Source of the DNA: Planctomycetota bacterium
Lineage (GTDB): Bacteria > Planctomycetota > UBA1135 > UBA2386
Direction: 5' to 3'
Length of the DNA stretch: 64,000 nt
Assembly (NCBI GenBank): GCA_046290465.1
Contig: JBKAGP010000001.1
Span: 4,224,001 to 4,288,000 of the forward strand
Every line of letters starts with the position of its first letter. Position 1 is the first letter of the stretch. The translations under genes and the position numbers were made by a program. Of the stretch, positions 1 through 64,000 are shown one piece after another. Below the pieces are notes generated by a model. The model was given only the letters and a program-made list of their open reading frames with translations, did no database searches and was not told the DNA's origin.

Positions 1-161
1 GTCGGGCTCAGCGAGTGTCCCGGCTGCTCGCGCCCGAACAGCCGTTCTGCGATCGCATAGAGGCTGTCGTGGTGGCTCTCGACCAGCGCTTCGATGCGGC
101 TGCGCACGGAGGCGCCGTCGCACGACTCCCCCTGCGCGTCTCGATCAGGACCCTCGACCAT
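1..161 (-). CDS. ECF-type RNA polymerase sigma factor, N-terminal part (ECF43/TIGR02999-like); continues beyond the window edge
   Basis: Not in the ORF track. Manual translation from ATG 161 gives MVEGPDRDAQGESCDGASVRSRIEALVESHHDSLYAIAERLFGREQPGHSLSPT. The ending resembles the E-x-P-G-H-T-L-x-P-T motif of kinase-associated ECF sigma factors. Confidence 0.7.
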   Translation of the reverse strand, partial: MVEGPDRDAQGESCDGASVRSRIEALVESHHDSLYAIAERLFGREQPGHSLSP

Positions 162-213
162 CGGGCTGCGATTGTGCCGCCCGGCCTGGCCGCAGGCCAG
201 CCGGACGGGCGCG

Positions 214-2439
214 CTACTGCACGCGGATCTCGTGGGCTTCGGTCGCATGGTAGACACCGTTGGGGGACGGAGCGTTGGCGGGCGACAGCGCGACGGCCTG
301 CAGCATCAGGCTCGACGCGGCGAGGCCCGGCGGCACGACCAGCGAGAACGGGTTGCCGCCCTGCGCGGCGGGCACGACCACCGGCGCGAACAGCGAGCCG
401 TGCCAGCCGTTGTAGAGCAGCAGGATGCGGCCCGGATCGACCCAGATGTCGGGCAGGTACTGGGTGCCGGCCGTGCCGGTCGCGACCAGGTCGAGTGCGA
501 GCAGCACCGGCGCGCCGTCGAGCGTGGCGTTGGGCGATAGCACCCGGGTGGTGACGACCGCGCCGGTCGTCGCCGGCTGGATCACGTGGCCGGGGCCGGT
601 GCGCGGCAGGTCGTCGACGCCGGTCAGCAGCGCGAGGCTCGCGGGGTCGGTCCCGGGATAGGGCTGGCTCGAGGCGTGCTCGGCCGTGTCGAACGCGACC
701 AGCCGCACGTCGTCGGCGAGCCCGAACGCGCCGCTGCAGCAGACGTCGGAGAACACCACTTCGACGATGCACCGCGACGCGTTGGCCGGCGCGACGAACG
801 CACCCGACTGGCGGCGGATCAGCGTCGTCTGGTTCTGGCGTTCGGCCGCGGTCACCGCGGGCAGCACCACGACCGGCCCGGTGGCGACACCGGTCGTCGT
901 CTGGAACCGCACGCGGACCTCGGCGGTATCGGCGTAGCTGGCGACGCCGCCGAGCCAGGCCGCTGCCTCGAAGCCGAGGCGGCCGGCCGCGACCAGCCCT
1001 GCGCTACCGCGCAGGTCGACCGTCTGCACGAGCCGCGCGTTGCCACCGTCTTGGAGCACCAGCGAGCCGAGCCCCTGCGCATTGGCGAACGCGCTGGTCG
1101 GTCGGTTGGGCGTTCCGTACTGCGGCACGTAGGCCCGTCCGGCGCCGGTGCCGTACCAGCCGACGGGCACGCCGAGCATCAGCGGACTGCCGGGCAGCGT
1201 GCCGACCTCGAACGAGCCGTTGTCGAGCAGGTTGGTCTGCAGCTGCAGCGGCGCCGGCGGTGCGACGGCGACCAGCCGCGCGCTGACGTTGTCGACGTTG
1301 GCGAAGCTGCCGCTGCAGCAGACGTCCGAGAAGCGCGCGAACACGTCGATGTAGGCGGTGTTGGCCGGCACCACGAGGTCGCGCTGCCGCCGCACCAGCG
1401 TGCTCTCGTAGTTGCGGTTGGCGGCGCCGACCGGACCGATCGTGCCCGAGCCGAGAGCGGTGCCGTTGGCCGTGCGGAAGCGGGCTTCGACGGTGGCCTG
1501 GTCGCCGTAGGTGCCGATGCCGCCGAGGTCGGCGCCGAGCCGCAGCGCCCAGTTGCCGTTGGCGAAGCGCGACGTCGAACCGCGCACGTCGATGGTCTGC
1601 CGCAGGCTGGCGTTGCCCGCGTGGCCGAGGAAGTTGCCGGCGGCGCCGCCGTTGCAGCTCGGGTTGGGCGCGGCACCGCCGATCGCACACGACACCAGGC
1701 CGCCCGGCGCACCCGGATCGACGTCGGAGTAGGCGCGCACCGAGGTGTGGTCGACCGACGCGCCCTCCCAACCGCCGCCGAACAGGTGCAGCGGCGAGCT
1801 CGGTTGCCAGCCCGCCTCGAAGCCGGGGTTGGCGAGCAGTTCTGGACCGAACGGCACCCCGGCCGGGATCACCGGACCGGTGGTGACGTAGGCCTGCACG
1901 AGGTCGGCGGCGGCCGCGGCCCCGCTGCAGCAGAGGTCGGAGAACTCGATGCGGATCGCGAAGCGCACGGTGCCGGGTTGGATCGGCACGACCAGCCGGC
2001 GCTCGAGCAGCACGGCTTCGCCGTTGCGTTCGACATCGCTGACGAACGCGGTCGCGTGCAGGCCGATCTGCACGCCGCTGCCGTCGAGCGAGCGCACCAC
2101 GAGGCGCGTCCGGTCGTTGCGGCCACCGCCGAGGAACGCCTCGGCGACCAGGTGCGAGCCGGCTGGCAGTGACGACGGCGTCACGATCTGCTCGATCACG
2201 CCGTTGCCGAGGTCCCGCAGCATCAGGCCGCCGCCGCCGATCACGCTCGAGCACAGCGTGCCGGGCAGCTCGGGCGAGCCGTAGGTCGAGACCGCGGCGG
2301 AGCCCGAGACGACGCTCCACGGCGTCAGGCTCCCGGACTCGAAGCCGGGGTTCTGCAGCAGGTTGGGGCCCTGGCCGGTGGCGGCGAGGGTGAGGATGCC
2401 GGCCATCGAGGCCAGCCTGGTGGATCGGATCAGCATCAT
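214..2439 (-). CDS. Secreted protein with three tandem galactose-binding-like (jelly-roll) repeats and a C-terminal domain
   Basis: Signal-peptide-like N-terminus (MMLIRSTRLASMAGILTLAATG). Three repeats start with NLLQNPGFE, ELLANPGFE and NLLDNGSFE, and each contains FSD(L/V)CCSG. High GC3 in this frame. Confidence 0.8.
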   Translation of the reverse strand: MMLIRSTRLASMAGILTLAATGQGPNLLQNPGFESGSLTPWSVVSGSAAVSTYGSPELPGTLCSSVIGGGGLMLRDLGNGVIEQIVTPSSLPAGSHLVAEAFLGGGRNDRTRLVVRSLDGSGVQIGLHATAFVSDVERNGEAVLLERRLVVPIQPGTVRFAIRIEFSDLCCSGAAAAADLVQAYVTTGPVIPAGVPFGPELLANPGFEAGWQPSSPLHLFGGGWEGASVDHTSVRAYSDVDPGAPGGLVSCAIGGAAPNPSCNGGAAGNFLGHAGNASLRQTIDVRGSTSRFANGNWALRLGADLGGIGTYGDQATVEARFRTANGTALGSGTIGPVGAANRNYESTLVRRQRDLVVPANTAYIDVFARFSDVCCSGSFANVDNVSARLVAVAPPAPLQLQTNLLDNGSFEVGTLPGSPLMLGVPVGWYGTGAGRAYVPQYGTPNRPTSAFANAQGLGSLVLQDGGNARLVQTVDLRGSAGLVAAGRLGFEAAAWLGGVASYADTAEVRVRFQTTTGVATGPVVVLPAVTAAERQNQTTLIRRQSGAFVAPANASRCIVEVVFSDVCCSGAFGLADDVRLVAFDTAEHASSQPYPGTDPASLALLTGVDDLPRTGPGHVIQPATTGAVVTTRVLSPNATLDGAPVLLALDLVATGTAGTQYLPDIWVDPGRILLLYNGWHGSLFAPVVVPAAQGGNPFSLVVPPGLAASSLMLQAVALSPANAPSPNGVYHATEAHEIRVQ

Positions 2440-2649
2440 GTCTTGCACGTGGGTGCGGCGCGAAGGAGTCGCGCCGGGCACATCCAGAACCGCGTCCGGC
2501 CGGGGCCGCGGTCGGCAGCGGTTTCGTGCCAGATCCCAAGTTCCGACCGCATCGGAGCTTCGCGGCTCGTCCGTGGACCGCCGGGCCGGGCGGTCCAGGC
2601 ATGAGTCGGCTGCTCAAGACGCCCGCGTCATCGGGTCGATGAGGAGGCC

Positions 2650-3240
2650 GTGAAGGGCATCGAGAAGATCACCTCCGTCCGGCTCGCCGAGATCCTGACC
2701 GAACGAGACGTCGTCTCGTCGGAGGTGATCACCGACGCGCTGTACTCGCAGGACAAGAACGGAGAGCCGTTCGCGCAGGTGCTCGTCAACGGCGGCCACA
2801 TCACCGAGTGGGACCTCGCCAAGATCGTCACCGAGAACTTCAACCTGCCGTTCCTGATGGCGGGCAACTACTCGATCAGCGAGGAGGCCAAGGAGCGCCT
2901 GCCGAAGGAGACGCTGTTCAAGTACACGATCGTGCCGCTCGACACGTTCGGCGACATCGTCACGGTCGCGATGCCGGTGATGCTCTCGTTCGAGGACATC
3001 GCCAAGATCCAGAAGGAGCACAACTGCGATCTGTTCCCGTACGTCGGCCTGATCTCGGAGAACAAGAAGGTCCTGACCGACATGCACAAGGACTACCCGC
3101 AGTGGGTCGAGGACGACGCCAAGCGTCGCGAGGAAGAGGCCGTCAAGCGCAAGGCCTCGCCGAAGAAGGGCGAGGAGGGCGACTGGATGAGCATCTTCGA
3201 CGCCGGGGACGAGGCGATCCAGCAGTCCAAGAAGGGCTGA
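2650..3240 (+). CDS. Stand-alone GspE/PilB N-terminal (MshEN/T2SSE_N-like) domain protein
   Basis: SD GAGGAGG before the GTG. Motifs RLAEIL...ITDALYSQ...FAQVLVNGGHITEWDL and IVPLD..GD.VTVAM. No ATPase domain. Confidence 0.7.
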   Translation: MKGIEKITSVRLAEILTERDVVSSEVITDALYSQDKNGEPFAQVLVNGGHITEWDLAKIVTENFNLPFLMAGNYSISEEAKERLPKETLFKYTIVPLDTFGDIVTVAMPVMLSFEDIAKIQKEHNCDLFPYVGLISENKKVLTDMHKDYPQWVEDDAKRREEEAVKRKASPKKGEEGDWMSIFDAGDEAIQQSKKG

Positions 3241-3277
3241 TCGCCCAAAAGGGCTGAGCACCAAGAAGGGCTGATCG
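3227..3277. repeat. 17-bp tandem repeat x3 spanning the stop codon of the 2650-3240 gene
   Basis: ccaagaagggctgatcg / cccaaaagggctgagca / ccaagaagggctgatcg. Confidence 0.9.
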
Positions 3278-3577
3278 TCAGAACAGGCCGGGATAGATCG
3301 GCGCGAACGGCGGCACGAAGCTGGCCAGCGCGCTGACGACTGCCAGGGTGCAACCCAGGACCGGCTTGCGACCCGCCTCAGCGAGGTGCGAGGCGATGGC
3401 GCCGTTCCACAGGGCCACCAGGGCGAGGATGATCGCCGGCAGGTTGCACGACCAGACCAGGAACGCGTCGTAGAACGGTCCACGAACGATCACCAGCGCG
3501 ATCATCCCGAGCCGGATGGCGATGCTGGCGGCCGCAGCCTTCAGGCAGCGCCGGGCCCGAACCTCGGCCCCTGCCAC
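3278..3577 (-). CDS. Small hypothetical membrane protein
   Basis: 99-aa ORF with three hydrophobic segments, co-oriented downstream of the DUF2007-like gene. Start uncertain. Confidence 0.45.
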   Translation of the reverse strand: MAGAEVRARRCLKAAAASIAIRLGMIALVIVRGPFYDAFLVWSCNLPAIILALVALWNGAIASHLAEAGRKPVLGCTLAVVSALASFVPPFAPIYPGLF

Positions 3578-3588
3578 GAGCGTTCCGC

Positions 3589-3885
3589 CTAGTCCTCGTG
3601 CTCGGCGTCCGGGTCGTTCTTCGATTCCATCGCCTGGCGCGTCAGGTCGTCCTGGTCGACATCGGTCGGCTTCAGGATCTCGCGGGCGCGTTCGGCGGCC
3701 TCGGTCGGGACCATCACGCGCACGTTGTTGACGTTGAGCAGGCGCTGGCTCATCGCGAACTCGTCGACCGACGAGTTGCCGTCGATGAACGCCGGGATGC
3801 CCTCGGCCTCGAGCATGGCGACGTAGATCTTCGCCTGGTCGGGCGTGCTGGCGACCTTGACGACGGTGCTGATGGGTTCGCTCAC
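3589..3885 (-). CDS. DUF2007-like putative signal-transducing protein
   Basis: GTG start overlaps the tat stop (GTGA). Pattern A.IYVAMLEAEGIPAFI...VRVMVPTEAAERAREIL. Confidence 0.75.
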   Translation of the reverse strand: MSEPISTVVKVASTPDQAKIYVAMLEAEGIPAFIDGNSSVDEFAMSQRLLNVNNVRVMVPTEAAERAREILKPTDVDQDDLTRQAMESKNDPDAEHED

Positions 3886-4391
3886 GATGCTTCCTTCTCC
3901 TTGTTGGTGTCCGCCGTGGCCGGCTCCGGGGTGTCGGAGGCGCTCGGCGGCGGGTCGGTATCGCCGGTCGGGTCCGGGTTGCCGGTCGGGTCCGGGTCGC
4001 CGGACTCGACCTCCACGACCGGATCGTCGTCCATGGCGTCGTGGTCCGCGTCGTGGTCCGTCGGCCCGTCGGTCGGTTCGTCGCGGACCGCTGCCGACAT
4101 CGCCTCGTGGGTCAGGTCCTTCAGGGCCCCCGCGGGGTTGGACATCGCGCGCGGCACCTTGGCCACGTTCTTGACCTCGCGGGCGGTCTCCTTGAACGCG
4201 CGGCCGGCGTCGCGCAGGTCGCCGTCGCGGTCGATCTGGTCCTTGAAGTCCTGGAAGCTGCGCTTCAGCTGCGCGACCACCCGACCCAGACTGCGGCCAG
4301 CATCGGGCAGGTTCCGGCCGTAGAGCAGGAGCCCGATGAAGAACAGCAGGAACATCTCCTGCCAGCCGATCGACGAGAACAGGGCGATCAC
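3882..4391 (-). CDS. Twin-arginine translocase TatA/TatB family subunit
   Basis: IGWQEMFLLFFIGLLLYGRNLPDAGRSLGR transmembrane segment plus amphipathic helix, followed by an acidic tail. Confidence 0.85.
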   Translation of the reverse strand: MIALFSSIGWQEMFLLFFIGLLLYGRNLPDAGRSLGRVVAQLKRSFQDFKDQIDRDGDLRDAGRAFKETAREVKNVAKVPRAMSNPAGALKDLTHEAMSAAVRDEPTDGPTDHDADHDAMDDDPVVEVESGDPDPTGNPDPTGDTDPPPSASDTPEPATADTNKEKEAS

Positions 4392-4448
4392 GGAACGGTG
4401 AGCATAACGCCAATGGAAGTGGAAGGCCTGCCGCTACAACGGTGGGCG

Positions 4449-5279
4449 ATGATTCGTCTTTCGTCGTGCGTCGCGGCGGCGCTGGCGATGCTCGCCGGCT
4501 GTGCCGCACCGCCGGTCCCGCCGCCCCAACCGGCCCCGGCCGAGACCCCGCAGCTGGCGACGAGCTTCGGCGACCAGACCCCGGGCTTCGTGCCGGCCGG
4601 CGCACTCGATGCGGTGGTGCCGATCTACCACCCCGACACCGAGACGCTCGGCAGCGGCACGGTCGTCGCGCCGGACCGTGTCCTGACCGCCGCGCACGTG
4701 GTCGACGGCCTGCCGCGCGACGAGACCGGCCGGATCCCGCTGCGCATCGACGGCGCCGACGTGATCGCCACGGTGATGGACAAGGGCGACGCGAGCACGC
4801 CGCACGGCGACTGGGCGCTGCTGCTGGTCGAAGGCAAGAGCTTCCTGCAGCCGGCCGTCGTGCACGAGGCGGCGCGCGACTGGCGCTGGCATCCGCCCGA
4901 GGGCACCGAGATCCTGCTGGTCGGCTACGCGGCGGGGTTCTTTCCGGGCCGGACGATCGACATCGACGCGCCGACCCCGAGCGTGCGGGCCCGGGTGCGC
5001 GAGACCGTCGAGCGCCGTTCGTGCTGGTATGCGGTCGGCGACGAGCTCGACCTCGGCGGCATGTCGGGCGGCGGCGTGATGGTCTGGAACCACGAGGATC
5101 GCCGCGCCGAGCTGATCGGCGTGTTCCGCGGCTACGTGCCGACCGAGACCGTCACGACCGAGACCACCCGCGTGATGGGCCTGCAGGTCACCAGCCGCGA
5201 GACGCGCACCCAGAGCATCGCGTTCATGGTGCACCGGCTGCCCGAGGTCGTCGCCAATCCGGGCGTTCCGCTCCGCTGA
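4449..5279 (+). CDS. Trypsin-like (S1) serine protease lipoprotein
   Basis: Lipobox LAGC; catalytic motifs LTAAHV, GDWALL and GMSGG. Confidence 0.8.
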   Translation: MIRLSSCVAAALAMLAGCAAPPVPPPQPAPAETPQLATSFGDQTPGFVPAGALDAVVPIYHPDTETLGSGTVVAPDRVLTAAHVVDGLPRDETGRIPLRIDGADVIATVMDKGDASTPHGDWALLLVEGKSFLQPAVVHEAARDWRWHPPEGTEILLVGYAAGFFPGRTIDIDAPTPSVRARVRETVERRSCWYAVGDELDLGGMSGGGVMVWNHEDRRAELIGVFRGYVPTETVTTETTRVMGLQVTSRETRTQSIAFMVHRLPEVVANPGVPLR

Positions 5280-5342
5280 GGCACGGACTCTGGTGGAAGC
5301 ACTGGACCGGGATCCGTCCGCTCCATACCTTCTTTCGCCCTC

Positions 5343-6935
5343 ATGAGCGACAAGCCCATCTTTGCCGTCGAAAAGCTCACCAAGAGCTACCAGGGCAAGA
5401 AGCCCGTCCTGAACGACATCAGCCTCGTGTTCCTCGAGGGCGCCAAGATCGGCGTCATCGGCCAGAACGGCGCGGGCAAGTCGACCCTGCTCCGCATCAT
5501 GGCGGGCGAGGACAAGGAGTACGACGGGGTCGCGCGCCTGGCCGACGGCAAGACCGTTGGCTACGTGCCGCAGGAGCCGAAGCTGATCGAGGACCTCACG
5601 GTCCGCGAGAACGTCGAGAAGGCGGTCGAGCCGATCCGCAACCTGCTCAAGGCGCACGAGGAGGTCTCGATGAAGCTCGCCGAGGACCTGCCGCCGGCCG
5701 AGATGGACAAGGTGATGGCCGAGTTCGAGCGCCTGCAGGGCGAGATCGACGCCAAGGACGCGTGGGAGATCGACCGCTACGTCGAGACCGCGATGACCAA
5801 GCTGCACCTGCCGCCCGGCGAGAAGAACGTCTCGGCGTGCTCCGGTGGCGAACGCCGCCGTGTCGCGCTGTGTCGCACGCTGCTCGAGGCGCCCGACCTG
5901 CTGCTGCTGGACGAGCCGACCAACCACCTCGACGTCGAGACCGTTCGCTGGCTCGAGGAGCAGCTCGCCAACTACAAGGGCACGGTCGTGGTCATCACGC
6001 ACGACCGCTTCTTCCTCGACAACGTCGTCGGCTGGATGCTCGAGGTCTGGCACGGCCGCGCGATCCCGTACCAGGGCAACTACTCCGAGTACCTGATCCA
6101 GCGCGCCAAGCGCATGGCTTCGCAGGAGCAGGCGCAGCAGAAGCGCGCCAAGTTCCTCGAGCGCGAACTCGACTGGATCCGCATGAACCCGAAGGCGCGC
6201 GCCACCAAGAACAAGTCGCGCCTGAAGAACTACGACAAGATGATGGAGGAGGAGGTCGAGCAGTCGGACGACTCGGTCGAGCTCCAGATCCCCGCGGGCA
6301 AGCGCCTCGGCGACACGATCATCCGCTTCGAGAAGGTGTGGTTCTCGTACGACGGCGAGAAGAACGTGCTCGAGAACGTCTCGTTCGACATGCAGCCGGG
6401 CGACATCCTCGGCATCGTCGGCCCCAACGGCACCGGCAAGACCACCTGCCTCAAGCTGATCACCGGCCGTCTCGAGCCGCAGCAGGGCACGGTCACGGTC
6501 GGCAAGACGGTCGACCTGTGCCACGTCGACCAGGAGCGCGAGACGCTCGACCCCGACCGCACCGTCTGGGAGGAGATCGCCGACGGCCAGGACATCATCA
6601 AGCTCGGCAAGACCGAGATGAACAGCCGCAGCTACGTGGCCAAGTTCAACTTCACCGGGCCCGACCAGCAGCAGAAGGTCGGTTCGCTGTCCGGTGGTCA
6701 GCGCAACCGCGTGCAGCTCGCCAAGATGCTGCGCCGCGGCGGCAACATGATCCTGTTGGACGAGCCGACCAACGACCTCGACCTGGACACGCTGCGCGTG
6801 CTCGAAGAGGGCATCCAGAACTTCCCCGGGTGCATGGTGATCGTCTCCCACGACCGCTACTTCCTCGACCGCGTCTGCACCAAGATCCTGGACCTCGGCA
6901 ACTACGAGCCGGGCAAGTTCCTCGACAGCCTGTAG
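5343..6935 (+). CDS. ettA: ABC-F translation factor EttA
   Basis: Two ABC domains (GQNGAGKST, GPNGTGKTT). EttA-typical segments GAKIGVIG, ELDWIRMNPKARATKNKSRL and LSGGQRNRVQLAK. Confidence 0.9.
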   Translation: MSDKPIFAVEKLTKSYQGKKPVLNDISLVFLEGAKIGVIGQNGAGKSTLLRIMAGEDKEYDGVARLADGKTVGYVPQEPKLIEDLTVRENVEKAVEPIRNLLKAHEEVSMKLAEDLPPAEMDKVMAEFERLQGEIDAKDAWEIDRYVETAMTKLHLPPGEKNVSACSGGERRRVALCRTLLEAPDLLLLDEPTNHLDVETVRWLEEQLANYKGTVVVITHDRFFLDNVVGWMLEVWHGRAIPYQGNYSEYLIQRAKRMASQEQAQQKRAKFLERELDWIRMNPKARATKNKSRLKNYDKMMEEEVEQSDDSVELQIPAGKRLGDTIIRFEKVWFSYDGEKNVLENVSFDMQPGDILGIVGPNGTGKTTCLKLITGRLEPQQGTVTVGKTVDLCHVDQERETLDPDRTVWEEIADGQDIIKLGKTEMNSRSYVAKFNFTGPDQQQKVGSLSGGQRNRVQLAKMLRRGGNMILLDEPTNDLDLDTLRVLEEGIQNFPGCMVIVSHDRYFLDRVCTKILDLGNYEPGKFLDSL

Positions 6936-7064
6936 CGGCGGTTGGCCGGTCGGTCCGCTGCGCGAGCGCGGTGCTTGGGTGACGTCCTGGCCTCGAGCCG
7001 GGATTGCGGACGGTTCTCGCAGAAAGGGTGGATAATCCACTCTCTAAATGTCGATAATCCGGTC

Positions 7065-7634
7065 ATGACGCGCTGGGGAGGATTCCCGGAGGAGCATCTC
7101 GCGGCACTCGGTGCGCACTTGCAGGTCGCTGGACGGAGTCTGCGGCTCCTGGTCGTCGGAGGTGCGGCGATGCGGATGCGCGGGGTCATTCCGCGAGCGA
7201 CGCAGGACGTCGACGTGCTGGCAATGGTCGACGACGGCGGCCATGTGGAACTGCCGCAACTGACGTGGCTCCGGCCGCTCGTTCTGCGCGTGGCGCGTGA
7301 CTTCGCGGTGCCTGACGACTGGCTCAACACAGAAGTTGCCATGCAGTGGCAGACTGGGCTGCCTCCCGAGCCATTGCGCGACGTCGTGTGGCGTTCGTTC
7401 GGCGCGCTCGAGGTAGGGCTGGCCGGCCGCCAGTTGTTGGTCACCCTGAAGCTGTTCGCGGCCTGCGACCATTCGCCCGCCAGCGTGCACTGTCAGGACC
7501 TGATCGCACTCGCACCGAGCGCGCCGGAGTTGGCACGAGCACGAGAATGGGTGGTGACCCAGGACGCCAGTGAGGCCTGGCCCGGAATCGTCGATCAGGT
7601 GATGGCACATGTCCAAGCTCAACGACCTTCTTAG
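7065..7634 (+). CDS. Pol-beta-like nucleotidyltransferase (DUF6036/AbiEii/MenT-like), candidate toxin
   Basis: VVGGAAM...RATQDVD motif, then DWLN and LKLFA...H.QDL motifs. Atypical codon usage. Confidence 0.75.
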   Translation: MTRWGGFPEEHLAALGAHLQVAGRSLRLLVVGGAAMRMRGVIPRATQDVDVLAMVDDGGHVELPQLTWLRPLVLRVARDFAVPDDWLNTEVAMQWQTGLPPEPLRDVVWRSFGALEVGLAGRQLLVTLKLFAACDHSPASVHCQDLIALAPSAPELARAREWVVTQDASEAWPGIVDQVMAHVQAQRPS

Positions 7635-8565
7635 GGGCGCCGCTGACGCAGTACTCACGGCGTGCTGGCAGCAGTGGCGTTCGCTCCTCGGCGAACGCGT
7701 CGAGGCGCAGCCCGGCCAGAGTGCCATGGTCGATCCTGAGGCGTTGGTGCTCGCATCGCTGTCCGTGCGTTCGAGCGAGCGACGGCTGGACGACATGCTG
7801 ATGGTGCTCGCCGAGGACTCGCACTTGCTCAGCGTGCAGCGCATCAAGTCGCTGGCCAGGTGGTTCCCCGGGCGGCTGACCGAGGACCTGGCCTGGTTCG
7901 CCGGCATGGCACGCGACGCCGGGGACGCACGTTGGCGATCTCTGCAGGGAGCCGAGGTGCGCGAAGCTCGTGGTCGCATCCGAAAGTCGATGCCCTCGCT
8001 GTCGCTGCGCTTCCCCGCGGCGTTCATGCTGCGCATGCGGTCTGGACTCGGAGTCGGCGTCAAGGCGGATCTGGTCTCGTGCCTCGCCGGGTTGCAGGCG
8101 ACGACGAACCGGCACGCAGGTGGTCTCAGCGTCGCGGACCTGCACGAAGTTCTCGGCTACTCGAAGGCGGCGACGCGCACCGCGCTCGACGAGATGGCGC
8201 GCGTCGATGTCGCCATCCGAGAGGATCGTCGCCCGGCTCGCTACCGCCTCGGAAGCGTCTTCTTCCAGGATCTCCAGGCGAGCGCGCCGCATGTCGGCAT
8301 GACCGCGCCACCGTGGGGCTACTGCGCACAGGTCTTCGCGATGCTGATCTCGTGCGCCGAACTGCATGCCGATTCGGGGCTCGCAGCGATGCCGGGGGTC
8401 GTCCAGGCATCGCGACTGCACGACCTGCACGACCGATTCGCATTCTGCCTGCCGTGGTTCGGACTACGGCCGGTCGATCCGCGGGTTCATCGCGGCGAGG
8501 CGTTCGTCGACGGGTTCGAGCCGGTGCTGCAGGCGATCGTCGACTGGGCCGGCGAACGGCTCTAG
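7609..8565 (+). CDS. Hypothetical protein with a central winged helix-turn-helix, candidate antitoxin/partner
   Basis: Overlaps the upstream nucleotidyltransferase by 26 nt. LSVADLHEVLGYSKAATRTALDEMARVDVA...ARYRL is wHTH-like. Atypical codons. Confidence 0.65.
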   Translation: MSKLNDLLRGAADAVLTACWQQWRSLLGERVEAQPGQSAMVDPEALVLASLSVRSSERRLDDMLMVLAEDSHLLSVQRIKSLARWFPGRLTEDLAWFAGMARDAGDARWRSLQGAEVREARGRIRKSMPSLSLRFPAAFMLRMRSGLGVGVKADLVSCLAGLQATTNRHAGGLSVADLHEVLGYSKAATRTALDEMARVDVAIREDRRPARYRLGSVFFQDLQASAPHVGMTAPPWGYCAQVFAMLISCAELHADSGLAAMPGVVQASRLHDLHDRFAFCLPWFGLRPVDPRVHRGEAFVDGFEPVLQAIVDWAGERL

Positions 8566-8577
8566 TGCGGCGGCCGC

Positions 8578-9153
8578 TTACCGCCGCTTGAAGCCGACCA
8601 CCAGGCCGGTCGCGCCGAGGCCGGCGGCGGGCAGGCTGCCGAGGATGAAGCCCTTGAAGCTCTCGAGGTCCTGTTCGGCGCGCTCCATGAAGCTCGAGAA
8701 CAGGTCGTTGATGGCCTGCCAGTCGACCACGACCAGTTCGGCCTGCGCCAGCAAGAACGTCATCACCAGCCAGAAGCCGACGGCGATCGCGGCGAGCTTG
8801 AGCACCGTGCGCACGAACAGGCCGATGCAGAAGCCGGCGATGAAGCTGAAGCCGAGGCGGAAGACGCCCTTCGACGCGGGCTCGCCCTCGGCGGCCGCGG
8901 TCTGGCCGGTGCCGCCGCCGCCCGGCTGGTCGGGCACGAGCCCCGCGCCGAGTGCGTTCGGGGTGCCAGCCCCGCCGCCGGTGGTCTCGGGCGCGTCGCC
9001 GCTGACGAGCGTCAGCACGCCGCCGGCGACGACGGCCACGACGGCGATGCCGAGCGCGACTTTCTCCCAGCGGGGCATGTCGCGCAGCCACTCGCCGAAG
9101 CTGCGCTTCTGGCCGGGAGTCGACTTCGGGCTCTGCTGCTCGTCGCTGCTCAT
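8578..9153 (-). CDS. FUN14-like membrane protein
   Basis: LGFSFIAGFCIGLFVRTVLK, VVVDW and GLVVGFKR are typical of FUN14 domains; one additional N-terminal TM segment. Confidence 0.75.
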   Translation of the reverse strand: MSSDEQQSPKSTPGQKRSFGEWLRDMPRWEKVALGIAVVAVVAGGVLTLVSGDAPETTGGGAGTPNALGAGLVPDQPGGGGTGQTAAAEGEPASKGVFRLGFSFIAGFCIGLFVRTVLKLAAIAVGFWLVMTFLLAQAELVVVDWQAINDLFSSFMERAEQDLESFKGFILGSLPAAGLGATGLVVGFKRR

Positions 9154-9284
9154 GGGGCGCACACTATCGGGGGGCGGCCCGCTGCTCGCCAGTCCGGGAA
9201 GCACCGGATCGGCGCTCGGTGCTTTTTCCCCTTGGCCGCACTCGGGTGACCCAACAACATTCGGGGTTCCCAAACCGCAATCTC

Positions 9285-10319
9285 ATGAGAAACCTCCTCG
9301 TCATTGCCGCAATTGCGGCCTTCTCCGCCGGGGCGCTCGCCCAGGACAAGATCACGCTGACCAACGGCGACGTCATCACCGGCAAGATCAAGTCGATGGC
9401 CGCCGGCAAGGTCACGATCCACTCGCCCGTGCTCAAGGATGTCGTCGTCCCGATCGCCGACGTCAGCGACATGGTCACTGGCGAGCCGGTCATGCTGAAG
9501 ACCAAGAGCGGGGACCTGTGGTCGCGCCGCATCGTGGGCATCGAGAACGAGAGCCTGCGCCTCGAGGGCGGCGACACGACCGAGTTGCCGGTCGACAACC
9601 TCGGCATGATCAATCCGCCGAGCAAGAAGCAGCCGAAGTGGACGGGCTCGCTGAAGTTCACGGCGCTCTACACGGACGGCAACACGCGCCGGGAGTCGGC
9701 GGGCCTGCTGTTCGACGCGTCGCGCACGACCGAAGAGGAGCGCATCTCGGTCGACGCGATCTGGGACTACGGTAAGGACAAGGACGTCGACCGGACCAGC
9801 GCGACGTTCGGCCAGGAGACGCTGACCCAGCGCCGCACCGGCGCCGGCATCAAGTATGACTACTTCCTGAGCAAGCGCTGGTATGCGCTGGCCACGGCCC
9901 GCGCGCTCGGCGACACGCTCGCCGACCTCAACCTGCGCTTCACCGCCGGTGCCGGTCTCGGTTACACGGTGATCGACGACGACACGACCCTGCTGCTGAC
10001 CGAAGTCGGTCTTTCGTACTACACCGAGGACTACCGCACGCCGGGTCTGGCGTCGCAGGACTCGATGGCGCTGAGGGTCGCCTACCGCTTCACGCACCAG
10101 CTCAGCGAGCAGACCAAGTTCTCGCACCGCCTCGAGGCGTTCCCGTCGCTCGAGGACATGGACGACTTCTACCTGCAGGCGGTCACCGAGATCTCGACGT
10201 CGTTGACCGACAGCATGATCGCCTCGGTCGCCCACACCATCGACTACGACAACACGCCGGCCGCCGGCCGCGAGCGCAGCGACAACCGCGTGCTGCTGAC
10301 CGTCGGCTGGAGCTTCTGA
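9285..10319 (+). CDS. DUF481-like outer membrane beta-barrel protein
   Basis: Signal peptide; ITLTNGDVITGKI N-terminal domain; alternating beta-strands; C-terminal VGWSF barrel signal. Confidence 0.85.
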   Translation: MRNLLVIAAIAAFSAGALAQDKITLTNGDVITGKIKSMAAGKVTIHSPVLKDVVVPIADVSDMVTGEPVMLKTKSGDLWSRRIVGIENESLRLEGGDTTELPVDNLGMINPPSKKQPKWTGSLKFTALYTDGNTRRESAGLLFDASRTTEEERISVDAIWDYGKDKDVDRTSATFGQETLTQRRTGAGIKYDYFLSKRWYALATARALGDTLADLNLRFTAGAGLGYTVIDDDTTLLLTEVGLSYYTEDYRTPGLASQDSMALRVAYRFTHQLSEQTKFSHRLEAFPSLEDMDDFYLQAVTEISTSLTDSMIASVAHTIDYDNTPAAGRERSDNRVLLTVGWSF

Positions 10320-10328
10320 TCGGCCGCT

Positions 10329-10384
10329 TCGTACGGCTCGGTAGTCGGGCGGCTCAGTAGTCGTACGGCTCAGTAGTCGTACGA
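10329..10384. repeat. 16-bp tandem repeat x3.5 spanning the lptD stop codon
   Basis: tcgtacggctcggtag / tcgggcggctcagtag / tcgtacggctcagtag / tcgtacga; the lptD stop is the tca at 10370-10372. Confidence 0.9.
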
Positions 10385-12889
10385 CTGGCCTTCGCGGACG
10401 GCCGCGCCGCCGAAGCGGTTGCGGCGTCCGCGCATCCCGCCGAACGTCGGCTGGAAGTCGAGCCGGAACGTCACCTCGTCGGCGAACGGGTTGTAGACGG
10501 CGGTGAGGCCGATGACCCAGTCGTGGTCGCGACGGCTCAGGCCGAACTGGTAGGCCAGGAACTCGTCGGTCGTCAGGTCGCGCTGGGCCAGCCCGAACGC
10601 GGACCAACGATCGTAGAACTCGGTGCTGGCGCCGACGCCGAGCACGCCGTCGAACAGGCGGTCCTCGCGGTATTCGATCGCCCAGGTCAGGCCCAGCACC
10701 TTGCCGAAGGTCAGTTCGGTGTCGAGGGTCTGCATGCCGCGCTGCCAGTCGAGGTCGCCGTACCAGGCGAACGCGAAGTCGTCGAACGGCAGCCAGTCGA
10801 CGTTGGGCCGCAGCAGCACGTCGTAGAAGAACAGGCCGAGGGTGTCGCCGCTGTTGTCGCGGTTGGCGTTGGGCAGCACATCCTGGGCGAGGTCTACGAA
10901 CACGAAGTCGCGCGGCTGCCGTTCGCCGTCCTCGGTCTCGACCATCTTCTGGAACAGGTTGCGCACCTCGAAGCGCAGCAGTTCGCGTTCGCCCAGCAGG
11001 TCGATGGTGTCGTAGCCGAGCTGGTTGAGGCGGATGCGGTTGACGTTGTCGTACTGGAACAGCGAGCCCGGCTGGTCGTCGACGTGGTAGCGGTTGCGGT
11101 AGGTCAGGCGCGGCGCGATCACGTGGCGCAGGCCGTCCTGTTCGCCGTCGGCGTCGAGCCACTTCCAGGTGCGGGACAGGCGGGTGCCGATCTGCACGCC
11201 GGCCTCGAGCGCGATCCGTTCTTCGCTGTCGCCGTTTGGCGTGTCGTCGTAGAACGTGCCGCGACCGCTGACGTACGGACGCACGTTGAACGAGCCGACG
11301 CGGAACGGCGCCGACACTTCGACGTGCTGGTCGGCGCGGAACGTGCGGTCGCTGACGCGGATGCCGGCGCGGTCGTCCCAGTCGCTGCGGCGCTGGCCGA
11401 GCTGGGTCTCGAGGTCGAGCACGATCGGCGTGTCCCACGGCGTCTCGGCGATCGGCTCGGCGAGCCACTGGTAGGTCATCACCGGCAGCTCCTCGACGAA
11501 GCGCTGCGCCAGGTAGCGGTCGTCGCGGTAGCTGAAGTCATTGAGGTTGAAGCGCGTGCCGAGCGTCAGCAGGTGGTTGCCGTCGGCGTGGTGCACGTAG
11601 GCGCTGGTCTCCGGCAGCTCGTCCTGTCGGTACGGGCCGATGAAGAACTCGCTGTAGACGCCGGCGTCCGAGGCGTGGAACGCCTGCAGGTCGAGGTGGG
11701 TCCGTTCGCCGAGGTGCACGCGGTTGGCGGTGCGCACGACCGAGCGGTGCGTGTCACCGAGGAAGCTGCCGTCGATCGTGCGCTGGATCTCGCGGATGTT
11801 CGGGCCGCTGTCGTCGATGTAGAACGCCTCGGTCCGGCCCTCGTAGAGGCCGTCGACGCCGTAAGTCAGGCCGGCTTCGAGCGGGTAGCCGCGTCGTTGG
11901 ATCCAGCCGACACCGAGCTCCCACTCGCCGCGGAACTCGCCGGCCGGGCGGCCGGTGATCCAGTTGTGCAGCGCGCCGCCGGTCTGGTTCCACGGCAGCC
12001 CGAACACGACACCGAACTGCGCGCCGAGCGAACTCGAGTAGCCGCCCGACACGCTCTTGATCGGGAACTCGCTCTGGCTGCCGGTGAAGATCCGCGCGTC
12101 GGGCACCGGCAGGAAGTCGATGCCGCCCGCCTGGATGGTCTGGCCGCGCGACACGACCTCGAACTCGCCGACACGTTCGATGATCTCGGCCTCGGCGACG
12201 TGCAGCGCCGCGTGCGGCTTCGAGGCGGTGCAGGTCGTCAGCGTCAGGTCCTTGCCGATCCAGCGCGGGCCCTGCTTGACCAGCCGCGGACCACGCACGA
12301 CGAGTTCTTGCTGGCCGGTCTTCTTGGTCGTCAGGTAGCGGATCTCGACGTTCTCGACCACGATGCGGTCGTCGATGGGGGAGATCCACAGCCGGTCGCA
12401 GCGCAGCACCTCGACGCCGTTCTGCACCAGGATCACGTCGCCTTCGCAGTACAGGTAGCGGAACAGGCGCAACGCCTCGTCGCTGAGCGCGGTGTCGGTG
12501 TTCGCCGGGTCCGGCGCCTGGCCGACGGCCGTCAGCGTTCGCTGCAGACGCTGCCGGATCGCGTCGGGCGACAGCCGGCGTCGCGGCTCCGGCGACGGCA
12601 AGCCGCGCGTCGGCAGGCCGCGCTCGCGACCGCGCTCGCCGGCCAGCCGCATGGTCTCGAGGTCGTTGAGGATCAGCAGCTTCTCGCCGCGGATCACCAG
12701 CCCGAGCTCGGCGATCGCGAAGCGAAAGCCACCCTGGGCCTGCACCTCGTAGTAGTCGTCGCGTTCGCGGGAGTTGTAGGCGCCGACCTGCAGGTCGTAG
12801 TCGGTGCGCGGATCCTTGCCCTGCGCCTGCACCGCGCTGGCCACGGCCAGGGTGAGCACGGCTCCGAGGAGCGGTTGCGGGCGCGTCAC
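10370..12889 (-). CDS. lptD: LPS-assembly outer membrane protein LptD-like
   Basis: Signal peptide; LTTCT...PH motif; GYSSSLG; LRHVIAP; beta-barrel C-terminus; last gene of the kds operon. Confidence 0.75.
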   Translation of the reverse strand: MTRPQPLLGAVLTLAVASAVQAQGKDPRTDYDLQVGAYNSRERDDYYEVQAQGGFRFAIAELGLVIRGEKLLILNDLETMRLAGERGRERGLPTRGLPSPEPRRRLSPDAIRQRLQRTLTAVGQAPDPANTDTALSDEALRLFRYLYCEGDVILVQNGVEVLRCDRLWISPIDDRIVVENVEIRYLTTKKTGQQELVVRGPRLVKQGPRWIGKDLTLTTCTASKPHAALHVAEAEIIERVGEFEVVSRGQTIQAGGIDFLPVPDARIFTGSQSEFPIKSVSGGYSSSLGAQFGVVFGLPWNQTGGALHNWITGRPAGEFRGEWELGVGWIQRRGYPLEAGLTYGVDGLYEGRTEAFYIDDSGPNIREIQRTIDGSFLGDTHRSVVRTANRVHLGERTHLDLQAFHASDAGVYSEFFIGPYRQDELPETSAYVHHADGNHLLTLGTRFNLNDFSYRDDRYLAQRFVEELPVMTYQWLAEPIAETPWDTPIVLDLETQLGQRRSDWDDRAGIRVSDRTFRADQHVEVSAPFRVGSFNVRPYVSGRGTFYDDTPNGDSEERIALEAGVQIGTRLSRTWKWLDADGEQDGLRHVIAPRLTYRNRYHVDDQPGSLFQYDNVNRIRLNQLGYDTIDLLGERELLRFEVRNLFQKMVETEDGERQPRDFVFVDLAQDVLPNANRDNSGDTLGLFFYDVLLRPNVDWLPFDDFAFAWYGDLDWQRGMQTLDTELTFGKVLGLTWAIEYREDRLFDGVLGVGASTEFYDRWSAFGLAQRDLTTDEFLAYQFGLSRRDHDWVIGLTAVYNPFADEVTFRLDFQPTFGGMRGRRNRFGGAAVREGQSYDY

Positions 12890-15800
12890 TGCTTGCCTTC
12901 CTCGCTGCCTTCCTCGCGCGCGACGGACTCGACCGGTGCTGCCTGGCTGGCACTGCCCGGTCCCATGCTGATCTCCCACGTCAGGTAGTTGACGGCGATG
13001 CGCGTCGAGCGCAGTTGGCGGCCGTCGGGCGTGGTGATCACCGCCGCCTTCGGGTCACTCGCGACGCAGCGCTCGTTGAGCAGGTCGAGTTCGACCTTGG
13101 CGGCCTTGGCGTCGAGGCGCGTCCAGTCGACGTGCACGTCGTCGCCCTTGACGGTCGTGACCCTGCCGGTCGCCTGCTGGCGCAGCATCGTCAGCTGGCG
13201 CGCGTCGATGTGCAGGCCTTCCGGATCGACCTCGCCCTCGGGCAGCAGCCCGAACGCCTCGACCGGACCCGTGAAGCGCACCGCCTCGGGGTCGACGTGG
13301 ATGTTGCCGCGACACACTGCCTGCATGTGCGACAGGAGACCGCTCGCGCCCGGCTCGTGCAACGTCATCGTCGGCGCCAGGAACGTCGAGCGGTCGTCGA
13401 ACGTGCCGAGCGCCGACAGCCGCACGGTCTCCTCGTTGCGGATGCGCACGCGCGCGCCCTGCACGACGACCTCGCGGCCTTCGTGGGTGCGGCGCACGAT
13501 CGCCGGCGTCTGTGCGTCGGGATCGCCGAGGAACAGCGCGGCCGCGCCGCCCTGGCTGATCAGCATGCGGTGGCCGGAGCCTTCGATGTGTCCCTGCTGT
13601 TCGTCGTCGAGCTGGAAGTCGCGCACGTCGTCGACCAGCAGCCACGGCCGCGCCAGCGCGTGCGTCGCCAGGCTGCGCATCGCGCCACCGCCGCCGAAGT
13701 GCATCGCGGTGGTCTCGGGGCTCAGCACGAACGGCAGCACCCGCAGCCGCGCCGCGGCGCAGGTCACGGTCGCGGGCTCCGACGAGCCGGCCTGCGGCAG
13801 CTTCGCGTAGATGCGCGCCGGCTGCTCGTCGTCGCCGTGAGCGTCGACCAGCGCCGTGCGGCCGCCGGCATGGTGCACGTCGATGCGCGGGCCGAACACC
13901 TCGACCTGGTAGGCCGCCGGCTCCTTGCCGGGCCGTGCTTGGGTCCAGTCGCGCAGCAGGCGCGGGGTGCGGTCGAGTTCGGCGAGTTCGCTCCACGGCG
14001 ACTCGTCGATGTCCATCGGCAGCAGCTGCAGCGAGCGCGGGCCGATGCGGCGCAGGCGCGGCGCCTGCGCGCGCAGCTGCTCGCCGTCCTGCACCAGCAT
14101 CGCGCGCACCGGCAGGCCGCCGACGTCGAGGTCGGTGACCAGCTCCCCGTCGAGGGTCGCGCGCAGCTGGCGCACGTTGCGCAGCCTGGTGCCGTCGTGA
14201 CCGAAGTCGGCGGCGATCTCGTCGAACGGCGCGCGGAGCAACAGGTCGGTGCGTTCGCCGGTGCGCGCCACGTCGCAGCTGCCGAGTCCTTCGAGGCGCG
14301 ACTCGCCGTAGCGGACCTCGTAGCGGTGCTGGCGCCAGCGCGCCGACTGCGTGTCGACGACCGGACCGAGGCGCATGCGCTCTTCGTCGCCGGCGTCCGT
14401 GCCCGAGACGATCAGCTGCACGCCGTCGTTGCCGGACGCGTGCAGGTCCGGGCGCGGCTTGCCGCCGGGCCGCTGCGGCTGGCCCTTCTGGAACAGCTCG
14501 ATGGTGCCGAAGCCCTGCACGGTGCCGGCGTCGCAGTCGCTGCGGCGCGTGACCATCAGGCCGTCGCTGGCGACGACCTTGCGCGCGCCGCTCTCGAGCC
14601 GCGAGCTGCCGAGGAACACGACCACCTGCTGCTGGTCGAGCGGTCGCGTCGTCCAGCGGGGGAAGCCCATGCCACGGTGCAGGGCGCCGATCGAGTCGCC
14701 CGGGCGGATCAGGTGGATGCGGCGCGGCGAGATGCCGACGACCACGTCCTTCTGCTTGCTGCCGGGGCGCAGTTCGGTCTGTTCGATGCGCGACTCACCG
14801 CCGTGCGCGGTGACCACGCACGGATCGCCGAGCGGGCCCGGCCGAACGGTGATCCGCGGGGTGTCGACGTGCACGCCCGGCATGTCGATCGTCGCCGGCG
14901 CGCCGACCAGCACCAGCCGTTGCCAGATCATCTCGCCGCGGTTGTCGCCGAGCGTGCTGCCCGCGACGGCCTGCTCGCGCGAGCGCAGCAGCCAGCCGGT
15001 GAACTGGTCGCCGCGCACCGTGGACTTGCCGTCGCCCTGCCTGGGTTGGGAGCCGGCGAGCGACAGCTTGCCGTGGTCGAGGTCGAGCTCGACGTCGTCG
15101 TCGAGCGTGATGCGCGCCGCGCCGGTGACGGTGTTCTCGACGTAGTGCATGCGGCCCTTGGCCCGGACGCGCACGTCGTCGGTCTCGAGCACCGGGTCGG
15201 ACAGGATCGTCACCGACGCCTGCTGCAGGCCGTTGCGCTGGTCGCGCGGCAGGCGGGCGCGCGCGCCGCGGCCGGTCAGCGTCGCCGTGCGGCGGCCTTC
15301 GAGCGTCATCTTGACCGGCTGCTCGGCCTCCGTGGTCAGCTGGATCTCGTCGTCGCCGATGTTGATCTTGGCGTCGCCGAGTTCGAGCCGCATGCCGGCG
15401 AGGCGGCTGTCCGGCTCGCTGGTGATCACCGCGTCGCGCAGGTCGATCGCCTTCTGCTCGTCGAAGCTGGCGTGGCCGTTGGCGTCGCGCCCGAGTTCGA
15501 GGAACGCGCGGCTCGCCGTCACCGTCGCCGCGTGCTCGGCCTTGTCGTAGAGCTGCAGCGTGACGCCGGTCAGCTGCTGCAGGCCGTCGCCGATCGGGCG
15601 GCTGTCGTCGGCCTTGAGCCAGTAGACCAGCTCCTTGCGCACGTTGCCGTTGCCGAGGTCGATCTCGCGGCGCTTGGGGTAGTCGAGGCGCCCGGTCTGC
15701 GACACCGTCGCGTTCATCTGGCCGCTCTCGATGCGCACGCCGACCGGCTCGGGGTCGCGATCGGCCTTCTGCTGCTCGTCGCGCTTGGACTGGTTGCCGT

Positions 15801-15891
15801 TGGCGCGCACCGCCTCCTCGTCGCCGATGGCGAACTTGAGGGCGACCAGGCCGAGCGCCAGCAGCACCAGGAACGCGATCAGCCGCTTCAC
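12886..15891 (-). CDS. Large membrane-anchored beta-rich protein, probable LptC/LptA-like LPS transport bridge
   Basis: N-terminal TM segment; 1001 aa of short beta-strands; GTGA-coupled between kdsC and lptD, where lptC/lptA normally lie. Confidence 0.6.
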   Translation of the reverse strand: MKRLIAFLVLLALGLVALKFAIGDEEAVRANGNQSKRDEQQKADRDPEPVGVRIESGQMNATVSQTGRLDYPKRREIDLGNGNVRKELVYWLKADDSRPIGDGLQQLTGVTLQLYDKAEHAATVTASRAFLELGRDANGHASFDEQKAIDLRDAVITSEPDSRLAGMRLELGDAKINIGDDEIQLTTEAEQPVKMTLEGRRTATLTGRGARARLPRDQRNGLQQASVTILSDPVLETDDVRVRAKGRMHYVENTVTGAARITLDDDVELDLDHGKLSLAGSQPRQGDGKSTVRGDQFTGWLLRSREQAVAGSTLGDNRGEMIWQRLVLVGAPATIDMPGVHVDTPRITVRPGPLGDPCVVTAHGGESRIEQTELRPGSKQKDVVVGISPRRIHLIRPGDSIGALHRGMGFPRWTTRPLDQQQVVVFLGSSRLESGARKVVASDGLMVTRRSDCDAGTVQGFGTIELFQKGQPQRPGGKPRPDLHASGNDGVQLIVSGTDAGDEERMRLGPVVDTQSARWRQHRYEVRYGESRLEGLGSCDVARTGERTDLLLRAPFDEIAADFGHDGTRLRNVRQLRATLDGELVTDLDVGGLPVRAMLVQDGEQLRAQAPRLRRIGPRSLQLLPMDIDESPWSELAELDRTPRLLRDWTQARPGKEPAAYQVEVFGPRIDVHHAGGRTALVDAHGDDEQPARIYAKLPQAGSSEPATVTCAAARLRVLPFVLSPETTAMHFGGGGAMRSLATHALARPWLLVDDVRDFQLDDEQQGHIEGSGHRMLISQGGAAALFLGDPDAQTPAIVRRTHEGREVVVQGARVRIRNEETVRLSALGTFDDRSTFLAPTMTLHEPGASGLLSHMQAVCRGNIHVDPEAVRFTGPVEAFGLLPEGEVDPEGLHIDARQLTMLRQQATGRVTTVKGDDVHVDWTRLDAKAAKVELDLLNERCVASDPKAAVITTPDGRQLRSTRIAVNYLTWEISMGPGSASQAAPVESVAREEGSEEGKQ

Positions 15892-16445
15892 GGGCGGCCG
15901 TCCTTGTCGACGACGTCCTGCCAGACCCCGCGGGCCTTCAGCAGTTCTTCGATGACGTCGCGCACGGCGCCGAAGCCGCCGTCGCGTTCGGTGACGAAGT
16001 GCGCGTTCTCGACGACCTCGCGGCGCGCCTGCGGCACGGTCGCGGCGAACGCGACGCGGCGCAGGACCGGCAGGTCGAGCAGGTCGTCGCCGACGTAGGC
16101 GATGCGATCGGGCGTCAGGTCCTGGCGCGCCAGCAGTTCGTCGAAGGCGGCGGCCTTGTCGATGCGGCCGAGGATCACGTCGTGCACGCCGAGTTCGTCG
16201 GCGCGCCGCTGCACGATCTCGCCGCCGCGGCCGGACAGGAAGCCGGAGCGGCCACCGCTGCGGTGCCAGTAGACGATGCCGGCGGCGTCGTGCACGTGGA
16301 ACGACTTGTACTCGCGGCCCTCGAAGTCGAAGTGCACGCGGCCGTCGGTCAGCACGCCGTCGACGTCGAGCAGCAGGAACTCGATCTGCTGGAGCACCGC
16401 GTCGTCGGGTCGCGGCCGGCCGGGAACGAGGGGGGCTCTGCTCAT
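15888..16445 (-). CDS. kdsC: KDO 8-phosphate phosphatase (HAD family)
   Basis: LLLDVDGVLTDG, LSGR, AYVGDDLLDLP and GGFGAVRDVIE motifs. Confidence 0.92.
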   Translation of the reverse strand: MSRAPLVPGRPRPDDAVLQQIEFLLLDVDGVLTDGRVHFDFEGREYKSFHVHDAAGIVYWHRSGGRSGFLSGRGGEIVQRRADELGVHDVILGRIDKAAAFDELLARQDLTPDRIAYVGDDLLDLPVLRRVAFAATVPQARREVVENAHFVTERDGGFGAVRDVIEELLKARGVWQDVVDKDGRP

Positions 16446-17413
16446 CCGATCTTGAGGTTGAGCAGGTCCTGCACGTCCAGCAGGCCGAGCAGGCGGCCGT
16501 TGTCGTCGACGACCGGCAGCTGGTCGATCGCGAACTGGTGCAGCAGCGCCAGCGCTTCGAGCGCGAACGTGTCGGCCGCGATCGAACGCGGGCTCGGCGT
16601 CATCGCCTGGTCGATGCGCATCTCGCGCGGGTTGGACAGGCCGTTCTCGATCAGGCGACGCAGGTCGCCGTCGGTGAAGAAGCCGACCACCTTGCCGGAG
16701 CGGTCGACGACGCTGGTCGCGCCGGGCCGGCCCTCGGTGCGGGTCATCACCTCGATCGCCTCGAGCACGGTGGCGTCGTCCTGCACGCACGGGTTGCGAT
16801 CGCCGGTGCGCATCAGTTCGCCGACCTTCATCAGCTTGCGGCCGAGGTCGCCGCCGGGGTGGAAGCGGGCGAAGTCGTCCGGCCCGAACTTGCGGCCCTC
16901 CTGCACGACCAGCGCCAGCGCGTCGCCGAGCGCCAGCATCGCCGTGGTCGACGCGCTCGGCGCGAGGCCGTGCGGGCCCGGCTCGTCGATCTGGCCGAGC
17001 TCGAGCACCAGGTCGCTGTGGCGGCCGAGCGTCGACGCCTGGTTCTGCGTGATCGAGACCAGGCCGGCGCCGCACGACTTCACGTGCGGCAGCATCACCA
17101 GCAGTTCTTCGGTCTCGCCCGACTTGGAGAACGCCAGCAGCAGGTCGCCCTCGTCGACGCGGCCGAGGTCGCCGTGGATGGCCTCGGCCGGGTGCAGGAA
17201 GATCGACGGCGTGCCCGTCGAGGCGAGCGTCGCCGACGTCTTCTGGGCGATGAACCCGGCCTTGCCCATGCCGGTCGTCACGACGCGGCCGCGCAGCCCG
17301 AGGATCATGTCCAGGGCCTTCAGGAAGGGTTCACCAAGGCCGTCCGCCACCTGGCGGACCGCGACAGCTTCGCACTCGACGATCTGCCGCGCGCGTTCGA
17401 TCCGGGGGTCCAT
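16442..17413 (-). CDS. kdsD: Arabinose-5-phosphate isomerase (KpsF/GutQ family, SIS plus CBS domains)
   Basis: TGMGKAG, LASTGTPS, HPAEAIHGDLG, FHPGG and TDGDLRR motifs. Confidence 0.93.
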   Translation of the reverse strand: MDPRIERARQIVECEAVAVRQVADGLGEPFLKALDMILGLRGRVVTTGMGKAGFIAQKTSATLASTGTPSIFLHPAEAIHGDLGRVDEGDLLLAFSKSGETEELLVMLPHVKSCGAGLVSITQNQASTLGRHSDLVLELGQIDEPGPHGLAPSASTTAMLALGDALALVVQEGRKFGPDDFARFHPGGDLGRKLMKVGELMRTGDRNPCVQDDATVLEAIEVMTRTEGRPGATSVVDRSGKVVGFFTDGDLRRLIENGLSNPREMRIDQAMTPSPRSIAADTFALEALALLHQFAIDQLPVVDDNGRLLGLLDVQDLLNLKIG

Positions 17414-17530
17414 CAAGGACGCAGAGCCTATCAGGTGGACGCCGCCCGCGAACTCAGCCCGTTCTCGTTTCCGGTCCCGCAACGCGGCCCGCAATTCCGG
17501 TTCTGCGGCGAAACCTCACCGAACGGGTGC

Positions 17531-18910
17531 TCAGGGGGTGCCGATGGTGAACGCGCGGCCGTCGGTCGCGTCGATCTGGAACGGCAGGGGTGAGGTCGGG
17601 TCCAGCACCACACCCTGCGTATAGAACGTGCTGCCGACCGCGGTGGGCAGGTTCGGCAGGTTCCACGTCACCGAGCCTTGGCCGTTGTTCAGGATCACGG
17701 TCAGCGCGACGTCGAGGCTGACCAGCAGCGAGCAGCTCGGCGCGCCGATCGCGTTGAGGTCGAACGGCAGCGGCGTGCCCGCCCAGTTGCTGTTGGAGCC
17801 GCCGAACACCACCAGGCCGACCACCGCGGCCGGCGCCGCGTCGACGATCGCCTGCTCGAACGGCAGGCCGATGTAGGGCAGGCTGCGTTCTTCGAGCTGG
17901 GCACCGCTGGTGACGATGCAGCCGAGGCCGAACGGCGTCACGGTCGCGGACGCGACCGGCTTGTAGGCCCACGTGTCGGTCAGCAGCGGACCGCCGGTGA
18001 ACGTGCCGCCGCCGGTCACGAACTCGTTGCGCACCGGATCCCACGCGCTCGCGGTCGAGTTGCGCCCGATCGGCTGCGCCGCGGTCGTGCGCACCGTCCA
18101 CGTGCCGTCGAACTCCAGCGTGTCGCTGAGATCGCTGAACACGCCGTTGGTGATGCGCAGGCCGGCGTGCACCAGGATGCGTTGGCGCGTCGGGTCGTAG
18201 CACATCGCCTGGTCGCACATGGTGCCCGGCAGCGACGCGAGCTGCGTCCAGCTGGTGCCGTCCCACTCCCAGACGTCGTCGAGCGTGTTGTTCTGCGGCG
18301 TGCTGAAGCCACCGACCACGACGCAGGTGCCGCGCGAGGCGTCCCACACCATCCGGTGCGCGCCGCGCGGCTGCGGGCTCGCCCCGACGGTGGTGCGCAG
18401 CGTCCAGTTGCTGCCGTCCCACTCCCACACCTCGTCGCTGTCGAGGCCGCTCGGCACGAAGCCACCGAACAGCACGACGACCTGGCGCAGCGGGTCGTAG
18501 GCGGCCGCCGCACCGAAGCGAACGGTCGGCTGCGTCGCCGGCGCCTGCTGCGTCCACGCGGTGCCGTCCCACGTCCAGGTCTCGGGCGTCGGGATCGGCG
18601 TGCCGCCGAACAGCACCGTCTCGCCGCGCGCCTCGTCGAACGCGAGCGCCGGCCGGCCGCGCGGCGTCGGCTTCGGCGTCGGCGACAGGTTGGTCCAGCT
18701 GCTGCCGTTCCACTCGCGCATCGTCGAGACCGGCACGCCGGTGACGTTGCCGCCGTAGGTCACCAGCACGTTGCGCTGGCTGTCCCAGCACGAACCGCTG
18801 AACGGCGGCGGCGCGTTGGCGGACTGGACCTGGGTCCAGTCGACCTGCGAGGTTGCCGATCCGGCAAGAATCAGGACGGAGAGGGCGAGACGTCGAGGGG
18901 TTGTGGTCAT
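17531..18910 (-). CDS. Secreted Kelch-repeat beta-propeller protein with a C-terminal domain
   Basis: Signal peptide; about six repeats of the type VLFGG...TW.WDG..W; about 140-aa C-terminal beta domain. Confidence 0.88.
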   Translation of the reverse strand: MTTTPRRLALSVLILAGSATSQVDWTQVQSANAPPPFSGSCWDSQRNVLVTYGGNVTGVPVSTMREWNGSSWTNLSPTPKPTPRGRPALAFDEARGETVLFGGTPIPTPETWTWDGTAWTQQAPATQPTVRFGAAAAYDPLRQVVVLFGGFVPSGLDSDEVWEWDGSNWTLRTTVGASPQPRGAHRMVWDASRGTCVVVGGFSTPQNNTLDDVWEWDGTSWTQLASLPGTMCDQAMCYDPTRQRILVHAGLRITNGVFSDLSDTLEFDGTWTVRTTAAQPIGRNSTASAWDPVRNEFVTGGGTFTGGPLLTDTWAYKPVASATVTPFGLGCIVTSGAQLEERSLPYIGLPFEQAIVDAAPAAVVGLVVFGGSNSNWAGTPLPFDLNAIGAPSCSLLVSLDVALTVILNNGQGSVTWNLPNLPTAVGSTFYTQGVVLDPTSPLPFQIDATDGRAFTIGTP

Positions 18911-19102
18911 CTGAGCGTGAGCTGCTGGTGCTTGGGCCTTGGCTTGGGACTGCGGCGCCGTTTCCCGGACCCTGTTCTATTGGCTGTCGGGCATTTGGTC
19001 ACCGGGGTGTGACCCTCGGAATCGCGCCGACTACCACGAACCACCGGGGAAAGTCGCCAACGTCCCCTCACCGCCCTCCAAAACCGATAGCATTCCGACC
19101 CC

Positions 19103-20359
19103 ATGGTGCAGTCCACCGGGAGAGTGTGCGCCCTCGTCTTGGCGACCGGCGTCGCGCTGATCTCCGCCCTGCCAGCGCAGAGTCAGCGACAGAAGGCCGG
19201 GACCGATCCGTACACCGGTGGCGACGCCGACGCGATCGCCAGGCTCGGCTACGAGTCGCTCGGCCCGTTCGAACTCGGCACCGGCCACGACACCTTGGCC
19301 GTCGAGAACCTGCTCGGCACCGAGCCGCTGGTGTGGATCGAGACCCGCCACTTCCGGATCGGCTGCGCGCTGTCGCCGCTGCGTCTGCGCGGCCAGCAGG
19401 ACTGGAGCAAGGAGTGGATCAAGAAGGTCAAGGTCGAGCTCGACGAGCTGCGCGAGAAGCTGCCCAAGGGCAAGCTGAAGAAGCGCGTCAAGACGCTCGA
19501 CCCGTGGCTGCGCGCGCACCTGATGGCGCAGCGCCTCGAGAAGCTCTACGCCGAGGTCCGCGACGTGCTCGATCGCGACGACGAGTGGTTCGCCAACGGC
19601 GAGCGCGACCCGCGCAAGGCCGAGGAGTTCGCCGGGCTCGGCCCGTACCTCGGCATGAAGGAGAAGTACACGGTCCTGATGCTGCAGAAGGGCGGCAGCC
19701 TCGCCCGCTACACGCGCCAATACCGCGGCCGTGAGATGGAGCAGCCGATCCGGCACCACGACCAGGCGTTCGGCAGCATGTACTGGGGCTGCAGCCTCGA
19801 GTCGGCCAACAACCTGTTCCAGGGCGACTACGCGCTGCACGCGAGCCTCGCGTTCAACGTCGCGCACAACCTCTACACCGGCTACCGCTGCTTCGGCCAC
19901 GACCTGCCGCCGTGGCTGGTGACCGGCCTCGCGCACTGGCACGCCCGCAACGTCTCGCCGCGCTTCCCGGTCTACGACCGCAAGGACGACGGCGACAAGC
20001 GCGACCGCAGCCCGTTCTGGGACTGGGACGCGCGCGTCAAGGGTCTGATCAAGCACGACGTGTTCGAACCGCTCGGCGACCTGGTCGCGCACGACTCGGC
20101 CGGCTCGTTCGGCATCGAGCAGCACATGCAGGCCTGGGCCGTCGTCGACTACCTGATGGCGAGCAAGCCGAAGCAGTTGGCGAAGTTCGTGCACGATCTC
20201 AAGAGCCCGTTCCACGGTCGCGTGCGTATGCCGACCAAGGAAGAGCTGCAGCAACGGCAGCAGCAGGCGTTCGCCGCCGCGTTCGGCAGCGAGGTCCAGG
20301 CCGTCGACGCCGCCTGGCGCAAGGACGCCAGCAGCAAGAAGAAGAAACGCCGCCGGTAG
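19103..20359 (+). CDS. Secreted hypothetical protein, possibly a degenerate zincin/peptidase-MA-like fold
   Basis: Signal peptide; LPPWLVTGLAHW and QAWAVVDYLM resemble the PxWxxEGxA and Y..AW..V.YL motifs, but HExxH is absent. Confidence 0.6.
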   Translation: MVQSTGRVCALVLATGVALISALPAQSQRQKAGTDPYTGGDADAIARLGYESLGPFELGTGHDTLAVENLLGTEPLVWIETRHFRIGCALSPLRLRGQQDWSKEWIKKVKVELDELREKLPKGKLKKRVKTLDPWLRAHLMAQRLEKLYAEVRDVLDRDDEWFANGERDPRKAEEFAGLGPYLGMKEKYTVLMLQKGGSLARYTRQYRGREMEQPIRHHDQAFGSMYWGCSLESANNLFQGDYALHASLAFNVAHNLYTGYRCFGHDLPPWLVTGLAHWHARNVSPRFPVYDRKDDGDKRDRSPFWDWDARVKGLIKHDVFEPLGDLVAHDSAGSFGIEQHMQAWAVVDYLMASKPKQLAKFVHDLKSPFHGRVRMPTKEELQQRQQQAFAAAFGSEVQAVDAAWRKDASSKKKKRRR

Positions 20360-20425
20360 GTGGCACCCAGCCCGTCTCTCGAACCATCACCCACCCAAGC
20401 CTCGACCGAAGGCAAGGAGCCGAAG

Positions 20426-21475
20426 ATGAACTCGTCCGCAATCACTGTTCGCGCCGCATTCGCCGGCCTGACCCTGACCGCCGCGCTGGCGGCGCAGTGC
20501 CCGTCCTACCAGCCGTTCGTGCCGGCACCGTCCGGCCAGGGCGGTGTCAGCGGTCCCGCTGGCCCGGTCGCCCCCAACCCGACGTCGCCGCGTCCGAGCC
20601 AGCCGTCGACGCCGGCCGCGCCCGCGCCGGCCACGCCGCGCCCGACCGGTGGTCCGACCACCGGTGGCCCGGCCCGTCCGAGCACCCCGCGCGGTCCGGT
20701 CGGCGGGGCCGCTCCCGGCCGCACGGCGCCGCGTGGCTTCCCGATCTCGTTCGAGCGTGGCGCCACGTCGAAGGACCGTCTGAAGGTCGACTGGCTGCAC
20801 CCGGTGCCGCCGAAGGCCGAAGCAGGCGAAGGCACCCGCGCCGCCGGCCCGCTGCCGCTCAACGCGGCGCTGAAGATCCTGTGGGAGAACGACGACGGTC
20901 GGCCGCTGCTGGTGCTGCGCGAGTGCACCAAGTGCGAAGGCACGGACGCCGCGCTGCTCAGCCGTTCGCTCAAGAACGACAAGACCATGCTGCTGACCAA
21001 GTGGTTCCGCACCGTGCGTCTGCCGGCGCACATCACCGAGTACGGCCACCCGTTCCACATGGTGTTCCGCGGCTACCGCACGTTCGACAAGGGCTGGCCG
21101 CACTTCTTCCTGCTCGCGGACAAGGACAGCCGGCCGGTCGTGTTCGACGGCAAGCAGACCCAGTCCAAGCTCTGGAAGGGGATGTACGACGTGCTCGAGG
21201 AGCGCTACGCCAAGAACCCGGAGAAGGCCGTCAAGAAGTGGCTGTCGCTGCTCGACCGCTACGACGCGCTCGACGCGCGCCGCGTGCAGCTGCGCGAGGA
21301 GCTGCTGAAGGTCCGCGCCGAGAAGGGCCCCGACTCGTCGAAGGCGAAGAAGCTCGCCAAGAAGCTCGCCGAGATCGAGAAGGACAAGGAGAAGGTCGCC
21401 GCCGCCGAGAAGAAGGTGCGTGACCTCGGCCTGATGAAGCAGGCCGCCGACAAGAAGAAGGTCGCCGCCAAGTAG
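20426..21475 (+). CDS. Secreted Pro-rich hypothetical protein with a CxxC thioredoxin-like segment
   Basis: SD AAGGAG; signal peptide; Pro/Gly linker; RPLLVLRECTKC; Lys-rich helical C-terminus. Confidence 0.65.
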   Translation: MNSSAITVRAAFAGLTLTAALAAQCPSYQPFVPAPSGQGGVSGPAGPVAPNPTSPRPSQPSTPAAPAPATPRPTGGPTTGGPARPSTPRGPVGGAAPGRTAPRGFPISFERGATSKDRLKVDWLHPVPPKAEAGEGTRAAGPLPLNAALKILWENDDGRPLLVLRECTKCEGTDAALLSRSLKNDKTMLLTKWFRTVRLPAHITEYGHPFHMVFRGYRTFDKGWPHFFLLADKDSRPVVFDGKQTQSKLWKGMYDVLEERYAKNPEKAVKKWLSLLDRYDALDARRVQLREELLKVRAEKGPDSSKAKKLAKKLAEIEKDKEKVAAAEKKVRDLGLMKQAADKKKVAAK

Positions 21476-21499
21476 CGCGCGACCGCGGCGGAGCGGCGG

Positions 21500-22291
21500 T
21501 CAGTCGATCGCCGGCTTCGTCGCGAGCTCGAGGGCCTGCCGCAGGTCCTCGGCCGTGGCGCTCGCGAACGGCCCCTCGTCGACGTAGCAGTAGCGCCCCC
21601 ACATCTCGGCCGCGCCCATCGCGGTCGCGAAGTGCGGCGCCGGCGTCTGCTTGCCGCGCGGCACGATCCACGCGGCGTCCTGCGTCAGCACCACGTTCCA
21701 CGTCGGCGTCAGCCGCGCGTCGGCCAGCCGCAGCAGCGCCTCGGCGCGGCCGTCGACGGGGCCGCGCACCCCGACGATGCAGAACGGCAGGTCCTTCGCA
21801 CACAGCTGGCAGCCGTCGGGCACGTCGATGACGTCGCTGCGCAGCGGCCGTTCGGGCAGTGCGTCGACGAACGGCAGGCGCTCGTCGATCAGGTGGGCGT
21901 GCGCGCGGGCGATCGTCGCCGCGGCGCCGATGTTGTTGAGCAGCACGGTGCCGTCGCTGCGCGCGACCCAGTCCAGCGCCGCCCGCCAGAAGGTCCGGTC
22001 CGGGTCGCGCGCCGGCCGCGCCATCCACAAGATGCGCTGGTTCCTGGCGAACGGGAACTTGTTGGGCGTCAGCGCCAGCGTGTCGCTGCGCCAGTAGGCC
22101 TCCTCGCCGATGATCCGTCCGGCGGGGCTGCGCTGGAACGCCGGCCGGCCCTCGCGATCGTGGCCGGTGCGGTTGCGACGGCCCGGTACCAGCGCCAGGT
22201 GCACGGTGGTGCCGAACAGCGCCAGCGTGCGTTCGGCGGACGGCACGAACGGCACCAGGCTGTCGGGCAGTTCGAGAGGCAGCTGGACCAT
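21500..22291 (-). CDS. HIT/GalT-like nucleotide phosphorylase family protein
   Basis: LTPNKFPF and NNIGAAATIARAHAHL resemble Ap4A/GDP-glucose phosphorylase motifs. Confidence 0.55.
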   Translation of the reverse strand: MVQLPLELPDSLVPFVPSAERTLALFGTTVHLALVPGRRNRTGHDREGRPAFQRSPAGRIIGEEAYWRSDTLALTPNKFPFARNQRILWMARPARDPDRTFWRAALDWVARSDGTVLLNNIGAAATIARAHAHLIDERLPFVDALPERPLRSDVIDVPDGCQLCAKDLPFCIVGVRGPVDGRAEALLRLADARLTPTWNVVLTQDAAWIVPRGKQTPAPHFATAMGAAEMWGRYCYVDEGPFASATAEDLRQALELATKPAID

Positions 22292-22432
22292 GGGGTTGCG
22301 GATGTACCGCCGCGGGCCGCCCCGCTCAACCTCGGCGACGCCGACGGATTTGCTCCCGCTGCGCCGCGCCGCTACCTTCGTCGTCCTCGCACGCCCTTGT
22401 GGCCCCATTTCCGACTCTCCACGGTTCGAACC

Positions 22433-23365
22433 TTGCGCATCGTTTTCTTCGGTACCGGTGACTTCGCGATCCCCTCGCTGAAGGCCCTCAAGGAAGGCGG
22501 CTTCGCCCCCGAGCTCGTCGTCACCAAGCCCGACGCGCCTCGCGGTCGCGGCCGCAAGATCTACGACGCCGAAGTGAAGCTCGCGGCCAACGACCTCGAG
22601 CTGCCCTGCGCGCAGCCGGTCGACCCGCACTCGCCCGAGTTCGTCGAGCAGATCCAGCGCATCAAGCCGGACATCGGCGTGGTGATCAGCTACGGCGTGA
22701 TCCTCAAGCCCGAGCTGCTCGGCATCCCCGAGCACGGCATGATCAACGCGCACGCGTCGCTGCTGCCGCTCTACCGCGGCGCCGCGCCGATCCAGCGCTG
22801 CATCCGCGACGGCCACAAGGAGACCGGCATCACGGTGATGAAGATCACCGACCAGCTCGACGCCGGCGACGTCATGCTGGTCGAGAAGACCGAGATCGGG
22901 GACACCGAGAACGCCGGCCAGCTGCGCGCGCGGCTCGCCGAGCTGTCCGGCAAGGCGCTGGTCGACGCGCTCACCCAGGTGAAGGACGGCAAGGCGACGT
23001 TCACGCCGCAGGACCACGGCAAGGCCACCTACGCGCCCAAGGTCGAGAAGGAGCACGGCGTCATCGACTGGACCTTGCCGGCGGTCGAGGTCGACCTGCT
23101 GGTGCGCGCGATGACGCCCAAGCCGGGCGCGCAGACGCGGCTCGGCAACAAGCGCTTCATCGTCATGGAGGGCACCGTCGAGCAGGACCTCTACGGCATG
23201 GGCATCCCCGGCGGCCTGCAGTCGTCCGGCGAGGAAGGCATCCGCGTCTGCACCGGCAAGGACCTGTTCCGCATCACCCGCATCAAGCCGGACAACGGCC
23301 GCAACATGACGGCCGGCGAGTTCGTTCGCGGCCACCACATCGCGCCCGACGCGCGGTTCGGCTAA
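22433..23365 (+). CDS. fmt: Methionyl-tRNA formyltransferase
   Basis: TTG start, RIVFFGTGDFA, VVTKPD..RGRG, INAHASLLPLYRGAAPIQ and LDAGD motifs. Confidence 0.95.
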   Translation: MRIVFFGTGDFAIPSLKALKEGGFAPELVVTKPDAPRGRGRKIYDAEVKLAANDLELPCAQPVDPHSPEFVEQIQRIKPDIGVVISYGVILKPELLGIPEHGMINAHASLLPLYRGAAPIQRCIRDGHKETGITVMKITDQLDAGDVMLVEKTEIGDTENAGQLRARLAELSGKALVDALTQVKDGKATFTPQDHGKATYAPKVEKEHGVIDWTLPAVEVDLLVRAMTPKPGAQTRLGNKRFIVMEGTVEQDLYGMGIPGGLQSSGEEGIRVCTGKDLFRITRIKPDNGRNMTAGEFVRGHHIAPDARFG

Positions 23366-23368
23366 CGC

Positions 23369-24676
23369 TTGGTCAGCGCGCGGGGACTGGCGCTGCACGC
23401 GCTGGTGGCGTTGCACAAGGGCCGGCGCGACCGGCTGCGCTCCGAGCTCGAGGGGCGCGGTCTCGAAGGCCGCGACCTCGCGTTCGCGTTCGAGCTGGCG
23501 CACGGCGTGGTGCGCCGCGAACGGCTGCTCGACCACGTGCTGCAGGGCTTCGCCCATCGCGGCCTGCCCAAGGACCCGCCGCTGCGGATCGCGCTGCGCC
23601 TGGGCGTCTACCAGCTGCTGTTCGTGCCGGGCATGCCGTCGCACGCCGCGGTGCACGAGACCGTCGAGCTGGTGCGGCAGAACAAGGGCTTTGCCAACGC
23701 GATGCTGCGGCACGTCGCCGGCGCCGTGCGCGACGTCGCGGCCGACCCGTCGCGACCGCGCCGCGAGCTGGCGCTGGCGCCCGAGCGTTCGTTCGAGCTG
23801 CCGCGCATGCTGCCCAAGGACGAGGTCGAACGGCTGGCCGTGGTGCACTCGCTGCCCGATTGGCTGGCGCTGCGCTTCGGGGAGCAGCACGGCCTCGACG
23901 GGCTGCGCCGGATCGCCGCGGCGGCGAGCGCGACGCCGGGCATCTACCTGCGCGCGGGCGTCGACGTGTCGCTCGAGACGCTGCGCGCCGAGCTCGAGGC
24001 CCACGAGGTCGAGGTCGAGCCGACCGGCCACGCGCGGTTGCTGCGCTGGTCCGGCGGTGCGTCGCCGTTCGGCACGCCGCCGTTCCGGGTGGGCCGCTTC
24101 GTCGTGCAGGACCCGACCGCCGTGGCCGCGGCGGCCGCCGTGCCGTGCCGCGCCGGCGACACGGTCATCGACCTGTGCGCGGCGCCGGGGACCAAGACGA
24201 CGTTCCTGGCCGAGCGGGTCGGTCCCGGCGGCAAGGTGCTGGCCTACGATCCCGACCAGAAGCGGCGCGCGCGGATCACCGACAACGTCGAACGGCTGCG
24301 GCTCGAGCAGGTGGTCGAGGTGGTCGCGGATGCCGGTCCGCTGCAGCCGGCCGACTGCGTGCTCGCCGACGTGCCGTGCTCCAACAGCGGCGTGCTCGGC
24401 CGCCGCGTCGAGGTGCGCGGCCGGCTGACGCCCGAGACGTTCGACGAGCTGCCGCGGCTGCAGCGCGAGATCCTCGAGCATGCGATCGGCCTGACCCGGC
24501 CCGGCGGCCACGTCGTCTACTCCACCTGCTCGATCGACCGCGAAGAGAACGAGGCGGTCGTTACCGCGGCGCAGCAGGATCACGACGGCCTCGAGCTGGT
24601 CGACAGCCAGCTGACCCTGCCGCAGGCGGGGGCCCACGACGGCGGCTACTTCGCCGTGCTGCGCCGGGCCCGGTGA
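23369..24676 (+). CDS. rsmB: 16S rRNA m5C967 methyltransferase RsmB/Sun
   Basis: NusB-like N-terminus (LRLGVYQL, AVHETV); DLCAAPGTKT, DVPCSNSG and VYSTCSI motifs; adjacent to fmt. Confidence 0.92.
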   Translation: MVSARGLALHALVALHKGRRDRLRSELEGRGLEGRDLAFAFELAHGVVRRERLLDHVLQGFAHRGLPKDPPLRIALRLGVYQLLFVPGMPSHAAVHETVELVRQNKGFANAMLRHVAGAVRDVAADPSRPRRELALAPERSFELPRMLPKDEVERLAVVHSLPDWLALRFGEQHGLDGLRRIAAAASATPGIYLRAGVDVSLETLRAELEAHEVEVEPTGHARLLRWSGGASPFGTPPFRVGRFVVQDPTAVAAAAAVPCRAGDTVIDLCAAPGTKTTFLAERVGPGGKVLAYDPDQKRRARITDNVERLRLEQVVEVVADAGPLQPADCVLADVPCSNSGVLGRRVEVRGRLTPETFDELPRLQREILEHAIGLTRPGGHVVYSTCSIDREENEAVVTAAQQDHDGLELVDSQLTLPQAGAHDGGYFAVLRRAR

Positions 24677-24736
24677 GCGGCGGCCGCCGCCACGGGGTGG
24701 GGAGATGCGGTCCGATCGGATAGAACGGTCGCCCCC

Positions 24737-25321
24737 ATGGCTTCGCGAACCCCCTCTCGCCGTAGCTCCGGCTCGTCCCGCCGGCGCGCGTCCTCTTCCT
24801 CCAGCAACAACCAGATGCCGCTGATCCTCGGCGGCGTCGGCGCCCTCGTCCTGGTCGTGGTGCTCGTCATGCTCAACAGCAAGTCGGGCGACGACGACAA
24901 GGACACCGGCGACGGCCAGACCCAGCAGCAGCCCGCCAAGCAGCCGGCCAGGCTGGTCGGCCCGAAGACCGAGCTCAAGATGGGTTCGGCCAAGGCCGGC
25001 AAGACGCCGGACCGCCCGGCGCCGACGCTGACGCAGGAGATGCTGCAGAAGGCGGCCGGGGTGATCCAGGAGGCCAAGGTGCTCAACAACGAGGGCGTCC
25101 GCCTGCGCAGCGCCGGCGACAACCAGGGTTCGCGCGCCAAGAACTCCGAGGCCAAGAGCAAGCTCGACCAGGTCAAGGAGATGCTCGACGCGCCACTGAC
25201 CTGGCAGGAGGAGGCCGACCTCGAAGGCTGGTCGATGCCCGCCGAGTACTCCGCGCTCGGCAACCTCTACGGCGAGCTGTCCAAGCTCGAGAAGCGCATC
25301 CGCATGGGCGGCGGCAAGTAG
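24737..25321 (+). CDS. Hypothetical single-pass membrane protein
   Basis: Basic N-terminus, one TM segment, helical C-terminal domain; strong host-like codon bias. Confidence 0.75.
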   Translation: MASRTPSRRSSGSSRRRASSSSSNNQMPLILGGVGALVLVVVLVMLNSKSGDDDKDTGDGQTQQQPAKQPARLVGPKTELKMGSAKAGKTPDRPAPTLTQEMLQKAAGVIQEAKVLNNEGVRLRSAGDNQGSRAKNSEAKSKLDQVKEMLDAPLTWQEEADLEGWSMPAEYSALGNLYGELSKLEKRIRMGGGK

Positions 25322-25338
25322 GCCGCCCCGGTCGCCCG

Positions 25339-26172
25339 ATGCTGCTCGGCTACCACACCAACGGCCTGCAGAACCACCGGCTCGACGACGCGTTCGAGCT
25401 GCTCGCGCGGCACGGCTACGGTGCGGTCGCGATCACGCCGGACACCTGCCACCTCGATCCCGACGTTACCGACGACGCCGAACTGGATCGGGTGCGCGCC
25501 CGGCTCGACGAGCTGTCGCTGCAGCCCGTGCTCGAGACCGGCGCCCGCTTCCTGCTCGATCCGGCGACCAAGCACGAGCCGACGCTGATGACGCGCGACC
25601 CGGCCGGGCGCGCGCGGCGGGTGGCGTTCTACCGGCGGGTGGCCGCGATGGGGCGACGGCTCGGCGCCGAGGTGGTGTCGTTCTGGGCCGGGATCGACCG
25701 GTCGCCCGGAGCCGACAGCGCCGACTGGCTGCGCAGCGGTGTCGCGGCCGCGTGCGAGGCGATCCGCGCCGAGGGCATGCGACCTTCGTTCGAGCCGGAG
25801 CCCGGCATGGCGGTCGAGACGTTCGCCGACTACCTGCAGCTGCGGCGGGACCTAGGCGACCAGGCCCCCGAGCTGACGCTCGACATCGGGCATCTGTACG
25901 CGGTGTGGGAGGGCGAGCCGGACAAAGTGATCGCCGAGGCTGCACCGTTTCTGGCCCAGGTTCACCTGGAGGATCATCGGCGCGGCGTACACGAGCACCT
26001 GCTGCCGGGGGACGGGGAAGTGGACTTCGAGAACGTGCTAAGCGCATTGAGAAAATGTGCTTACATCGGTCCGGTCTGCTTTGAGCTGTCCCGCCAGAGC
26101 CACTGCGCCCCATCCGCTGTCACCGTATGTCGGGAGCTCTGGGACCGGCACGTCGGGCCATCGCGTCGTTGA
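25339..26172 (+). CDS. Sugar phosphate isomerase/epimerase (xylose isomerase-like TIM barrel)
   Basis: FEPEPG, LDIGH, VHLED, HEHL.PGDGEVDF and FEL metal-binding motifs. Confidence 0.85.
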   Translation: MLLGYHTNGLQNHRLDDAFELLARHGYGAVAITPDTCHLDPDVTDDAELDRVRARLDELSLQPVLETGARFLLDPATKHEPTLMTRDPAGRARRVAFYRRVAAMGRRLGAEVVSFWAGIDRSPGADSADWLRSGVAAACEAIRAEGMRPSFEPEPGMAVETFADYLQLRRDLGDQAPELTLDIGHLYAVWEGEPDKVIAEAAPFLAQVHLEDHRRGVHEHLLPGDGEVDFENVLSALRKCAYIGPVCFELSRQSHCAPSAVTVCRELWDRHVGPSRR

Positions 26173-26246
26173 CGAGCGTGCGGCCCGGTCTAGTCTACCG
26201 GCTTCGCCGCAGTCCCAGCTGCGGCCATCCGTCCCACACCCAACGC

Positions 26247-26513
26247 ATGAGACTCTGCCCCTCCGTCGATGGCTCTGCTTCGCCGCTGATCACGCACCGG
26301 ATCGGAACCGACGTGTGTCTCTCCCGCCAGGCCGGGAACTTCCACAAGTGCCACCGCTGCATCTACCGCGGCCAGGCCGCCGACTGGCAGCCCGCCGACG
26401 AGGTGTCGTTCGGTGGCAACCAGGCCGAGGACCCGAGCCCGCGCGACGTGAAGAAGGTCGTCATCCCGCGACCGGAGCCGCAGGAAGACAAGCGCGTCGC
26501 CGCGAACGGCTGA
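26247..26513 (+). CDS. Small Cys-rich hypothetical protein
   Basis: MRLCP...VCLSRQ..NFHKCHRCIY, four Cys; host-like codon usage. Confidence 0.55.
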   Translation: MRLCPSVDGSASPLITHRIGTDVCLSRQAGNFHKCHRCIYRGQAADWQPADEVSFGGNQAEDPSPRDVKKVVIPRPEPQEDKRVAANG

Positions 26514-26532
26514 GTCCGCGGCCCCCGGTCCT

Positions 26533-26554
26533 GCTACCCCCTGGTCCGGGTAGC
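26533..26554. terminator. Hairpin between convergent genes
   Basis: gctaccc-N8-gggtagc 7-bp stem; no U-tract. Confidence 0.35.
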
Positions 26555-26592
26555 TAGTCCTGGTACCTAGTTCTGGTACCTAGTCCTGGTAC
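26554..26592. repeat. 13-bp tandem repeat x3 spanning the Hpt gene stop codon
   Basis: ctagtcctggtac / ctagttctggtac / ctagtcctggtac; the stop is the cta at 26580-26582. Confidence 0.92.
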
Positions 26593-26942
26593 TGGGCCAG
26601 GACCCTCCTGAGCGCTTCTTCGGCGGCCGCGTAGTGCTCGGCCAGCTGCGGCGCCAGCTGCTTCGACTCGTCCATCTGCTGGTTGCGGGTCGAGATCTGC
26701 AGCTTCTCGCAGACGTCCTGCACGAGGTGGGCTCCCAGGTTGCCGCTCGAGCCTTTCAGCGAGTGCGCCGCGCGCTCCGCCTTCTCGAAGTCGCCGTTGT
26801 CCAGGCCTTCCTGCACCGCGGCGACCTTCGACGGGCTGTCGTCGAGGAACATCTGGATCAGGTCCAGCAGCAGCTCCGGGTCGCCGTCGTCGGCGAACGA
26901 GAGCAGTTCGTCCAATACTGTCTGATCCAGAACGTCGTGCAT
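26580..26942 (-). CDS. Stand-alone histidine phosphotransfer (Hpt) protein
   Basis: AAHSLKGSSGNLGA motif; purine-rich SD upstream. Confidence 0.92.
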   Translation of the reverse strand: MHDVLDQTVLDELLSFADDGDPELLLDLIQMFLDDSPSKVAAVQEGLDNGDFEKAERAAHSLKGSSGNLGAHLVQDVCEKLQISTRNQQMDESKQLAPQLAEHYAAAEEALRRVLAQYQD

Positions 26943-27117
26943 GGGTCCCCTCTCCCTCCAGGATCGACCCATCCGCGCCCGAACTTGATCCCGCAACAAG
27001 ACTCCTCCCCCGCCAAAGTAGCCGTACGGTACGCGGTTCATCCTCCAACTTTCGCCGCGCGTCGCGCGGCGAGTTGAGCGATGACCAGTCCGAGCCGCCT
27101 TCGCTGGTAGTGGGGGG

Positions 27118-28338
27118 TCAGGCGGTGGCGGCGGCGCGGACTTCGTCGTCGGTGAGCAGGCGCTTGCTCGACTTGCCGGCCTCGAGGACCTTGGCGACGA
27201 CCTCGTCGGTGGGCTCGATGCCGAGGCGTTCGAGCACGAACGCGGCGTTCGAACGGCCGGCCATCGGGCCGACGGCGATCTTCTGCTCGAGCCCGACCAT
27301 GTGCGCCGGCACGCCCGAGTAGACCGAATCGGCCAGCTCGGTGTCGCCCTTCCGGAACGCCTTGATCACCGCCGCGGCGTGCACGCCGGTGCCGGTCTCG
27401 AACGCGTCCTGGCCGAGCACCGGGTAGTTGTGCGGGATCTCGACCTCGAGCGCCTTCGACGCGGCCTCGACGTAGCCCGGCAGCGTGGTCAGGTCGTTGT
27501 CGATCCAGCCCAGCAGCTTGCAGTTGACCAGCAGCTGGTCCATCGGTGCGTTGCCGGCGCGTTCGCCGACGCCCAGCGCGGTGCCGTGCACGCGGTCGGC
27601 GCCGGCTTCGATCGCGGCCAGGCAGTTGGCGATGCCGAGGTCGCGGTCCCGGTGGCCGTGCCAGTCGACGCCGATCGTCGTGTCGTGCTCGTCGGCCAGC
27701 TCGCGGACGAACCTGACCACCGCCGCCGCGCCAGCCGGCGTCGCATGGCCGACGGTGTCGCAGACGCACAGGCGCCGCGCGCCGAGCTCGATCGCCGTCG
27801 AATACAGCGCCCGCACGGTATCGGGCATCGCACGGGTCGTGTCCTCGGTGACGTACATGACCGGCAGGTCGTGGTCCCGCGCAAACGTCAGCGCGTCGCG
27901 CGTGTTCTGCAGCATGCGCTCGAGGGTCCAGTCCTCGGCGTATTGACGGATGTAGCTGCTGCCGATGAACGCACACACCTCGATCGGGATGCCGGCCTTC
28001 TGGGTCATCTCGACGACCGGCTCGATGTCGCTGACGACGGTGCGGCAGGCGACGTTGACGCCGATCTTCAGCTTGTTGTCGGCGATGTGCCGGGCGAGCT
28101 TCAGGATGTCCTCGCGCGGGCGGCCGCCGGCGCCGGGCAGGCCGACGTTGGCGGTGTGGATGCCCAGCTTGTCCATGCGCTCGATCAGGTCGATCTTGAG
28201 GTCGAGCGTGGGGTCGCTGACGGCCGGCGACTGCAGGCCGTCACGCAGGGTTTCGTCGTCGAATTGCAGCGGACGGCTCGGCTTGAAGCTGCCGTCGGTC
28301 TGGTTCCAGTCGTGGATGAGGTCCGCGATGCGCGTCAT
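27118..28338 (-). CDS. leuA: 2-isopropylmalate synthase-like (DRE-TIM) enzyme, short form
   Basis: DETLRDGLQ, CDTVG, HGHRDRDLGIAN and GVGERAGN motifs; no C-terminal regulatory domain. Confidence 0.8.
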   Translation of the reverse strand: MTRIADLIHDWNQTDGSFKPSRPLQFDDETLRDGLQSPAVSDPTLDLKIDLIERMDKLGIHTANVGLPGAGGRPREDILKLARHIADNKLKIGVNVACRTVVSDIEPVVEMTQKAGIPIEVCAFIGSSYIRQYAEDWTLERMLQNTRDALTFARDHDLPVMYVTEDTTRAMPDTVRALYSTAIELGARRLCVCDTVGHATPAGAAAVVRFVRELADEHDTTIGVDWHGHRDRDLGIANCLAAIEAGADRVHGTALGVGERAGNAPMDQLLVNCKLLGWIDNDLTTLPGYVEAASKALEVEIPHNYPVLGQDAFETGTGVHAAAVIKAFRKGDTELADSVYSGVPAHMVGLEQKIAVGPMAGRSNAAFVLERLGIEPTDEVVAKVLEAGKSSKRLLTDDEVRAAATA

Positions 28339-28488
28339 GGGGCGAACATTATGCCGTATGGTCGGGGCTCCGAACCCCTCGAAAGGAGATCTTGGCGCTG
28401 GCCTGACGACCCCAGCGAGCGCGGTCGTCGGTTCGCCGACGCAGCCGCTGAGCTGGCCCCGGCCGCCGCGCGCCTGCATGATCCGGGC

Positions 28489-29805
28489 GTGATCGTGATG
28501 AAGTTCGGTGGCACCTCGGTGGGAGGTGCGGCGGCGATCGGCCAGGTCGTCGAGGTCGTGCGCAGCCAGCTGCAGCGGCGGCCGGTGGTGGTCGTGTCGG
28601 CGCATGCCGGCGTGACCGACGCGCTGCTGGCGGCGGCCAGGGCGGCGGCGACCGGCGAGGCCGACACCGGTGCGATCGTCGCGCGCCACCGCGAGATCCT
28701 GCGCGGCCTGTCGCTCGACGAGCACCTGCTCGATCCGCTGCTCGACGAACTGCGCGACCTCGCCCGTGGCGTGCGGCTGGTCGGCGAGACCAGTGCCAAG
28801 GTCGTCGACGCGATGGCCAGCTACGGCGAACGGCTCAGCTCGCGCGTGGTCGCCGCGGCGCTGAACGCCAACGGGGTCGAGGCCGAGGCGGTCGACTCGT
28901 TCGCCGCGGGCCTGCGCACCGACAGCTCGTTCGGGCGCGCCCGGCCGCAGCCGGACGACGGCCGGATCCTGCGCCACCTGCAGGGGGTTCGCGGCGTGCC
29001 GGTGATGACCGGGTTCCTCGGCGCGGACGAGCACGGCAACATCACCACGCTCGGTCGCAACGGCAGCGACTACTCGGCCGCGCTGATCGGCGCGGCGATC
29101 GGCGCCGAGGAGGTGCAGATCTGGAAGGACGTCGACGGCGTGCACACCGCCGATCCGCGGCTGGTCGCCGACGCGCAGCCGATCCGCCGGATGAGCTTCG
29201 CCGACGTCGCCGACCTGGCGTCGTTCGGCAGCAAGGTGCTGCACCCGGCGGCGATGGTGCCGGCGATGCAGCAGGGCATCCCGCTGCGCGTGCGCAACAC
29301 GCTGTCGCCGGAGGCCGAGGGCACGACCATCGAGGCCGAGGTCGAGGCCAGCCGGCCGGTCGTGCGCGCGATCGCGCACCGCGACCACGTGGCGCTGATC
29401 ACCGTGCGTTCGCACCGCCTGGTGCCGCAGCATGCGTTCCTGGCCAAGGTGTTCAGCAAGCTGGACGACATCGAGTGCGACGTCGGCCCGGTCGCCGTCG
29501 GCGAGGCGGCGGTGACGGTGGCGGTCGAGGAGCCGTTCGCAGAACGGGCCGCGGCGCGGCTGCAGGGCCACGGCGAGGTGCAGCAAACGTCGGGACGTGC
29601 GGTCGTCGGCGTGATCGGCGATGCTTCGGTGCTCGAGAACGGCGGCATCGGCGAGGTCCTTTCCGAACTGGCCCGCGCCGGCATCGCCGTTCGCTGCGCC
29701 GGCCTCGGCGCGCTCGGCAGCACCGTCGCGTTCGCGGTGGCGTCCGAGCGGCTGACCGAGACCGTGCAGCTGCTGCACCGCCGCTTCTTCTCCGCCACCC
29801 GATGA
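28489..29805 (+). CDS. lysC: Aspartate kinase
   Basis: MKFGGTSV, VVVSA, TTLGRNGSDYSA, WKDVDGV.TADP and KVLHP motifs; ACT domains. Confidence 0.93.
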   Translation: MIVMKFGGTSVGGAAAIGQVVEVVRSQLQRRPVVVVSAHAGVTDALLAAARAAATGEADTGAIVARHREILRGLSLDEHLLDPLLDELRDLARGVRLVGETSAKVVDAMASYGERLSSRVVAAALNANGVEAEAVDSFAAGLRTDSSFGRARPQPDDGRILRHLQGVRGVPVMTGFLGADEHGNITTLGRNGSDYSAALIGAAIGAEEVQIWKDVDGVHTADPRLVADAQPIRRMSFADVADLASFGSKVLHPAAMVPAMQQGIPLRVRNTLSPEAEGTTIEAEVEASRPVVRAIAHRDHVALITVRSHRLVPQHAFLAKVFSKLDDIECDVGPVAVGEAAVTVAVEEPFAERAAARLQGHGEVQQTSGRAVVGVIGDASVLENGGIGEVLSELARAGIAVRCAGLGALGSTVAFAVASERLTETVQLLHRRFFSATR

Positions 29806-31037
29806 GCACGCACCCCACCACCCTCGCGATGCTGCGCGACGCCGTCGTCGTCGCCGCGGTCGCGGTGCTGACGGTGCAGGCGCTGCGGCGCTGGTGCGGT
29901 GACCGCTACCTGGTGCCGTCCGACAGCATGCAGCCGGTGCTCTACGGCGACCCCGAGGACGGCGACGTCGTGTATGTCGACAAGCTCGCCAGCGCCGCGT
30001 CGTGCCGCCGCGGCGATCTGGTCGTCGTCGAGAACCCGGCGATGCCGGGCCACCAGCTGGTCAAGCGCATCGCCGCGTCGGGCGACGACGCGCTGTGCTG
30101 GATCGACATCCTCAAGGGCGACATCTGGCTCGGCGAGAGCAAGGATCGCATGCGACGCGAGGTCAAGCAGCCGCGCGCCGCGATGGAGCGCAGCGTCACC
30201 TGGGCGGTCGCCGGCGACTCGCGCCAGGCGCACGAAGTGCTCGACATGCGCGCCGCCGAGGCGGTGCAGGACGGTCCTTGGGTGCTGCCGCCGATGGCGC
30301 GCGGGCTCGCCGACGTGCGGTCGGGCTTTCGCGTCGGCGCGCACGAGGTCCGCCACCGGGAGCCAGCCGACGGTGTGCTGCCGCGGGGCACGATCGGCAC
30401 CAGCCAGCCGGTCGACGCGACGTTCCTCGACGCCAAGGGGGTGCGAAGCCTCGGCGGCGACGACGTCTCGGTGGCCGACTGCGGCATGGAGCTGGCGCTG
30501 AGCAAGCGGCCCAAGGTGCTGCTGCTGTCGATCGACAGCAGCGACTTCGCCACCACGTTCGTCTGGAACGGCGAAGGCAACACGCTGCAGGTCTGGGTCG
30601 ACGGCCGCGTCGTCAGCGAGCAGAACGGCGTGCTGCAGGAGTCGTGGAACGGCGAGGTCGCGTTCGGCCGCCTCGACGGCCGCGACTTCGTGATGCTCGG
30701 CCCGACCCACGAGTTCGTGCTCGAGACGCCGGGGGTGTCGCTGCTGCCGCGGCCGCGCACGTGGCTGCACGTCGGCGTCGTCGGCGAGGAGGACGCGCGC
30801 ATCGACCGGCTGCGCGTGTTCCGCGACGTGTTCTCGTATCGCGAGCCGGTCAACAGCATCGGCGAGCAGAGCCCCTGGCCGAAGTTCGTGCGCAAGGGGC
30901 ACTGGTTCCTGCTCGGTGACAACGCGTTCGACTCGCGCGACAGCCGGCAGATCGGCGACGTGCCGATCGACAATTTCCTCGGCAAGCCGACCTACGTGAT
31001 CGGTCCCTGGGGCCGCGCCCGCAAGCTGCCACGATGA
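29802..31037 (+). CDS. lepB: Signal peptidase I with a large internal insertion
   Basis: VPSDSMQP (catalytic Ser), LVKRI (catalytic Lys) and FLLGDNAFDSRDSR motifs. Confidence 0.88.
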   Translation: MSTHPTTLAMLRDAVVVAAVAVLTVQALRRWCGDRYLVPSDSMQPVLYGDPEDGDVVYVDKLASAASCRRGDLVVVENPAMPGHQLVKRIAASGDDALCWIDILKGDIWLGESKDRMRREVKQPRAAMERSVTWAVAGDSRQAHEVLDMRAAEAVQDGPWVLPPMARGLADVRSGFRVGAHEVRHREPADGVLPRGTIGTSQPVDATFLDAKGVRSLGGDDVSVADCGMELALSKRPKVLLLSIDSSDFATTFVWNGEGNTLQVWVDGRVVSEQNGVLQESWNGEVAFGRLDGRDFVMLGPTHEFVLETPGVSLLPRPRTWLHVGVVGEEDARIDRLRVFRDVFSYREPVNSIGEQSPWPKFVRKGHWFLLGDNAFDSRDSRQIGDVPIDNFLGKPTYVIGPWGRARKLPR

Positions 31038-31606
31038 GCGAACCCGACGACCAGCGAGAACCGGACGAAGAGCCGGAGCCGGGCATGGTGCTCGCTGCCG
31101 GCGTCGTGATCTACGGCGCCATGGGCGGTGCGGCGCTGCTGTGGCTGTGGTTTCGCGATCGCCTCGACGTGCTCGGCGAACGGTCGGTCGGCGAGCACGG
31201 CGTGCTGGCGGGCTCGGCGCTCGGGCTCGGCGTCGGGGTCGCGGGCGCGTTCGTCGTCGATCGCATCAGCCGTCGGTTCCGCAGCTTCGAGGAGCTGACG
31301 TCGACCGCTCAACGGCTGTTCGCGCGCTCCGGGGAGGGCGTTGGCATCGCCTTCGCGCTGATTTCGGCGGTGGCCGAGGAGTTGTTCTTCCGGCTGGCCG
31401 TGCAGGACGTCTTCGGCCTGGTCGGTTCTGTTGCCGCCTACGTCTTGCTGAATAGCAGTGTGGGTGGGCTCCGATGGATCGCCTTCACGGTCGCGCACGC
31501 GCTGGTGCTCGGCCTGATCGTGCAGTCGGGCTTCGGCCTGCTCGGCTCGACCACCGCCCACGCCATCCTCAATCACCTCTGCCTGCGCAGGATCCAGGAT
31601 TCATGA
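31034..31606 (+). CDS. CPBP (CAAX protease-like) intramembrane metalloprotease
   Basis: AEELFFR and AHAILN motifs; multiple TM segments. Confidence 0.8.
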   Translation: MSEPDDQREPDEEPEPGMVLAAGVVIYGAMGGAALLWLWFRDRLDVLGERSVGEHGVLAGSALGLGVGVAGAFVVDRISRRFRSFEELTSTAQRLFARSGEGVGIAFALISAVAEELFFRLAVQDVFGLVGSVAAYVLLNSSVGGLRWIAFTVAHALVLGLIVQSGFGLLGSTTAHAILNHLCLRRIQDS

Positions 31607-33426
31607 TGCACTTCCTTCGATCGCGAGCGACTTCGCTCACGGCGCCGCTGTTCTGCCTGCTGCCGCTGCTGGCGCAGGAGAAGCCGCGTCCGCCGCAGCC
31701 GATGCTGCTGCCGCTGGGCCTGGCGCTGCCGCGAGCGGACCGTGAGATCACCATCGACGGCTCGCTGATCGATTGGCCGAAGCTGCCGGCGATGCAGCTC
31801 AACGACCGCCGCCAGCTGTCGGGCACCGGCCACGGCGCGTGGCGCGGCTTCGACGACGCCAGCGCGGTGGTGTTCATGCTGTGGGACCAGAACGGCCTCT
31901 ACATCGCGTGCTCGGCGCGCGACGAATGGCACCGCGCGCTCGACGCCAACACGCTGCTGCTGACCGAGATCCCGGCCGCCGATTCGCTGGTGCTGACGTT
32001 CGATCCCGAGCGCAACACGCGCGCCAACGGTCCCGACCCGGGTCGCGAGGACGACCGCGAGTTCTGGATCGCCGACGAGAACGCCCGCGAGGTGGTGCAG
32101 TGGGACCGACTGCGCGGCACCGCGCGGGTGCTGGCGGCGCCGGCGCGCATGGTGGTGCTGCACGACAAGGAGCAGGGCATCACCAGCTACGAGGCGCTGA
32201 TCCCGTGGAGCGAGATCCTGCCGCCCGGCAAACAGGCGAGCCCCGGTCAGGTCCTCGACCTGCAGATCGTGCTCAACGACTTCGACGAGAAGACCGACAG
32301 CATGGCGCAGACGCGGATCGGCTGGACGTTCGGGATCGGCCCGGTCGTCGACCCGGGTCTGCTCGGCAGCCTGATGCTGTGCAAGGACGACCTGGCGCTG
32401 CGGGGCGTGGTGCCGGAGTTTCCGCCGAAGCCGGCGGTCAAGCGCGCGCCGGTGGAGCCGCCGGAGTACTGGCGGGAGCTGACCGCCGAACTGTTGCGTC
32501 GGCCGCCGGCGGTCTACGACGGCAAGGTCACCCCGCAGGAGACCGGCGGGCTCGAGCGCCTGAAGGTGCTCGAGAAGATCGACCAGCACGCCGAGCGCAT
32601 GCCGCGCGTCGACTGGCTCGAACTGCACCAGCGCATCAACCGTCGGATGACGCGCGAGGTCGCCGGCCTGACCGGCCGCGGCCTGCCGATGTGGTGGCGC
32701 GAGCGCATGCACGCGATCTCCAAGCAGGGCGAGGACCCCGTTCCGGCCGGCGCGATGCGCCTGTTCCGGCTGCCAGCGGGCGGCTGGCTGCTGCGCACCA
32801 ACCGCAAGAACATGCTGATCGATCCGGCCGGCCCGGACGTGCAGCACTGGCTGTGGGGCGGTGCCGAGGCGTGCATCCTGACGCAGCCGCTGACGATGAC
32901 GCGCCGCAACGACGAGCTGCTGCTGCGCATGTTCACGTCCAAGCCGGTGCGGCCGGTGCTGGCGCACATCGTGTTCCACCTGCCGGTGGTCGCGATGGAG
33001 AAGATGCCGCTGGTCGAGCTCGGCCAGACCATCGGTGAGAAGACCGATGTCGCCGTGCAGGCGCTCGGCGCGGCGCTGCCGGACGGCGGCGTCCCGTACG
33101 ACTGCAGCTACCGCATCGATATCGAAGGCAGCCCGCAGCTGCTGTTCGCCGGCCCGACGCTGAAGCCGAACGCGGTCGACGAGACCTGGAAGGTCGACGT
33201 GATGATCGTGTCGGCGCGCAACCGGGCGGTCGTCGAGCTCGTCAACAAGGTCAAGCCGGGCCTGGTGCTGTTCGACGACGCGTTCGTGCCGCAGGAGCAG
33301 GCGAAGACGCAGCGCGTCCGCCTCGAGAACCTGCACGCACTGCAGCGGTTGCTGCTGCCGCACCGCTCGGTCGTGCTGGCGCCCGGCGAATCGTGGACGG
33401 TGCGATCGGATCCCGATCGCAAGTAG
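31603..33426 (+). CDS. Secreted CBM9-like sugar-binding domain fused to a degenerate metallo-beta-lactamase-like domain
   Basis: ITIDGSLIDW, MLWDQNGLYI, YEALIPWSEI and LNDFD (CBM9-like); C-terminal GWLLRT...MLIDP and LAPGESW without HxHxDH. Confidence 0.65.
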   Translation: MMHFLRSRATSLTAPLFCLLPLLAQEKPRPPQPMLLPLGLALPRADREITIDGSLIDWPKLPAMQLNDRRQLSGTGHGAWRGFDDASAVVFMLWDQNGLYIACSARDEWHRALDANTLLLTEIPAADSLVLTFDPERNTRANGPDPGREDDREFWIADENAREVVQWDRLRGTARVLAAPARMVVLHDKEQGITSYEALIPWSEILPPGKQASPGQVLDLQIVLNDFDEKTDSMAQTRIGWTFGIGPVVDPGLLGSLMLCKDDLALRGVVPEFPPKPAVKRAPVEPPEYWRELTAELLRRPPAVYDGKVTPQETGGLERLKVLEKIDQHAERMPRVDWLELHQRINRRMTREVAGLTGRGLPMWWRERMHAISKQGEDPVPAGAMRLFRLPAGGWLLRTNRKNMLIDPAGPDVQHWLWGGAEACILTQPLTMTRRNDELLLRMFTSKPVRPVLAHIVFHLPVVAMEKMPLVELGQTIGEKTDVAVQALGAALPDGGVPYDCSYRIDIEGSPQLLFAGPTLKPNAVDETWKVDVMIVSARNRAVVELVNKVKPGLVLFDDAFVPQEQAKTQRVRLENLHALQRLLLPHRSVVLAPGESWTVRSDPDRK

Positions 33427-33435
33427 CGCTGTGGG

Positions 33436-33540
33436 CACGATTGCAGATGTTCGCACATTTCTGATTGTGGTCGTATGAGATAGGTATCAACATGTCTGCC
33501 ATATGGCGCGCCGCGTGTTAGCGGCACGCAGACCTGTTTT
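33436..33540. promoter_or_regulatory. AT-rich promoter region upstream of the histone-like gene
   Basis: Marked AT enrichment (cacatttctgattgtggtcgtatgagataggtatcaacat); palindrome gccatatggc at 33498-33507. Confidence 0.5.
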
Positions 33541-33557
33541 CAGCGACGGACCCCCAC

Positions 33558-33947
33558 ATGGCAGCCAAGAAGGCCAACCCCGGCTTTGCGTTCATCCTCG
33601 AGTTCCTCAAGAAGAACCCGAAGGCCACCTACCAGGAGATGGCCGCGGCCGCGGCCAAGAAGAAGCTCAAGGTCTTCCCGATCATGTGGGGCCGCGCCCA
33701 GGCGATGCTCGGCATCGTCAAGCAGGCGCCGCGCGGCAAGGGCAAGGCGGCCAAGGCGAAGGCCGTGAAGGCGGCCGGCGTCGCCAAGCGCGGGCCGGGT
33801 CGGCCGCGCAAGGCCGCCGCGCCGGCGCTCGACGGCTCGCTCGACAGCATCGTCGCGGCCGTCAAGAGCAGCGAGGAGGCGAAGGCCCGCTACCGGGGTG
33901 CGCTGGAGCAGATCCAGGCGATCCTGAACGACGTGCTCGCCGACTAG
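33558..33947 (+). CDS. Lys/Ala-rich putative nucleoid-associated protein with an AT-hook
   Basis: Highly basic; KRGPGRPRK AT-hook; C-terminal coiled coil. Confidence 0.75.
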   Translation: MAAKKANPGFAFILEFLKKNPKATYQEMAAAAAKKKLKVFPIMWGRAQAMLGIVKQAPRGKGKAAKAKAVKAAGVAKRGPGRPRKAAAPALDGSLDSIVAAVKSSEEAKARYRGALEQIQAILNDVLAD

Positions 33948-34113
33948 GAGCGCGTCCATCTAGTGGACGCGCTGCCAACCGTGATCGCGGAAGCGGCGTG
34001 TACGCGTGCGGACGGGGCTTTGCCCGCTAGGAGCGCGTCCATCTCGTGGACGCGCTGCCAACCGTGATCACGGAAGAGGCGTGTACGCGTGCGGACGGGG
34101 CTTTGCCCGCTAG
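33944..34113. repeat. Two tandem 83-bp palindromic units bounded by CTAG (REP/MITE-like)
   Basis: Units 33944-34026 and 34027-34109 differ at 3 positions; CTAG at 33944, 34027 and 34110; internal hairpins. Confidence 0.92.
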
Positions 34114-34119
34114 CCGGTC

Positions 34120-34168
34120 GGTCGCTCGGCCGATCAGGTAGCTCAGCCGACCGGTCGCTCAGCCGATG
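34120..34168. repeat. 16-17-bp tandem repeat x3 spanning the aminotransferase stop codon
   Basis: ggtcgctcggccgatca / ggtagctcagccgacc / ggtcgctcagccgatg; the stop is the tca at 34159-34161. Confidence 0.85.
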
Positions 34169-35046
34169 AGGCTGCGCCAGTGTGGCCCGTCGCGTTCGAC
34201 CAGGCGCCGCTGCAGATGCTCGCCGAACAGCGGCAGCAGCTGCGCGGTCGACGGCGCCGCGCCGAGTTCGCGCCCATCGAGGTGCGTGACCGGCGACATG
34301 TCGCGCAGCGTGCTGCAGAGGAACATCTCTTCGGCCGACTCCAGGTCGGCCCGCGTCAGGGTGCGTTCTTCGACCCGTTCGCCGACGGTCGGCAGGAACT
34401 CGAGCAGCATGCCGCGGGTGATGCCCGCCAGGATGCCGGCCGCGAGCGGCGGCGTGCACCAGACGCCGTCCCGCCGCACGAACAGGTTCGACGTCGAGGC
34501 CTCGGTCACCGAGCCGTCGGTGTTGAGCATCACGCAGTCGGTCGCGCCGCGGGCTTTGGCCTCGGCGAGGCCGAGCACGTTGTTGAGGTAGTTGCCGCTC
34601 TTGGCCGCCGGGTCGAGCGCGCGCCGGTCGTTGCGCAGCCGCTCCACCAATCCCAGGTGCACCGGCTTGCCGGTGGCCAGCGTCAGCGGCCGCACCAGCA
34701 CGACCCAGCACGGCGGCTGGTTGGCGTAGGCCAGGTCGATGTTGGGGGCGTCGCCGGTGCCGCGTGTGACCACGATGCGCACGTAACTGTCGCCGTGGTC
34801 GGCCGCCTCGAGGGTCGCCTGGACCCTCTGCGCGACGGTCGCCTCGTCCAGGTCCAGCGCCATCATCAGCCCGGCCGCGGAGGCCTCCAGGCGGGCCCAG
34901 TGCTCGATCCACGCCAGCGGCACGCCGTCGTGCGTTCGGACCACCTCGTAGATCGAGTCGCCGAACAGGAAGCCCCGGTCGAGCACGGGGATGCGACCGT
35001 CGGCCTCGGAAGTGATCGCACCGTCGACATTGCACAGGTTCGCCAT
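34159..35046 (-). CDS. Aminotransferase class IV (D-amino-acid/branched-chain/PabC family)
   Basis: DRGFLFGDSIYEV, KSGNY, TEASTSNLF and ILAGITR motifs. Confidence 0.92.
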   Translation of the reverse strand: MANLCNVDGAITSEADGRIPVLDRGFLFGDSIYEVVRTHDGVPLAWIEHWARLEASAAGLMMALDLDEATVAQRVQATLEAADHGDSYVRIVVTRGTGDAPNIDLAYANQPPCWVVLVRPLTLATGKPVHLGLVERLRNDRRALDPAAKSGNYLNNVLGLAEAKARGATDCVMLNTDGSVTEASTSNLFVRRDGVWCTPPLAAGILAGITRGMLLEFLPTVGERVEERTLTRADLESAEEMFLCSTLRDMSPVTHLDGRELGAAPSTAQLLPLFGEHLQRRLVERDGPHWRSLIG

Positions 35047-35056
35047 GAGGCCGCGG

Positions 35057-35066
35057 ATGGTAAGCT
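35057..35066. promoter_or_regulatory. Candidate bidirectional overlapping -10 elements
   Basis: atggtaagct reads TAAGCT on + (preceded by TGG) and TACCAT on -; the divergent start codons are only 31 bp apart. Confidence 0.55.
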
Positions 35067-35077
35067 CGGTTGCCTGC

Positions 35078-36535
35078 ATGTGTGGCTTCATCTCGATCTT
35101 TGGACCTCCTGAATCCGACACGATCCAGGACGTCATCAATGGCCTCGTCGCCATCCAACACCGCGGGCAGGATGCTGCCGGCGCCGTCTCCTTCCACGAC
35201 AAGTTCCAGGCGAAGAAGGGCCTGGGCCTGGTCCGCGAGGTCTTCGAAGAGAAGCACCTTCAGCGCTTGCGCGGCAACCTGAGCGTCGGCCACGTTCGCT
35301 ACCCGACGGTGGGCCTCGGCGAGGACACCGACGTGCAGCCGTTCTGGCTGGAGTATCCGGTGGGCGTCGCGATGGCGCACAACGGCAACGTCACCAACTT
35401 CCACGAACTCAAGCGCACCTACTTCCAGCGGCGCAACATCCCGCTCGGTAGCAACTGCGACCTCGAGGTCGTGCTCTACGTGTTCGCCGACGCGCTGATG
35501 CGCCGCGGTGTCGATCCGATCGGCATCGACAACGTCGAGGCCGGCGTTGCCGAGGTCTACGAGAAGGTCAAGGGCGCCTACAGCGTCGTCGGCATCACCA
35601 GCGACGGCATGTATGCGTTCCGCGATCCGTTCGGCATCAAGCCGTGCATCTTCGGCAAGAAGGAGACCGACGAGGGCACCTATTACGCGGTCGCCAGCGA
35701 GTCGGTCGTGCTCGACGTCGCCGGCTACGAGATCGTGCGCGACCTCGACGCCGGCGAGATGCTGTGGATCGGGCCGGACCGCGTGCCGCAGTTCCGCAAG
35801 GTCAGCAAGCAGCCGCACCGCCCCTGCATCTTCGAATACGTCTACTTCGCGCGGCCGGACACGTTCCTGGACGGCACCTCGGTCTACGAGGCGCGCCTGG
35901 AGATGGGGCGCCGGATGGCGCACCGGTTCCAGGAGACCGGCCTCGAGGCCGACGTCGTGATCCCGGTGCCCGAGTCGGCGCGCACGGCGGCGCAGACGAT
36001 GGCCGAGGAGCTCGGCCTCCGCTGCCGCGAGGGCTTCGTCAAGAACCGCTACGTCGGCCGCACGTTCATCATGCCCAACGACCAGGCGCGCCAGGCGACG
36101 ATCCGCGCCAAGCTCAACCCGATCCGTTCGGAGTTCGAGGGCAAGCGCGTGATCATCATGGACGACTCGATCGTGCGCGGGAACACCAGCCGGCACATGG
36201 TCAAGATCGCGCGCGAGATGGGCGCCGCGAAGGTCTACTTCGCCAGCTACTCGCCGCCGCTGAAGTTCCCGTGCTTCTACGGCATCGACATGTCGTCCAA
36301 GCGCGACTTCATCGCGCGCGACCGCACCGACGAGATGATCGCCAAGGAGATCGGCGCCGACGCTGTCGTCTGCCAGTCCGTCGAGCAGATGGAGGACGCG
36401 GTGCGCGCCGCCGGCAACCAGGACCTGCAGTTCTGCAAGGGCTGCTTCGAGGGCACCTACCCGACCGGCGACATCACCGACGAGATGATCGACGACATCG
36501 AGAAGGACCGGGTCGCGGCGGGCAGCGCGACCTAG
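35078..36535 (+). CDS. purF: Amidophosphoribosyltransferase
   Basis: N-terminal MCG; QHRGQDAAG, GHVRYPT, CIFEYVYFARPD, KNRYVGRTFI and DDSIVRGNT motifs. Confidence 0.97.
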   Translation: MCGFISIFGPPESDTIQDVINGLVAIQHRGQDAAGAVSFHDKFQAKKGLGLVREVFEEKHLQRLRGNLSVGHVRYPTVGLGEDTDVQPFWLEYPVGVAMAHNGNVTNFHELKRTYFQRRNIPLGSNCDLEVVLYVFADALMRRGVDPIGIDNVEAGVAEVYEKVKGAYSVVGITSDGMYAFRDPFGIKPCIFGKKETDEGTYYAVASESVVLDVAGYEIVRDLDAGEMLWIGPDRVPQFRKVSKQPHRPCIFEYVYFARPDTFLDGTSVYEARLEMGRRMAHRFQETGLEADVVIPVPESARTAAQTMAEELGLRCREGFVKNRYVGRTFIMPNDQARQATIRAKLNPIRSEFEGKRVIIMDDSIVRGNTSRHMVKIAREMGAAKVYFASYSPPLKFPCFYGIDMSSKRDFIARDRTDEMIAKEIGADAVVCQSVEQMEDAVRAAGNQDLQFCKGCFEGTYPTGDITDEMIDDIEKDRVAAGSAT

Positions 36536-36546
36536 GCACCCGGTTC

Positions 36547-36583
36547 GGGCGGCCGGCAGCAGGAATCGCTTGCCTGGCCGCCC
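36547..36583. terminator. GC-rich hairpin downstream of purF
   Basis: Imperfect inverted repeat gggcggccggcagc...gcttgcctggccgccc; no U-tract. Confidence 0.35.
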
Positions 36584-36659
36584 CCTGCGGCGTAGGTCGT
36601 CGGCTTGATCCACCCGGTGTGCACTGTGCCCCGGGTCCGTCGATCGCCCGACCCAAGCC

Positions 36660-36905
36660 ATGATCCAGCTCTACTTCGACCCCGCGTGCCCCTTTTGCGC
36701 GCGCGTCCTCGACCACCTCGAGACCCACGGTATCGCCTACGAGAAGAAGCAGATCTCGCTGCGCGCCGACTCGGAGACCAAGCAGGAGCTGGTCGCGCTC
36801 GGTGGCAAGGGGCAGGTGCCGTTCCTCAACGATCCGGAGCGCAATGTGCGGATGTACGAGAGCGCGGACATCATCGCCTACGTCGACGAGCACTACCGCG
36901 GGTAG
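36660..36905 (+). CDS. Glutaredoxin / GST-N-like protein
   Basis: CPFC, GGKGQVPFL and MYESADII motifs. Confidence 0.9.
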   Translation: MIQLYFDPACPFCARVLDHLETHGIAYEKKQISLRADSETKQELVALGGKGQVPFLNDPERNVRMYESADIIAYVDEHYRG

Positions 36906-36914
36906 GCTCGGGAC

Positions 36915-37874
36915 GTGAACGACACCACCTCGCCGCCGGCGCTGCGCATCCGCGGGCTCAGCAAGACCTACGGCAACGGCGTCCAGGCGCTGAAGGGGAT
37001 CGATCTGGAGGTCGCCGGCGGCGAGTTCTTCGGACTGCTCGGTCCCAACGGCGCCGGCAAGTCGACGACGATCGGGATCGTCACGTCGCTCGTCAATCGC
37101 AGCGGCGGTTCGATCGAGGTGTTCGGCATCGACACCGAGAAGGACCTCGAGGGCGCCAAGCGGCTGATCGGGATCGTGCCGCAGGAGCTCAACATCAACC
37201 AGTTCGAGCAGCCGCTGCACATCGTCGCGCAGCAGGCCGGCTACTACGGCGTGCCGTGGCGCGAGGCGCGCGAACGTGCCGAGGAGTGCCTGCGCTGGAT
37301 GGGGCTGTGGGACAAGCGCTCGGCGATGGCGCGGTCGCTGTCCGGCGGCATGAAGCGCCGGCTGATGATCGCGCGCGCGCTGGTGCACGGGCCGCGACTG
37401 CTGATCCTCGACGAGCCGACCGCCGGCGTCGACATCGAAATCCGGCGCGCGACTTGGGAGCTGCTCGAGGAGATCAACGCGGCCGGCACGACGATCATCC
37501 TGACGACGCACTACCTCGAGGAGGCCGAGGCGCTGTGTCGCCGCATCGCGATCATCGACGGTGGCGAGATCGTGCAGAACACCGACACCCGCTCGCTGCT
37601 GGCGCAGCTGGCGACCGAGACGTTCGTGTTGGATCCCAAGACGCCGCTGGATCGCGCGCCGGAGCTCGGCGGGTTCGCGACGCGGCTGCGCGACGACGGG
37701 TCGTTCGAGGTCGAGCTGGCGCGCACGTCGAGCGTCAACGAGCTGTTCCGCGCGCTCGAGCAGAACGGCATCGAGGTGGCTTCGATGCGCAACAAGGCCA
37801 ACCGGCTCGAGGAGCTGTTCCTGCGCCTGGTCGAGTCCAAGGACGGCGCCAGCGCCGCGGAGGTGACGTCGTGA
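36915..37874 (+). CDS. ABC-2 type transporter ATP-binding protein (YadG-like)
   Basis: GPNGAGKST, LSGGMKRR, LDEPTAGVD and NKANRLEELF motifs. Confidence 0.92.
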   Translation: MNDTTSPPALRIRGLSKTYGNGVQALKGIDLEVAGGEFFGLLGPNGAGKSTTIGIVTSLVNRSGGSIEVFGIDTEKDLEGAKRLIGIVPQELNINQFEQPLHIVAQQAGYYGVPWREARERAEECLRWMGLWDKRSAMARSLSGGMKRRLMIARALVHGPRLLILDEPTAGVDIEIRRATWELLEEINAAGTTIILTTHYLEEAEALCRRIAIIDGGEIVQNTDTRSLLAQLATETFVLDPKTPLDRAPELGGFATRLRDDGSFEVELARTSSVNELFRALEQNGIEVASMRNKANRLEELFLRLVESKDGASAAEVTS

Positions 37875-38710
37875 GCGCTGCCGATGCCGGACGTAGGCGC
37901 ATGGACATGCTGCGGCCGGTCGCCGACGGTGGCCGCACGCGCTTCCAGGAGGGCTGGGTCGCGTTCGTGACCGTGGTCCGTCGCGAGATCCACCGCGTGC
38001 TGCGCATCTGGCCGCAGACGCTGCTGCCGCCGGTCATCACGACCAGCCTCTACTTCATCATCTTCGGGCCGGTGCTCGGCGATCGAATCGGGCAGATGGA
38101 GGGGTTCACGTACCTGCAGTACGTGACGCCGGGCCTGATCATGATGGCGGTGCTGACCAACTCGTACCAGAACGTCGTCTCGTCGCTGTTCGGAGCCAAG
38201 TTCCAGAGCCACATCGAGGAGATGCTGGTCTCGCCGATGTCCGGCCACGCGATCCTGCTCGGCTACGCGGTCGGCGGCGTGTTCCGCGGCCTCGCGATCG
38301 GACTGATCGTCGGGGTGGTGTCGGTGATGTTCGTCGACCTGCCGATCGCGCACCCGCTGTGGACGTTCGTGGTCGCGGTGCTGACCTCGGTCGCGTTCGC
38401 GTTCGGCGGCTTCATCAACGCGATGGTGGCGCGCAACTTCGACGACGTCTCGATCGTGCCGACGTTCGTGCTGACGCCGCTGACGATGCTCGGCGGCGTG
38501 TTCTACTCGGTCAACCTGCTCGGCGAGCCGTGGCAGACCGTCAGCTACCTCAACCCGATCCTCTACATGGTCAACGCCTTCCGGCACGCGATCCTGGGCA
38601 GCTCGGACCTGCCGATCTGGGTCGCGGGCGGGGTGCTGATGCTGTTCATCGTCGGCTTCTACCTGGCCGCCCTATCGATGCTGCGACGCGGCGTCGGCAT
38701 CCGGAGCTGA
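37871..38710 (+). CDS. ABC-2 type transporter permease (YadH-like)
   Basis: RIWPQTLLPP, PGLIMM, LGGVFYS and NPILYMVNAFR motifs; start may instead be ATG 37901. Confidence 0.9.
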   Translation: MSAADAGRRRMDMLRPVADGGRTRFQEGWVAFVTVVRREIHRVLRIWPQTLLPPVITTSLYFIIFGPVLGDRIGQMEGFTYLQYVTPGLIMMAVLTNSYQNVVSSLFGAKFQSHIEEMLVSPMSGHAILLGYAVGGVFRGLAIGLIVGVVSVMFVDLPIAHPLWTFVVAVLTSVAFAFGGFINAMVARNFDDVSIVPTFVLTPLTMLGGVFYSVNLLGEPWQTVSYLNPILYMVNAFRHAILGSSDLPIWVAGGVLMLFIVGFYLAALSMLRRGVGIRS

Positions 38711-38716
38711 ACGGAC

Positions 38717-39880
38717 ATGACGGACCTCCAACAGGACAACCTGCGGCTGCTCAAGAAGGGGCTCGAAGAGGAGGTCTACGTCGGCACCGCCGACGCCGAC
38801 ATCCAGCCGTTGTCGCACAAGATCGCCGCCGATCTGTGCGGCTTCGTGACCGAGCCGGACTCGCGCAACGTCGAGTACACGACGCCGCCCTACCGCAGCT
38901 ACGAGAGCATGCTGGGTCGGTTGATGACGCAGCGCTGCCGGCTGCGCCGCTACGTGCGCGCGCTCGGCGACTACACGCTGATCCCGGGCAGCACGCTGTC
39001 GCTGGAGGAGAACGACGACTTCGTCATCTCCAACCCCAACAACCCGTACTACCACTTCATCCGCGACACCTACGGCACCACGGTGGTGACCGCCAGCACG
39101 CACATCAACATCGGCATCCCCGATGCCGACCAGCTGATCGCGGCCTACCGCCTGCTGCGCGCCGAGGCGTCGATGTACCTGGCGCTGACGGCCAACTCGC
39201 CGTTCCTGCATGGCAAGCCGACCGGCGCGCATTCGACGCGCTGGCGGGTGTTCCCGCCGACGCCCAAGGTGACCCCGTTCTTCGTCGACCACGAGCACTT
39301 CCGCCGCTGGGTGCGCGAACAGCTCGCCGCCGGCACGATGTTCAACCCGCGCCACCTGTGGCTGGCGATCCGGCCCAACGGTGTCGGCACGCCCGACGAG
39401 ATCGAACGGCTGGAGCTGCGCATCTGCGACCGGATCACCAAGCCGCGCGACATCGCCGCGGTGGTCGCGTTGATGGAGGCGCGCGTCTGGCAGTCGCTGG
39501 AACAGGACGACCTCGATCCTCTGCAGGTGCGCACCGAGCAGGAGCTGCAGGAGATCTGCGCGAGCAACGAGCTCCGCGCCGCCGAGAAGAGCCTCGACGC
39601 GACGATCACCGATTGGCGCACCGGCAAGGACCTGCCGATGCGTGACTGGGTCGAGGGTTGCTGGCGCGGCTGCATGGTGACCGCGCAGGCTCACGGCTTC
39701 GCCGAGCACCTGGCGCCGCTCGAGGACCTGCTCGCCGAAGGCAACCTGTCGCAGCAGTGGCTGGCCCAGATCGAGGCCGGCCGCAGCCCGCGCGAGGTGC
39801 TGCGCGACGCGATCGTCGAGCTCACCGAGATCGACCGCGCCTACGATCCGGAGTGTCCGTCCGCCGACAAGACGACCTGA
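38717..39880 (+). CDS. gshA: Glutamate--cysteine ligase, cyanobacterial-type
   Basis: EPDSRNVEYTT, LIPGSTLSL, NPYY.FI..TYGT.VVTAS.HINIG, RHLW..IRPNG and RLELRICD motifs. Confidence 0.88.
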   Translation: MTDLQQDNLRLLKKGLEEEVYVGTADADIQPLSHKIAADLCGFVTEPDSRNVEYTTPPYRSYESMLGRLMTQRCRLRRYVRALGDYTLIPGSTLSLEENDDFVISNPNNPYYHFIRDTYGTTVVTASTHINIGIPDADQLIAAYRLLRAEASMYLALTANSPFLHGKPTGAHSTRWRVFPPTPKVTPFFVDHEHFRRWVREQLAAGTMFNPRHLWLAIRPNGVGTPDEIERLELRICDRITKPRDIAAVVALMEARVWQSLEQDDLDPLQVRTEQELQEICASNELRAAEKSLDATITDWRTGKDLPMRDWVEGCWRGCMVTAQAHGFAEHLAPLEDLLAEGNLSQQWLAQIEAGRSPREVLRDAIVELTEIDRAYDPECPSADKTT

Positions 39881-39889
39881 GCCGAGGCC

Positions 39890-40828
39890 ATGCGACACCT
39901 CTTCATCCTCGATCCGCTCGACCTGCTGCACATCGAGTCCGACACGTCGATCGCATTCCTGCAGGAGGCGTGGCGGCGCGGCCATGTCGTCGAGACCTGC
40001 GGCATCGGCCAGCTCGGCCAGCGCGACGGGACGCCGTTCGCGCATGCCGTGGTCACGACGGCGGGCTCGGGGGACCGCTGGTACGCAGCTGCGCCGTCGC
40101 AGCGCGTCGCGCTGTCCGACTACGACGCGGTCTGGATGCGCAAGGACCCGCCGTTCGACGACGCCTACCTGTTCGCGACGCTGCTGATGTCGCGCGCCGC
40201 GGGGCCGGTGATGGTCAACGACCCGGCTGCGCTGCGCGACGAGAACGAAAAGCTGTTCGCGCTCGAGTTCCCCGAGCTGTGTCCGGCGACGCTGGTCAGC
40301 AGCCGCGTCGAGGAGCTGCTGGCGTTCCGCGACGAGATGGGTGGCCAGATGATCGTCAAGCCGCTCGACGGCAACGGCGGTCGCGGCGTGTTCCACGTCA
40401 CCAAGGGCGACCGCAACGCGCGTGCGATCGTCGAGGCCGGCACGCTCGAAGGTCGACGCCTGCTGATGGCGCAGCAATACGTGCCGGAGGTGCGCGACGG
40501 CGACAAGCGCATCATCCTGATCGAGGGAGAGCCCGCCGGGGCGGTGCTGCGCGTTCCGGCAGAGGACGAGGCGCGCGCCAACCTGCACGTCGGCGGCCGC
40601 GCCGAGAGCACGGCGCTCAGCGACCGCGAGCGCGAGATCTGCGCGCGCATCGGCCCGCGCCTGCGGGAGAAGGGCGTGATCTTCGCCGGCATCGACGTGC
40701 TCGGCGACTACCTGACCGAGATCAACATCACCAGCCCGACCGGCGTGCGCGAGATCGAGCGTCTCGACGGCACCCGGCTCGAGGCTCAGGTCCTGGACGC
40801 GGTCGAGGCGCGGCGGGCGGCGCGATGA
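39890..40828 (+). CDS. gshB: Glutathione synthetase
   Basis: MRKDPPFD, NEKL, KPLDGNGG, GDKRI, RANLHVGG and EINITSPTG motifs. Confidence 0.95.
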   Translation: MRHLFILDPLDLLHIESDTSIAFLQEAWRRGHVVETCGIGQLGQRDGTPFAHAVVTTAGSGDRWYAAAPSQRVALSDYDAVWMRKDPPFDDAYLFATLLMSRAAGPVMVNDPAALRDENEKLFALEFPELCPATLVSSRVEELLAFRDEMGGQMIVKPLDGNGGRGVFHVTKGDRNARAIVEAGTLEGRRLLMAQQYVPEVRDGDKRIILIEGEPAGAVLRVPAEDEARANLHVGGRAESTALSDREREICARIGPRLREKGVIFAGIDVLGDYLTEINITSPTGVREIERLDGTRLEAQVLDAVEARRAAR

Positions 40829-41610
40829 TCGTCGAGCGCGTCTGGGTCGGCAACCGGCTGCGCAACTACAACTACGTGGTCGCGTGCGGCGAGACCGGCG
40901 AGGCGCTGGCGATCGATCCGCTCGACCATGCGGCGTGCCTGCGCGTCGCCGAACGGCGCGGCTTCGAGATCACCCAGGTGCTCAACACGCACGAGCACCA
41001 CGACCACATCGGCGGCAATCGCGGCATCGTCGCGGCGACCGGCGCAAAGGTGCTGGCGCATCGCGACGCGCGGATCCCGGGCGTCGACCGCGGTGTCGGC
41101 GCCGGCGACGTGGTGCGCGTCGGTCGGACCATCGAGCTCGAGTGCCTCGACACGCCCGGCCACACGATGAGCCACGTCTGCCTGCTGGCGCACGCGCCGG
41201 AGGCGGCGCTGTTCTCCGGCGACACGCTGTTCAACGCCGGCGCCGGCAACTGCCACAACGGCGGCCACCCCGAGGTGCTCTACCGGACGTTCGCGCAGCA
41301 GCTCGAACGGCTCGACGCGGCGGCGAAGCTGTATCCGGGCCACGACTACCTGGCCGGCAACCTGCGGTTCACGCTGGATCGGGAGCCCGACAACGCGGCC
41401 GCGGCCGAGCTGCTGGCGGCCGTCGACGGCCGCGACGGTCCCGACGCGCCGGTGCTGACGCTCGGTCAGGAGAAGGCGATCAACACGTTCTTCCGGCTGC
41501 GCAGCCCGTCGGTCGTCGCGGCGCTGCGGCGGTCGTTCGCCGACCTGCCCGCGGATCCGAGCGACGAGGACGTCTTCCTGCGGCTTCGGGAGCTCCGCAA
41601 CCGCTGGTAG
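40825..41610 (+). CDS. gloB: Hydroxyacylglutathione hydrolase (glyoxalase II)
   Basis: THEHHDHIGG, TPGHT, FSGDTLF and YPGHDY motifs. Confidence 0.9.
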   Translation: MIVERVWVGNRLRNYNYVVACGETGEALAIDPLDHAACLRVAERRGFEITQVLNTHEHHDHIGGNRGIVAATGAKVLAHRDARIPGVDRGVGAGDVVRVGRTIELECLDTPGHTMSHVCLLAHAPEAALFSGDTLFNAGAGNCHNGGHPEVLYRTFAQQLERLDAAAKLYPGHDYLAGNLRFTLDREPDNAAAAELLAAVDGRDGPDAPVLTLGQEKAINTFFRLRSPSVVAALRRSFADLPADPSDEDVFLRLRELRNRW

Positions 41611-41672
41611 GTGGCGGTCCTGGGACGCCTTCCTTGCGGATCGGGCAGGCTCGGCCTAGCTTTCCGCCCCCG

Positions 41673-41909
41673 ATGCCGATGCACGCCCAAGAGATCGAAG
41701 CGCTGATCCGAGCGCAGTTCCCCGATGCCGACATCACGGTCGAGGGGGACGACGGCATGCACATGGCGGCCACCGTCGTCGACGCGAGCTTCCGCGGCAT
41801 GAGCCGCGTGGCGCAGCAGCGCGCCGTGTATGCCGCGCTGAAGGGCAAGATGGACGGGCCGGACGGCGAGCTGCACGCGCTGCAGCTGACGACCCGCGCG
41901 CGGGACTGA
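41673..41909 (+). CDS. bolA: BolA/IbaG family protein
   Basis: [20 protein letters not shown] and LHALQLTT motifs. Confidence 0.9.
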
Positions 41910-41937
41910 ACCGAACACCAACGAAGGAATACGAGCG

Positions 41938-42300
41938 ATGAGCGACATCCAGACCCAGATCAAGGAGACCGTCGAGAAGCACGACGTCGTGCTGTTCATG
42001 AAGGGCAACAAGCTGATGCCCCAATGCGGTTTCTCGAGCCGCGTCGCCGGCATCCTCGGCGGCCTGCAGGTCGCCTTCCACGACGTCAACGTGCTCGCCG
42101 ACGAGGGCGTCCGTCAGGGCATCAAGGACTACTCGGACTGGCCGACGATCCCGCAGCTCTACGTCAAGGGCGAGTTCGTCGGCGGCTGCGACATCGTCAC
42201 CGAGATGACCCTCTCCGGCGAACTCGACCAGCTGTTCGAGAAGCACGCCATCTCCTTCGACAAGTCCGCCGCCGAACAGATCCGAGCCCAGAACAGCTGA
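41938..42300 (+). CDS. grxD: Monothiol glutaredoxin Grx4
   Basis: LFMKG..PQCGFS and [19 protein letters not shown] motifs. Confidence 0.96.
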
Positions 42301-42369
42301 CCCGCCCCGCAGGTCGTGTTCCGCAGGCTTGGTTCCACGAGCATTCCTCACGGACCCGGAAGCTGCGGA

Positions 42370-42801
42370 TCAGATCTGCTTGAAGACCTTGGCGAGGCTC
42401 TCGCCGTGCACGTCGAGGTTCCACTCGCACAGGTGGCCGAACGGCGTGCAGCGCACCTCGTAGCCGGTGCCGCGCAGCCGCTCGGCGAGTTCGTCCAGGA
42501 ACGCGCGCGCGAACGCCGGGTCGGCGCTGTCGGCGCCCAGGTGCGTGAACGAGTGCAGCACGACGTTCTGCAGCGAACGCTTGTTGCACAGCCATTTGAC
42601 GTGCTTGAGCGTGTGCTGGAACGCCCGCTTGCGCGCGTCGGCCGGCTCGTCCGCGACCTCCGCGTGCGCGAACACCACGACGCAGTCCGCCAGCTCGTCG
42701 GTGACGTCGACGGTCGCCAGCGGTTCGCCGCCGACCTCGTCGAGCGAGCGCTCGAAGCTGCGCCAGCCGAAGCGCTTCGCCTGGAAGCAGAGCAGCCGCA
42801 T
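42370..42801 (-). CDS. Free-standing archaeal-type threonyl-tRNA synthetase editing-domain protein
   Basis: MRLL, VVVFAHAE..D, VVLHSFTHL, TPFG and GESLA match the DTD-fold ThrRS editing-domain pattern. Confidence 0.8.
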   Translation of the reverse strand: MRLLCFQAKRFGWRSFERSLDEVGGEPLATVDVTDELADCVVVFAHAEVADEPADARKRAFQHTLKHVKWLCNKRSLQNVVLHSFTHLGADSADPAFARAFLDELAERLRGTGYEVRCTPFGHLCEWNLDVHGESLAKVFKQI

Positions 42802-43607
42802 CAGCCGCGACGGCGACGACGCTGCCGCCAGCTGGCCTCGTAGATGCGCGCCTCGGCGTCGCGCGGCCGGTCGCCGAGATCGAGGTAGCGCGAGCCGGCC
42901 CGCTTGCTGAAGAACGTGAACACGTCGAGCACCTGCGCCCCGTCCTTGCCGGCGACCAGGTCGTGCACGTTGTCGCGGTTGCGACCGAGCGTCGAGATCC
43001 GCCCGGGCAGGATCAGGTCGTCGCGGGTCTCGCGCACCTCGAACGTCTTGCCCGAGTCGACCGCCGGCGGCGCGCTGACGAAGTCGTAGTTGCGCACCCG
43101 GGCCTCGCCGCCGATGCCCATGATCACGCCGTTGTAGTCGAGGTGGTCGTGGTGCGAGAAGCCCTTGCCCGGCTTCAGCGTCATCGACATCGCGGCCAGT
43201 GGAAAGCGCTCGCCGTCCTTGGCGTGCTGCTTGCGAAACGCCTGCATCGCGCCGCGCAGCGGTGCCTTCGGGTCGGCGATCCGCGTCATCGCCGCGGCGA
43301 CCGTCATCAGGTAGGCCTGCTCGTCCTCGCCCTTGCTGTCGACCAGGCGCCGGCTCAGCGGGTAGAGGTGCTCGAGGAAGCCGGCGTAGTCGAGCTTCGT
43401 GCCCAGGCCCGGCGCCGGCCGGTCCGAGCCGGGCTTCGGATCCTGGGCGCGCGGCGATCGGCCGAGCAGCAGCGCGGTGACGCCGGCCGCCGACAGCCAG
43501 AACACGCGGCGCCGTTCGATCGTCACGCCGTCGGCGACCTCGTCACGGCCGCCGGTCTCGTCGACGACGACCGCCGGGCCGTCGCCCTCGTCGGGGAAAT
43601 AGCTCAT
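42801..43607 (-). CDS. Tat-signal cupin protein (thiol dioxygenase-like)
   Basis: ERRRVFWL twin-arginine-like signal; cupin motifs HHDH and DNVH, then VLDVF. Confidence 0.65.
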   Translation of the reverse strand: MSYFPDEGDGPAVVVDETGGRDEVADGVTIERRRVFWLSAAGVTALLLGRSPRAQDPKPGSDRPAPGLGTKLDYAGFLEHLYPLSRRLVDSKGEDEQAYLMTVAAAMTRIADPKAPLRGAMQAFRKQHAKDGERFPLAAMSMTLKPGKGFSHHDHLDYNGVIMGIGGEARVRNYDFVSAPPAVDSGKTFEVRETRDDLILPGRISTLGRNRDNVHDLVAGKDGAQVLDVFTFFSKRAGSRYLDLGDRPRDAEARIYEASWRQRRRRRG

Positions 43608-43644
43608 GGCGGCATCCTAGCCGCCGCCACCCGACCGCGCCCGC

Positions 43645-44628
43645 CTAGCTGGCCGCCTGCTTGCGCGAGCTGGCCGCCTGCTTGCGCGGCACCCGCCCAC
43701 GCAGCTTGGGCACCAGGATCAGCGCCTCGCGCGCGATCGCGCCGTCCATCTTGGACTGGCCGACGCGGCGATCGATGAAGTGGATCGGCGCCTCGTGCAC
43801 GCGGAACCCGGCGCGCTTCATCCGGAACGCCATCTCGATCTGGAACGCGTAGCCCTGCGCGTGCACCGCGTCGAGGTCGAGCTGCCGCAGTGCGTCGACG
43901 TGGAAGCAGCGGAACCCGGCCGTGTTGTCGCGGATGCCCGAGCCGAGCATCAGCCGCGCGTAGAGGTTGGCACCGCGCGACAGCATGCGACGACGGAAGC
44001 CCCAGCCGACCGTGCAGCCGCCCTTGACGTAGCGGCTGCCGATCACGAGCTCGGCGTGCTCCGAAGCGTGGACCAGCCGCGGCAGGTCCCACGGCGCATG
44101 GCTGAAGTCCGCGTCCATCTCGCAGACCCGTTGGTAGCCGTGTTCCATCGCGTAGCGGAAGCCGGCGATGTAGGCGGTGCCGAGGCCCTGCTTGCCCTGA
44201 CGGTGCATCACGTGCACGCGCGGATCGGCGGCGGCCATGCGGTCGGCGATCTCACCGGTGCCGTCCGGCGAGCCGTCGTCGACGATCAGCACGTCGCAGT
44301 CGAGGTAGCCGTGCACCGCCTCGACGATCGGCTGCACGTTGCCCTTCTCGTTGTAGGTCGGGATCACGACCAGCGTGCGCCACGGCGCCCGATGCGGGCG
44401 CGTCGGCAGCGGGCCGCGACCTTCCCCGACGTGGAGCGCCGCCGACGCCATCGCCGCGGCCTCGTCCTGTTCCTGCAGCACCACGATGCGCGAGCTGTCG
44501 ACGCCGTCGCGAACGCGCCGCTCGACCTCGTCGAAGTCGCGCACCGCCACGAGCGGTTCGGCGAGCGGTCGTGGACCCGGCTGCGGGGCCTGACTGCGGA
44601 CGGGTTGCTCGCGTTCGGGTTGGCTCAA
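43645..44628 (-). CDS. Polyprenol-phosphate mannosyltransferase-like GT2 with an N-terminal extension
   Basis: VIPTYNE, VDDGSPDGT, GLGTAY, EMDADFSH, IGSRY and GYAFQIEM motifs. Start uncertain (TTG 44628 or ATG 44451). Confidence 0.85.
   Translation of the reverse strand: MSQPEREQPVRSQAPQPGPRPLAEPLVAVRDFDEVERRVRDGVDSSRIVVLQEQDEAAAMASAALHVGEGRGPLPTRPHRAPWRTLVVIPTYNEKGNVQPIVEAVHGYLDCDVLIVDDGSPDGTGEIADRMAAADPRVHVMHRQGKQGLGTAYIAGFRYAMEHGYQRVCEMDADFSHAPWDLPRLVHASEHAELVIGSRYVKGGCTVGWGFRRRMLSRGANLYARLMLGSGIRDNTAGFRCFHVDALRQLDLDAVHAQGYAFQIEMAFRMKRAGFRVHEAPIHFIDRRVGQSKMDGAIAREALILVPKLRGRVPRKQAASSRKQAAS
43647..43688. repeat. Exact 21-bp in-frame duplication abutting the GT2 stop codon
   Basis: agctggccgcctgcttgcgcg x2; the protein ends RKQAASSRKQAAS. 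Confidence 0.9.
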
Positions 44629-44681
44629 TGCGACGTGGGGTGGGCGGTCACGGGCAGTGTAGCCACGCCCGCGGCGGTGGA

Positions 44682-45329
44682 CTAACCGTTCTTCACGCCG
44701 AAGTAGATGCCGTCGCCGACCGGCACCACCAGCCCTTCGATCTGCGGCGATGCGAGCGCCTCGTCGAGGAACGCACGCAGGCCGATCTCCTTCTCGGCGT
44801 TGCCATCGGCGATTCGGCCGCTCGCCAACACGTTGTCCGCGAACAGCGCGCCGCCCGGGCGCAGCAGCCGCAGCGCGTGGCGCAGGTAGCCGACGTAGCC
44901 CGGCTTGTCGGCATCGAGGAACACCGCGTCGAACGCGCCGTCCGGCAGTTGGCCGAGGGTCTCCGACGCCGGCCCGACACGCACCTCGATCTTGCCGCTC
45001 TGGTCGGAGTTGGCGATCCACTCGCGCGCGAACTCGGCGTGCTTGGGCTCGATGTCGTGCGTGACGATGCGGCCGTCGGCCGGCATCCCCCGTGCCATCG
45101 AGATCGCGGAGTAGCCGCCGAGCGTGCCGACCTCGACGACCTTGCGCGCCCCGAGGCACTGCATCATCAGCTTGAGGTAGGTGCCCTGCTCGAACGAGAT
45201 GTGGATCTCCGGCAGTCCTGCGCGTTCGGCGGCGGCGCGCAGGTCGCGCAGATAGTCGTCCTCCTGGGTCGTCTTGGTGGCGAGGAAGGCGAAGAGTCGT
45301 TCGTCGACGGGGGTGCTCGTCTTCGGCAT
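44682..45329 (-). CDS. Class I SAM-dependent O-methyltransferase (COMT/CCoAOMT-like)
   Basis: VEVGTLGGYS, FDAVFLDADK and LRPGG..FADNVL motifs. Confidence 0.9.
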   Translation of the reverse strand: MPKTSTPVDERLFAFLATKTTQEDDYLRDLRAAAERAGLPEIHISFEQGTYLKLMMQCLGARKVVEVGTLGGYSAISMARGMPADGRIVTHDIEPKHAEFAREWIANSDQSGKIEVRVGPASETLGQLPDGAFDAVFLDADKPGYVGYLRHALRLLRPGGALFADNVLASGRIADGNAEKEIGLRAFLDEALASPQIEGLVVPVGDGIYFGVKNG

Positions 45330-45402
45330 GACGTCGGACGGTATCCGACAACGCCGGAAAAGCCGTTACGCCCGCCGCCGTTCCGACGCCCTGACGGATG
45401 CC

Positions 45403-45579
45403 ATGAGAATCCTGGTCATGCTGGTCATCCTCGGCTCCCTGCTGACGCGCGAGGAGCAGGGCCAAGCCGCGCCGGAGCCGCCGGTTGTGGCCGGGGCCGC
45501 GGTCGCGACCGCAGCGGTGCTCGGCCCCGCGCTTGGTCCGCCCCCGCGCGCCGGGTATGCCTGTAGCCGTGACGACTGA
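45403..45579 (+). CDS. Possible small secreted/membrane peptide
   Basis: MRILVMLVILGSLL hydrophobic start; 58 aa; overlaps the pyrE start. Confidence 0.3.
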   Translation: MRILVMLVILGSLLTREEQGQAAPEPPVVAGAAVATAAVLGPALGPPPRAGYACSRDD

Positions 45580-46135
45580 ATTCGACCCTGCAGCGGCCAA
45601 GGCCCGCCTGCTCGAGCTCGTTCGCGAGCGCGCCTACAAGGACGGCATCGACATCGTGCTGGCGTCGGGCAAACGCTCCGACTTCTACATCAACGGCAAG
45701 AAGGTCTCGCTGCACCCCGAGGGCCTCTACCTGATCGGGATGCTGCTGCTCGACAAGCTCGAGAAGTACCCGGAGATCACCGCGGTCGGCGGCCTGACGC
45801 TCGGCGCCGACCCGCTGGCGAGCGCGGTCGCGTGCCTGTCGCACCTGACCGGCCGCAACCTCAAGGCCTTCCTGGTGCGCAAGGAGGCCAAGGGCCACGG
45901 CACCGGCTCGCGCATCGAGGGCGACCTCGAGAAGGGCGAGAAGGTCTGCGTGCTCGAGGACACGGTCACCACCGGTGGCTCGGCGCTCAAGGCGATCGAC
46001 GCGGTCGTCGAGGCCGGCGCCGACCCGGTCGTGGTGATGGCGATCGCCGATCGCGAAGACCCCGACGCGGCGCCGTTCCGCGCAGCGCACAAGGTCGAGT
46101 GTCTGGTGACGCTCAGCGAGATCCGCGCGTCGTGA
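45569..46135 (+). CDS. pyrE: Orotate phosphoribosyltransferase
   Basis: LASGKRSDFYIN, GGLTLGADP, VRKEAKGHGT and LEDTVTTGGS motifs. Confidence 0.95.
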   Translation: MTTEFDPAAAKARLLELVRERAYKDGIDIVLASGKRSDFYINGKKVSLHPEGLYLIGMLLLDKLEKYPEITAVGGLTLGADPLASAVACLSHLTGRNLKAFLVRKEAKGHGTGSRIEGDLEKGEKVCVLEDTVTTGGSALKAIDAVVEAGADPVVVMAIADREDPDAAPFRAAHKVECLVTLSEIRAS

Positions 46136-47505
46136 GCGAGAACGCCGGCAAGCGCACCTTCGCGATCGTGCCGGCCGCCGGCGTCGGCGAGCGCATGGGC
46201 AAGGACAAGGCGCTGCTCGACCTGGGCGGCGTGACCGCGATCGAACGCATCGTGGCGACCTGCCGCACGGCGGGGGTCGACGGCTTCGTGGTCGTGCGCC
46301 GCGAGGATGCCGCTCCGCTGCCCGAGACGCTCGACGTGCAGCTGGTGACGACCAGCGGCAAGGGCGACATGTCGGACAGCCTGCGCATGGCGCTGCTCAA
46401 GCTGCCGCGCGACGTCGAGGCCGTGCTGGTGTTCCCCGTCGACCACGCGCTGGTCGAGGTCGACACCGTGATGGCGCTGCGCGCCCGGCTGCAGCGCGGC
46501 GGCTGCGCGATTGCGCTGCCGCTGTTCCGCGACCAGCCGGGGCACCCGGCGGCGATGAAGCGCGCCGTGTTCAACGAGATCGATCGCGACGGCACGACGC
46601 TGCGCGATGTGATCCGCCGCGACCCGGAACGCGTCGCCGTCGTGCCGACCGCCAACCACTGGGTGCGTGCCGACCTCGACCGCCCCGAGGACCTGCGCGC
46701 CGCGCGCTGCGACCTGTCCGGCGAGCCGTGGAGCACCGTGGCGCAGATGTTCCGGCACCGCAGCCACCGCTCGTATCTGCCCGATGCGGTGCCCGACGCG
46801 CAGATCCAGCGGCTGGTCGACGCGGCGCGCTACGCCTCGACGTCGAGCTTCATCCAGGCTTACTCGGTCATCGCGGTGCGCGAGAAGGAACTCAAGAACG
46901 AGTGCGCGCGGCTGTGCGGCGGCCAGGCGCACATCGTCGAGGCACCGGTGTTCTTCGCGATCTGCGCCGACCTGCACAAGATCGCGCGCGCCTGCGCCGA
47001 CCACGAAACCGAGGTGCGCAGCGACAGCTTCGAACTGTTCCTGCAGGCGACCGTCGACGCGGCGCTGCTCGGCCAGAACCTGCAGCTCGCGGTCGAGGCC
47101 GAGGGGCTCGGTGCGTGCATGATCGGCGGCGCGCGCAACCACCCGATCGAGATCGCCAAGGCGCTCGGGCTGCCGCGGCACTGCTTCGTCGTGTTCGGCA
47201 TGACGGTCGGCAAGCCCGGCGACGACCCGGTGCCGCGCGGTCGGATGCCGCTCGCGGGGGTGCTGCACTGGAACCGCTACGACGACTCCGACACCGCGGA
47301 CGTGCTGCGCGGCGCCGACGAGGTGATGCGCACCTGGGCGAAGCGCGCCAACGCCGAACAGGGTGGCTACAACGGCCGGCCGGTCAGCGAAGACAAGGGC
47401 TGGGCCGACCGCATGGCCAGGATGTGGGGCGGCGAGAGCGCCTACGCCGAGGCCCGCAAGGTGTTGCGCGACGAGCTGCGCGAGCTGGGGTTCGGGCTGG
47501 ACTGA
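46132..47505 (+). CDS. Fusion of a MobA/MocA-like nucleotidyltransferase and an NfsA-like nitroreductase
   Basis: N-terminal PAAGVGERMG..KALL, FPVDH, GHP, DLDRPED; C-terminal HRSHRSY, ASTSSFIQAYSVI, EGLGACMIGGARN. Confidence 0.85.
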   Translation: MSENAGKRTFAIVPAAGVGERMGKDKALLDLGGVTAIERIVATCRTAGVDGFVVVRREDAAPLPETLDVQLVTTSGKGDMSDSLRMALLKLPRDVEAVLVFPVDHALVEVDTVMALRARLQRGGCAIALPLFRDQPGHPAAMKRAVFNEIDRDGTTLRDVIRRDPERVAVVPTANHWVRADLDRPEDLRAARCDLSGEPWSTVAQMFRHRSHRSYLPDAVPDAQIQRLVDAARYASTSSFIQAYSVIAVREKELKNECARLCGGQAHIVEAPVFFAICADLHKIARACADHETEVRSDSFELFLQATVDAALLGQNLQLAVEAEGLGACMIGGARNHPIEIAKALGLPRHCFVVFGMTVGKPGDDPVPRGRMPLAGVLHWNRYDDSDTADVLRGADEVMRTWAKRANAEQGGYNGRPVSEDKGWADRMARMWGGESAYAEARKVLRDELRELGFGLD

Positions 47506-47532
47506 CGTTGGGGATGGTCGGGTGTTCCGGCC

Positions 47533-47649
47533 GGACTGGCGTTGGAGCTGCACTGGGCCGTTGGAGGCGCACTGGCCGTTGGAGCCGCACTGGCCGTCGG
47601 AGGCGCACTGGCCGTTCGAGGCATACGGGCCGTTCGAGACACTGGGCCG
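47533..47649. repeat. Degenerate ~18-bp tandem array (about 6 copies)
   Basis: Consensus cactggccgtt(g/c)gaggcg, with copies at 47551, 47570, 47588 and 47606 and degenerate flanking copies. Confidence 0.9.
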
Positions 47650-47791
47650 CAGATTCCGGTGCGGATCGAGCCGTCGCTGCCGCTGGTCGGAACGCCGTCT
47701 TCCCGCTCCCATGGTCCTGTTCCGATTCGTTCCTGCCCCTGCCGCGTCGGGCCCCTTTGACTTGGCCCGACGTGCGTCTTCAGCTACCGGC

Positions 47792-48409
47792 GTGTCCTCG
47801 GACCCTGAGCAGACCGCCCAGCTCCTCGAGCGCTGGCACGGCGGCGACCGCGGCGCGCTCGACGAGCTGCTGCAGCGCAACCTCGAGTGGGTCGAGGGCT
47901 ACGTGCGTCGCAGGCTCGGCAACCAGCTTCGTCGCAAGGAGGAGACCGTCGACGTCGTGCAGGACGCCTGCATCGACATCCTGACGTACGGCCCCCGCTT
48001 CGTGGTGCCGGACCGCGACCGCTTCCGCGCCCTGCTCGGTCGGATGGTCGAGAACAACCTGCGCGACCGGCGCGACTACCACAACGCCAAGCGTCGCGAC
48101 ATGCAGCGCGAGGAGAGCATGCCGAGCCGTTCCGTGCTGCGCCTCGGCGAGACGCCGAGCCAGATCGTCGCACGAGACGAACACGCGCAGATGACGCGGC
48201 TGGCCATCGACCTGCTGCCGCCGCAGGAACGTGACGTCGTGGTGATGCGCGAATACGACCAGCTGCCGTTCGAGGAGATCGCCGAGCGCGTCGGGCTCAG
48301 CGCGTCGGGTACCCGCAAGTGCTACCAGCGCGGGCTCGTGGCGCTCGCGCGCAAGGTCAAGTCCCTGCGCGCGGGGCTGCTCGACGAGGCGCTGGAGGAC
48401 GACGCGTGA
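47792..48409 (+). CDS. ECF RNA polymerase sigma factor (planctomycete-type, kinase-associated)
   Basis: GDRGALDELL, DVVQDA and LPFEEIAERVG motifs; GTGA-coupled to the kinase. Start approximate. Confidence 0.88.
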   Translation: MSSDPEQTAQLLERWHGGDRGALDELLQRNLEWVEGYVRRRLGNQLRRKEETVDVVQDACIDILTYGPRFVVPDRDRFRALLGRMVENNLRDRRDYHNAKRRDMQREESMPSRSVLRLGETPSQIVARDEHAQMTRLAIDLLPPQERDVVVMREYDQLPFEEIAERVGLSASGTRKCYQRGLVALARKVKSLRAGLLDEALEDDA

Positions 48410-51400
48410 GTGGCGGCGGCGATTTCGACCGCCTCGAGCGTGCGCTCGAGGTGTTCGCGGCGTGGGAGGCCGACGGCATGCCGGTGTCCGGCGCCGCGCT
48501 GCTGGCCGCGCACGAGGACCTGCGCGAGGTGCTCGAGCCGCTGGTCGCCGATGCGACCGGCGAGGTCGACGAACCAGAGCCCGATCCCCAACTCGAGATC
48601 GACGGCTTCCGCATCGAGTACGAGCTCGGCCGCGGCGGCATGGGCGTCGTCTACGCGGCGCGCCAGGTGGCCCTCGACCGCACCGTGGCGCTCAAGGTGT
48701 TGCCGGCGGACGGCCGGGTCGAGCCGCGCGCGGTCGCCCGCTTCCGGCGGGAATCGTCGCTGCTGGCGTCGCTCGACCATCCGAGCCTGGTCGAGGTGCT
48801 GACCGTCGGGCGCGACCGCGGCTGCGAGTACTTCGCGATGGAGATGGTCGACGGCGTGCCGCTCAACCGCGTGCTGCGCGAACTCGGTGCCGCCGGGTCG
48901 GGTGTGCTCGACGGCAGCAGCGTCGGCAGCACCGTCGACGGGCTGCTGGCGCGTGCGGTGACGCGACGTCCGAAGACGGCGACCGCGGCGACCGCCTCCG
49001 GTTCGACGCAGCGCAGCCGCAGCCACTTCGACGAAGCCGCGCGGATCGTCTGGCAGATCGCCGACGCGCTCGCGCACGCGCACGACGCCGGGGTGCTGCA
49101 CCGCGACGTCAAGCCGTCCAACATCCTGCTGCGCCGCGACGGCCGCGCGGTGCTGACCGACTTCGGCCTCGCCCGCGAGGTCGGTCGGCCGTCGATGACG
49201 CAGAGCGGCGAGTTCGCCGGCACGGCCTACTACGCGGCGCCGGAGCAGGTGCTCGGGCGGTCGCGCGATCTCGACGGCCGCGTCGACGTGTTCGCGCTGG
49301 GCGTCGTGCTCTACGAACTGCTGACGCTGCACCGACCGTTCGAGGGCGCCAACAGCCACGAGGTCGCGCAGGCGGTGCTGCGCGACGAACCCGTCGACCC
49401 GTCGGTGCACAACCGCAGGGTCCCGAGCGATCTGGCGGCGATCGCGCTGCGCGCGCTCGAGAAGGAGCCGCGCCGCCGCTACCGGACCGCGCGTGAGATG
49501 GCCGACGACCTCGACGCGTTCTTGCACCACCGCCCGGTGCGCGCGCGGCGGGCGGGGCCGCTGCGGCGCCTGCAGCGCTACGTGCGGCGCGAGCCGTGGA
49601 AGGCGGCGCTGGCGCTGGTCGTGTTGGTGTCGGTTCCGTCGATTGCGTTCCTTAGCGGCTACCTGCAGGCGCGCGCGCCGCTGGTGGCGGCCGGTGAGCA
49701 GGAGCTGGCCCGGCGTCGCGTCGACGAACTGCTCGAGCGCGCCACGATGCTGCTCGAGCTGGGGGACGACGGTGCTGCTCTCGCGCTGGACGAGGCGCTG
49801 GCGCTCGATCCCGCCGATCCCGACACGATTGGCATGTTGGTGTGGGCGCGCTGCGACAGGGGCGACGGCATGTCGCTCGACGAACTGGACGCCTTGCTCG
49901 CCGGCTCGCAGCTCGCCGCCGCAGAGCGCGCGAGGCTGCGTGCGTCGGTGCTGCAACGCCTCGGCCGCGGCGACGAGGCGCGGGCCGTGTTGGCCGACCT
50001 CGAACCTGCTGGCAGCGCGGTCGCCGCGTTCTATGCGGGGCTGGCGGCGCTGACGCGCGGCCATGCGACCGGCGAACGTGCGGCCTTCGGGGCGGCGGCG
50101 GATGCGTTCGAGATGGCGGTGTTGCTCGCGCCGCGTCGCCGACCGCTCTACCTCAACAAGCTGGCCCACGCACTTGGCCACGCCGGCGACGACGACCGCC
50201 GCGCGGCGGTCGCCGCCGCGCTGCACCGGGCCTGGCCGGACTCGGTGTCCCAGCAGTACTGGAGCTACTTCGCCGAGAAGGACAGCGCCCGCAGCCGCGC
50301 CCGCGAACGGCTGCAGCGTGCGATCGCGCTGCGCAGCGGCAGCGGCACGCTGCACTACAACCTGGGCACGAGCTACCTGCGCAGCGGGCTGCCGCGCGAG
50401 GCGATCCCGGCGCTCGAGCGCGCCATCGAGATCGCGCCGGACTACGCGCCTGCGCACGGCAACCTCGCCAAGGCCCGCTTCCAGACCCAGGACCTCGAAG
50501 GCGCGATCGCGGCGATCGATGCGGCGCTCGCGCGCGAGCCGGACAACGCGCTGTTCGTCGCCAATCGCGGCCAGTTCCTGCTGGCCCAGGGCCGGACCGA
50601 CGACGCGGTCGCTGCGCACGACCGGGCGCTCGCGATCGACCCCGCGCAGCCGATCGCGCTCGCTGGCAAGGCCTACGTGCTCTACACCACGCGCGGCGCT
50701 GAGCCGTGTCGCGCGTTCTGCGAACAGCACCTCGAGGCCGGACACGTCAGTGAAGAGCTCTACCGCTACCTGGTGATGAGCCTGACGACCCTCGGTCGGC
50801 ACCAGGACGCGATCGCGGCCGCGGACCGGGGCATCGAGCGCTTCGGGCGCAGCGCCTGGCTGCACCTTCGTCGGGCCTATGCCGCGCGGCCCGTCGACCA
50901 CGCCGTCGCCGTGGCGTCGGCGCGACGCGCCACCGAACTCGCGCCCGGCCACCCGCTGATGCACGAGGCGCTGGCCAAGATGCTGCTCGATGGCCGGCCG
51001 GGGCCGACCGACTGCGAGCACGCGGCGCGCGCCTACACGCGACAGGCGGAGCTGTCGCCGAAGAACGGTCCGGCCCACCTCAACGCGGCGATCTCGTGGA
51101 TGCGCGCCGGTCGCCCGGGCGACGCCGTCGCGTGCATGCGCACCGCGACCGTCGAGGTTCCGGGGTGGGGGCCCGGCCACGAGAACCTCGGCGGGCTGCT
51201 GCTCGACCTCGGTCGCGTCGACGACGCGATCCTCGCATTGCAGCACGGCTGCGAGGTCGTGCCCGACCACGCCGGCGTGCGGTTCCGGCTCGCGTTCGCG
51301 CTGCATCGTCGCGCGTCGGTGCGCGGCGGCGAGCAGCCGGACGCGACCCGGGCCGACGTCGAGCGGGCGCTGGCCCTCCTGGAGGGACGGGAGGACGCCG

Positions 51401-51453
51401 AGTCGCAGCGGCTGCGTGCCGAGCTCGAAGGGATGCGCGGCGGCGAACGCTAG
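48406..51453 (+). CDS. Ser/Thr protein kinase with a TM segment and TPR repeats
   Basis: GRGGMGVVY, VALK, HRDVKPSN, DFG and APE motifs; TPR repeats (HYNLG, AHGNLA, HENLG). Confidence 0.93.
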   Translation: MSGGGDFDRLERALEVFAAWEADGMPVSGAALLAAHEDLREVLEPLVADATGEVDEPEPDPQLEIDGFRIEYELGRGGMGVVYAARQVALDRTVALKVLPADGRVEPRAVARFRRESSLLASLDHPSLVEVLTVGRDRGCEYFAMEMVDGVPLNRVLRELGAAGSGVLDGSSVGSTVDGLLARAVTRRPKTATAATASGSTQRSRSHFDEAARIVWQIADALAHAHDAGVLHRDVKPSNILLRRDGRAVLTDFGLAREVGRPSMTQSGEFAGTAYYAAPEQVLGRSRDLDGRVDVFALGVVLYELLTLHRPFEGANSHEVAQAVLRDEPVDPSVHNRRVPSDLAAIALRALEKEPRRRYRTAREMADDLDAFLHHRPVRARRAGPLRRLQRYVRREPWKAALALVVLVSVPSIAFLSGYLQARAPLVAAGEQELARRRVDELLERATMLLELGDDGAALALDEALALDPADPDTIGMLVWARCDRGDGMSLDELDALLAGSQLAAAERARLRASVLQRLGRGDEARAVLADLEPAGSAVAAFYAGLAALTRGHATGERAAFGAAADAFEMAVLLAPRRRPLYLNKLAHALGHAGDDDRRAAVAAALHRAWPDSVSQQYWSYFAEKDSARSRARERLQRAIALRSGSGTLHYNLGTSYLRSGLPREAIPALERAIEIAPDYAPAHGNLAKARFQTQDLEGAIAAIDAALAREPDNALFVANRGQFLLAQGRTDDAVAAHDRALAIDPAQPIALAGKAYVLYTTRGAEPCRAFCEQHLEAGHVSEELYRYLVMSLTTLGRHQDAIAAADRGIERFGRSAWLHLRRAYAARPVDHAVAVASARRATELAPGHPLMHEALAKMLLDGRPGPTDCEHAARAYTRQAELSPKNGPAHLNAAISWMRAGRPGDAVACMRTATVEVPGWGPGHENLGGLLLDLGRVDDAILALQHGCEVVPDHAGVRFRLAFALHRRASVRGGEQPDATRADVERALALLEGREDAESQRLRAELEGMRGGER

Positions 51454-51479
51454 ACGTTCCGGATAGGGTGCGTGGTGCC

Positions 51480-52277
51480 ATGACCGCCCGCCCCTCGACG
51501 ACTCTGTTGTTCGCGCTGCTGGCGCTGTTCGTCGCCGCCTGCCGCGCCGCACCCGAGGCCGCGCAGCGCGTGCGTATCGTCACCTGGAACATCCACCACG
51601 GCCGCGGCCTCGACGACCGCGTCGACCTCGCGCGCATCGCCGACGAACTGCGCGTGCTCGACGCCGACTTCGTGTTGTTGCAGGAGGTCGACGTCGGCGT
51701 GCGGCGCAGCGGGGAGATCGACATCCCGGCCGAGCTGGCCCGACGGCTCGGCATGAAGCCGGCGTTCTCGAAGAACATCCCGTACCAGGGCGGTGAGTAC
51801 GGCAACGCCATCCTCAGTCGCTGGCCGATCATCGCCATGCACAACCGCCACTACGACATGCTGCGCGAGGGCGAACAGCGCGGCCTGCTGACGGTGCGTG
51901 CTGACGCTCCGGCGGGCGCGATCGCGATCGGCTGCACGCACATCGATTCGCGCCGGGACGACGCCGAGCGCATGCAGAACGCGCCGGAGATCCTGGCGAC
52001 GGTCGCGGAACACGGGCTGGTCGCGGTCGGCGGCGACTTCAACGACGTGCCGGGCAGCCGGGTGCACGCCGCGCTGTGCGGTTCGTTGGTCGACTGCTGG
52101 AGCGAAGCCGATCCTGACGGCGAAGGCGGCACGTATCCGGCTGCGGCGCCGACTAAGCGGATCGACTGGCTGCTGCGTTCGACCGGCGCTGGCTGGCGCA
52201 CGCGGGCGGCGCGCGTCGTGCCGACCGAGGCGTCCGACCATCGTCCCGTCGTGTTCGAGCTGGTTCGGGAGCGCTAG
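51480..52277 (+). CDS. Endonuclease/exonuclease/phosphatase (EEP) family lipoprotein
   Basis: VAAC lipobox; TWNIH, LQEVD, GNAILSRWP, GGDFN, RID and SDH motifs. Confidence 0.9.
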   Translation: MTARPSTTLLFALLALFVAACRAAPEAAQRVRIVTWNIHHGRGLDDRVDLARIADELRVLDADFVLLQEVDVGVRRSGEIDIPAELARRLGMKPAFSKNIPYQGGEYGNAILSRWPIIAMHNRHYDMLREGEQRGLLTVRADAPAGAIAIGCTHIDSRRDDAERMQNAPEILATVAEHGLVAVGGDFNDVPGSRVHAALCGSLVDCWSEADPDGEGGTYPAAAPTKRIDWLLRSTGAGWRTRAARVVPTEASDHRPVVFELVRER

Positions 52278-52306
52278 GAGCGCCAACCAGGAGAAGTGCC
52301 AGCGGA

Positions 52307-53026
52307 TCAAGGCCTGGCGCAGACGAACAGCGGGCGGCCGTCGGGCTGCAGCGTTCGTTCGCGGACCACGAAGCCGACGTCGTGCAGCAGATCGTGCCAG
52401 GTCGCGCGTGCAAACACGCCGAACTCGTGGTGGTCGTGCACGACCCTCGTGATGCCGTTCTCACGGAGCATCAGCACCATGTCACAGCGGGCGACGGTCG
52501 CGTCGTCGTCGCTGGGGGCGTGCAGCCACTCGAAGTAGCGCAGCGAACGGGCGCCGTGGTCCGCGCCGCCGTGGTCGGTGCCCGGCGTGAACGTCTCGCG
52601 CACGCAGTCCGGCACGAACAGCGCCGTGCCGCCGGGCCGACAGTGCTCGTGGGCGGTCGCCATGACCGCGCGCAGGTCCGCCGCGGTGGTCATGTAGCAG
52701 ACCGCATCGTGCACGAACACCGCGTCGAACGCGCGGCCGAGGCGCAGCGTGCGCATGTCGCCCTGGACGTGCTCGGCCTCGGGATTGCGTCGGCGACTCT
52801 GCTCCAGCATCGACGGTGACAGATCGGTCAGCGTCCACGCGAACCGGTGGCGCATCTGCGACGCACAGTGGCCGCCGCCGCTACCGAGCTCGAGCGCGTC
52901 GAGGCGGTCCTCGCCGTGGCCGGCGCGCAGCAGCTCGGCGTAGAGCGCCGCCTCCTCCTGGTAGTCCTCCGGTGGCGACAGCAGCGGCCACCATGCGGCG
53001 AGGTCCTGGTAGAGGCGCGGCTGCAT
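52307..53026 (-). CDS. Class I SAM-dependent methyltransferase
   Basis: LELGSGGG, DLSPSML, GDMR and FDAVFVHDA motifs. Confidence 0.88.
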   Translation of the reverse strand: MQPRLYQDLAAWWPLLSPPEDYQEEAALYAELLRAGHGEDRLDALELGSGGGHCASQMRHRFAWTLTDLSPSMLEQSRRRNPEAEHVQGDMRTLRLGRAFDAVFVHDAVCYMTTAADLRAVMATAHEHCRPGGTALFVPDCVRETFTPGTDHGGADHGARSLRYFEWLHAPSDDDATVARCDMVLMLRENGITRVVHDHHEFGVFARATWHDLLHDVGFVVRERTLQPDGRPLFVCARP

Positions 53027-53031
53027 GGCGA

Positions 53032-54663
<1,632 letters not shown>

Positions 54664-54838
54664 GCGAGGGCGAGCAGGTTAGCGATCCAGGTGGCTCGGG
54701 CCACTGCGGATGTGGCTATGCGGGCGGGCGAAAAGACGGGGCGCCCTCAATGCGGACTGCGCACGAGGGCCTCCTCCAAGATCGCACGGGTCCTGCTCCA
54801 ATGGCATCCACCAACGTCTCACCACCAGGAGAAGCCAG

Positions 54839-55282
54839 ATGAACTTTCGTTCGTTCGCGATCACGATCGCCGCGCTGGCAGCGCCCGTCGCTGCGCAGTT
54901 CAACGTCTGCAGCTCGTCGCTGCTAGGCACCGGCTGCGGCCCGACCCTCGACGTCACGTTCACGCCGGTCGGCAACGCCGGCAACCAGCAGATCACGATC
55001 TCGGGTGGCGGCCTCGACCCGGCCGGCATCACCGTCATGGTCTGGGGCCTCAACAACCTCGGCGGCTTCCCGCTGCCGCTCGGTGGCTGCCCGGTCTACA
55101 CCGAGTACCTGTGGGGCCACAACATCAACCCCGACGCCGCAGGCTTCTACTCGTGGAGTCGCAGCTGGCCAAACTCGGTCCAGGGCCAATACAACATCCA
55201 GCTCGGCACGCTCTACGTGAACGCGAACAACGAGTTCGCCATCGAGACGTCGGAAGCCCGCGTCGCGATCTGCACGCAGTAG
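54839..55282 (+). CDS. Small secreted beta-rich hypothetical protein
   Basis: SD AGGAG; signal peptide ending VAA-Q; four Cys. Confidence 0.8.
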   Translation: MNFRSFAITIAALAAPVAAQFNVCSSSLLGTGCGPTLDVTFTPVGNAGNQQITISGGGLDPAGITVMVWGLNNLGGFPLPLGGCPVYTEYLWGHNINPDAAGFYSWSRSWPNSVQGQYNIQLGTLYVNANNEFAIETSEARVAICTQ

Positions 55283-55300
55283 CGCCGACCGCCGCGGCGG

Positions 55301-56086
55301 CTACTTGAACTCGTTGCCGCCGCCGCCCGCACCGCTGGCGACCTCGATGTCGCCGTTGTGCGTCTTCAGGAACAGGCGGCCGTCGGTGTTCGCCTCGCCG
55401 AGCCGGCAGCGCAGGCTGCGCCTCTTGATGTCGGCGTCGTGGATCGTCGCCGGCGGGTCGATGTGCCCGTTGTGCGTCGCCGCTTCGAGCCAGCAGCGGG
55501 CGTCGGCGCTGACGACGACGTCAATGTCGCCGTTGTGCGAGACGATGCGGCCGTCGAGGTCCGCGCCCGATTCGATGGCCAGCTCGACCTCGCCGTTGTG
55601 GGTCTCGACCCAGACCTTCTGGTTCTGCACGGCGCCGATCACGTCGCCATTGTGGGTCTCGACGCGCAGCGCGCCGGTGGTGCCGTCGGTGCGCACGTTG
55701 CCGTTGTGCGTCAGCAGCGTCAGCGCCAGGTGCTCGGGCACCTTCATCGTGTAGGTGAACGAAGGCGAACGGTTGTTGAGGTCGGGACGCGGGTACTTGC
55801 CGTAGATCTTGAGCGTCTCGCCGTGCACCTCGTGGGCGACCGACAGCAGCCGCAGGTTGTCGTCGGCCTCCTCCTGCGTGTGGCCGCGCACCTTCATGAC
55901 CGTATGCAGCTGGATCGTGTCGCTGGCGTCCCCGCGGGTGATCGTGATGTCGCCGTTGTGGGTCTTGCAGTGCAGCGCGATCGCCTGCTCGAGTGGGACC
56001 TCGGCCTCGACGGTCTTGCTGGCGGTGAAGCGCGGGTAGGAACAGGCCACCGTCAGCAGCGGCACGAAGAGCAGGGCGGTTCGCAT
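55301..56086 (-). CDS. DUF4097-like beta-strand repeat lipoprotein
   Basis: TVAC lipobox; seven (T/S)HNG(D/N/E/H)(I/V) repeats. Confidence 0.85.
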   Translation of the reverse strand: MRTALLFVPLLTVACSYPRFTASKTVEAEVPLEQAIALHCKTHNGDITITRGDASDTIQLHTVMKVRGHTQEEADDNLRLLSVAHEVHGETLKIYGKYPRPDLNNRSPSFTYTMKVPEHLALTLLTHNGNVRTDGTTGALRVETHNGDVIGAVQNQKVWVETHNGEVELAIESGADLDGRIVSHNGDIDVVVSADARCWLEAATHNGHIDPPATIHDADIKRRSLRCRLGEANTDGRLFLKTHNGDIEVASGAGGGGNEFK

Positions 56087-56152
56087 GGGATCGTGGCGCG
56101 GGTCGCGCGCGGCCCCTACGGACCGTCGCGCGGAGATTTCGGGGGTGTGCCG

Positions 56153-59100
56153 CTACGGCAGCGGACGGGTGTAGGTGACCGTGAGCACGGGCGGGTTGCT
56201 GCCCTCACGGGTGCTGAACCGCTTGGCCGTCGTCGTCGCCCCCTCGTTGCCGACCAGCGCCCAGCCGAAGTTGCTGAACGTCGCGTCGAGCCAGCCCTGC
56301 ACGTCCGACGACAGGTCGCCGGACACATCGGTGCCGGGCGCGCCGACCATGATCGTGGCCGTCGCCGCAGCGAACGAGCCGCCGGCGCTGGACCACGCCG
56401 TGGACGGTGTCGTGCGGTTGGCCCAGGTGGCGCCGCCGCCGGCCGCAACGGCGCCGAGGCCGCCGGGGTTGCCGGCGTTGGACGAGCCTTCGGTCCAGGC
56501 CTGGGTCAGGCGCCGGATCGCGATGCTCTGGTTGCCGGTCACCGCCGGGGTGTCGGACACCAGCGTCAGCGTCGCGTTGGTCACGGTCGAGCCGGCCGGC
56601 ACGCTCGAGATGTCGAACTGCACCAGGCCACGGCGAGAGAGCGTGCTCGAGGTTCCGGCCGTTCTGCCGACGATCAACTGGGTGCCGGCGCCGTTGCTGT
56701 TGTTGGTCGCCTCCTGGTAGATCGTGTTGTCGGCGGTCGCGTTGAGCATGATCGTCTCGCTGTCCGCCACCGACGTGAACGGCAGGGTCGTCGAGCCGCT
56801 GCCGCCCGGGCCGGTCGCCGTCAGCTTGACCGTGTAGGCGGTCTGGCTGCTGGTCGGGAACAGGTTGGCGATGGTGTCGGTGACCGTGACGCCGGTGCGA
56901 TCGGTCGAGCCGTTGTTGTCGAGGTCCCAGGCGTAGCTGGTCGCGTTGCTGGAGCCCGACGCGTCGAGCGTGACGGTCTGCGCCTCGTAGCCCGACGTCG
57001 CCGGCACCGCCGAGATCGTGATCGTGAAGCTCGCGGTCACGACGCCGTTGGCGGTGATGCCGGTGGTGGCCATGTCGGTGCCGCCGGGACCGGTCGCCGT
57101 CAGCGTGACCGTGAACGAGCCGCTCGACGTGAACGTGTGCGTCGGGTTCTCGGTGGTCACGGTCGGCGAGCCGTCGCCGAAGTCCCACGAGTAGCTGGTC
57201 GCGCCGGTCGACGTGTTGGTGAACGTCACCGCGAACGGCACCGTGCCGGAGCTGGTCGACGGCGTGAAGCCTGCGACCACCGGGGTGAACACCTCGATCA
57301 GGTTGGTCTTGGTCTCGGTCGCCGAGCCGGCCACGTTGGTCGCCGTCATCGTCACCGTGTAGGTGCCAGGCGTCGTGTAGGTGTGGTTCGGGTTCTGCGT
57401 CGTCACGGTCGACGAGCCGTCGCCGAAGTCCCACAGCCAGCTGGTCGGGTCGCCGGTCGACGTGTCGGTGAACGTCACCGCCAGCGATGCGGGACCGCTC
57501 GTCGGCGTCGCCGTGAAGTCCGGGACCGGCGTTCCGATCGCCGTGATCAGGTTCGCCTTGGTGACCGAGTTGGTCGTGGTCGCGTTGCTGGCGGTCAGCG
57601 TCACCGTGTAGCTGCCCGCCGTCGCAAACGTGTAGCTCGGGTTCTGCTCGGTCGAGTCGACGTTGCCGTCGTTGTCGAAGTCCCACTCCCACGCCGTCGG
57701 CACGCCGGTCGACGCGTCGGTGAACTGCACCGTCAGCGGGATCGCGCCGGAGGTCACGTCGGTGGTGAAGTCGGCGACCACCCCGGACGTCTCGTCGAGG
57801 AACGCGACGATCAGGTCGGTCGAGTCCGAGTTGCCGAGGTTGGTCGCGGCCGTCTTGTAGACCGAGAAGCCGACGCTGTAGGTGCTGCTCGCCGAAGCGA
57901 ACGTCGTGAACTGCGGTTCGGTCGAGTCGCCGTTGCCGTCGGTCGCCTCGAGCGTCGTCAGGCTGTAGCGATACGGCAGCACGTTGCCGGCGAGCGCCTG
58001 CGCCACGTCGACCAGGAATACGTCGACGGCGCCGTTCTCGTCGCTGCGCAGGATGTCGATGTTGGTCGCGGCCGACTCGAACGCGATGTTGGCGCCGTCG
58101 GCGCCGATCACCGGGTTGCGCGCGTCGCCGTCGCCGATCACGTCGAGGCTGGTCGACAGCAGGCGGTTGAGCATCGTCGTGTTGCCGCTGTCGCTGTCGA
58201 ACACGTAGACGTTGGTGGTCGCGGTCAGCGCCGCCGCCAGGTCGGTCTTGTCCGACTCGAACGCGACCAGCGTGCGGCCGCCGCCGGCGACGTAGATGCT
58301 CGCGTCGGCGCTGGCGCCGCCGGTGCCCTCGGCGCCGGCCGAGGTGACGCTGGCGCGGTTCTTGGTGAACGGCGCGCTGCCGCTGACGTCGCTGTAGAAG
58401 ACGTCGCGCACGCCGTTGGTGTCGCTGCCGATCAGGTCGGTCGCGTCCGACTCGAACGCCACGCCGACGCCGGTCGGATCGATGCTGGGCGCCTCGCTGC
58501 TGCCGTCGCCGCCGGTCGCCTGGTTGGTGGTCTGGTGGCTGATCAGGTGCGTGTCGTTGGTGCCGAGGTTGCGCACGTAGACGTCGAAGCCGCTGCTGCC
58601 GTTGCCGTCGGTGAAGCCCGCGACCAGGTCGGTGGCCTGCGACTGGAACGCGACCAGGTTGCCGGTCGCGCCGCCGATCACCGGAGTGGTCGACGCGCCG
58701 TTGCCCTCGTTGGTGGTGCCGTTGGTGGCGCTCACCAGCGTGGCGTTGCCGTTGACCTGCAGCGACAGGTTGCCGCTGGCGTCCGAGATCAGGTCGACCG
58801 CGGTGCGGAACACGTCGGTCGCACCGTTGGTGTCGCCGGCGACCAGGTCGGTCGCGTCGGACTGGTAGACGATGTAGAGCGTGCCGACGGTGCCCGGCGC
58901 GGTGAAGCTGCCGTTGGGCACGTAGATCATCTGGGGCCTGGTCGAGGCGGCGTCACCGGCGTTGGTCGTGCTGGCGGCGCGGCTGACGAGCGTGACGTCG
59001 CAGACTGCGTCGGCGGCGGTCACCGGGAAGCCGGCGGCCTCCCAGTCGTCGATCTGCTGGATGAACACGGCCGAACCGCCCGGCACCGTGCGGGGCTCGC

Positions 59101-59908
59101 CGTCGACGTCGCTGGGCTCGTCGATGCCGTCGTGGTCGTCGTCGGCGACGCCGTTGCGGCCACCGACCGTCGGCAGGATGCCGGAGTCGAGCGCCCACAG
59201 CACGCGCGGGTCGGTCTTGAAGTGCTCGAGGTCCCCGGTCGGCGGGATCTGCGCGCGCGCCGCCAGCGCGGCCACGGTCTCGGTGCGCAGGTCGAAGGTG
59301 CCGTCGGGCGCCTTCCAGTCCTCGACCGGCTCCGCGGTGCTGTTCAGGTGGCACGGGATGCAGGTCGCGGCGTCTCCGCTCGGGAACGAAGCGCCCGGCG
59401 ACGGACCCGCGTGCGGCTGGCCCTGCGAGGCTGCTGCCGACACGAACGCCGTCGTCGTCGGGCTCTGCATGCTGTGGCAGGTCGCGCAGCGCGGGTGACG
59501 GAACTTGCCGGCCAGCGACTGGCTGAAGGCGTTGGCGTTGACCTCCTGGGCACAGATCGCCGCAACGAACACGTCGGCGGCACCGTTGGTGTCGTTGACC
59601 AGGTCGCGGCTGACGTTGGCGGTGACGCCGTCTCCGCCCGCATCGGACGTCGTGAACGCGACCAGCACGACGTCGCGCTCCGCGAACGCGCCGATCGCCG
59701 GAACCACCGCACCCGCGACGACGGAGTCCGCGGCCGGATCCGTCAGTTCGACCCCGATGTCGAGGCCGACGGGCAGGTTGGTGCTCGTCTGCGTCGTCTC
59801 CCCGCTGGTGGGGGTGTTGGGGAGGTTGTTGCCGAGACCGGACGAGCAGCTGGCGATCGCAATGGCGATCGCAGCGATGCTCAACGTGACGAGGAGGCGT
59901 ACCTTCAT
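56153..59908 (-). CDS. Large surface lipoprotein: diheme cytochrome c-like insert, TolB-like propeller, PKD repeats, C-terminal DNRLRE/CBM96-like domain
   Basis: IASC lipobox; CATCH and CIPCH; VAF.S.AT.L..DTNG..DVF repeats; four WDF/WDL PKD repeats; ADNTI...RGLVQFDIS..P...V..ATL.L. Confidence 0.85.
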   Translation of the reverse strand: MKVRLLVTLSIAAIAIAIASCSSGLGNNLPNTPTSGETTQTSTNLPVGLDIGVELTDPAADSVVAGAVVPAIGAFAERDVVLVAFTTSDAGGDGVTANVSRDLVNDTNGAADVFVAAICAQEVNANAFSQSLAGKFRHPRCATCHSMQSPTTTAFVSAAASQGQPHAGPSPGASFPSGDAATCIPCHLNSTAEPVEDWKAPDGTFDLRTETVAALAARAQIPPTGDLEHFKTDPRVLWALDSGILPTVGGRNGVADDDHDGIDEPSDVDGEPRTVPGGSAVFIQQIDDWEAAGFPVTAADAVCDVTLVSRAASTTNAGDAASTRPQMIYVPNGSFTAPGTVGTLYIVYQSDATDLVAGDTNGATDVFRTAVDLISDASGNLSLQVNGNATLVSATNGTTNEGNGASTTPVIGGATGNLVAFQSQATDLVAGFTDGNGSSGFDVYVRNLGTNDTHLISHQTTNQATGGDGSSEAPSIDPTGVGVAFESDATDLIGSDTNGVRDVFYSDVSGSAPFTKNRASVTSAGAEGTGGASADASIYVAGGGRTLVAFESDKTDLAAALTATTNVYVFDSDSGNTTMLNRLLSTSLDVIGDGDARNPVIGADGANIAFESAATNIDILRSDENGAVDVFLVDVAQALAGNVLPYRYSLTTLEATDGNGDSTEPQFTTFASASSTYSVGFSVYKTAATNLGNSDSTDLIVAFLDETSGVVADFTTDVTSGAIPLTVQFTDASTGVPTAWEWDFDNDGNVDSTEQNPSYTFATAGSYTVTLTASNATTTNSVTKANLITAIGTPVPDFTATPTSGPASLAVTFTDTSTGDPTSWLWDFGDGSSTVTTQNPNHTYTTPGTYTVTMTATNVAGSATETKTNLIEVFTPVVAGFTPSTSSGTVPFAVTFTNTSTGATSYSWDFGDGSPTVTTENPTHTFTSSGSFTVTLTATGPGGTDMATTGITANGVVTASFTITISAVPATSGYEAQTVTLDASGSSNATSYAWDLDNNGSTDRTGVTVTDTIANLFPTSSQTAYTVKLTATGPGGSGSTTLPFTSVADSETIMLNATADNTIYQEATNNSNGAGTQLIVGRTAGTSSTLSRRGLVQFDISSVPAGSTVTNATLTLVSDTPAVTGNQSIAIRRLTQAWTEGSSNAGNPGGLGAVAAGGGATWANRTTPSTAWSSAGGSFAAATATIMVGAPGTDVSGDLSSDVQGWLDATFSNFGWALVGNEGATTTAKRFSTREGSNPPVLTVTYTRPLP

Positions 59909-60074
59909 GGAATGGACGATGCCAGCCGATGTTCGGAGGGAGAGACTACCCTTTCGGCTGTTGCGATGCTGCCAACCAAGTCCTCTTGGCATGGGGCGTT
60001 TGCAACACGTCGGTGGTGGCAGTCGTTCGTCGATCGCCGGATACTTGCCCCCGGCACCCAGCCGCCCAACTGAG

Positions 60075-61799
60075 ATGAAGAATTCGTCCCTGCTGTTGTT
60101 CCTGCTGCCGGCGATCGCGCTCGGCTCGTGCAAGTTCCTGGTCAAGCAGCTGGTGGACTACCAGGACTACTGGCCGAGCGGCTTGCCGAAGACGCGCGGC
60201 ACGCTGGCCGGCGACAAGCAGGCGGGCGACTGGACGCTGTTCTACGAGTCCGGCCGGCCGATGGCGAAGGGCGCCTACAAGGAGGACCGTCAGTTCGGTC
60301 CGTGGACGTTCTACTACGAGAACGGCGCCGAGAAGCGCTCGGGCAGCTACGACGACAAGGGGCTGCGCACTGGCGACTGGCTCTACAAGTACGAGGACGC
60401 CACGCCGAAGGCGCGCGGCGCCTACGTCGGCGACTTCGAGGACGGCCTGTGGACGTTCTACGGGCCGGACGGTGCGGTCTCGATGGAGGGCCAGTACGAC
60501 AGCGGCAAGCAGTCGGGCTTCTGGACGTTCTATTACGCGGGCGGCAAGCCGAAGGCGCAGGGCATCTACTTCCGCGGCGACCGCGTCGGCCCGTGGCAGG
60601 TCTGGAGCGAGAACGGCGCGTCGCGCATCCAGGACTTCGGCCAGAAGGCCGGCGTGCAGCTCGTTCGCCAGGTCTGGCCCGGCACCCAGCAGATGCAGCG
60701 CACCGGCGCACTGCAGAACGGCAAGGCGGTCGGTCGCTGGACCAGCTGCCACCAGAACGGCAAGGTGCGGCTCTGCTGCGGCATGGTCGCGGGCGTGCCG
60801 TCCGGGGTGTTCGAGGCGCGGGACGAGCGGGGCGGCGTGGTCGCGCAGGGGCGGTTCGAGGCTGGCCAGGTCGTCGCTGGCGGCACGGCGGTCGCCGACG
60901 GCGTCGTGCGCGAGCTGGTCGCGGGAGCGCTGCCGGCGGCGCCGGCGAGCATCGAGCCGTGGTCCGGCTCCGCCGCGATGGCGGCGGCGTCGCCCGAGCA
61001 GCAGCTGTCGCTGTTCGTCGGCGAGCAGCGCCTCGACGTCTCGGGTGAGCCGTTCGTCGCGGTCACGATCGACGAGAGCGCGCAGCCCGCCGGTGCGCCG
61101 GCGCCGGTCGCCGCCGCGGTCATCGAGCAGATCGACGAGCAGCCGGCCCGCATGCCGGCGGCGGCGCAGCCGCAGCTGACCGTCAAGCAGAAGAAGGAGA
61201 TGGACCAGTACATCGACGAGTACACCAACGGCCCCAAGCCGGGCGGCGGCATGTTCAGCGGTGGGGACTACGCGCCGCAGGCCGGCAGCCCGCGGCCCAA
61301 GGGCGGCACCGGCCGTCGCGAGCAGCTCGAGGGCAAGCCGCTGCCGTTCGACAAGATGCAGGCGGTCGACGGGGGCGACGTCGACCTGACGGCCTACCAC
61401 GGCAAGCAGCGGGTGATGATCGTCGTGCTGCGCGGCTTCCTCGGCGAGGTGTGCTGCTACTGCGTCGCGCAGACCAAGGCGCTGGCCAAGGCCAAGTCCA
61501 AGCTCGAGGCCAACAACGTCGAGGTGCTGGTGATCTACCCGGGGCCGCGCGAGAACGAGGAGTCGTTCCGGCGGATCTACGAGGAGGAGTTCGGTGAGGG
61601 CGCGCCGCCCTACCGCGTCTTCTACGACCAGGATCTCGAGCTGGTGACCAGGCTCGGCATCGAGGGCGACCTGGCGTCGCCGTCGACGTTCCTGGTCGAC
61701 GAGAACGGCATCGTGCAATACGCCTACGTCGGCGAGCACCGCGCCGACCGGCCGGCGACCAACAAGCTGATCAAGCTGATCGAGGGGATGAAGGAGTGA
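60075..61799 (+). CDS. Lipoprotein with MORN-variant (YwqK-like) repeats and a C-terminal AhpC/TSA peroxiredoxin-like domain
   Basis: LGSC lipobox; G.W..YY..G repeats; VVLRGF..VCCYC and PSTFLVDENGIVQYAYVG. Confidence 0.85.
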   Translation: MKNSSLLLFLLPAIALGSCKFLVKQLVDYQDYWPSGLPKTRGTLAGDKQAGDWTLFYESGRPMAKGAYKEDRQFGPWTFYYENGAEKRSGSYDDKGLRTGDWLYKYEDATPKARGAYVGDFEDGLWTFYGPDGAVSMEGQYDSGKQSGFWTFYYAGGKPKAQGIYFRGDRVGPWQVWSENGASRIQDFGQKAGVQLVRQVWPGTQQMQRTGALQNGKAVGRWTSCHQNGKVRLCCGMVAGVPSGVFEARDERGGVVAQGRFEAGQVVAGGTAVADGVVRELVAGALPAAPASIEPWSGSAAMAAASPEQQLSLFVGEQRLDVSGEPFVAVTIDESAQPAGAPAPVAAAVIEQIDEQPARMPAAAQPQLTVKQKKEMDQYIDEYTNGPKPGGGMFSGGDYAPQAGSPRPKGGTGRREQLEGKPLPFDKMQAVDGGDVDLTAYHGKQRVMIVVLRGFLGEVCCYCVAQTKALAKAKSKLEANNVEVLVIYPGPRENEESFRRIYEEEFGEGAPPYRVFYDQDLELVTRLGIEGDLASPSTFLVDENGIVQYAYVGEHRADRPATNKLIKLIEGMKE

Positions 61800-64000
61800 G
61801 CGGCACCGATCCCAACGGCAAGCACTTCGGCAGGAGGGGCGACCCGACCAGCCCGTTCCAGCCGAGCGGCGCCGACGACGGTGGCCCGCCGGGAGGCACG
61901 CTGCCCAACGACCTGCCCAAGCTGCCCGGCATCACGCTGCAGTATGAGATCGCGCGCGGTGGCATGGGCGTCGTCTACAGCGGTCGCCAGGACTTCCTGG
62001 ACCGCCGCGTCGCGGTCAAGTTCTTGTCGGTCGAGCTCGGCGGCGAGGCGTTCGCCAAGCGCTTCCAGCGCGAGGCCAAGATCCTCGCCGGCATCAGCCA
62101 CCCCAACATCGTCGGCTGCCACATGGCGGACACGACGCCGCAGGGGCAGTCGTATCTGGTGATGGAGTTCATCGACGGTCCCAGCCTGAAGGCGTGGATC
62201 GGCGACAACGGCCCGGTGGCGCCGATCGCGTCGCTGCGGCTGATCCGCGCGAGCGCGGCGGCGCTGGCGCACGCGCACCAGTCCGACATCATCCACCGCG
62301 ACGTCAAGCCGGAGAACATCCTGCTCGAGTCGGTGACGTCGACCGCGATCGACATCGCGTTCCCGTTCACGCCCAAGCTGGTCGACCTCGGCCTCGCGCG
62401 CATGACGCACGAACAGGTCGGTGCCGGGCTGACCTCGCCGGGCTCGGTGATGGGCACGCCGTCGACGATGTCGCCCGAGCAGTTCGACGACCCGGACTCG
62501 GTCGACTTCCGCTCCGACATCTACGGCCTCGGTTGCTGCCTCTACGAGATGCTGGTCGGCCACCCGGCGTTCCGCGGCAGCAAGCTGACCGACATCGTGC
62601 TGCGCAAGCGCGATCCTGACGCGCCGGATCCGTGTGCCGAGAACGCGTCGCTGCCGGCCGCGGTCGGCGCGTTCACCAAGCGGCTGCTGGCGAGCGCGCG
62701 CGAAGATCGGCCGGCGAGCTACAAGCAGCTGGACCAGGAGATCGGCGAGCTGATCGAGGCGCTGCAGAGCGCGGGTGGGCGGACCGACACGATCGCGGGC
62801 ATGGCCGGTGACGTGCTCGATCGGACCGTGCCGTCGAAGCCCGGTGCGTTCGGTGGCGCGACGCCGGCGCAGCCGACCCAGCCGGCGCCGCCCGCCAAGG
62901 GCGGCAAGACCGCGCCCGGAATGCTCAACACCGGCGAGCTCGACTTCCTCAGCGAAGGCGTGCCGCCGGTCGACGCCGCGCCCGCGTTCCAGGAGGCGCC
63001 CGGCGGCGGTGGGACCGGCGGAGAACGACCCGGCGGTCGCACCGTGGTCACGCAGGGCTCGTCGGACACCAGCGCCACCCAGCCGGACGGTCCGGCCGGC
63101 GGCGGCAAGAACGGCCTGATCGCGGTCGTCGCCGTGCTGTTGCTGGTCGGCGGTGGTGTCGGGGCGTTCTTCGCGATGAACGGCGGCGGGGAGGATCCGG
63201 ACGTCGGCGGCGGCCAGACAGGAGGGACCCAGATCGGCGGCACCCAGACCGGCGGGGCCCAGGGCAACGTGCCCAACGCGCGTCCGGTCGTCACGATCGC
63301 GCAGGCGCCGGACACGGTCGCCATCGGCGAGCGGTTCACCATCGAGCTGGAGGCCAGGGATGCCGACGGCGACGATCTCGATTACGAGTGGATCTGGCCG
63401 ACCGACGTGATCGTGGCGGCCTCGACGACCAGCGGGCCGACGGTCCGATTCGCCCTGGACGACGGTCTGCCGGGCGTCGAGATGACGATCTCGGCGCGGG
63501 TGACGGACGGTCGTTCGGAGGAGCCGGTCGTGATCGACCACCGATTCGTCGTCGGCGACGGTCCGGTCAGCAAGCCGCTGCAGACGTTCAAGAGCGACAG
63601 TTCGTACGTGCACCGCGGCTCGTGGACGCCGGCCAACCAGGATCCCTACGACCTGTTCGTGGTCGGGCGGGTGCGCAACGGACCGGCGACGCTGCAGAAG
63701 AAGGTCGGTGAGGAGCCCTATTGGGAGTGGATGGGCACGCTCGAGCCGACCGAGGAGGAGGGCGTCGACACCTGCGTCGGGCTGTTCGCCGTGACGTTCG
63801 GCGACGAGGGCCTGGCGGTGCGCGCGACGCGCAACATCAAGACCCGCGCCTGGAAGAACGAACTGCTCGACCGCGTGCCCGGCCAGGACCAGTGGACGTC
63901 ACGCGTGCAGCCGATCGTGCGCGAGTGGACCGAGCCCGAGCGCACCGACAACCGTTCGGAGGCCTGGTGCTCGATCCGCCGCGAGCGCAGCCGGCTGATC
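61796..64000 (+). CDS. Membrane Ser/Thr protein kinase with an extracytoplasmic domain (truncated by the window end)
   Basis: Not in the ORF track because there is no stop in the window. The GTG overlaps the upstream TGA with SD AAGGA. IARGGMGVVY, VAVK, HRDVKPEN, DLG and MSPEQ motifs; TM segment near 63115-63175. Confidence 0.9.
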   Translation, partial: MSGTDPNGKHFGRRGDPTSPFQPSGADDGGPPGGTLPNDLPKLPGITLQYEIARGGMGVVYSGRQDFLDRRVAVKFLSVELGGEAFAKRFQREAKILAGISHPNIVGCHMADTTPQGQSYLVMEFIDGPSLKAWIGDNGPVAPIASLRLIRASAAALAHAHQSDIIHRDVKPENILLESVTSTAIDIAFPFTPKLVDLGLARMTHEQVGAGLTSPGSVMGTPSTMSPEQFDDPDSVDFRSDIYGLGCCLYEMLVGHPAFRGSKLTDIVLRKRDPDAPDPCAENASLPAAVGAFTKRLLASAREDRPASYKQLDQEIGELIEALQSAGGRTDTIAGMAGDVLDRTVPSKPGAFGGATPAQPTQPAPPAKGGKTAPGMLNTGELDFLSEGVPPVDAAPAFQEAPGGGGTGGERPGGRTVVTQGSSDTSATQPDGPAGGGKNGLIAVVAVLLLVGGGVGAFFAMNGGGEDPDVGGGQTGGTQIGGTQTGGAQGNVPNARPVVTIAQAPDTVAIGERFTIELEARDADGDDLDYEWIWPTDVIVAASTTSGPTVRFALDDGLPGVEMTISARVTDGRSEEPVVIDHRFVVGDGPVSKPLQTFKSDSSYVHRGSWTPANQDPYDLFVVGRVRNGPATLQKKVGEEPYWEWMGTLEPTEEEGVDTCVGLFAVTFGDEGLAVRATRNIKTRAWKNELLDRVPGQDQWTSRVQPIVREWTEPERTDNRSEAWCSIRRERSRLI

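Follow-up and report, generated by a model that had tools for sequence, protein, structure and literature searches.

Closest described tandem repeats

The closest precedents for the arrays analysed here, which come from an uncultured planctomycete, are bacterial VNTRs and the tandem repeats of Borg elements. In the archaeal Borg elements, the repeat units are locus-unique, occur as multiples of three in ORFs, and the first unit often lies in a gene end (PMC9879509). Like these repeats (Schoelmerich et al. 2023), the planctomycete arrays are locus-unique, come in multiples of three within genes and share the placement of the first unit in a gene end. The Borg repeats are A-rich, have near-perfect copies and reside on a giant extrachromosomal element of archaea (PMC9879509). 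The planctomycete arrays, in contrast, lie on a bacterial single chromosome (with a tRNA set and tmRNA), have units of ~12–19 nt in mostly 2–6 imperfect copies, and show no A bias (13.7% A in units versus 15.3% in controls), being enriched instead in CCAG/CTGG (82 versus 33 of 289 units), with a deficit of CGCG/GCGC. They work like Borg tandem repeats but are not a member of that group.

With head-to-tail units of at least ~10 nt and strain-variable copy number, the arrays are bacterial minisatellites. They also share with bacterial satellites and VNTRs an often unique sequence; 40.1% of the satellites surveyed were unique (Subirana and Messeguer 2019, PMC6749651). The Burkholderia satellites of 12, 14 and 16 nt derive from 6–8-nt microsatellites and form families (PMC6749651), whereas the planctomycete units are primitive and copied from local sequence, 308 of 397 non-coding arrays sharing no 11-mer with another. 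The G-rich heptamers of Xanthomonas and Nostoc lie within 50 bp of stop codons or overlap them, are under-represented between divergent ORFs and have a preferred unit length, for which a link to a polymerase was hypothesised (Rehm et al. 2015, PMC4692102). Concentration near stops and a preferred unit length recur here, but the heptamers follow one consensus, whereas the planctomycete 12–19-mers peak at 13–16 nt and are locus-specific, with a largest cluster of 9.

In the largely open-access literature covered by our search, we found no description of this 12–19-nt class in Planctomycetota. The origin of the first copy in bacterial minisatellites, and what determines the unit lengths typical of a lineage, seem unsettled in the literature consulted. 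The planctomycete arrays make the question testable by population sequencing and by comparing unit length with repair genes within one genus. They also provide many typing markers and reveal one way in which overlapping convergent genes acquire spacers and protein linkers are altered.

Arrays in the window and their alleles

The window, the whole stretch of 64,000 nt that was analysed, contains the following features.

3227..3277, plus strand: 17-nt unit in 3 copies; TGA (3238–3240) of the plus-strand gene 2650–3240 (MshEN-domain protein) within the first unit
3961..4003, no strand assigned: coding 18-nt array of the same size class, inside the minus-strand gene 3882–4391
9157..9173, no strand assigned: single-copy 17-mer in a divergent spacer, immediately upstream of the start codon of gene 8578–9153
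10329..10384, minus strand: 16-nt unit in 3.4 copies; TGA (10370–10372) of the minus-strand gene 10370–12889 within the first unit
26533..26592, minus strand: 13-nt array, three good copies (26554–26592) plus degenerate distal copies
33944..34114, no strand assigned: two head-to-tail 83-nt CTAG-bounded repeats on the TAG of gene 33558–33947
34108..34168, minus strand: 16-nt unit in 3.7 copies; TGA (34159–34161) within the first unit
43647..43688, minus strand: perfect in-frame 21-nt duplication in coding DNA, adding 7 residues at the C-terminus of the glycosyltransferase gene 43645–44550
47499..47649, plus strand: 18-nt unit in ~6 copies after the TGA (47503–47505) of gene 46132–47505, at a co-directional junction

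All six repeat stretches of the initial annotation were found where it had placed them. The four main arrays (called 3227, 10329, 26554 and 34120 below; units of 17, 16, 13 and 16 nt; 2.9–4.1 copies) lie at convergent junctions with one gene's stop codon in the first unit, as it had described. The 3227 array faces a minus-strand gene ending at 3278; collapsed to a single copy, the spacer would measure 3 nt. At 10329, a gene with a weak LptD match (10370–12889) faces a DUF481 gene (9285–10319). The first unit at 26554 contains the TAG (26580–26582) of an Hpt-domain gene (26580–26942), opposite a small plus-strand gene (26313–26513), and the first-unit TGA at 34120 belongs to a class IV aminotransferase gene (34159–35091). 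The annotated locus specificity held, as all five window arrays tested were without an 11-mer in common with any other of the 397 non-coding arrays. The window is rich in stop-spanning arrays, with four where 64 kb hold 0.93 on average; only 3 of 103 bins contain four or more.

Two further stretches required reinterpretation. The duplication at 43647–43688, grouped with the intergenic echoes as a related case, is the in-frame copy of seven codons listed above, and an X7 contig crosses it without a gap. The 18-nt array at 47499–47649 is present, but its junction is co-directional and its regular part starts ~30 nt past the stop; descent from the stop region, judged by eye, is plausible. The middle copy had been described as the most diverged in all four arrays. 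This is clear at 3227, where it carries four substitutions, but depends on the phase chosen at 10329 (counted outward from the gene, copy 3 differs from the identical copies 1 and 2) and does not apply at 26554, with greater degeneracy in the distal copies, or at 34120, where copies 2 and 3 both differ. Among three-copy arrays genome-wide, it was seen in just 2 of 20 that span a stop and in 7 of 36 free ones.

The arrays are not an assembly artefact, a possibility the annotation had raised: both the 3227 and the 10329 array are crossed by matching contigs from the independent run X3, and run X1, possibly the source run, carries both as well. Strains ~99% identical possess single-copy or other alleles, as the annotation had proposed to look for, with copy-number or sequence differences at 3227, 10329, 26554, 34120 and 3961 in X2, X3, X5, X7 or X9. 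Strain X2 lacks two units each at 3227–3260 and 10329–10360, both arrays being present in X1 and X3. At 26554, X5 and X7 have 2 nt in place of 26533–26577 and X2 is 14 nt shorter; at 34120, X2 has 7 inserted letters. The coding array at 3961 has one extra copy in each of three other strains, with letters differing each time, and the 17-mer at 9157..9173 is duplicated in X2 with one mismatch.

In more distant relatives, orthologous junctions hold unrelated arrays or tiny to overlapping spacers; rates there come from small samples of mostly draft assemblies. At the 3227 junction, three relatives have spacers of 3–4 nt, and at the 10329 junction 5 of 13 relatives within the genus have overlapping stops (gap −4). 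At the 26554 and 34120 junctions, one relative each (G010, locus L203; metagenome L163, with its own 16-nt unit) echoes the stop of the other gene. One sister species has long and short alleles (L164–L166 versus L012 and L179), which may be collapse products. A search of metagenome contigs for conspecific sequence via the 83-nt element gave no match, and a second metagenome search yielded relatives of at most 85% identity.

Size class and position relative to stop codons

Across the genome, non-coding DNA holds 187 perfect tandem duplications of 12–19 nt and two of 20–21 nt, compared with zero at ≥13 nt in shuffled sequence. The unit-length profile peaks at 13–16 nt with a trough at 10–11 nt, and neighbouring copies within arrays are 9–14% different. 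In coding DNA, based on gene calls by our own script, there are 80, 99 and 9 perfect duplications of 12, 15 and 18 nt, respectively, spread over at least 73, 85 and 9 different genes, and none of 13, 14, 16, 17 or 19 nt. The duplications thus form a sharply limited size class at hundreds of sites, vary between strains of one species, survive within genes only in frame (a multiple-of-three filter) and occur independently at orthologous junctions, which leaves a countable mutational signature. Perfect 15-mers reach 1.02 per 10 kb in the post-stop zone, 0.44 and 0.37 in the first and last 150 nt of genes, and 0.09 in gene middles, a series plausibly reflecting a survival gradient under one genome-wide rate. 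We consider it likely that the arrays are strain-variable minisatellites arising from genome-wide, probably error-prone repair-type copying, which are kept mainly where they are harmless, behind genes.

The annotation had suggested a process aimed at translation or transcription ends. Arrays do concentrate at gene 3′ ends, most at convergent junctions: of 4802 stop codons called with confidence, 93 fall within an array, versus 12 of 4802 start codons. Anchoring on the stop codon, however, is not supported. Within convergent spacers holding an array, stop overlap was 52 against 51.1 expected from geometry, and start overlap in divergent spacers was 6 against 6.1. Array starts are spread about evenly between −15 and roughly +30–45 nt relative to the stop, neither unit length nor phase is constant, and most arrays include no stop at all. 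A duplication whose first copy crosses the stop would not alter the protein, whatever its unit length, and where a convergent spacer is short or the gene ends overlap, a 13–17-nt duplication would be nearly bound to take in a stop. The stop echo can therefore be understood as a geometric by-product, and the stop-repeating duplications have most likely persisted because they are harmless, not because a process aims at stop codons. Such a combination of geometry and selection is a useful null against which to judge comparable patterns elsewhere.

With a flat null that treats every intergenic position alike, the picture differs, stop overlap being about twice expectation (57/143 versus 20.5%; 43/213 versus 10.5%), and at co-directional junctions 40 overlaps were seen against 19.6 expected. 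This two-fold excess counts against the preferred explanation, as do the density patterns given below, which an additive mutational bias at 3′ ends would likewise predict. The same 12–19-nt duplications could be commoner in the first 45 nt after the stop, where RNA polymerase runs without a trailing ribosome, through backtracking, R-loops, termination or transcription-coupled repair, with selection playing a partial role. Consistent with this, density decays with distance from the stop at both junction types, dropping past +45 nt even in convergent spacers; it about doubles in short convergent spacers, where two 3′ zones overlap (30–44 versus 16–21 per 10 kb); the zone excess already appears in perfect two-copy arrays (29 of 52); and convergent ends show a weak link to codon bias (p = 0.04). 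The latter was absent at co-directional junctions (p = 0.66), and both values depend on a crude reference set, some of whose genes are unlikely to be highly expressed. Moreover, gene starts reach 43% of the post-stop density despite protein-level selection, copied genes are leading or lagging without bias (29 versus 26), a strain-specific duplication lies at a start codon, and long spacers probably contain promoters and unannotated elements. A bias toward the first 45 nt after the stop is possible though not needed, and we regard the reading built on it as unlikely.

Selected back-up stops or termination aids had also been proposed. The strong concentration at convergent 3′ ends would suit them, as would the few U-tract terminators of this genome, found by our scan in 9 of 420 convergent spacers >30 nt; this scarcity also means that such spacers are likely under little constraint. 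However, unit lengths are multiples of three at chance level (30/98 units, p = 0.59), echoed stops decay and do not stay in frame (a stop persists at 131 of 232 echo positions), and stop bases are retained less well than others (417/483 versus 1925/2125). An excess of hairpins is absent, and alleles come and go between strains, making this function very improbable.

Even less probable, and largely refuted, are serial insertion and excision scars of an element targeting stop codons. A candidate is at hand in the 83-nt CTAG-bounded family, which sits on TAG stops and has one copy pair adjoining the 34120 array. This dispersed family (159 blastn hits in the genome) is, however, separate from the locus-specific arrays: among 5015 junctions, 106 hold the element, 377 an array and 11 both, and just 8 of 397 arrays have an element no more than 30 nt away. 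Units range from 12 to 21 nt, array edges scatter from −4 to −22 relative to the stop, and in-frame duplications of matching size are also present within genes. For the window arrays, no allele with an insert between copies appeared among the matches listed from seven runs with patchy cover.

Candidate sources of the duplications

Of the sources that the annotation had put forward, only repair or slippage survives. The narrow size window, little microhomology and clusters of substitutions in single copies together suggest error-prone, repair-type copying. Simple duplications have 0–1 nt of microhomology in 46 of 85 cases and none in 27. Variants cluster in single copies (136 versus 103.8 pairs, 88 arrays), also when interior copies are considered (18 versus 10.2, 20 arrays). 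The middle copy at 3227 has its four substitutions within 17 nt, yet X2, ~1% divergent, is single-copy there (P about 1e-3, assuming 2.7% per-site divergence).

The steps of such copying are less secure. The first duplication may start from a nick, a flap or a break and involve little microhomology, a polymerase would re-copy one segment once or more with errors, and misalignment could later enlarge and shrink the array. Candidate sources are nick translation by Pol I, with re-ligation of the 5′ flap that it displaces, and a fill-in reaction carried out by LigD or DinB; the genome has genes for Ku and LigD, along with two each of the DinB family and DnaE. Ku was detected in 9 of 31 genomes. 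G002 (89% complete) yielded no Ku but carries a long 17-nt array (L006), a combination counting against error-prone copying. Collapse of an old array in some strains could also make it look young.

Ordinary replicative slippage at chance microhomologies, with a normal mutation clock, occasional collapse and no error-prone step, differs from the preferred explanation solely in this source step. It fits microhomologies of 3–6 nt, which exceed chance (25 versus 6.4 of 85) and also speak against error-prone copying, the possible collapse alleles of the sister species, and the presence of MutS, MutL, full-length PolA and a stand-alone flap nuclease. The substitution spectrum points the same way, since transversions make up equal shares in arrays (141/310) and between strains (73/171). 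Repeat-induced recurrent repair (3R) by error-prone polymerases, proposed for the clustering of bacterial substitutions with repeats and indels, predicts more transversions (McDonald et al. 2011, PMC3114760). Slippage leaves unexplained the sharp 12–19-nt window with its 10–11-nt trough, the 27 duplications without microhomology and the single-copy clustering of variants, and we assign it a rather low probability.

More specifically, the arrays could be a signature of this genus, in which a repair pathway re-copies a 12–19-nt patch several times in one error-prone burst, mostly in the ribosome-free zone behind stops. We consider this doubtful. If true, the generator would pry apart overlapping gene ends and make spacers from gene tails, protein termini and linkers would gain 4–6 residues, and patch length would reflect the footprint of the enzyme.

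Several other candidates were rejected. IS or MITE target-site duplications imply a fixed length and register, which the ranges given above do not show. The genes for mismatch repair and for the 5′ nuclease of Pol I are present, which speaks against their loss. Against RT-templated synthesis (retron/DRT-like) stands the lack of an RVT_1 match in this genome (94% complete), and against a very-short-patch by-product of Dcm/Vsr the failure to find Vsr, a C5 methyltransferase or a fixed-edge motif. Head-on replication bias was not seen in the leading/lagging counts, and polar growth away from the gene was not supported, as proximal and distal neighbours diverge alike (p = 0.27, 38 arrays). A hairpin or quasi-palindrome trigger, noted by eye at four arrays, failed because units were no more structured than matched controls, collapsed alleles being even less structured with DNA parameters (p = 0.002). 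Anchoring by primase or Okazaki fragments was dismissed for want of a motif at a fixed unit edge, although CCAG is modestly commoner on the leading strand (80 versus 61, p = 0.02).

Tandem arrays in the window and across the genome

The genome under study is one contig of 6.59 Mb with 70% G+C, on which the window spans 4,224,001–4,288,000. Of the relatives of a window gene that carry titles, most come from uncultured Planctomycetota. Genes were called with a dicodon model trained for this study (5016 in total, 4802 confident), whose stop positions are more reliable than its starts; TAG is the stop of 1737 of the 5016. The cumulative GC-skew minimum lies at genome position 4,216,769, 7 kb ahead of the window, which therefore probably adjoins the replication origin.

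All six stretches singled out in the initial annotation were found in the sequence. Four are arrays (short head-to-tail repeats) at convergent gene pairs, located at 3227, 10329, 26554 and 34120 with units of 17, 16, 13 and 16 nt, the first unit containing the stop codon of one gene. The duplication at 43647–43688 is present but lies in-frame (7 codons) within the terminal part of a glycosyltransferase gene rather than in intergenic space, and the array at 47499–47649 does follow a stop, but at a co-directional junction. The units are locus-specific as proposed, since 308 of 397 non-coding arrays, among them 5 of 5 window arrays examined, have no 11-mer in common with any other. A most diverged middle copy is no general rule: among three-copy, indel-free arrays genome-wide, it occurs in 2 of 20 stop-spanning and 7 of 36 free cases. 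Both X1, the possible source run, and X3, an independent run, have contigs matching across the arrays at 3227 and 10329; these two are therefore not assembly artefacts.

With an array criterion of period 8–30 and score at least 60, arrays cover 93 of 4802 stops (48/1554 convergent, 45/3248 co-directional) versus 12 of 4802 starts. Coverage is maximal 30–45 nt past the stop (4.2–4.3%) and 1.9% on the stop itself. Non-coding perfect primitive duplications of 12 to 19 nt number 19, 36, 35, 41, 23, 18, 11 and 4, respectively, with 10 at 10 nt, 12 at 11 nt, a single one at 20 nt and another at 21 nt; nothing of at least 13 nt arose in two shuffles. Coding perfect duplications amount to 80 (12 nt), 99 (15 nt) and 9 (18 nt) in 73, 85 and 9 distinct genes (shuffles 10.5, 1 and 0), those of 15 nt mainly near protein ends, and none of 13, 14, 16, 17 or 19 nt was found in any gene. 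From this restriction to 12, 15 and 18 nt we infer that one process makes duplications inside and outside genes and that frameshifting products are removed. Our verdict is a lineage-specific 12–19-nt duplication signature, filtered by selection; targeting of stop codons is not supported.

The stop codon and the zone behind genes

The proposed enrichment at stops appears against a flat null over all intergenic positions, where overlap is about twice that expected (convergent 57/143 versus 20.5%, co-directional 43/213 versus 10.5%). It vanishes at convergent junctions once the expectation is set within each junction, after collapsing arrays and excluding spacers that exceed 600 nt or adjoin weak gene calls (52/126 stop overlaps versus 51.1 expected). 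In the same test, start overlaps at divergent junctions number 6/44 versus 6.1 expected; at co-directional junctions, 40/165 arrays overlap the stop versus 19.6 expected and 4 the start versus 19.6, so arrays avoid the start of the downstream gene. Co-directional array starts per 10 kb run at 14–15 from −15 to −3, 5–6 from −3 to +5 (7 cases), 11–14 from +5 to +30, 9 from +30 to +45 and 2.5–4.7 further out. Because these starts are spread, as are array edges (−4 to −22 relative to the stop) and unit lengths (12 to 21 nt), the target is the zone behind genes, within which the stop codon merely falls.

The density of perfect 15-mers per 10 kb is 1.02 in the post-stop zone (21 in 205,654 nt) and, within genes, 0.44 in the first 150 nt (33), 0.37 in the last 150 nt (28) and 0.09 in the middles (38), a gradient that fits a single genome-wide rate thinned by selection. 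Array density is about twofold higher in short than in long convergent spacers (30–44 versus 16–21 per 10 kb) and flat at 2–5 in divergent ones, which still allows for a mutational bias toward 3′ ends.

Selected back-up stops had been suggested as a function. Of 232 echo positions (repeated copies of a stop region), 131 are still stops when indels are ignored, units are a multiple of three in 30/98 arrays, and 41/98 hold an in-frame stop; echoed stops are thus not maintained. Array copies retain 86% of stop bases versus 91% of other bases, the stop-base changes being mainly A>G and T>C. Nor do the arrays look like termination aids, as folding of their units does not exceed that of matched controls. 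A custom scan found a hairpin with U-tract in just 9 of 420 convergent spacers >30 nt, such terminators being rare genome-wide. Scars of an insertion element were also suggested; a separate 83-nt CTAG-bounded repeat with 159 blastn matches in the genome is not associated with the arrays, lying within 30 nt of only 8/397. Dispersed repeats and small proteins of the window are:

33944–34114, pair of the 83-nt CTAG-bounded repeat, which is dispersed, lies over TAG stops and occurs as tandem pairs
~27003–27085, second small dispersed intergenic repeat, also at genome 3,401,007 and 5,843,492
33558–33947, small protein, no Pfam match at E 0.001
26313–26513, small protein, no Pfam match at E 0.001
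3278–3577, small protein, no Pfam match at E 0.001

Apart from the 83-nt element, CTAG is scarcer than any other 4-mer (observed/expected 0.21). Related array units, 9 in number, form a cluster that may be part of the second repeat, at which strain X2 lacks 27032–27097. The proteins at 33558–33947 and 26313–26513 are conserved throughout the genus.

Alleles in strains and relatives

Sequencing runs that are ~99% identical bear different array alleles in both window stretches compared. X2 is shorter by exactly two units at each of 3227 and 10329, and has 7 additional letters at 34131–34137; 26533–26577 is missing in X5 and X7, and X2 is 14 nt shorter at that site. At the coding 18-mer at 3961, X2, X3 and X9 each have one more copy, with different letters each time. 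X2 also carries a 17-nt duplication of its own, with one mismatch, immediately before the start codon at 9153. In the divergent spacer at 28406–28447, X2 has 1883 other letters in place of 40 nt, possibly a mobile insertion.

The stops at the 10329 junction overlap in 5 of 13 genus relatives, and the 3227 spacer is 3–4 nt in three relatives, so that any 17-nt duplication there must take in a stop; G011 has a 19-nt array beginning 7 nt past the stop. The opposite gene's stop is echoed at the 26554 junction in G010 and, with its own 16-nt unit, at the 34120 junction in a metagenome locus (L163). G002 has a 17-nt array farther downstream (L006). At the aminotransferase junction (L012, L179 versus L164–L166), spacer alleles of 69 and 103 nt in one sister species differ by two error-bearing copies of 17-nt scale.

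Perfect 13-, 14-, 16-, 17- and 19-mers occur at 17.6 per Mb in the genome under study versus 5.0, 2.5 and 0 in 400-kb samples of G004, G015 and G022, and 10.3 in other phyla (2 cases in 193 kb); 220 kb of G010 hold nine perfect 15-mers and none of these lengths. From these arrays and rates, the duplication habit is shared in the genus at uneven strength, and the rate here is high, yet not orders of magnitude above other high-G+C samples.

Known repeats and the source of the duplications

In the accessible portions of the literature, the closest description is that of Borg tandem repeats, with unique units, multiples of three in ORFs and the first unit (partly) within gene ends (PMC9879509); the present arrays work like these without belonging to that family. 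Heptamer repeats of Xanthomonas and Nostoc concentrate ≤50 bp from stops (PMC4692102), locus-unique satellites are frequent in prokaryotes (PMC6749651), and substitutions cluster at repeats in E. coli (PMC3114760); the consulted part of PMC2884548 gives general background only. The arrays qualify as VNTRs. We found no literature account of the 12–19-nt size class in Planctomycetota.

Among 85 simple two-copy duplications, microhomology of 0, 1, 2 and 3–6 nt occurs in 27, 19, 14 and 25 (chance expectation 42.8, 24.9, 10.8 and 6.4); the duplications use some microhomology but need little. Singleton variants share a copy above chance (136 versus 103.8 pairs, 88 arrays), also in interior copies (18 versus 10.2, 20 arrays), and four substitutions lie in the middle copy at 3227 though a strain ~1% divergent has a single copy. 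This clustering suggests that error-prone re-copying makes the arrays, which would leave the ancestral ends outermost and so produce the diverged-middle appearance noted at first. It is not proven, because variants can also become clustered through duplication history, collapse of old arrays is possible, and transversions make up no larger a share than usual (141/310 in arrays versus 73/171 between strains).

For end joining, the genome encodes Ku, three-domain LigD and a second ATP-dependent ligase:

Genome 1,800,175–1,806,971, end-joining cluster of three-domain LigD, ATP-dependent ligase and Ku

The C-terminal tail of this Ku repeats a five-residue motif. Since Ku was detected in 9 of 31 genomes but G002 gave no match, end joining is not clearly required for arrays. 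Also present are two DinB-family genes, two DnaE, PolA with a 5′ nuclease domain, a stand-alone flap nuclease, MutS and MutL; searches for a reverse transcriptase, for Vsr and for a C5 methyltransferase gave no hit in this 94% complete genome. As leads only, flap-processing faults yield short duplications, and the bacterial excision-repair patch is 12–13 nt, near the lower size limit seen here. No fixed position within units was found for CCAG/CTGG, which is enriched in them (82 versus 33 of 289).
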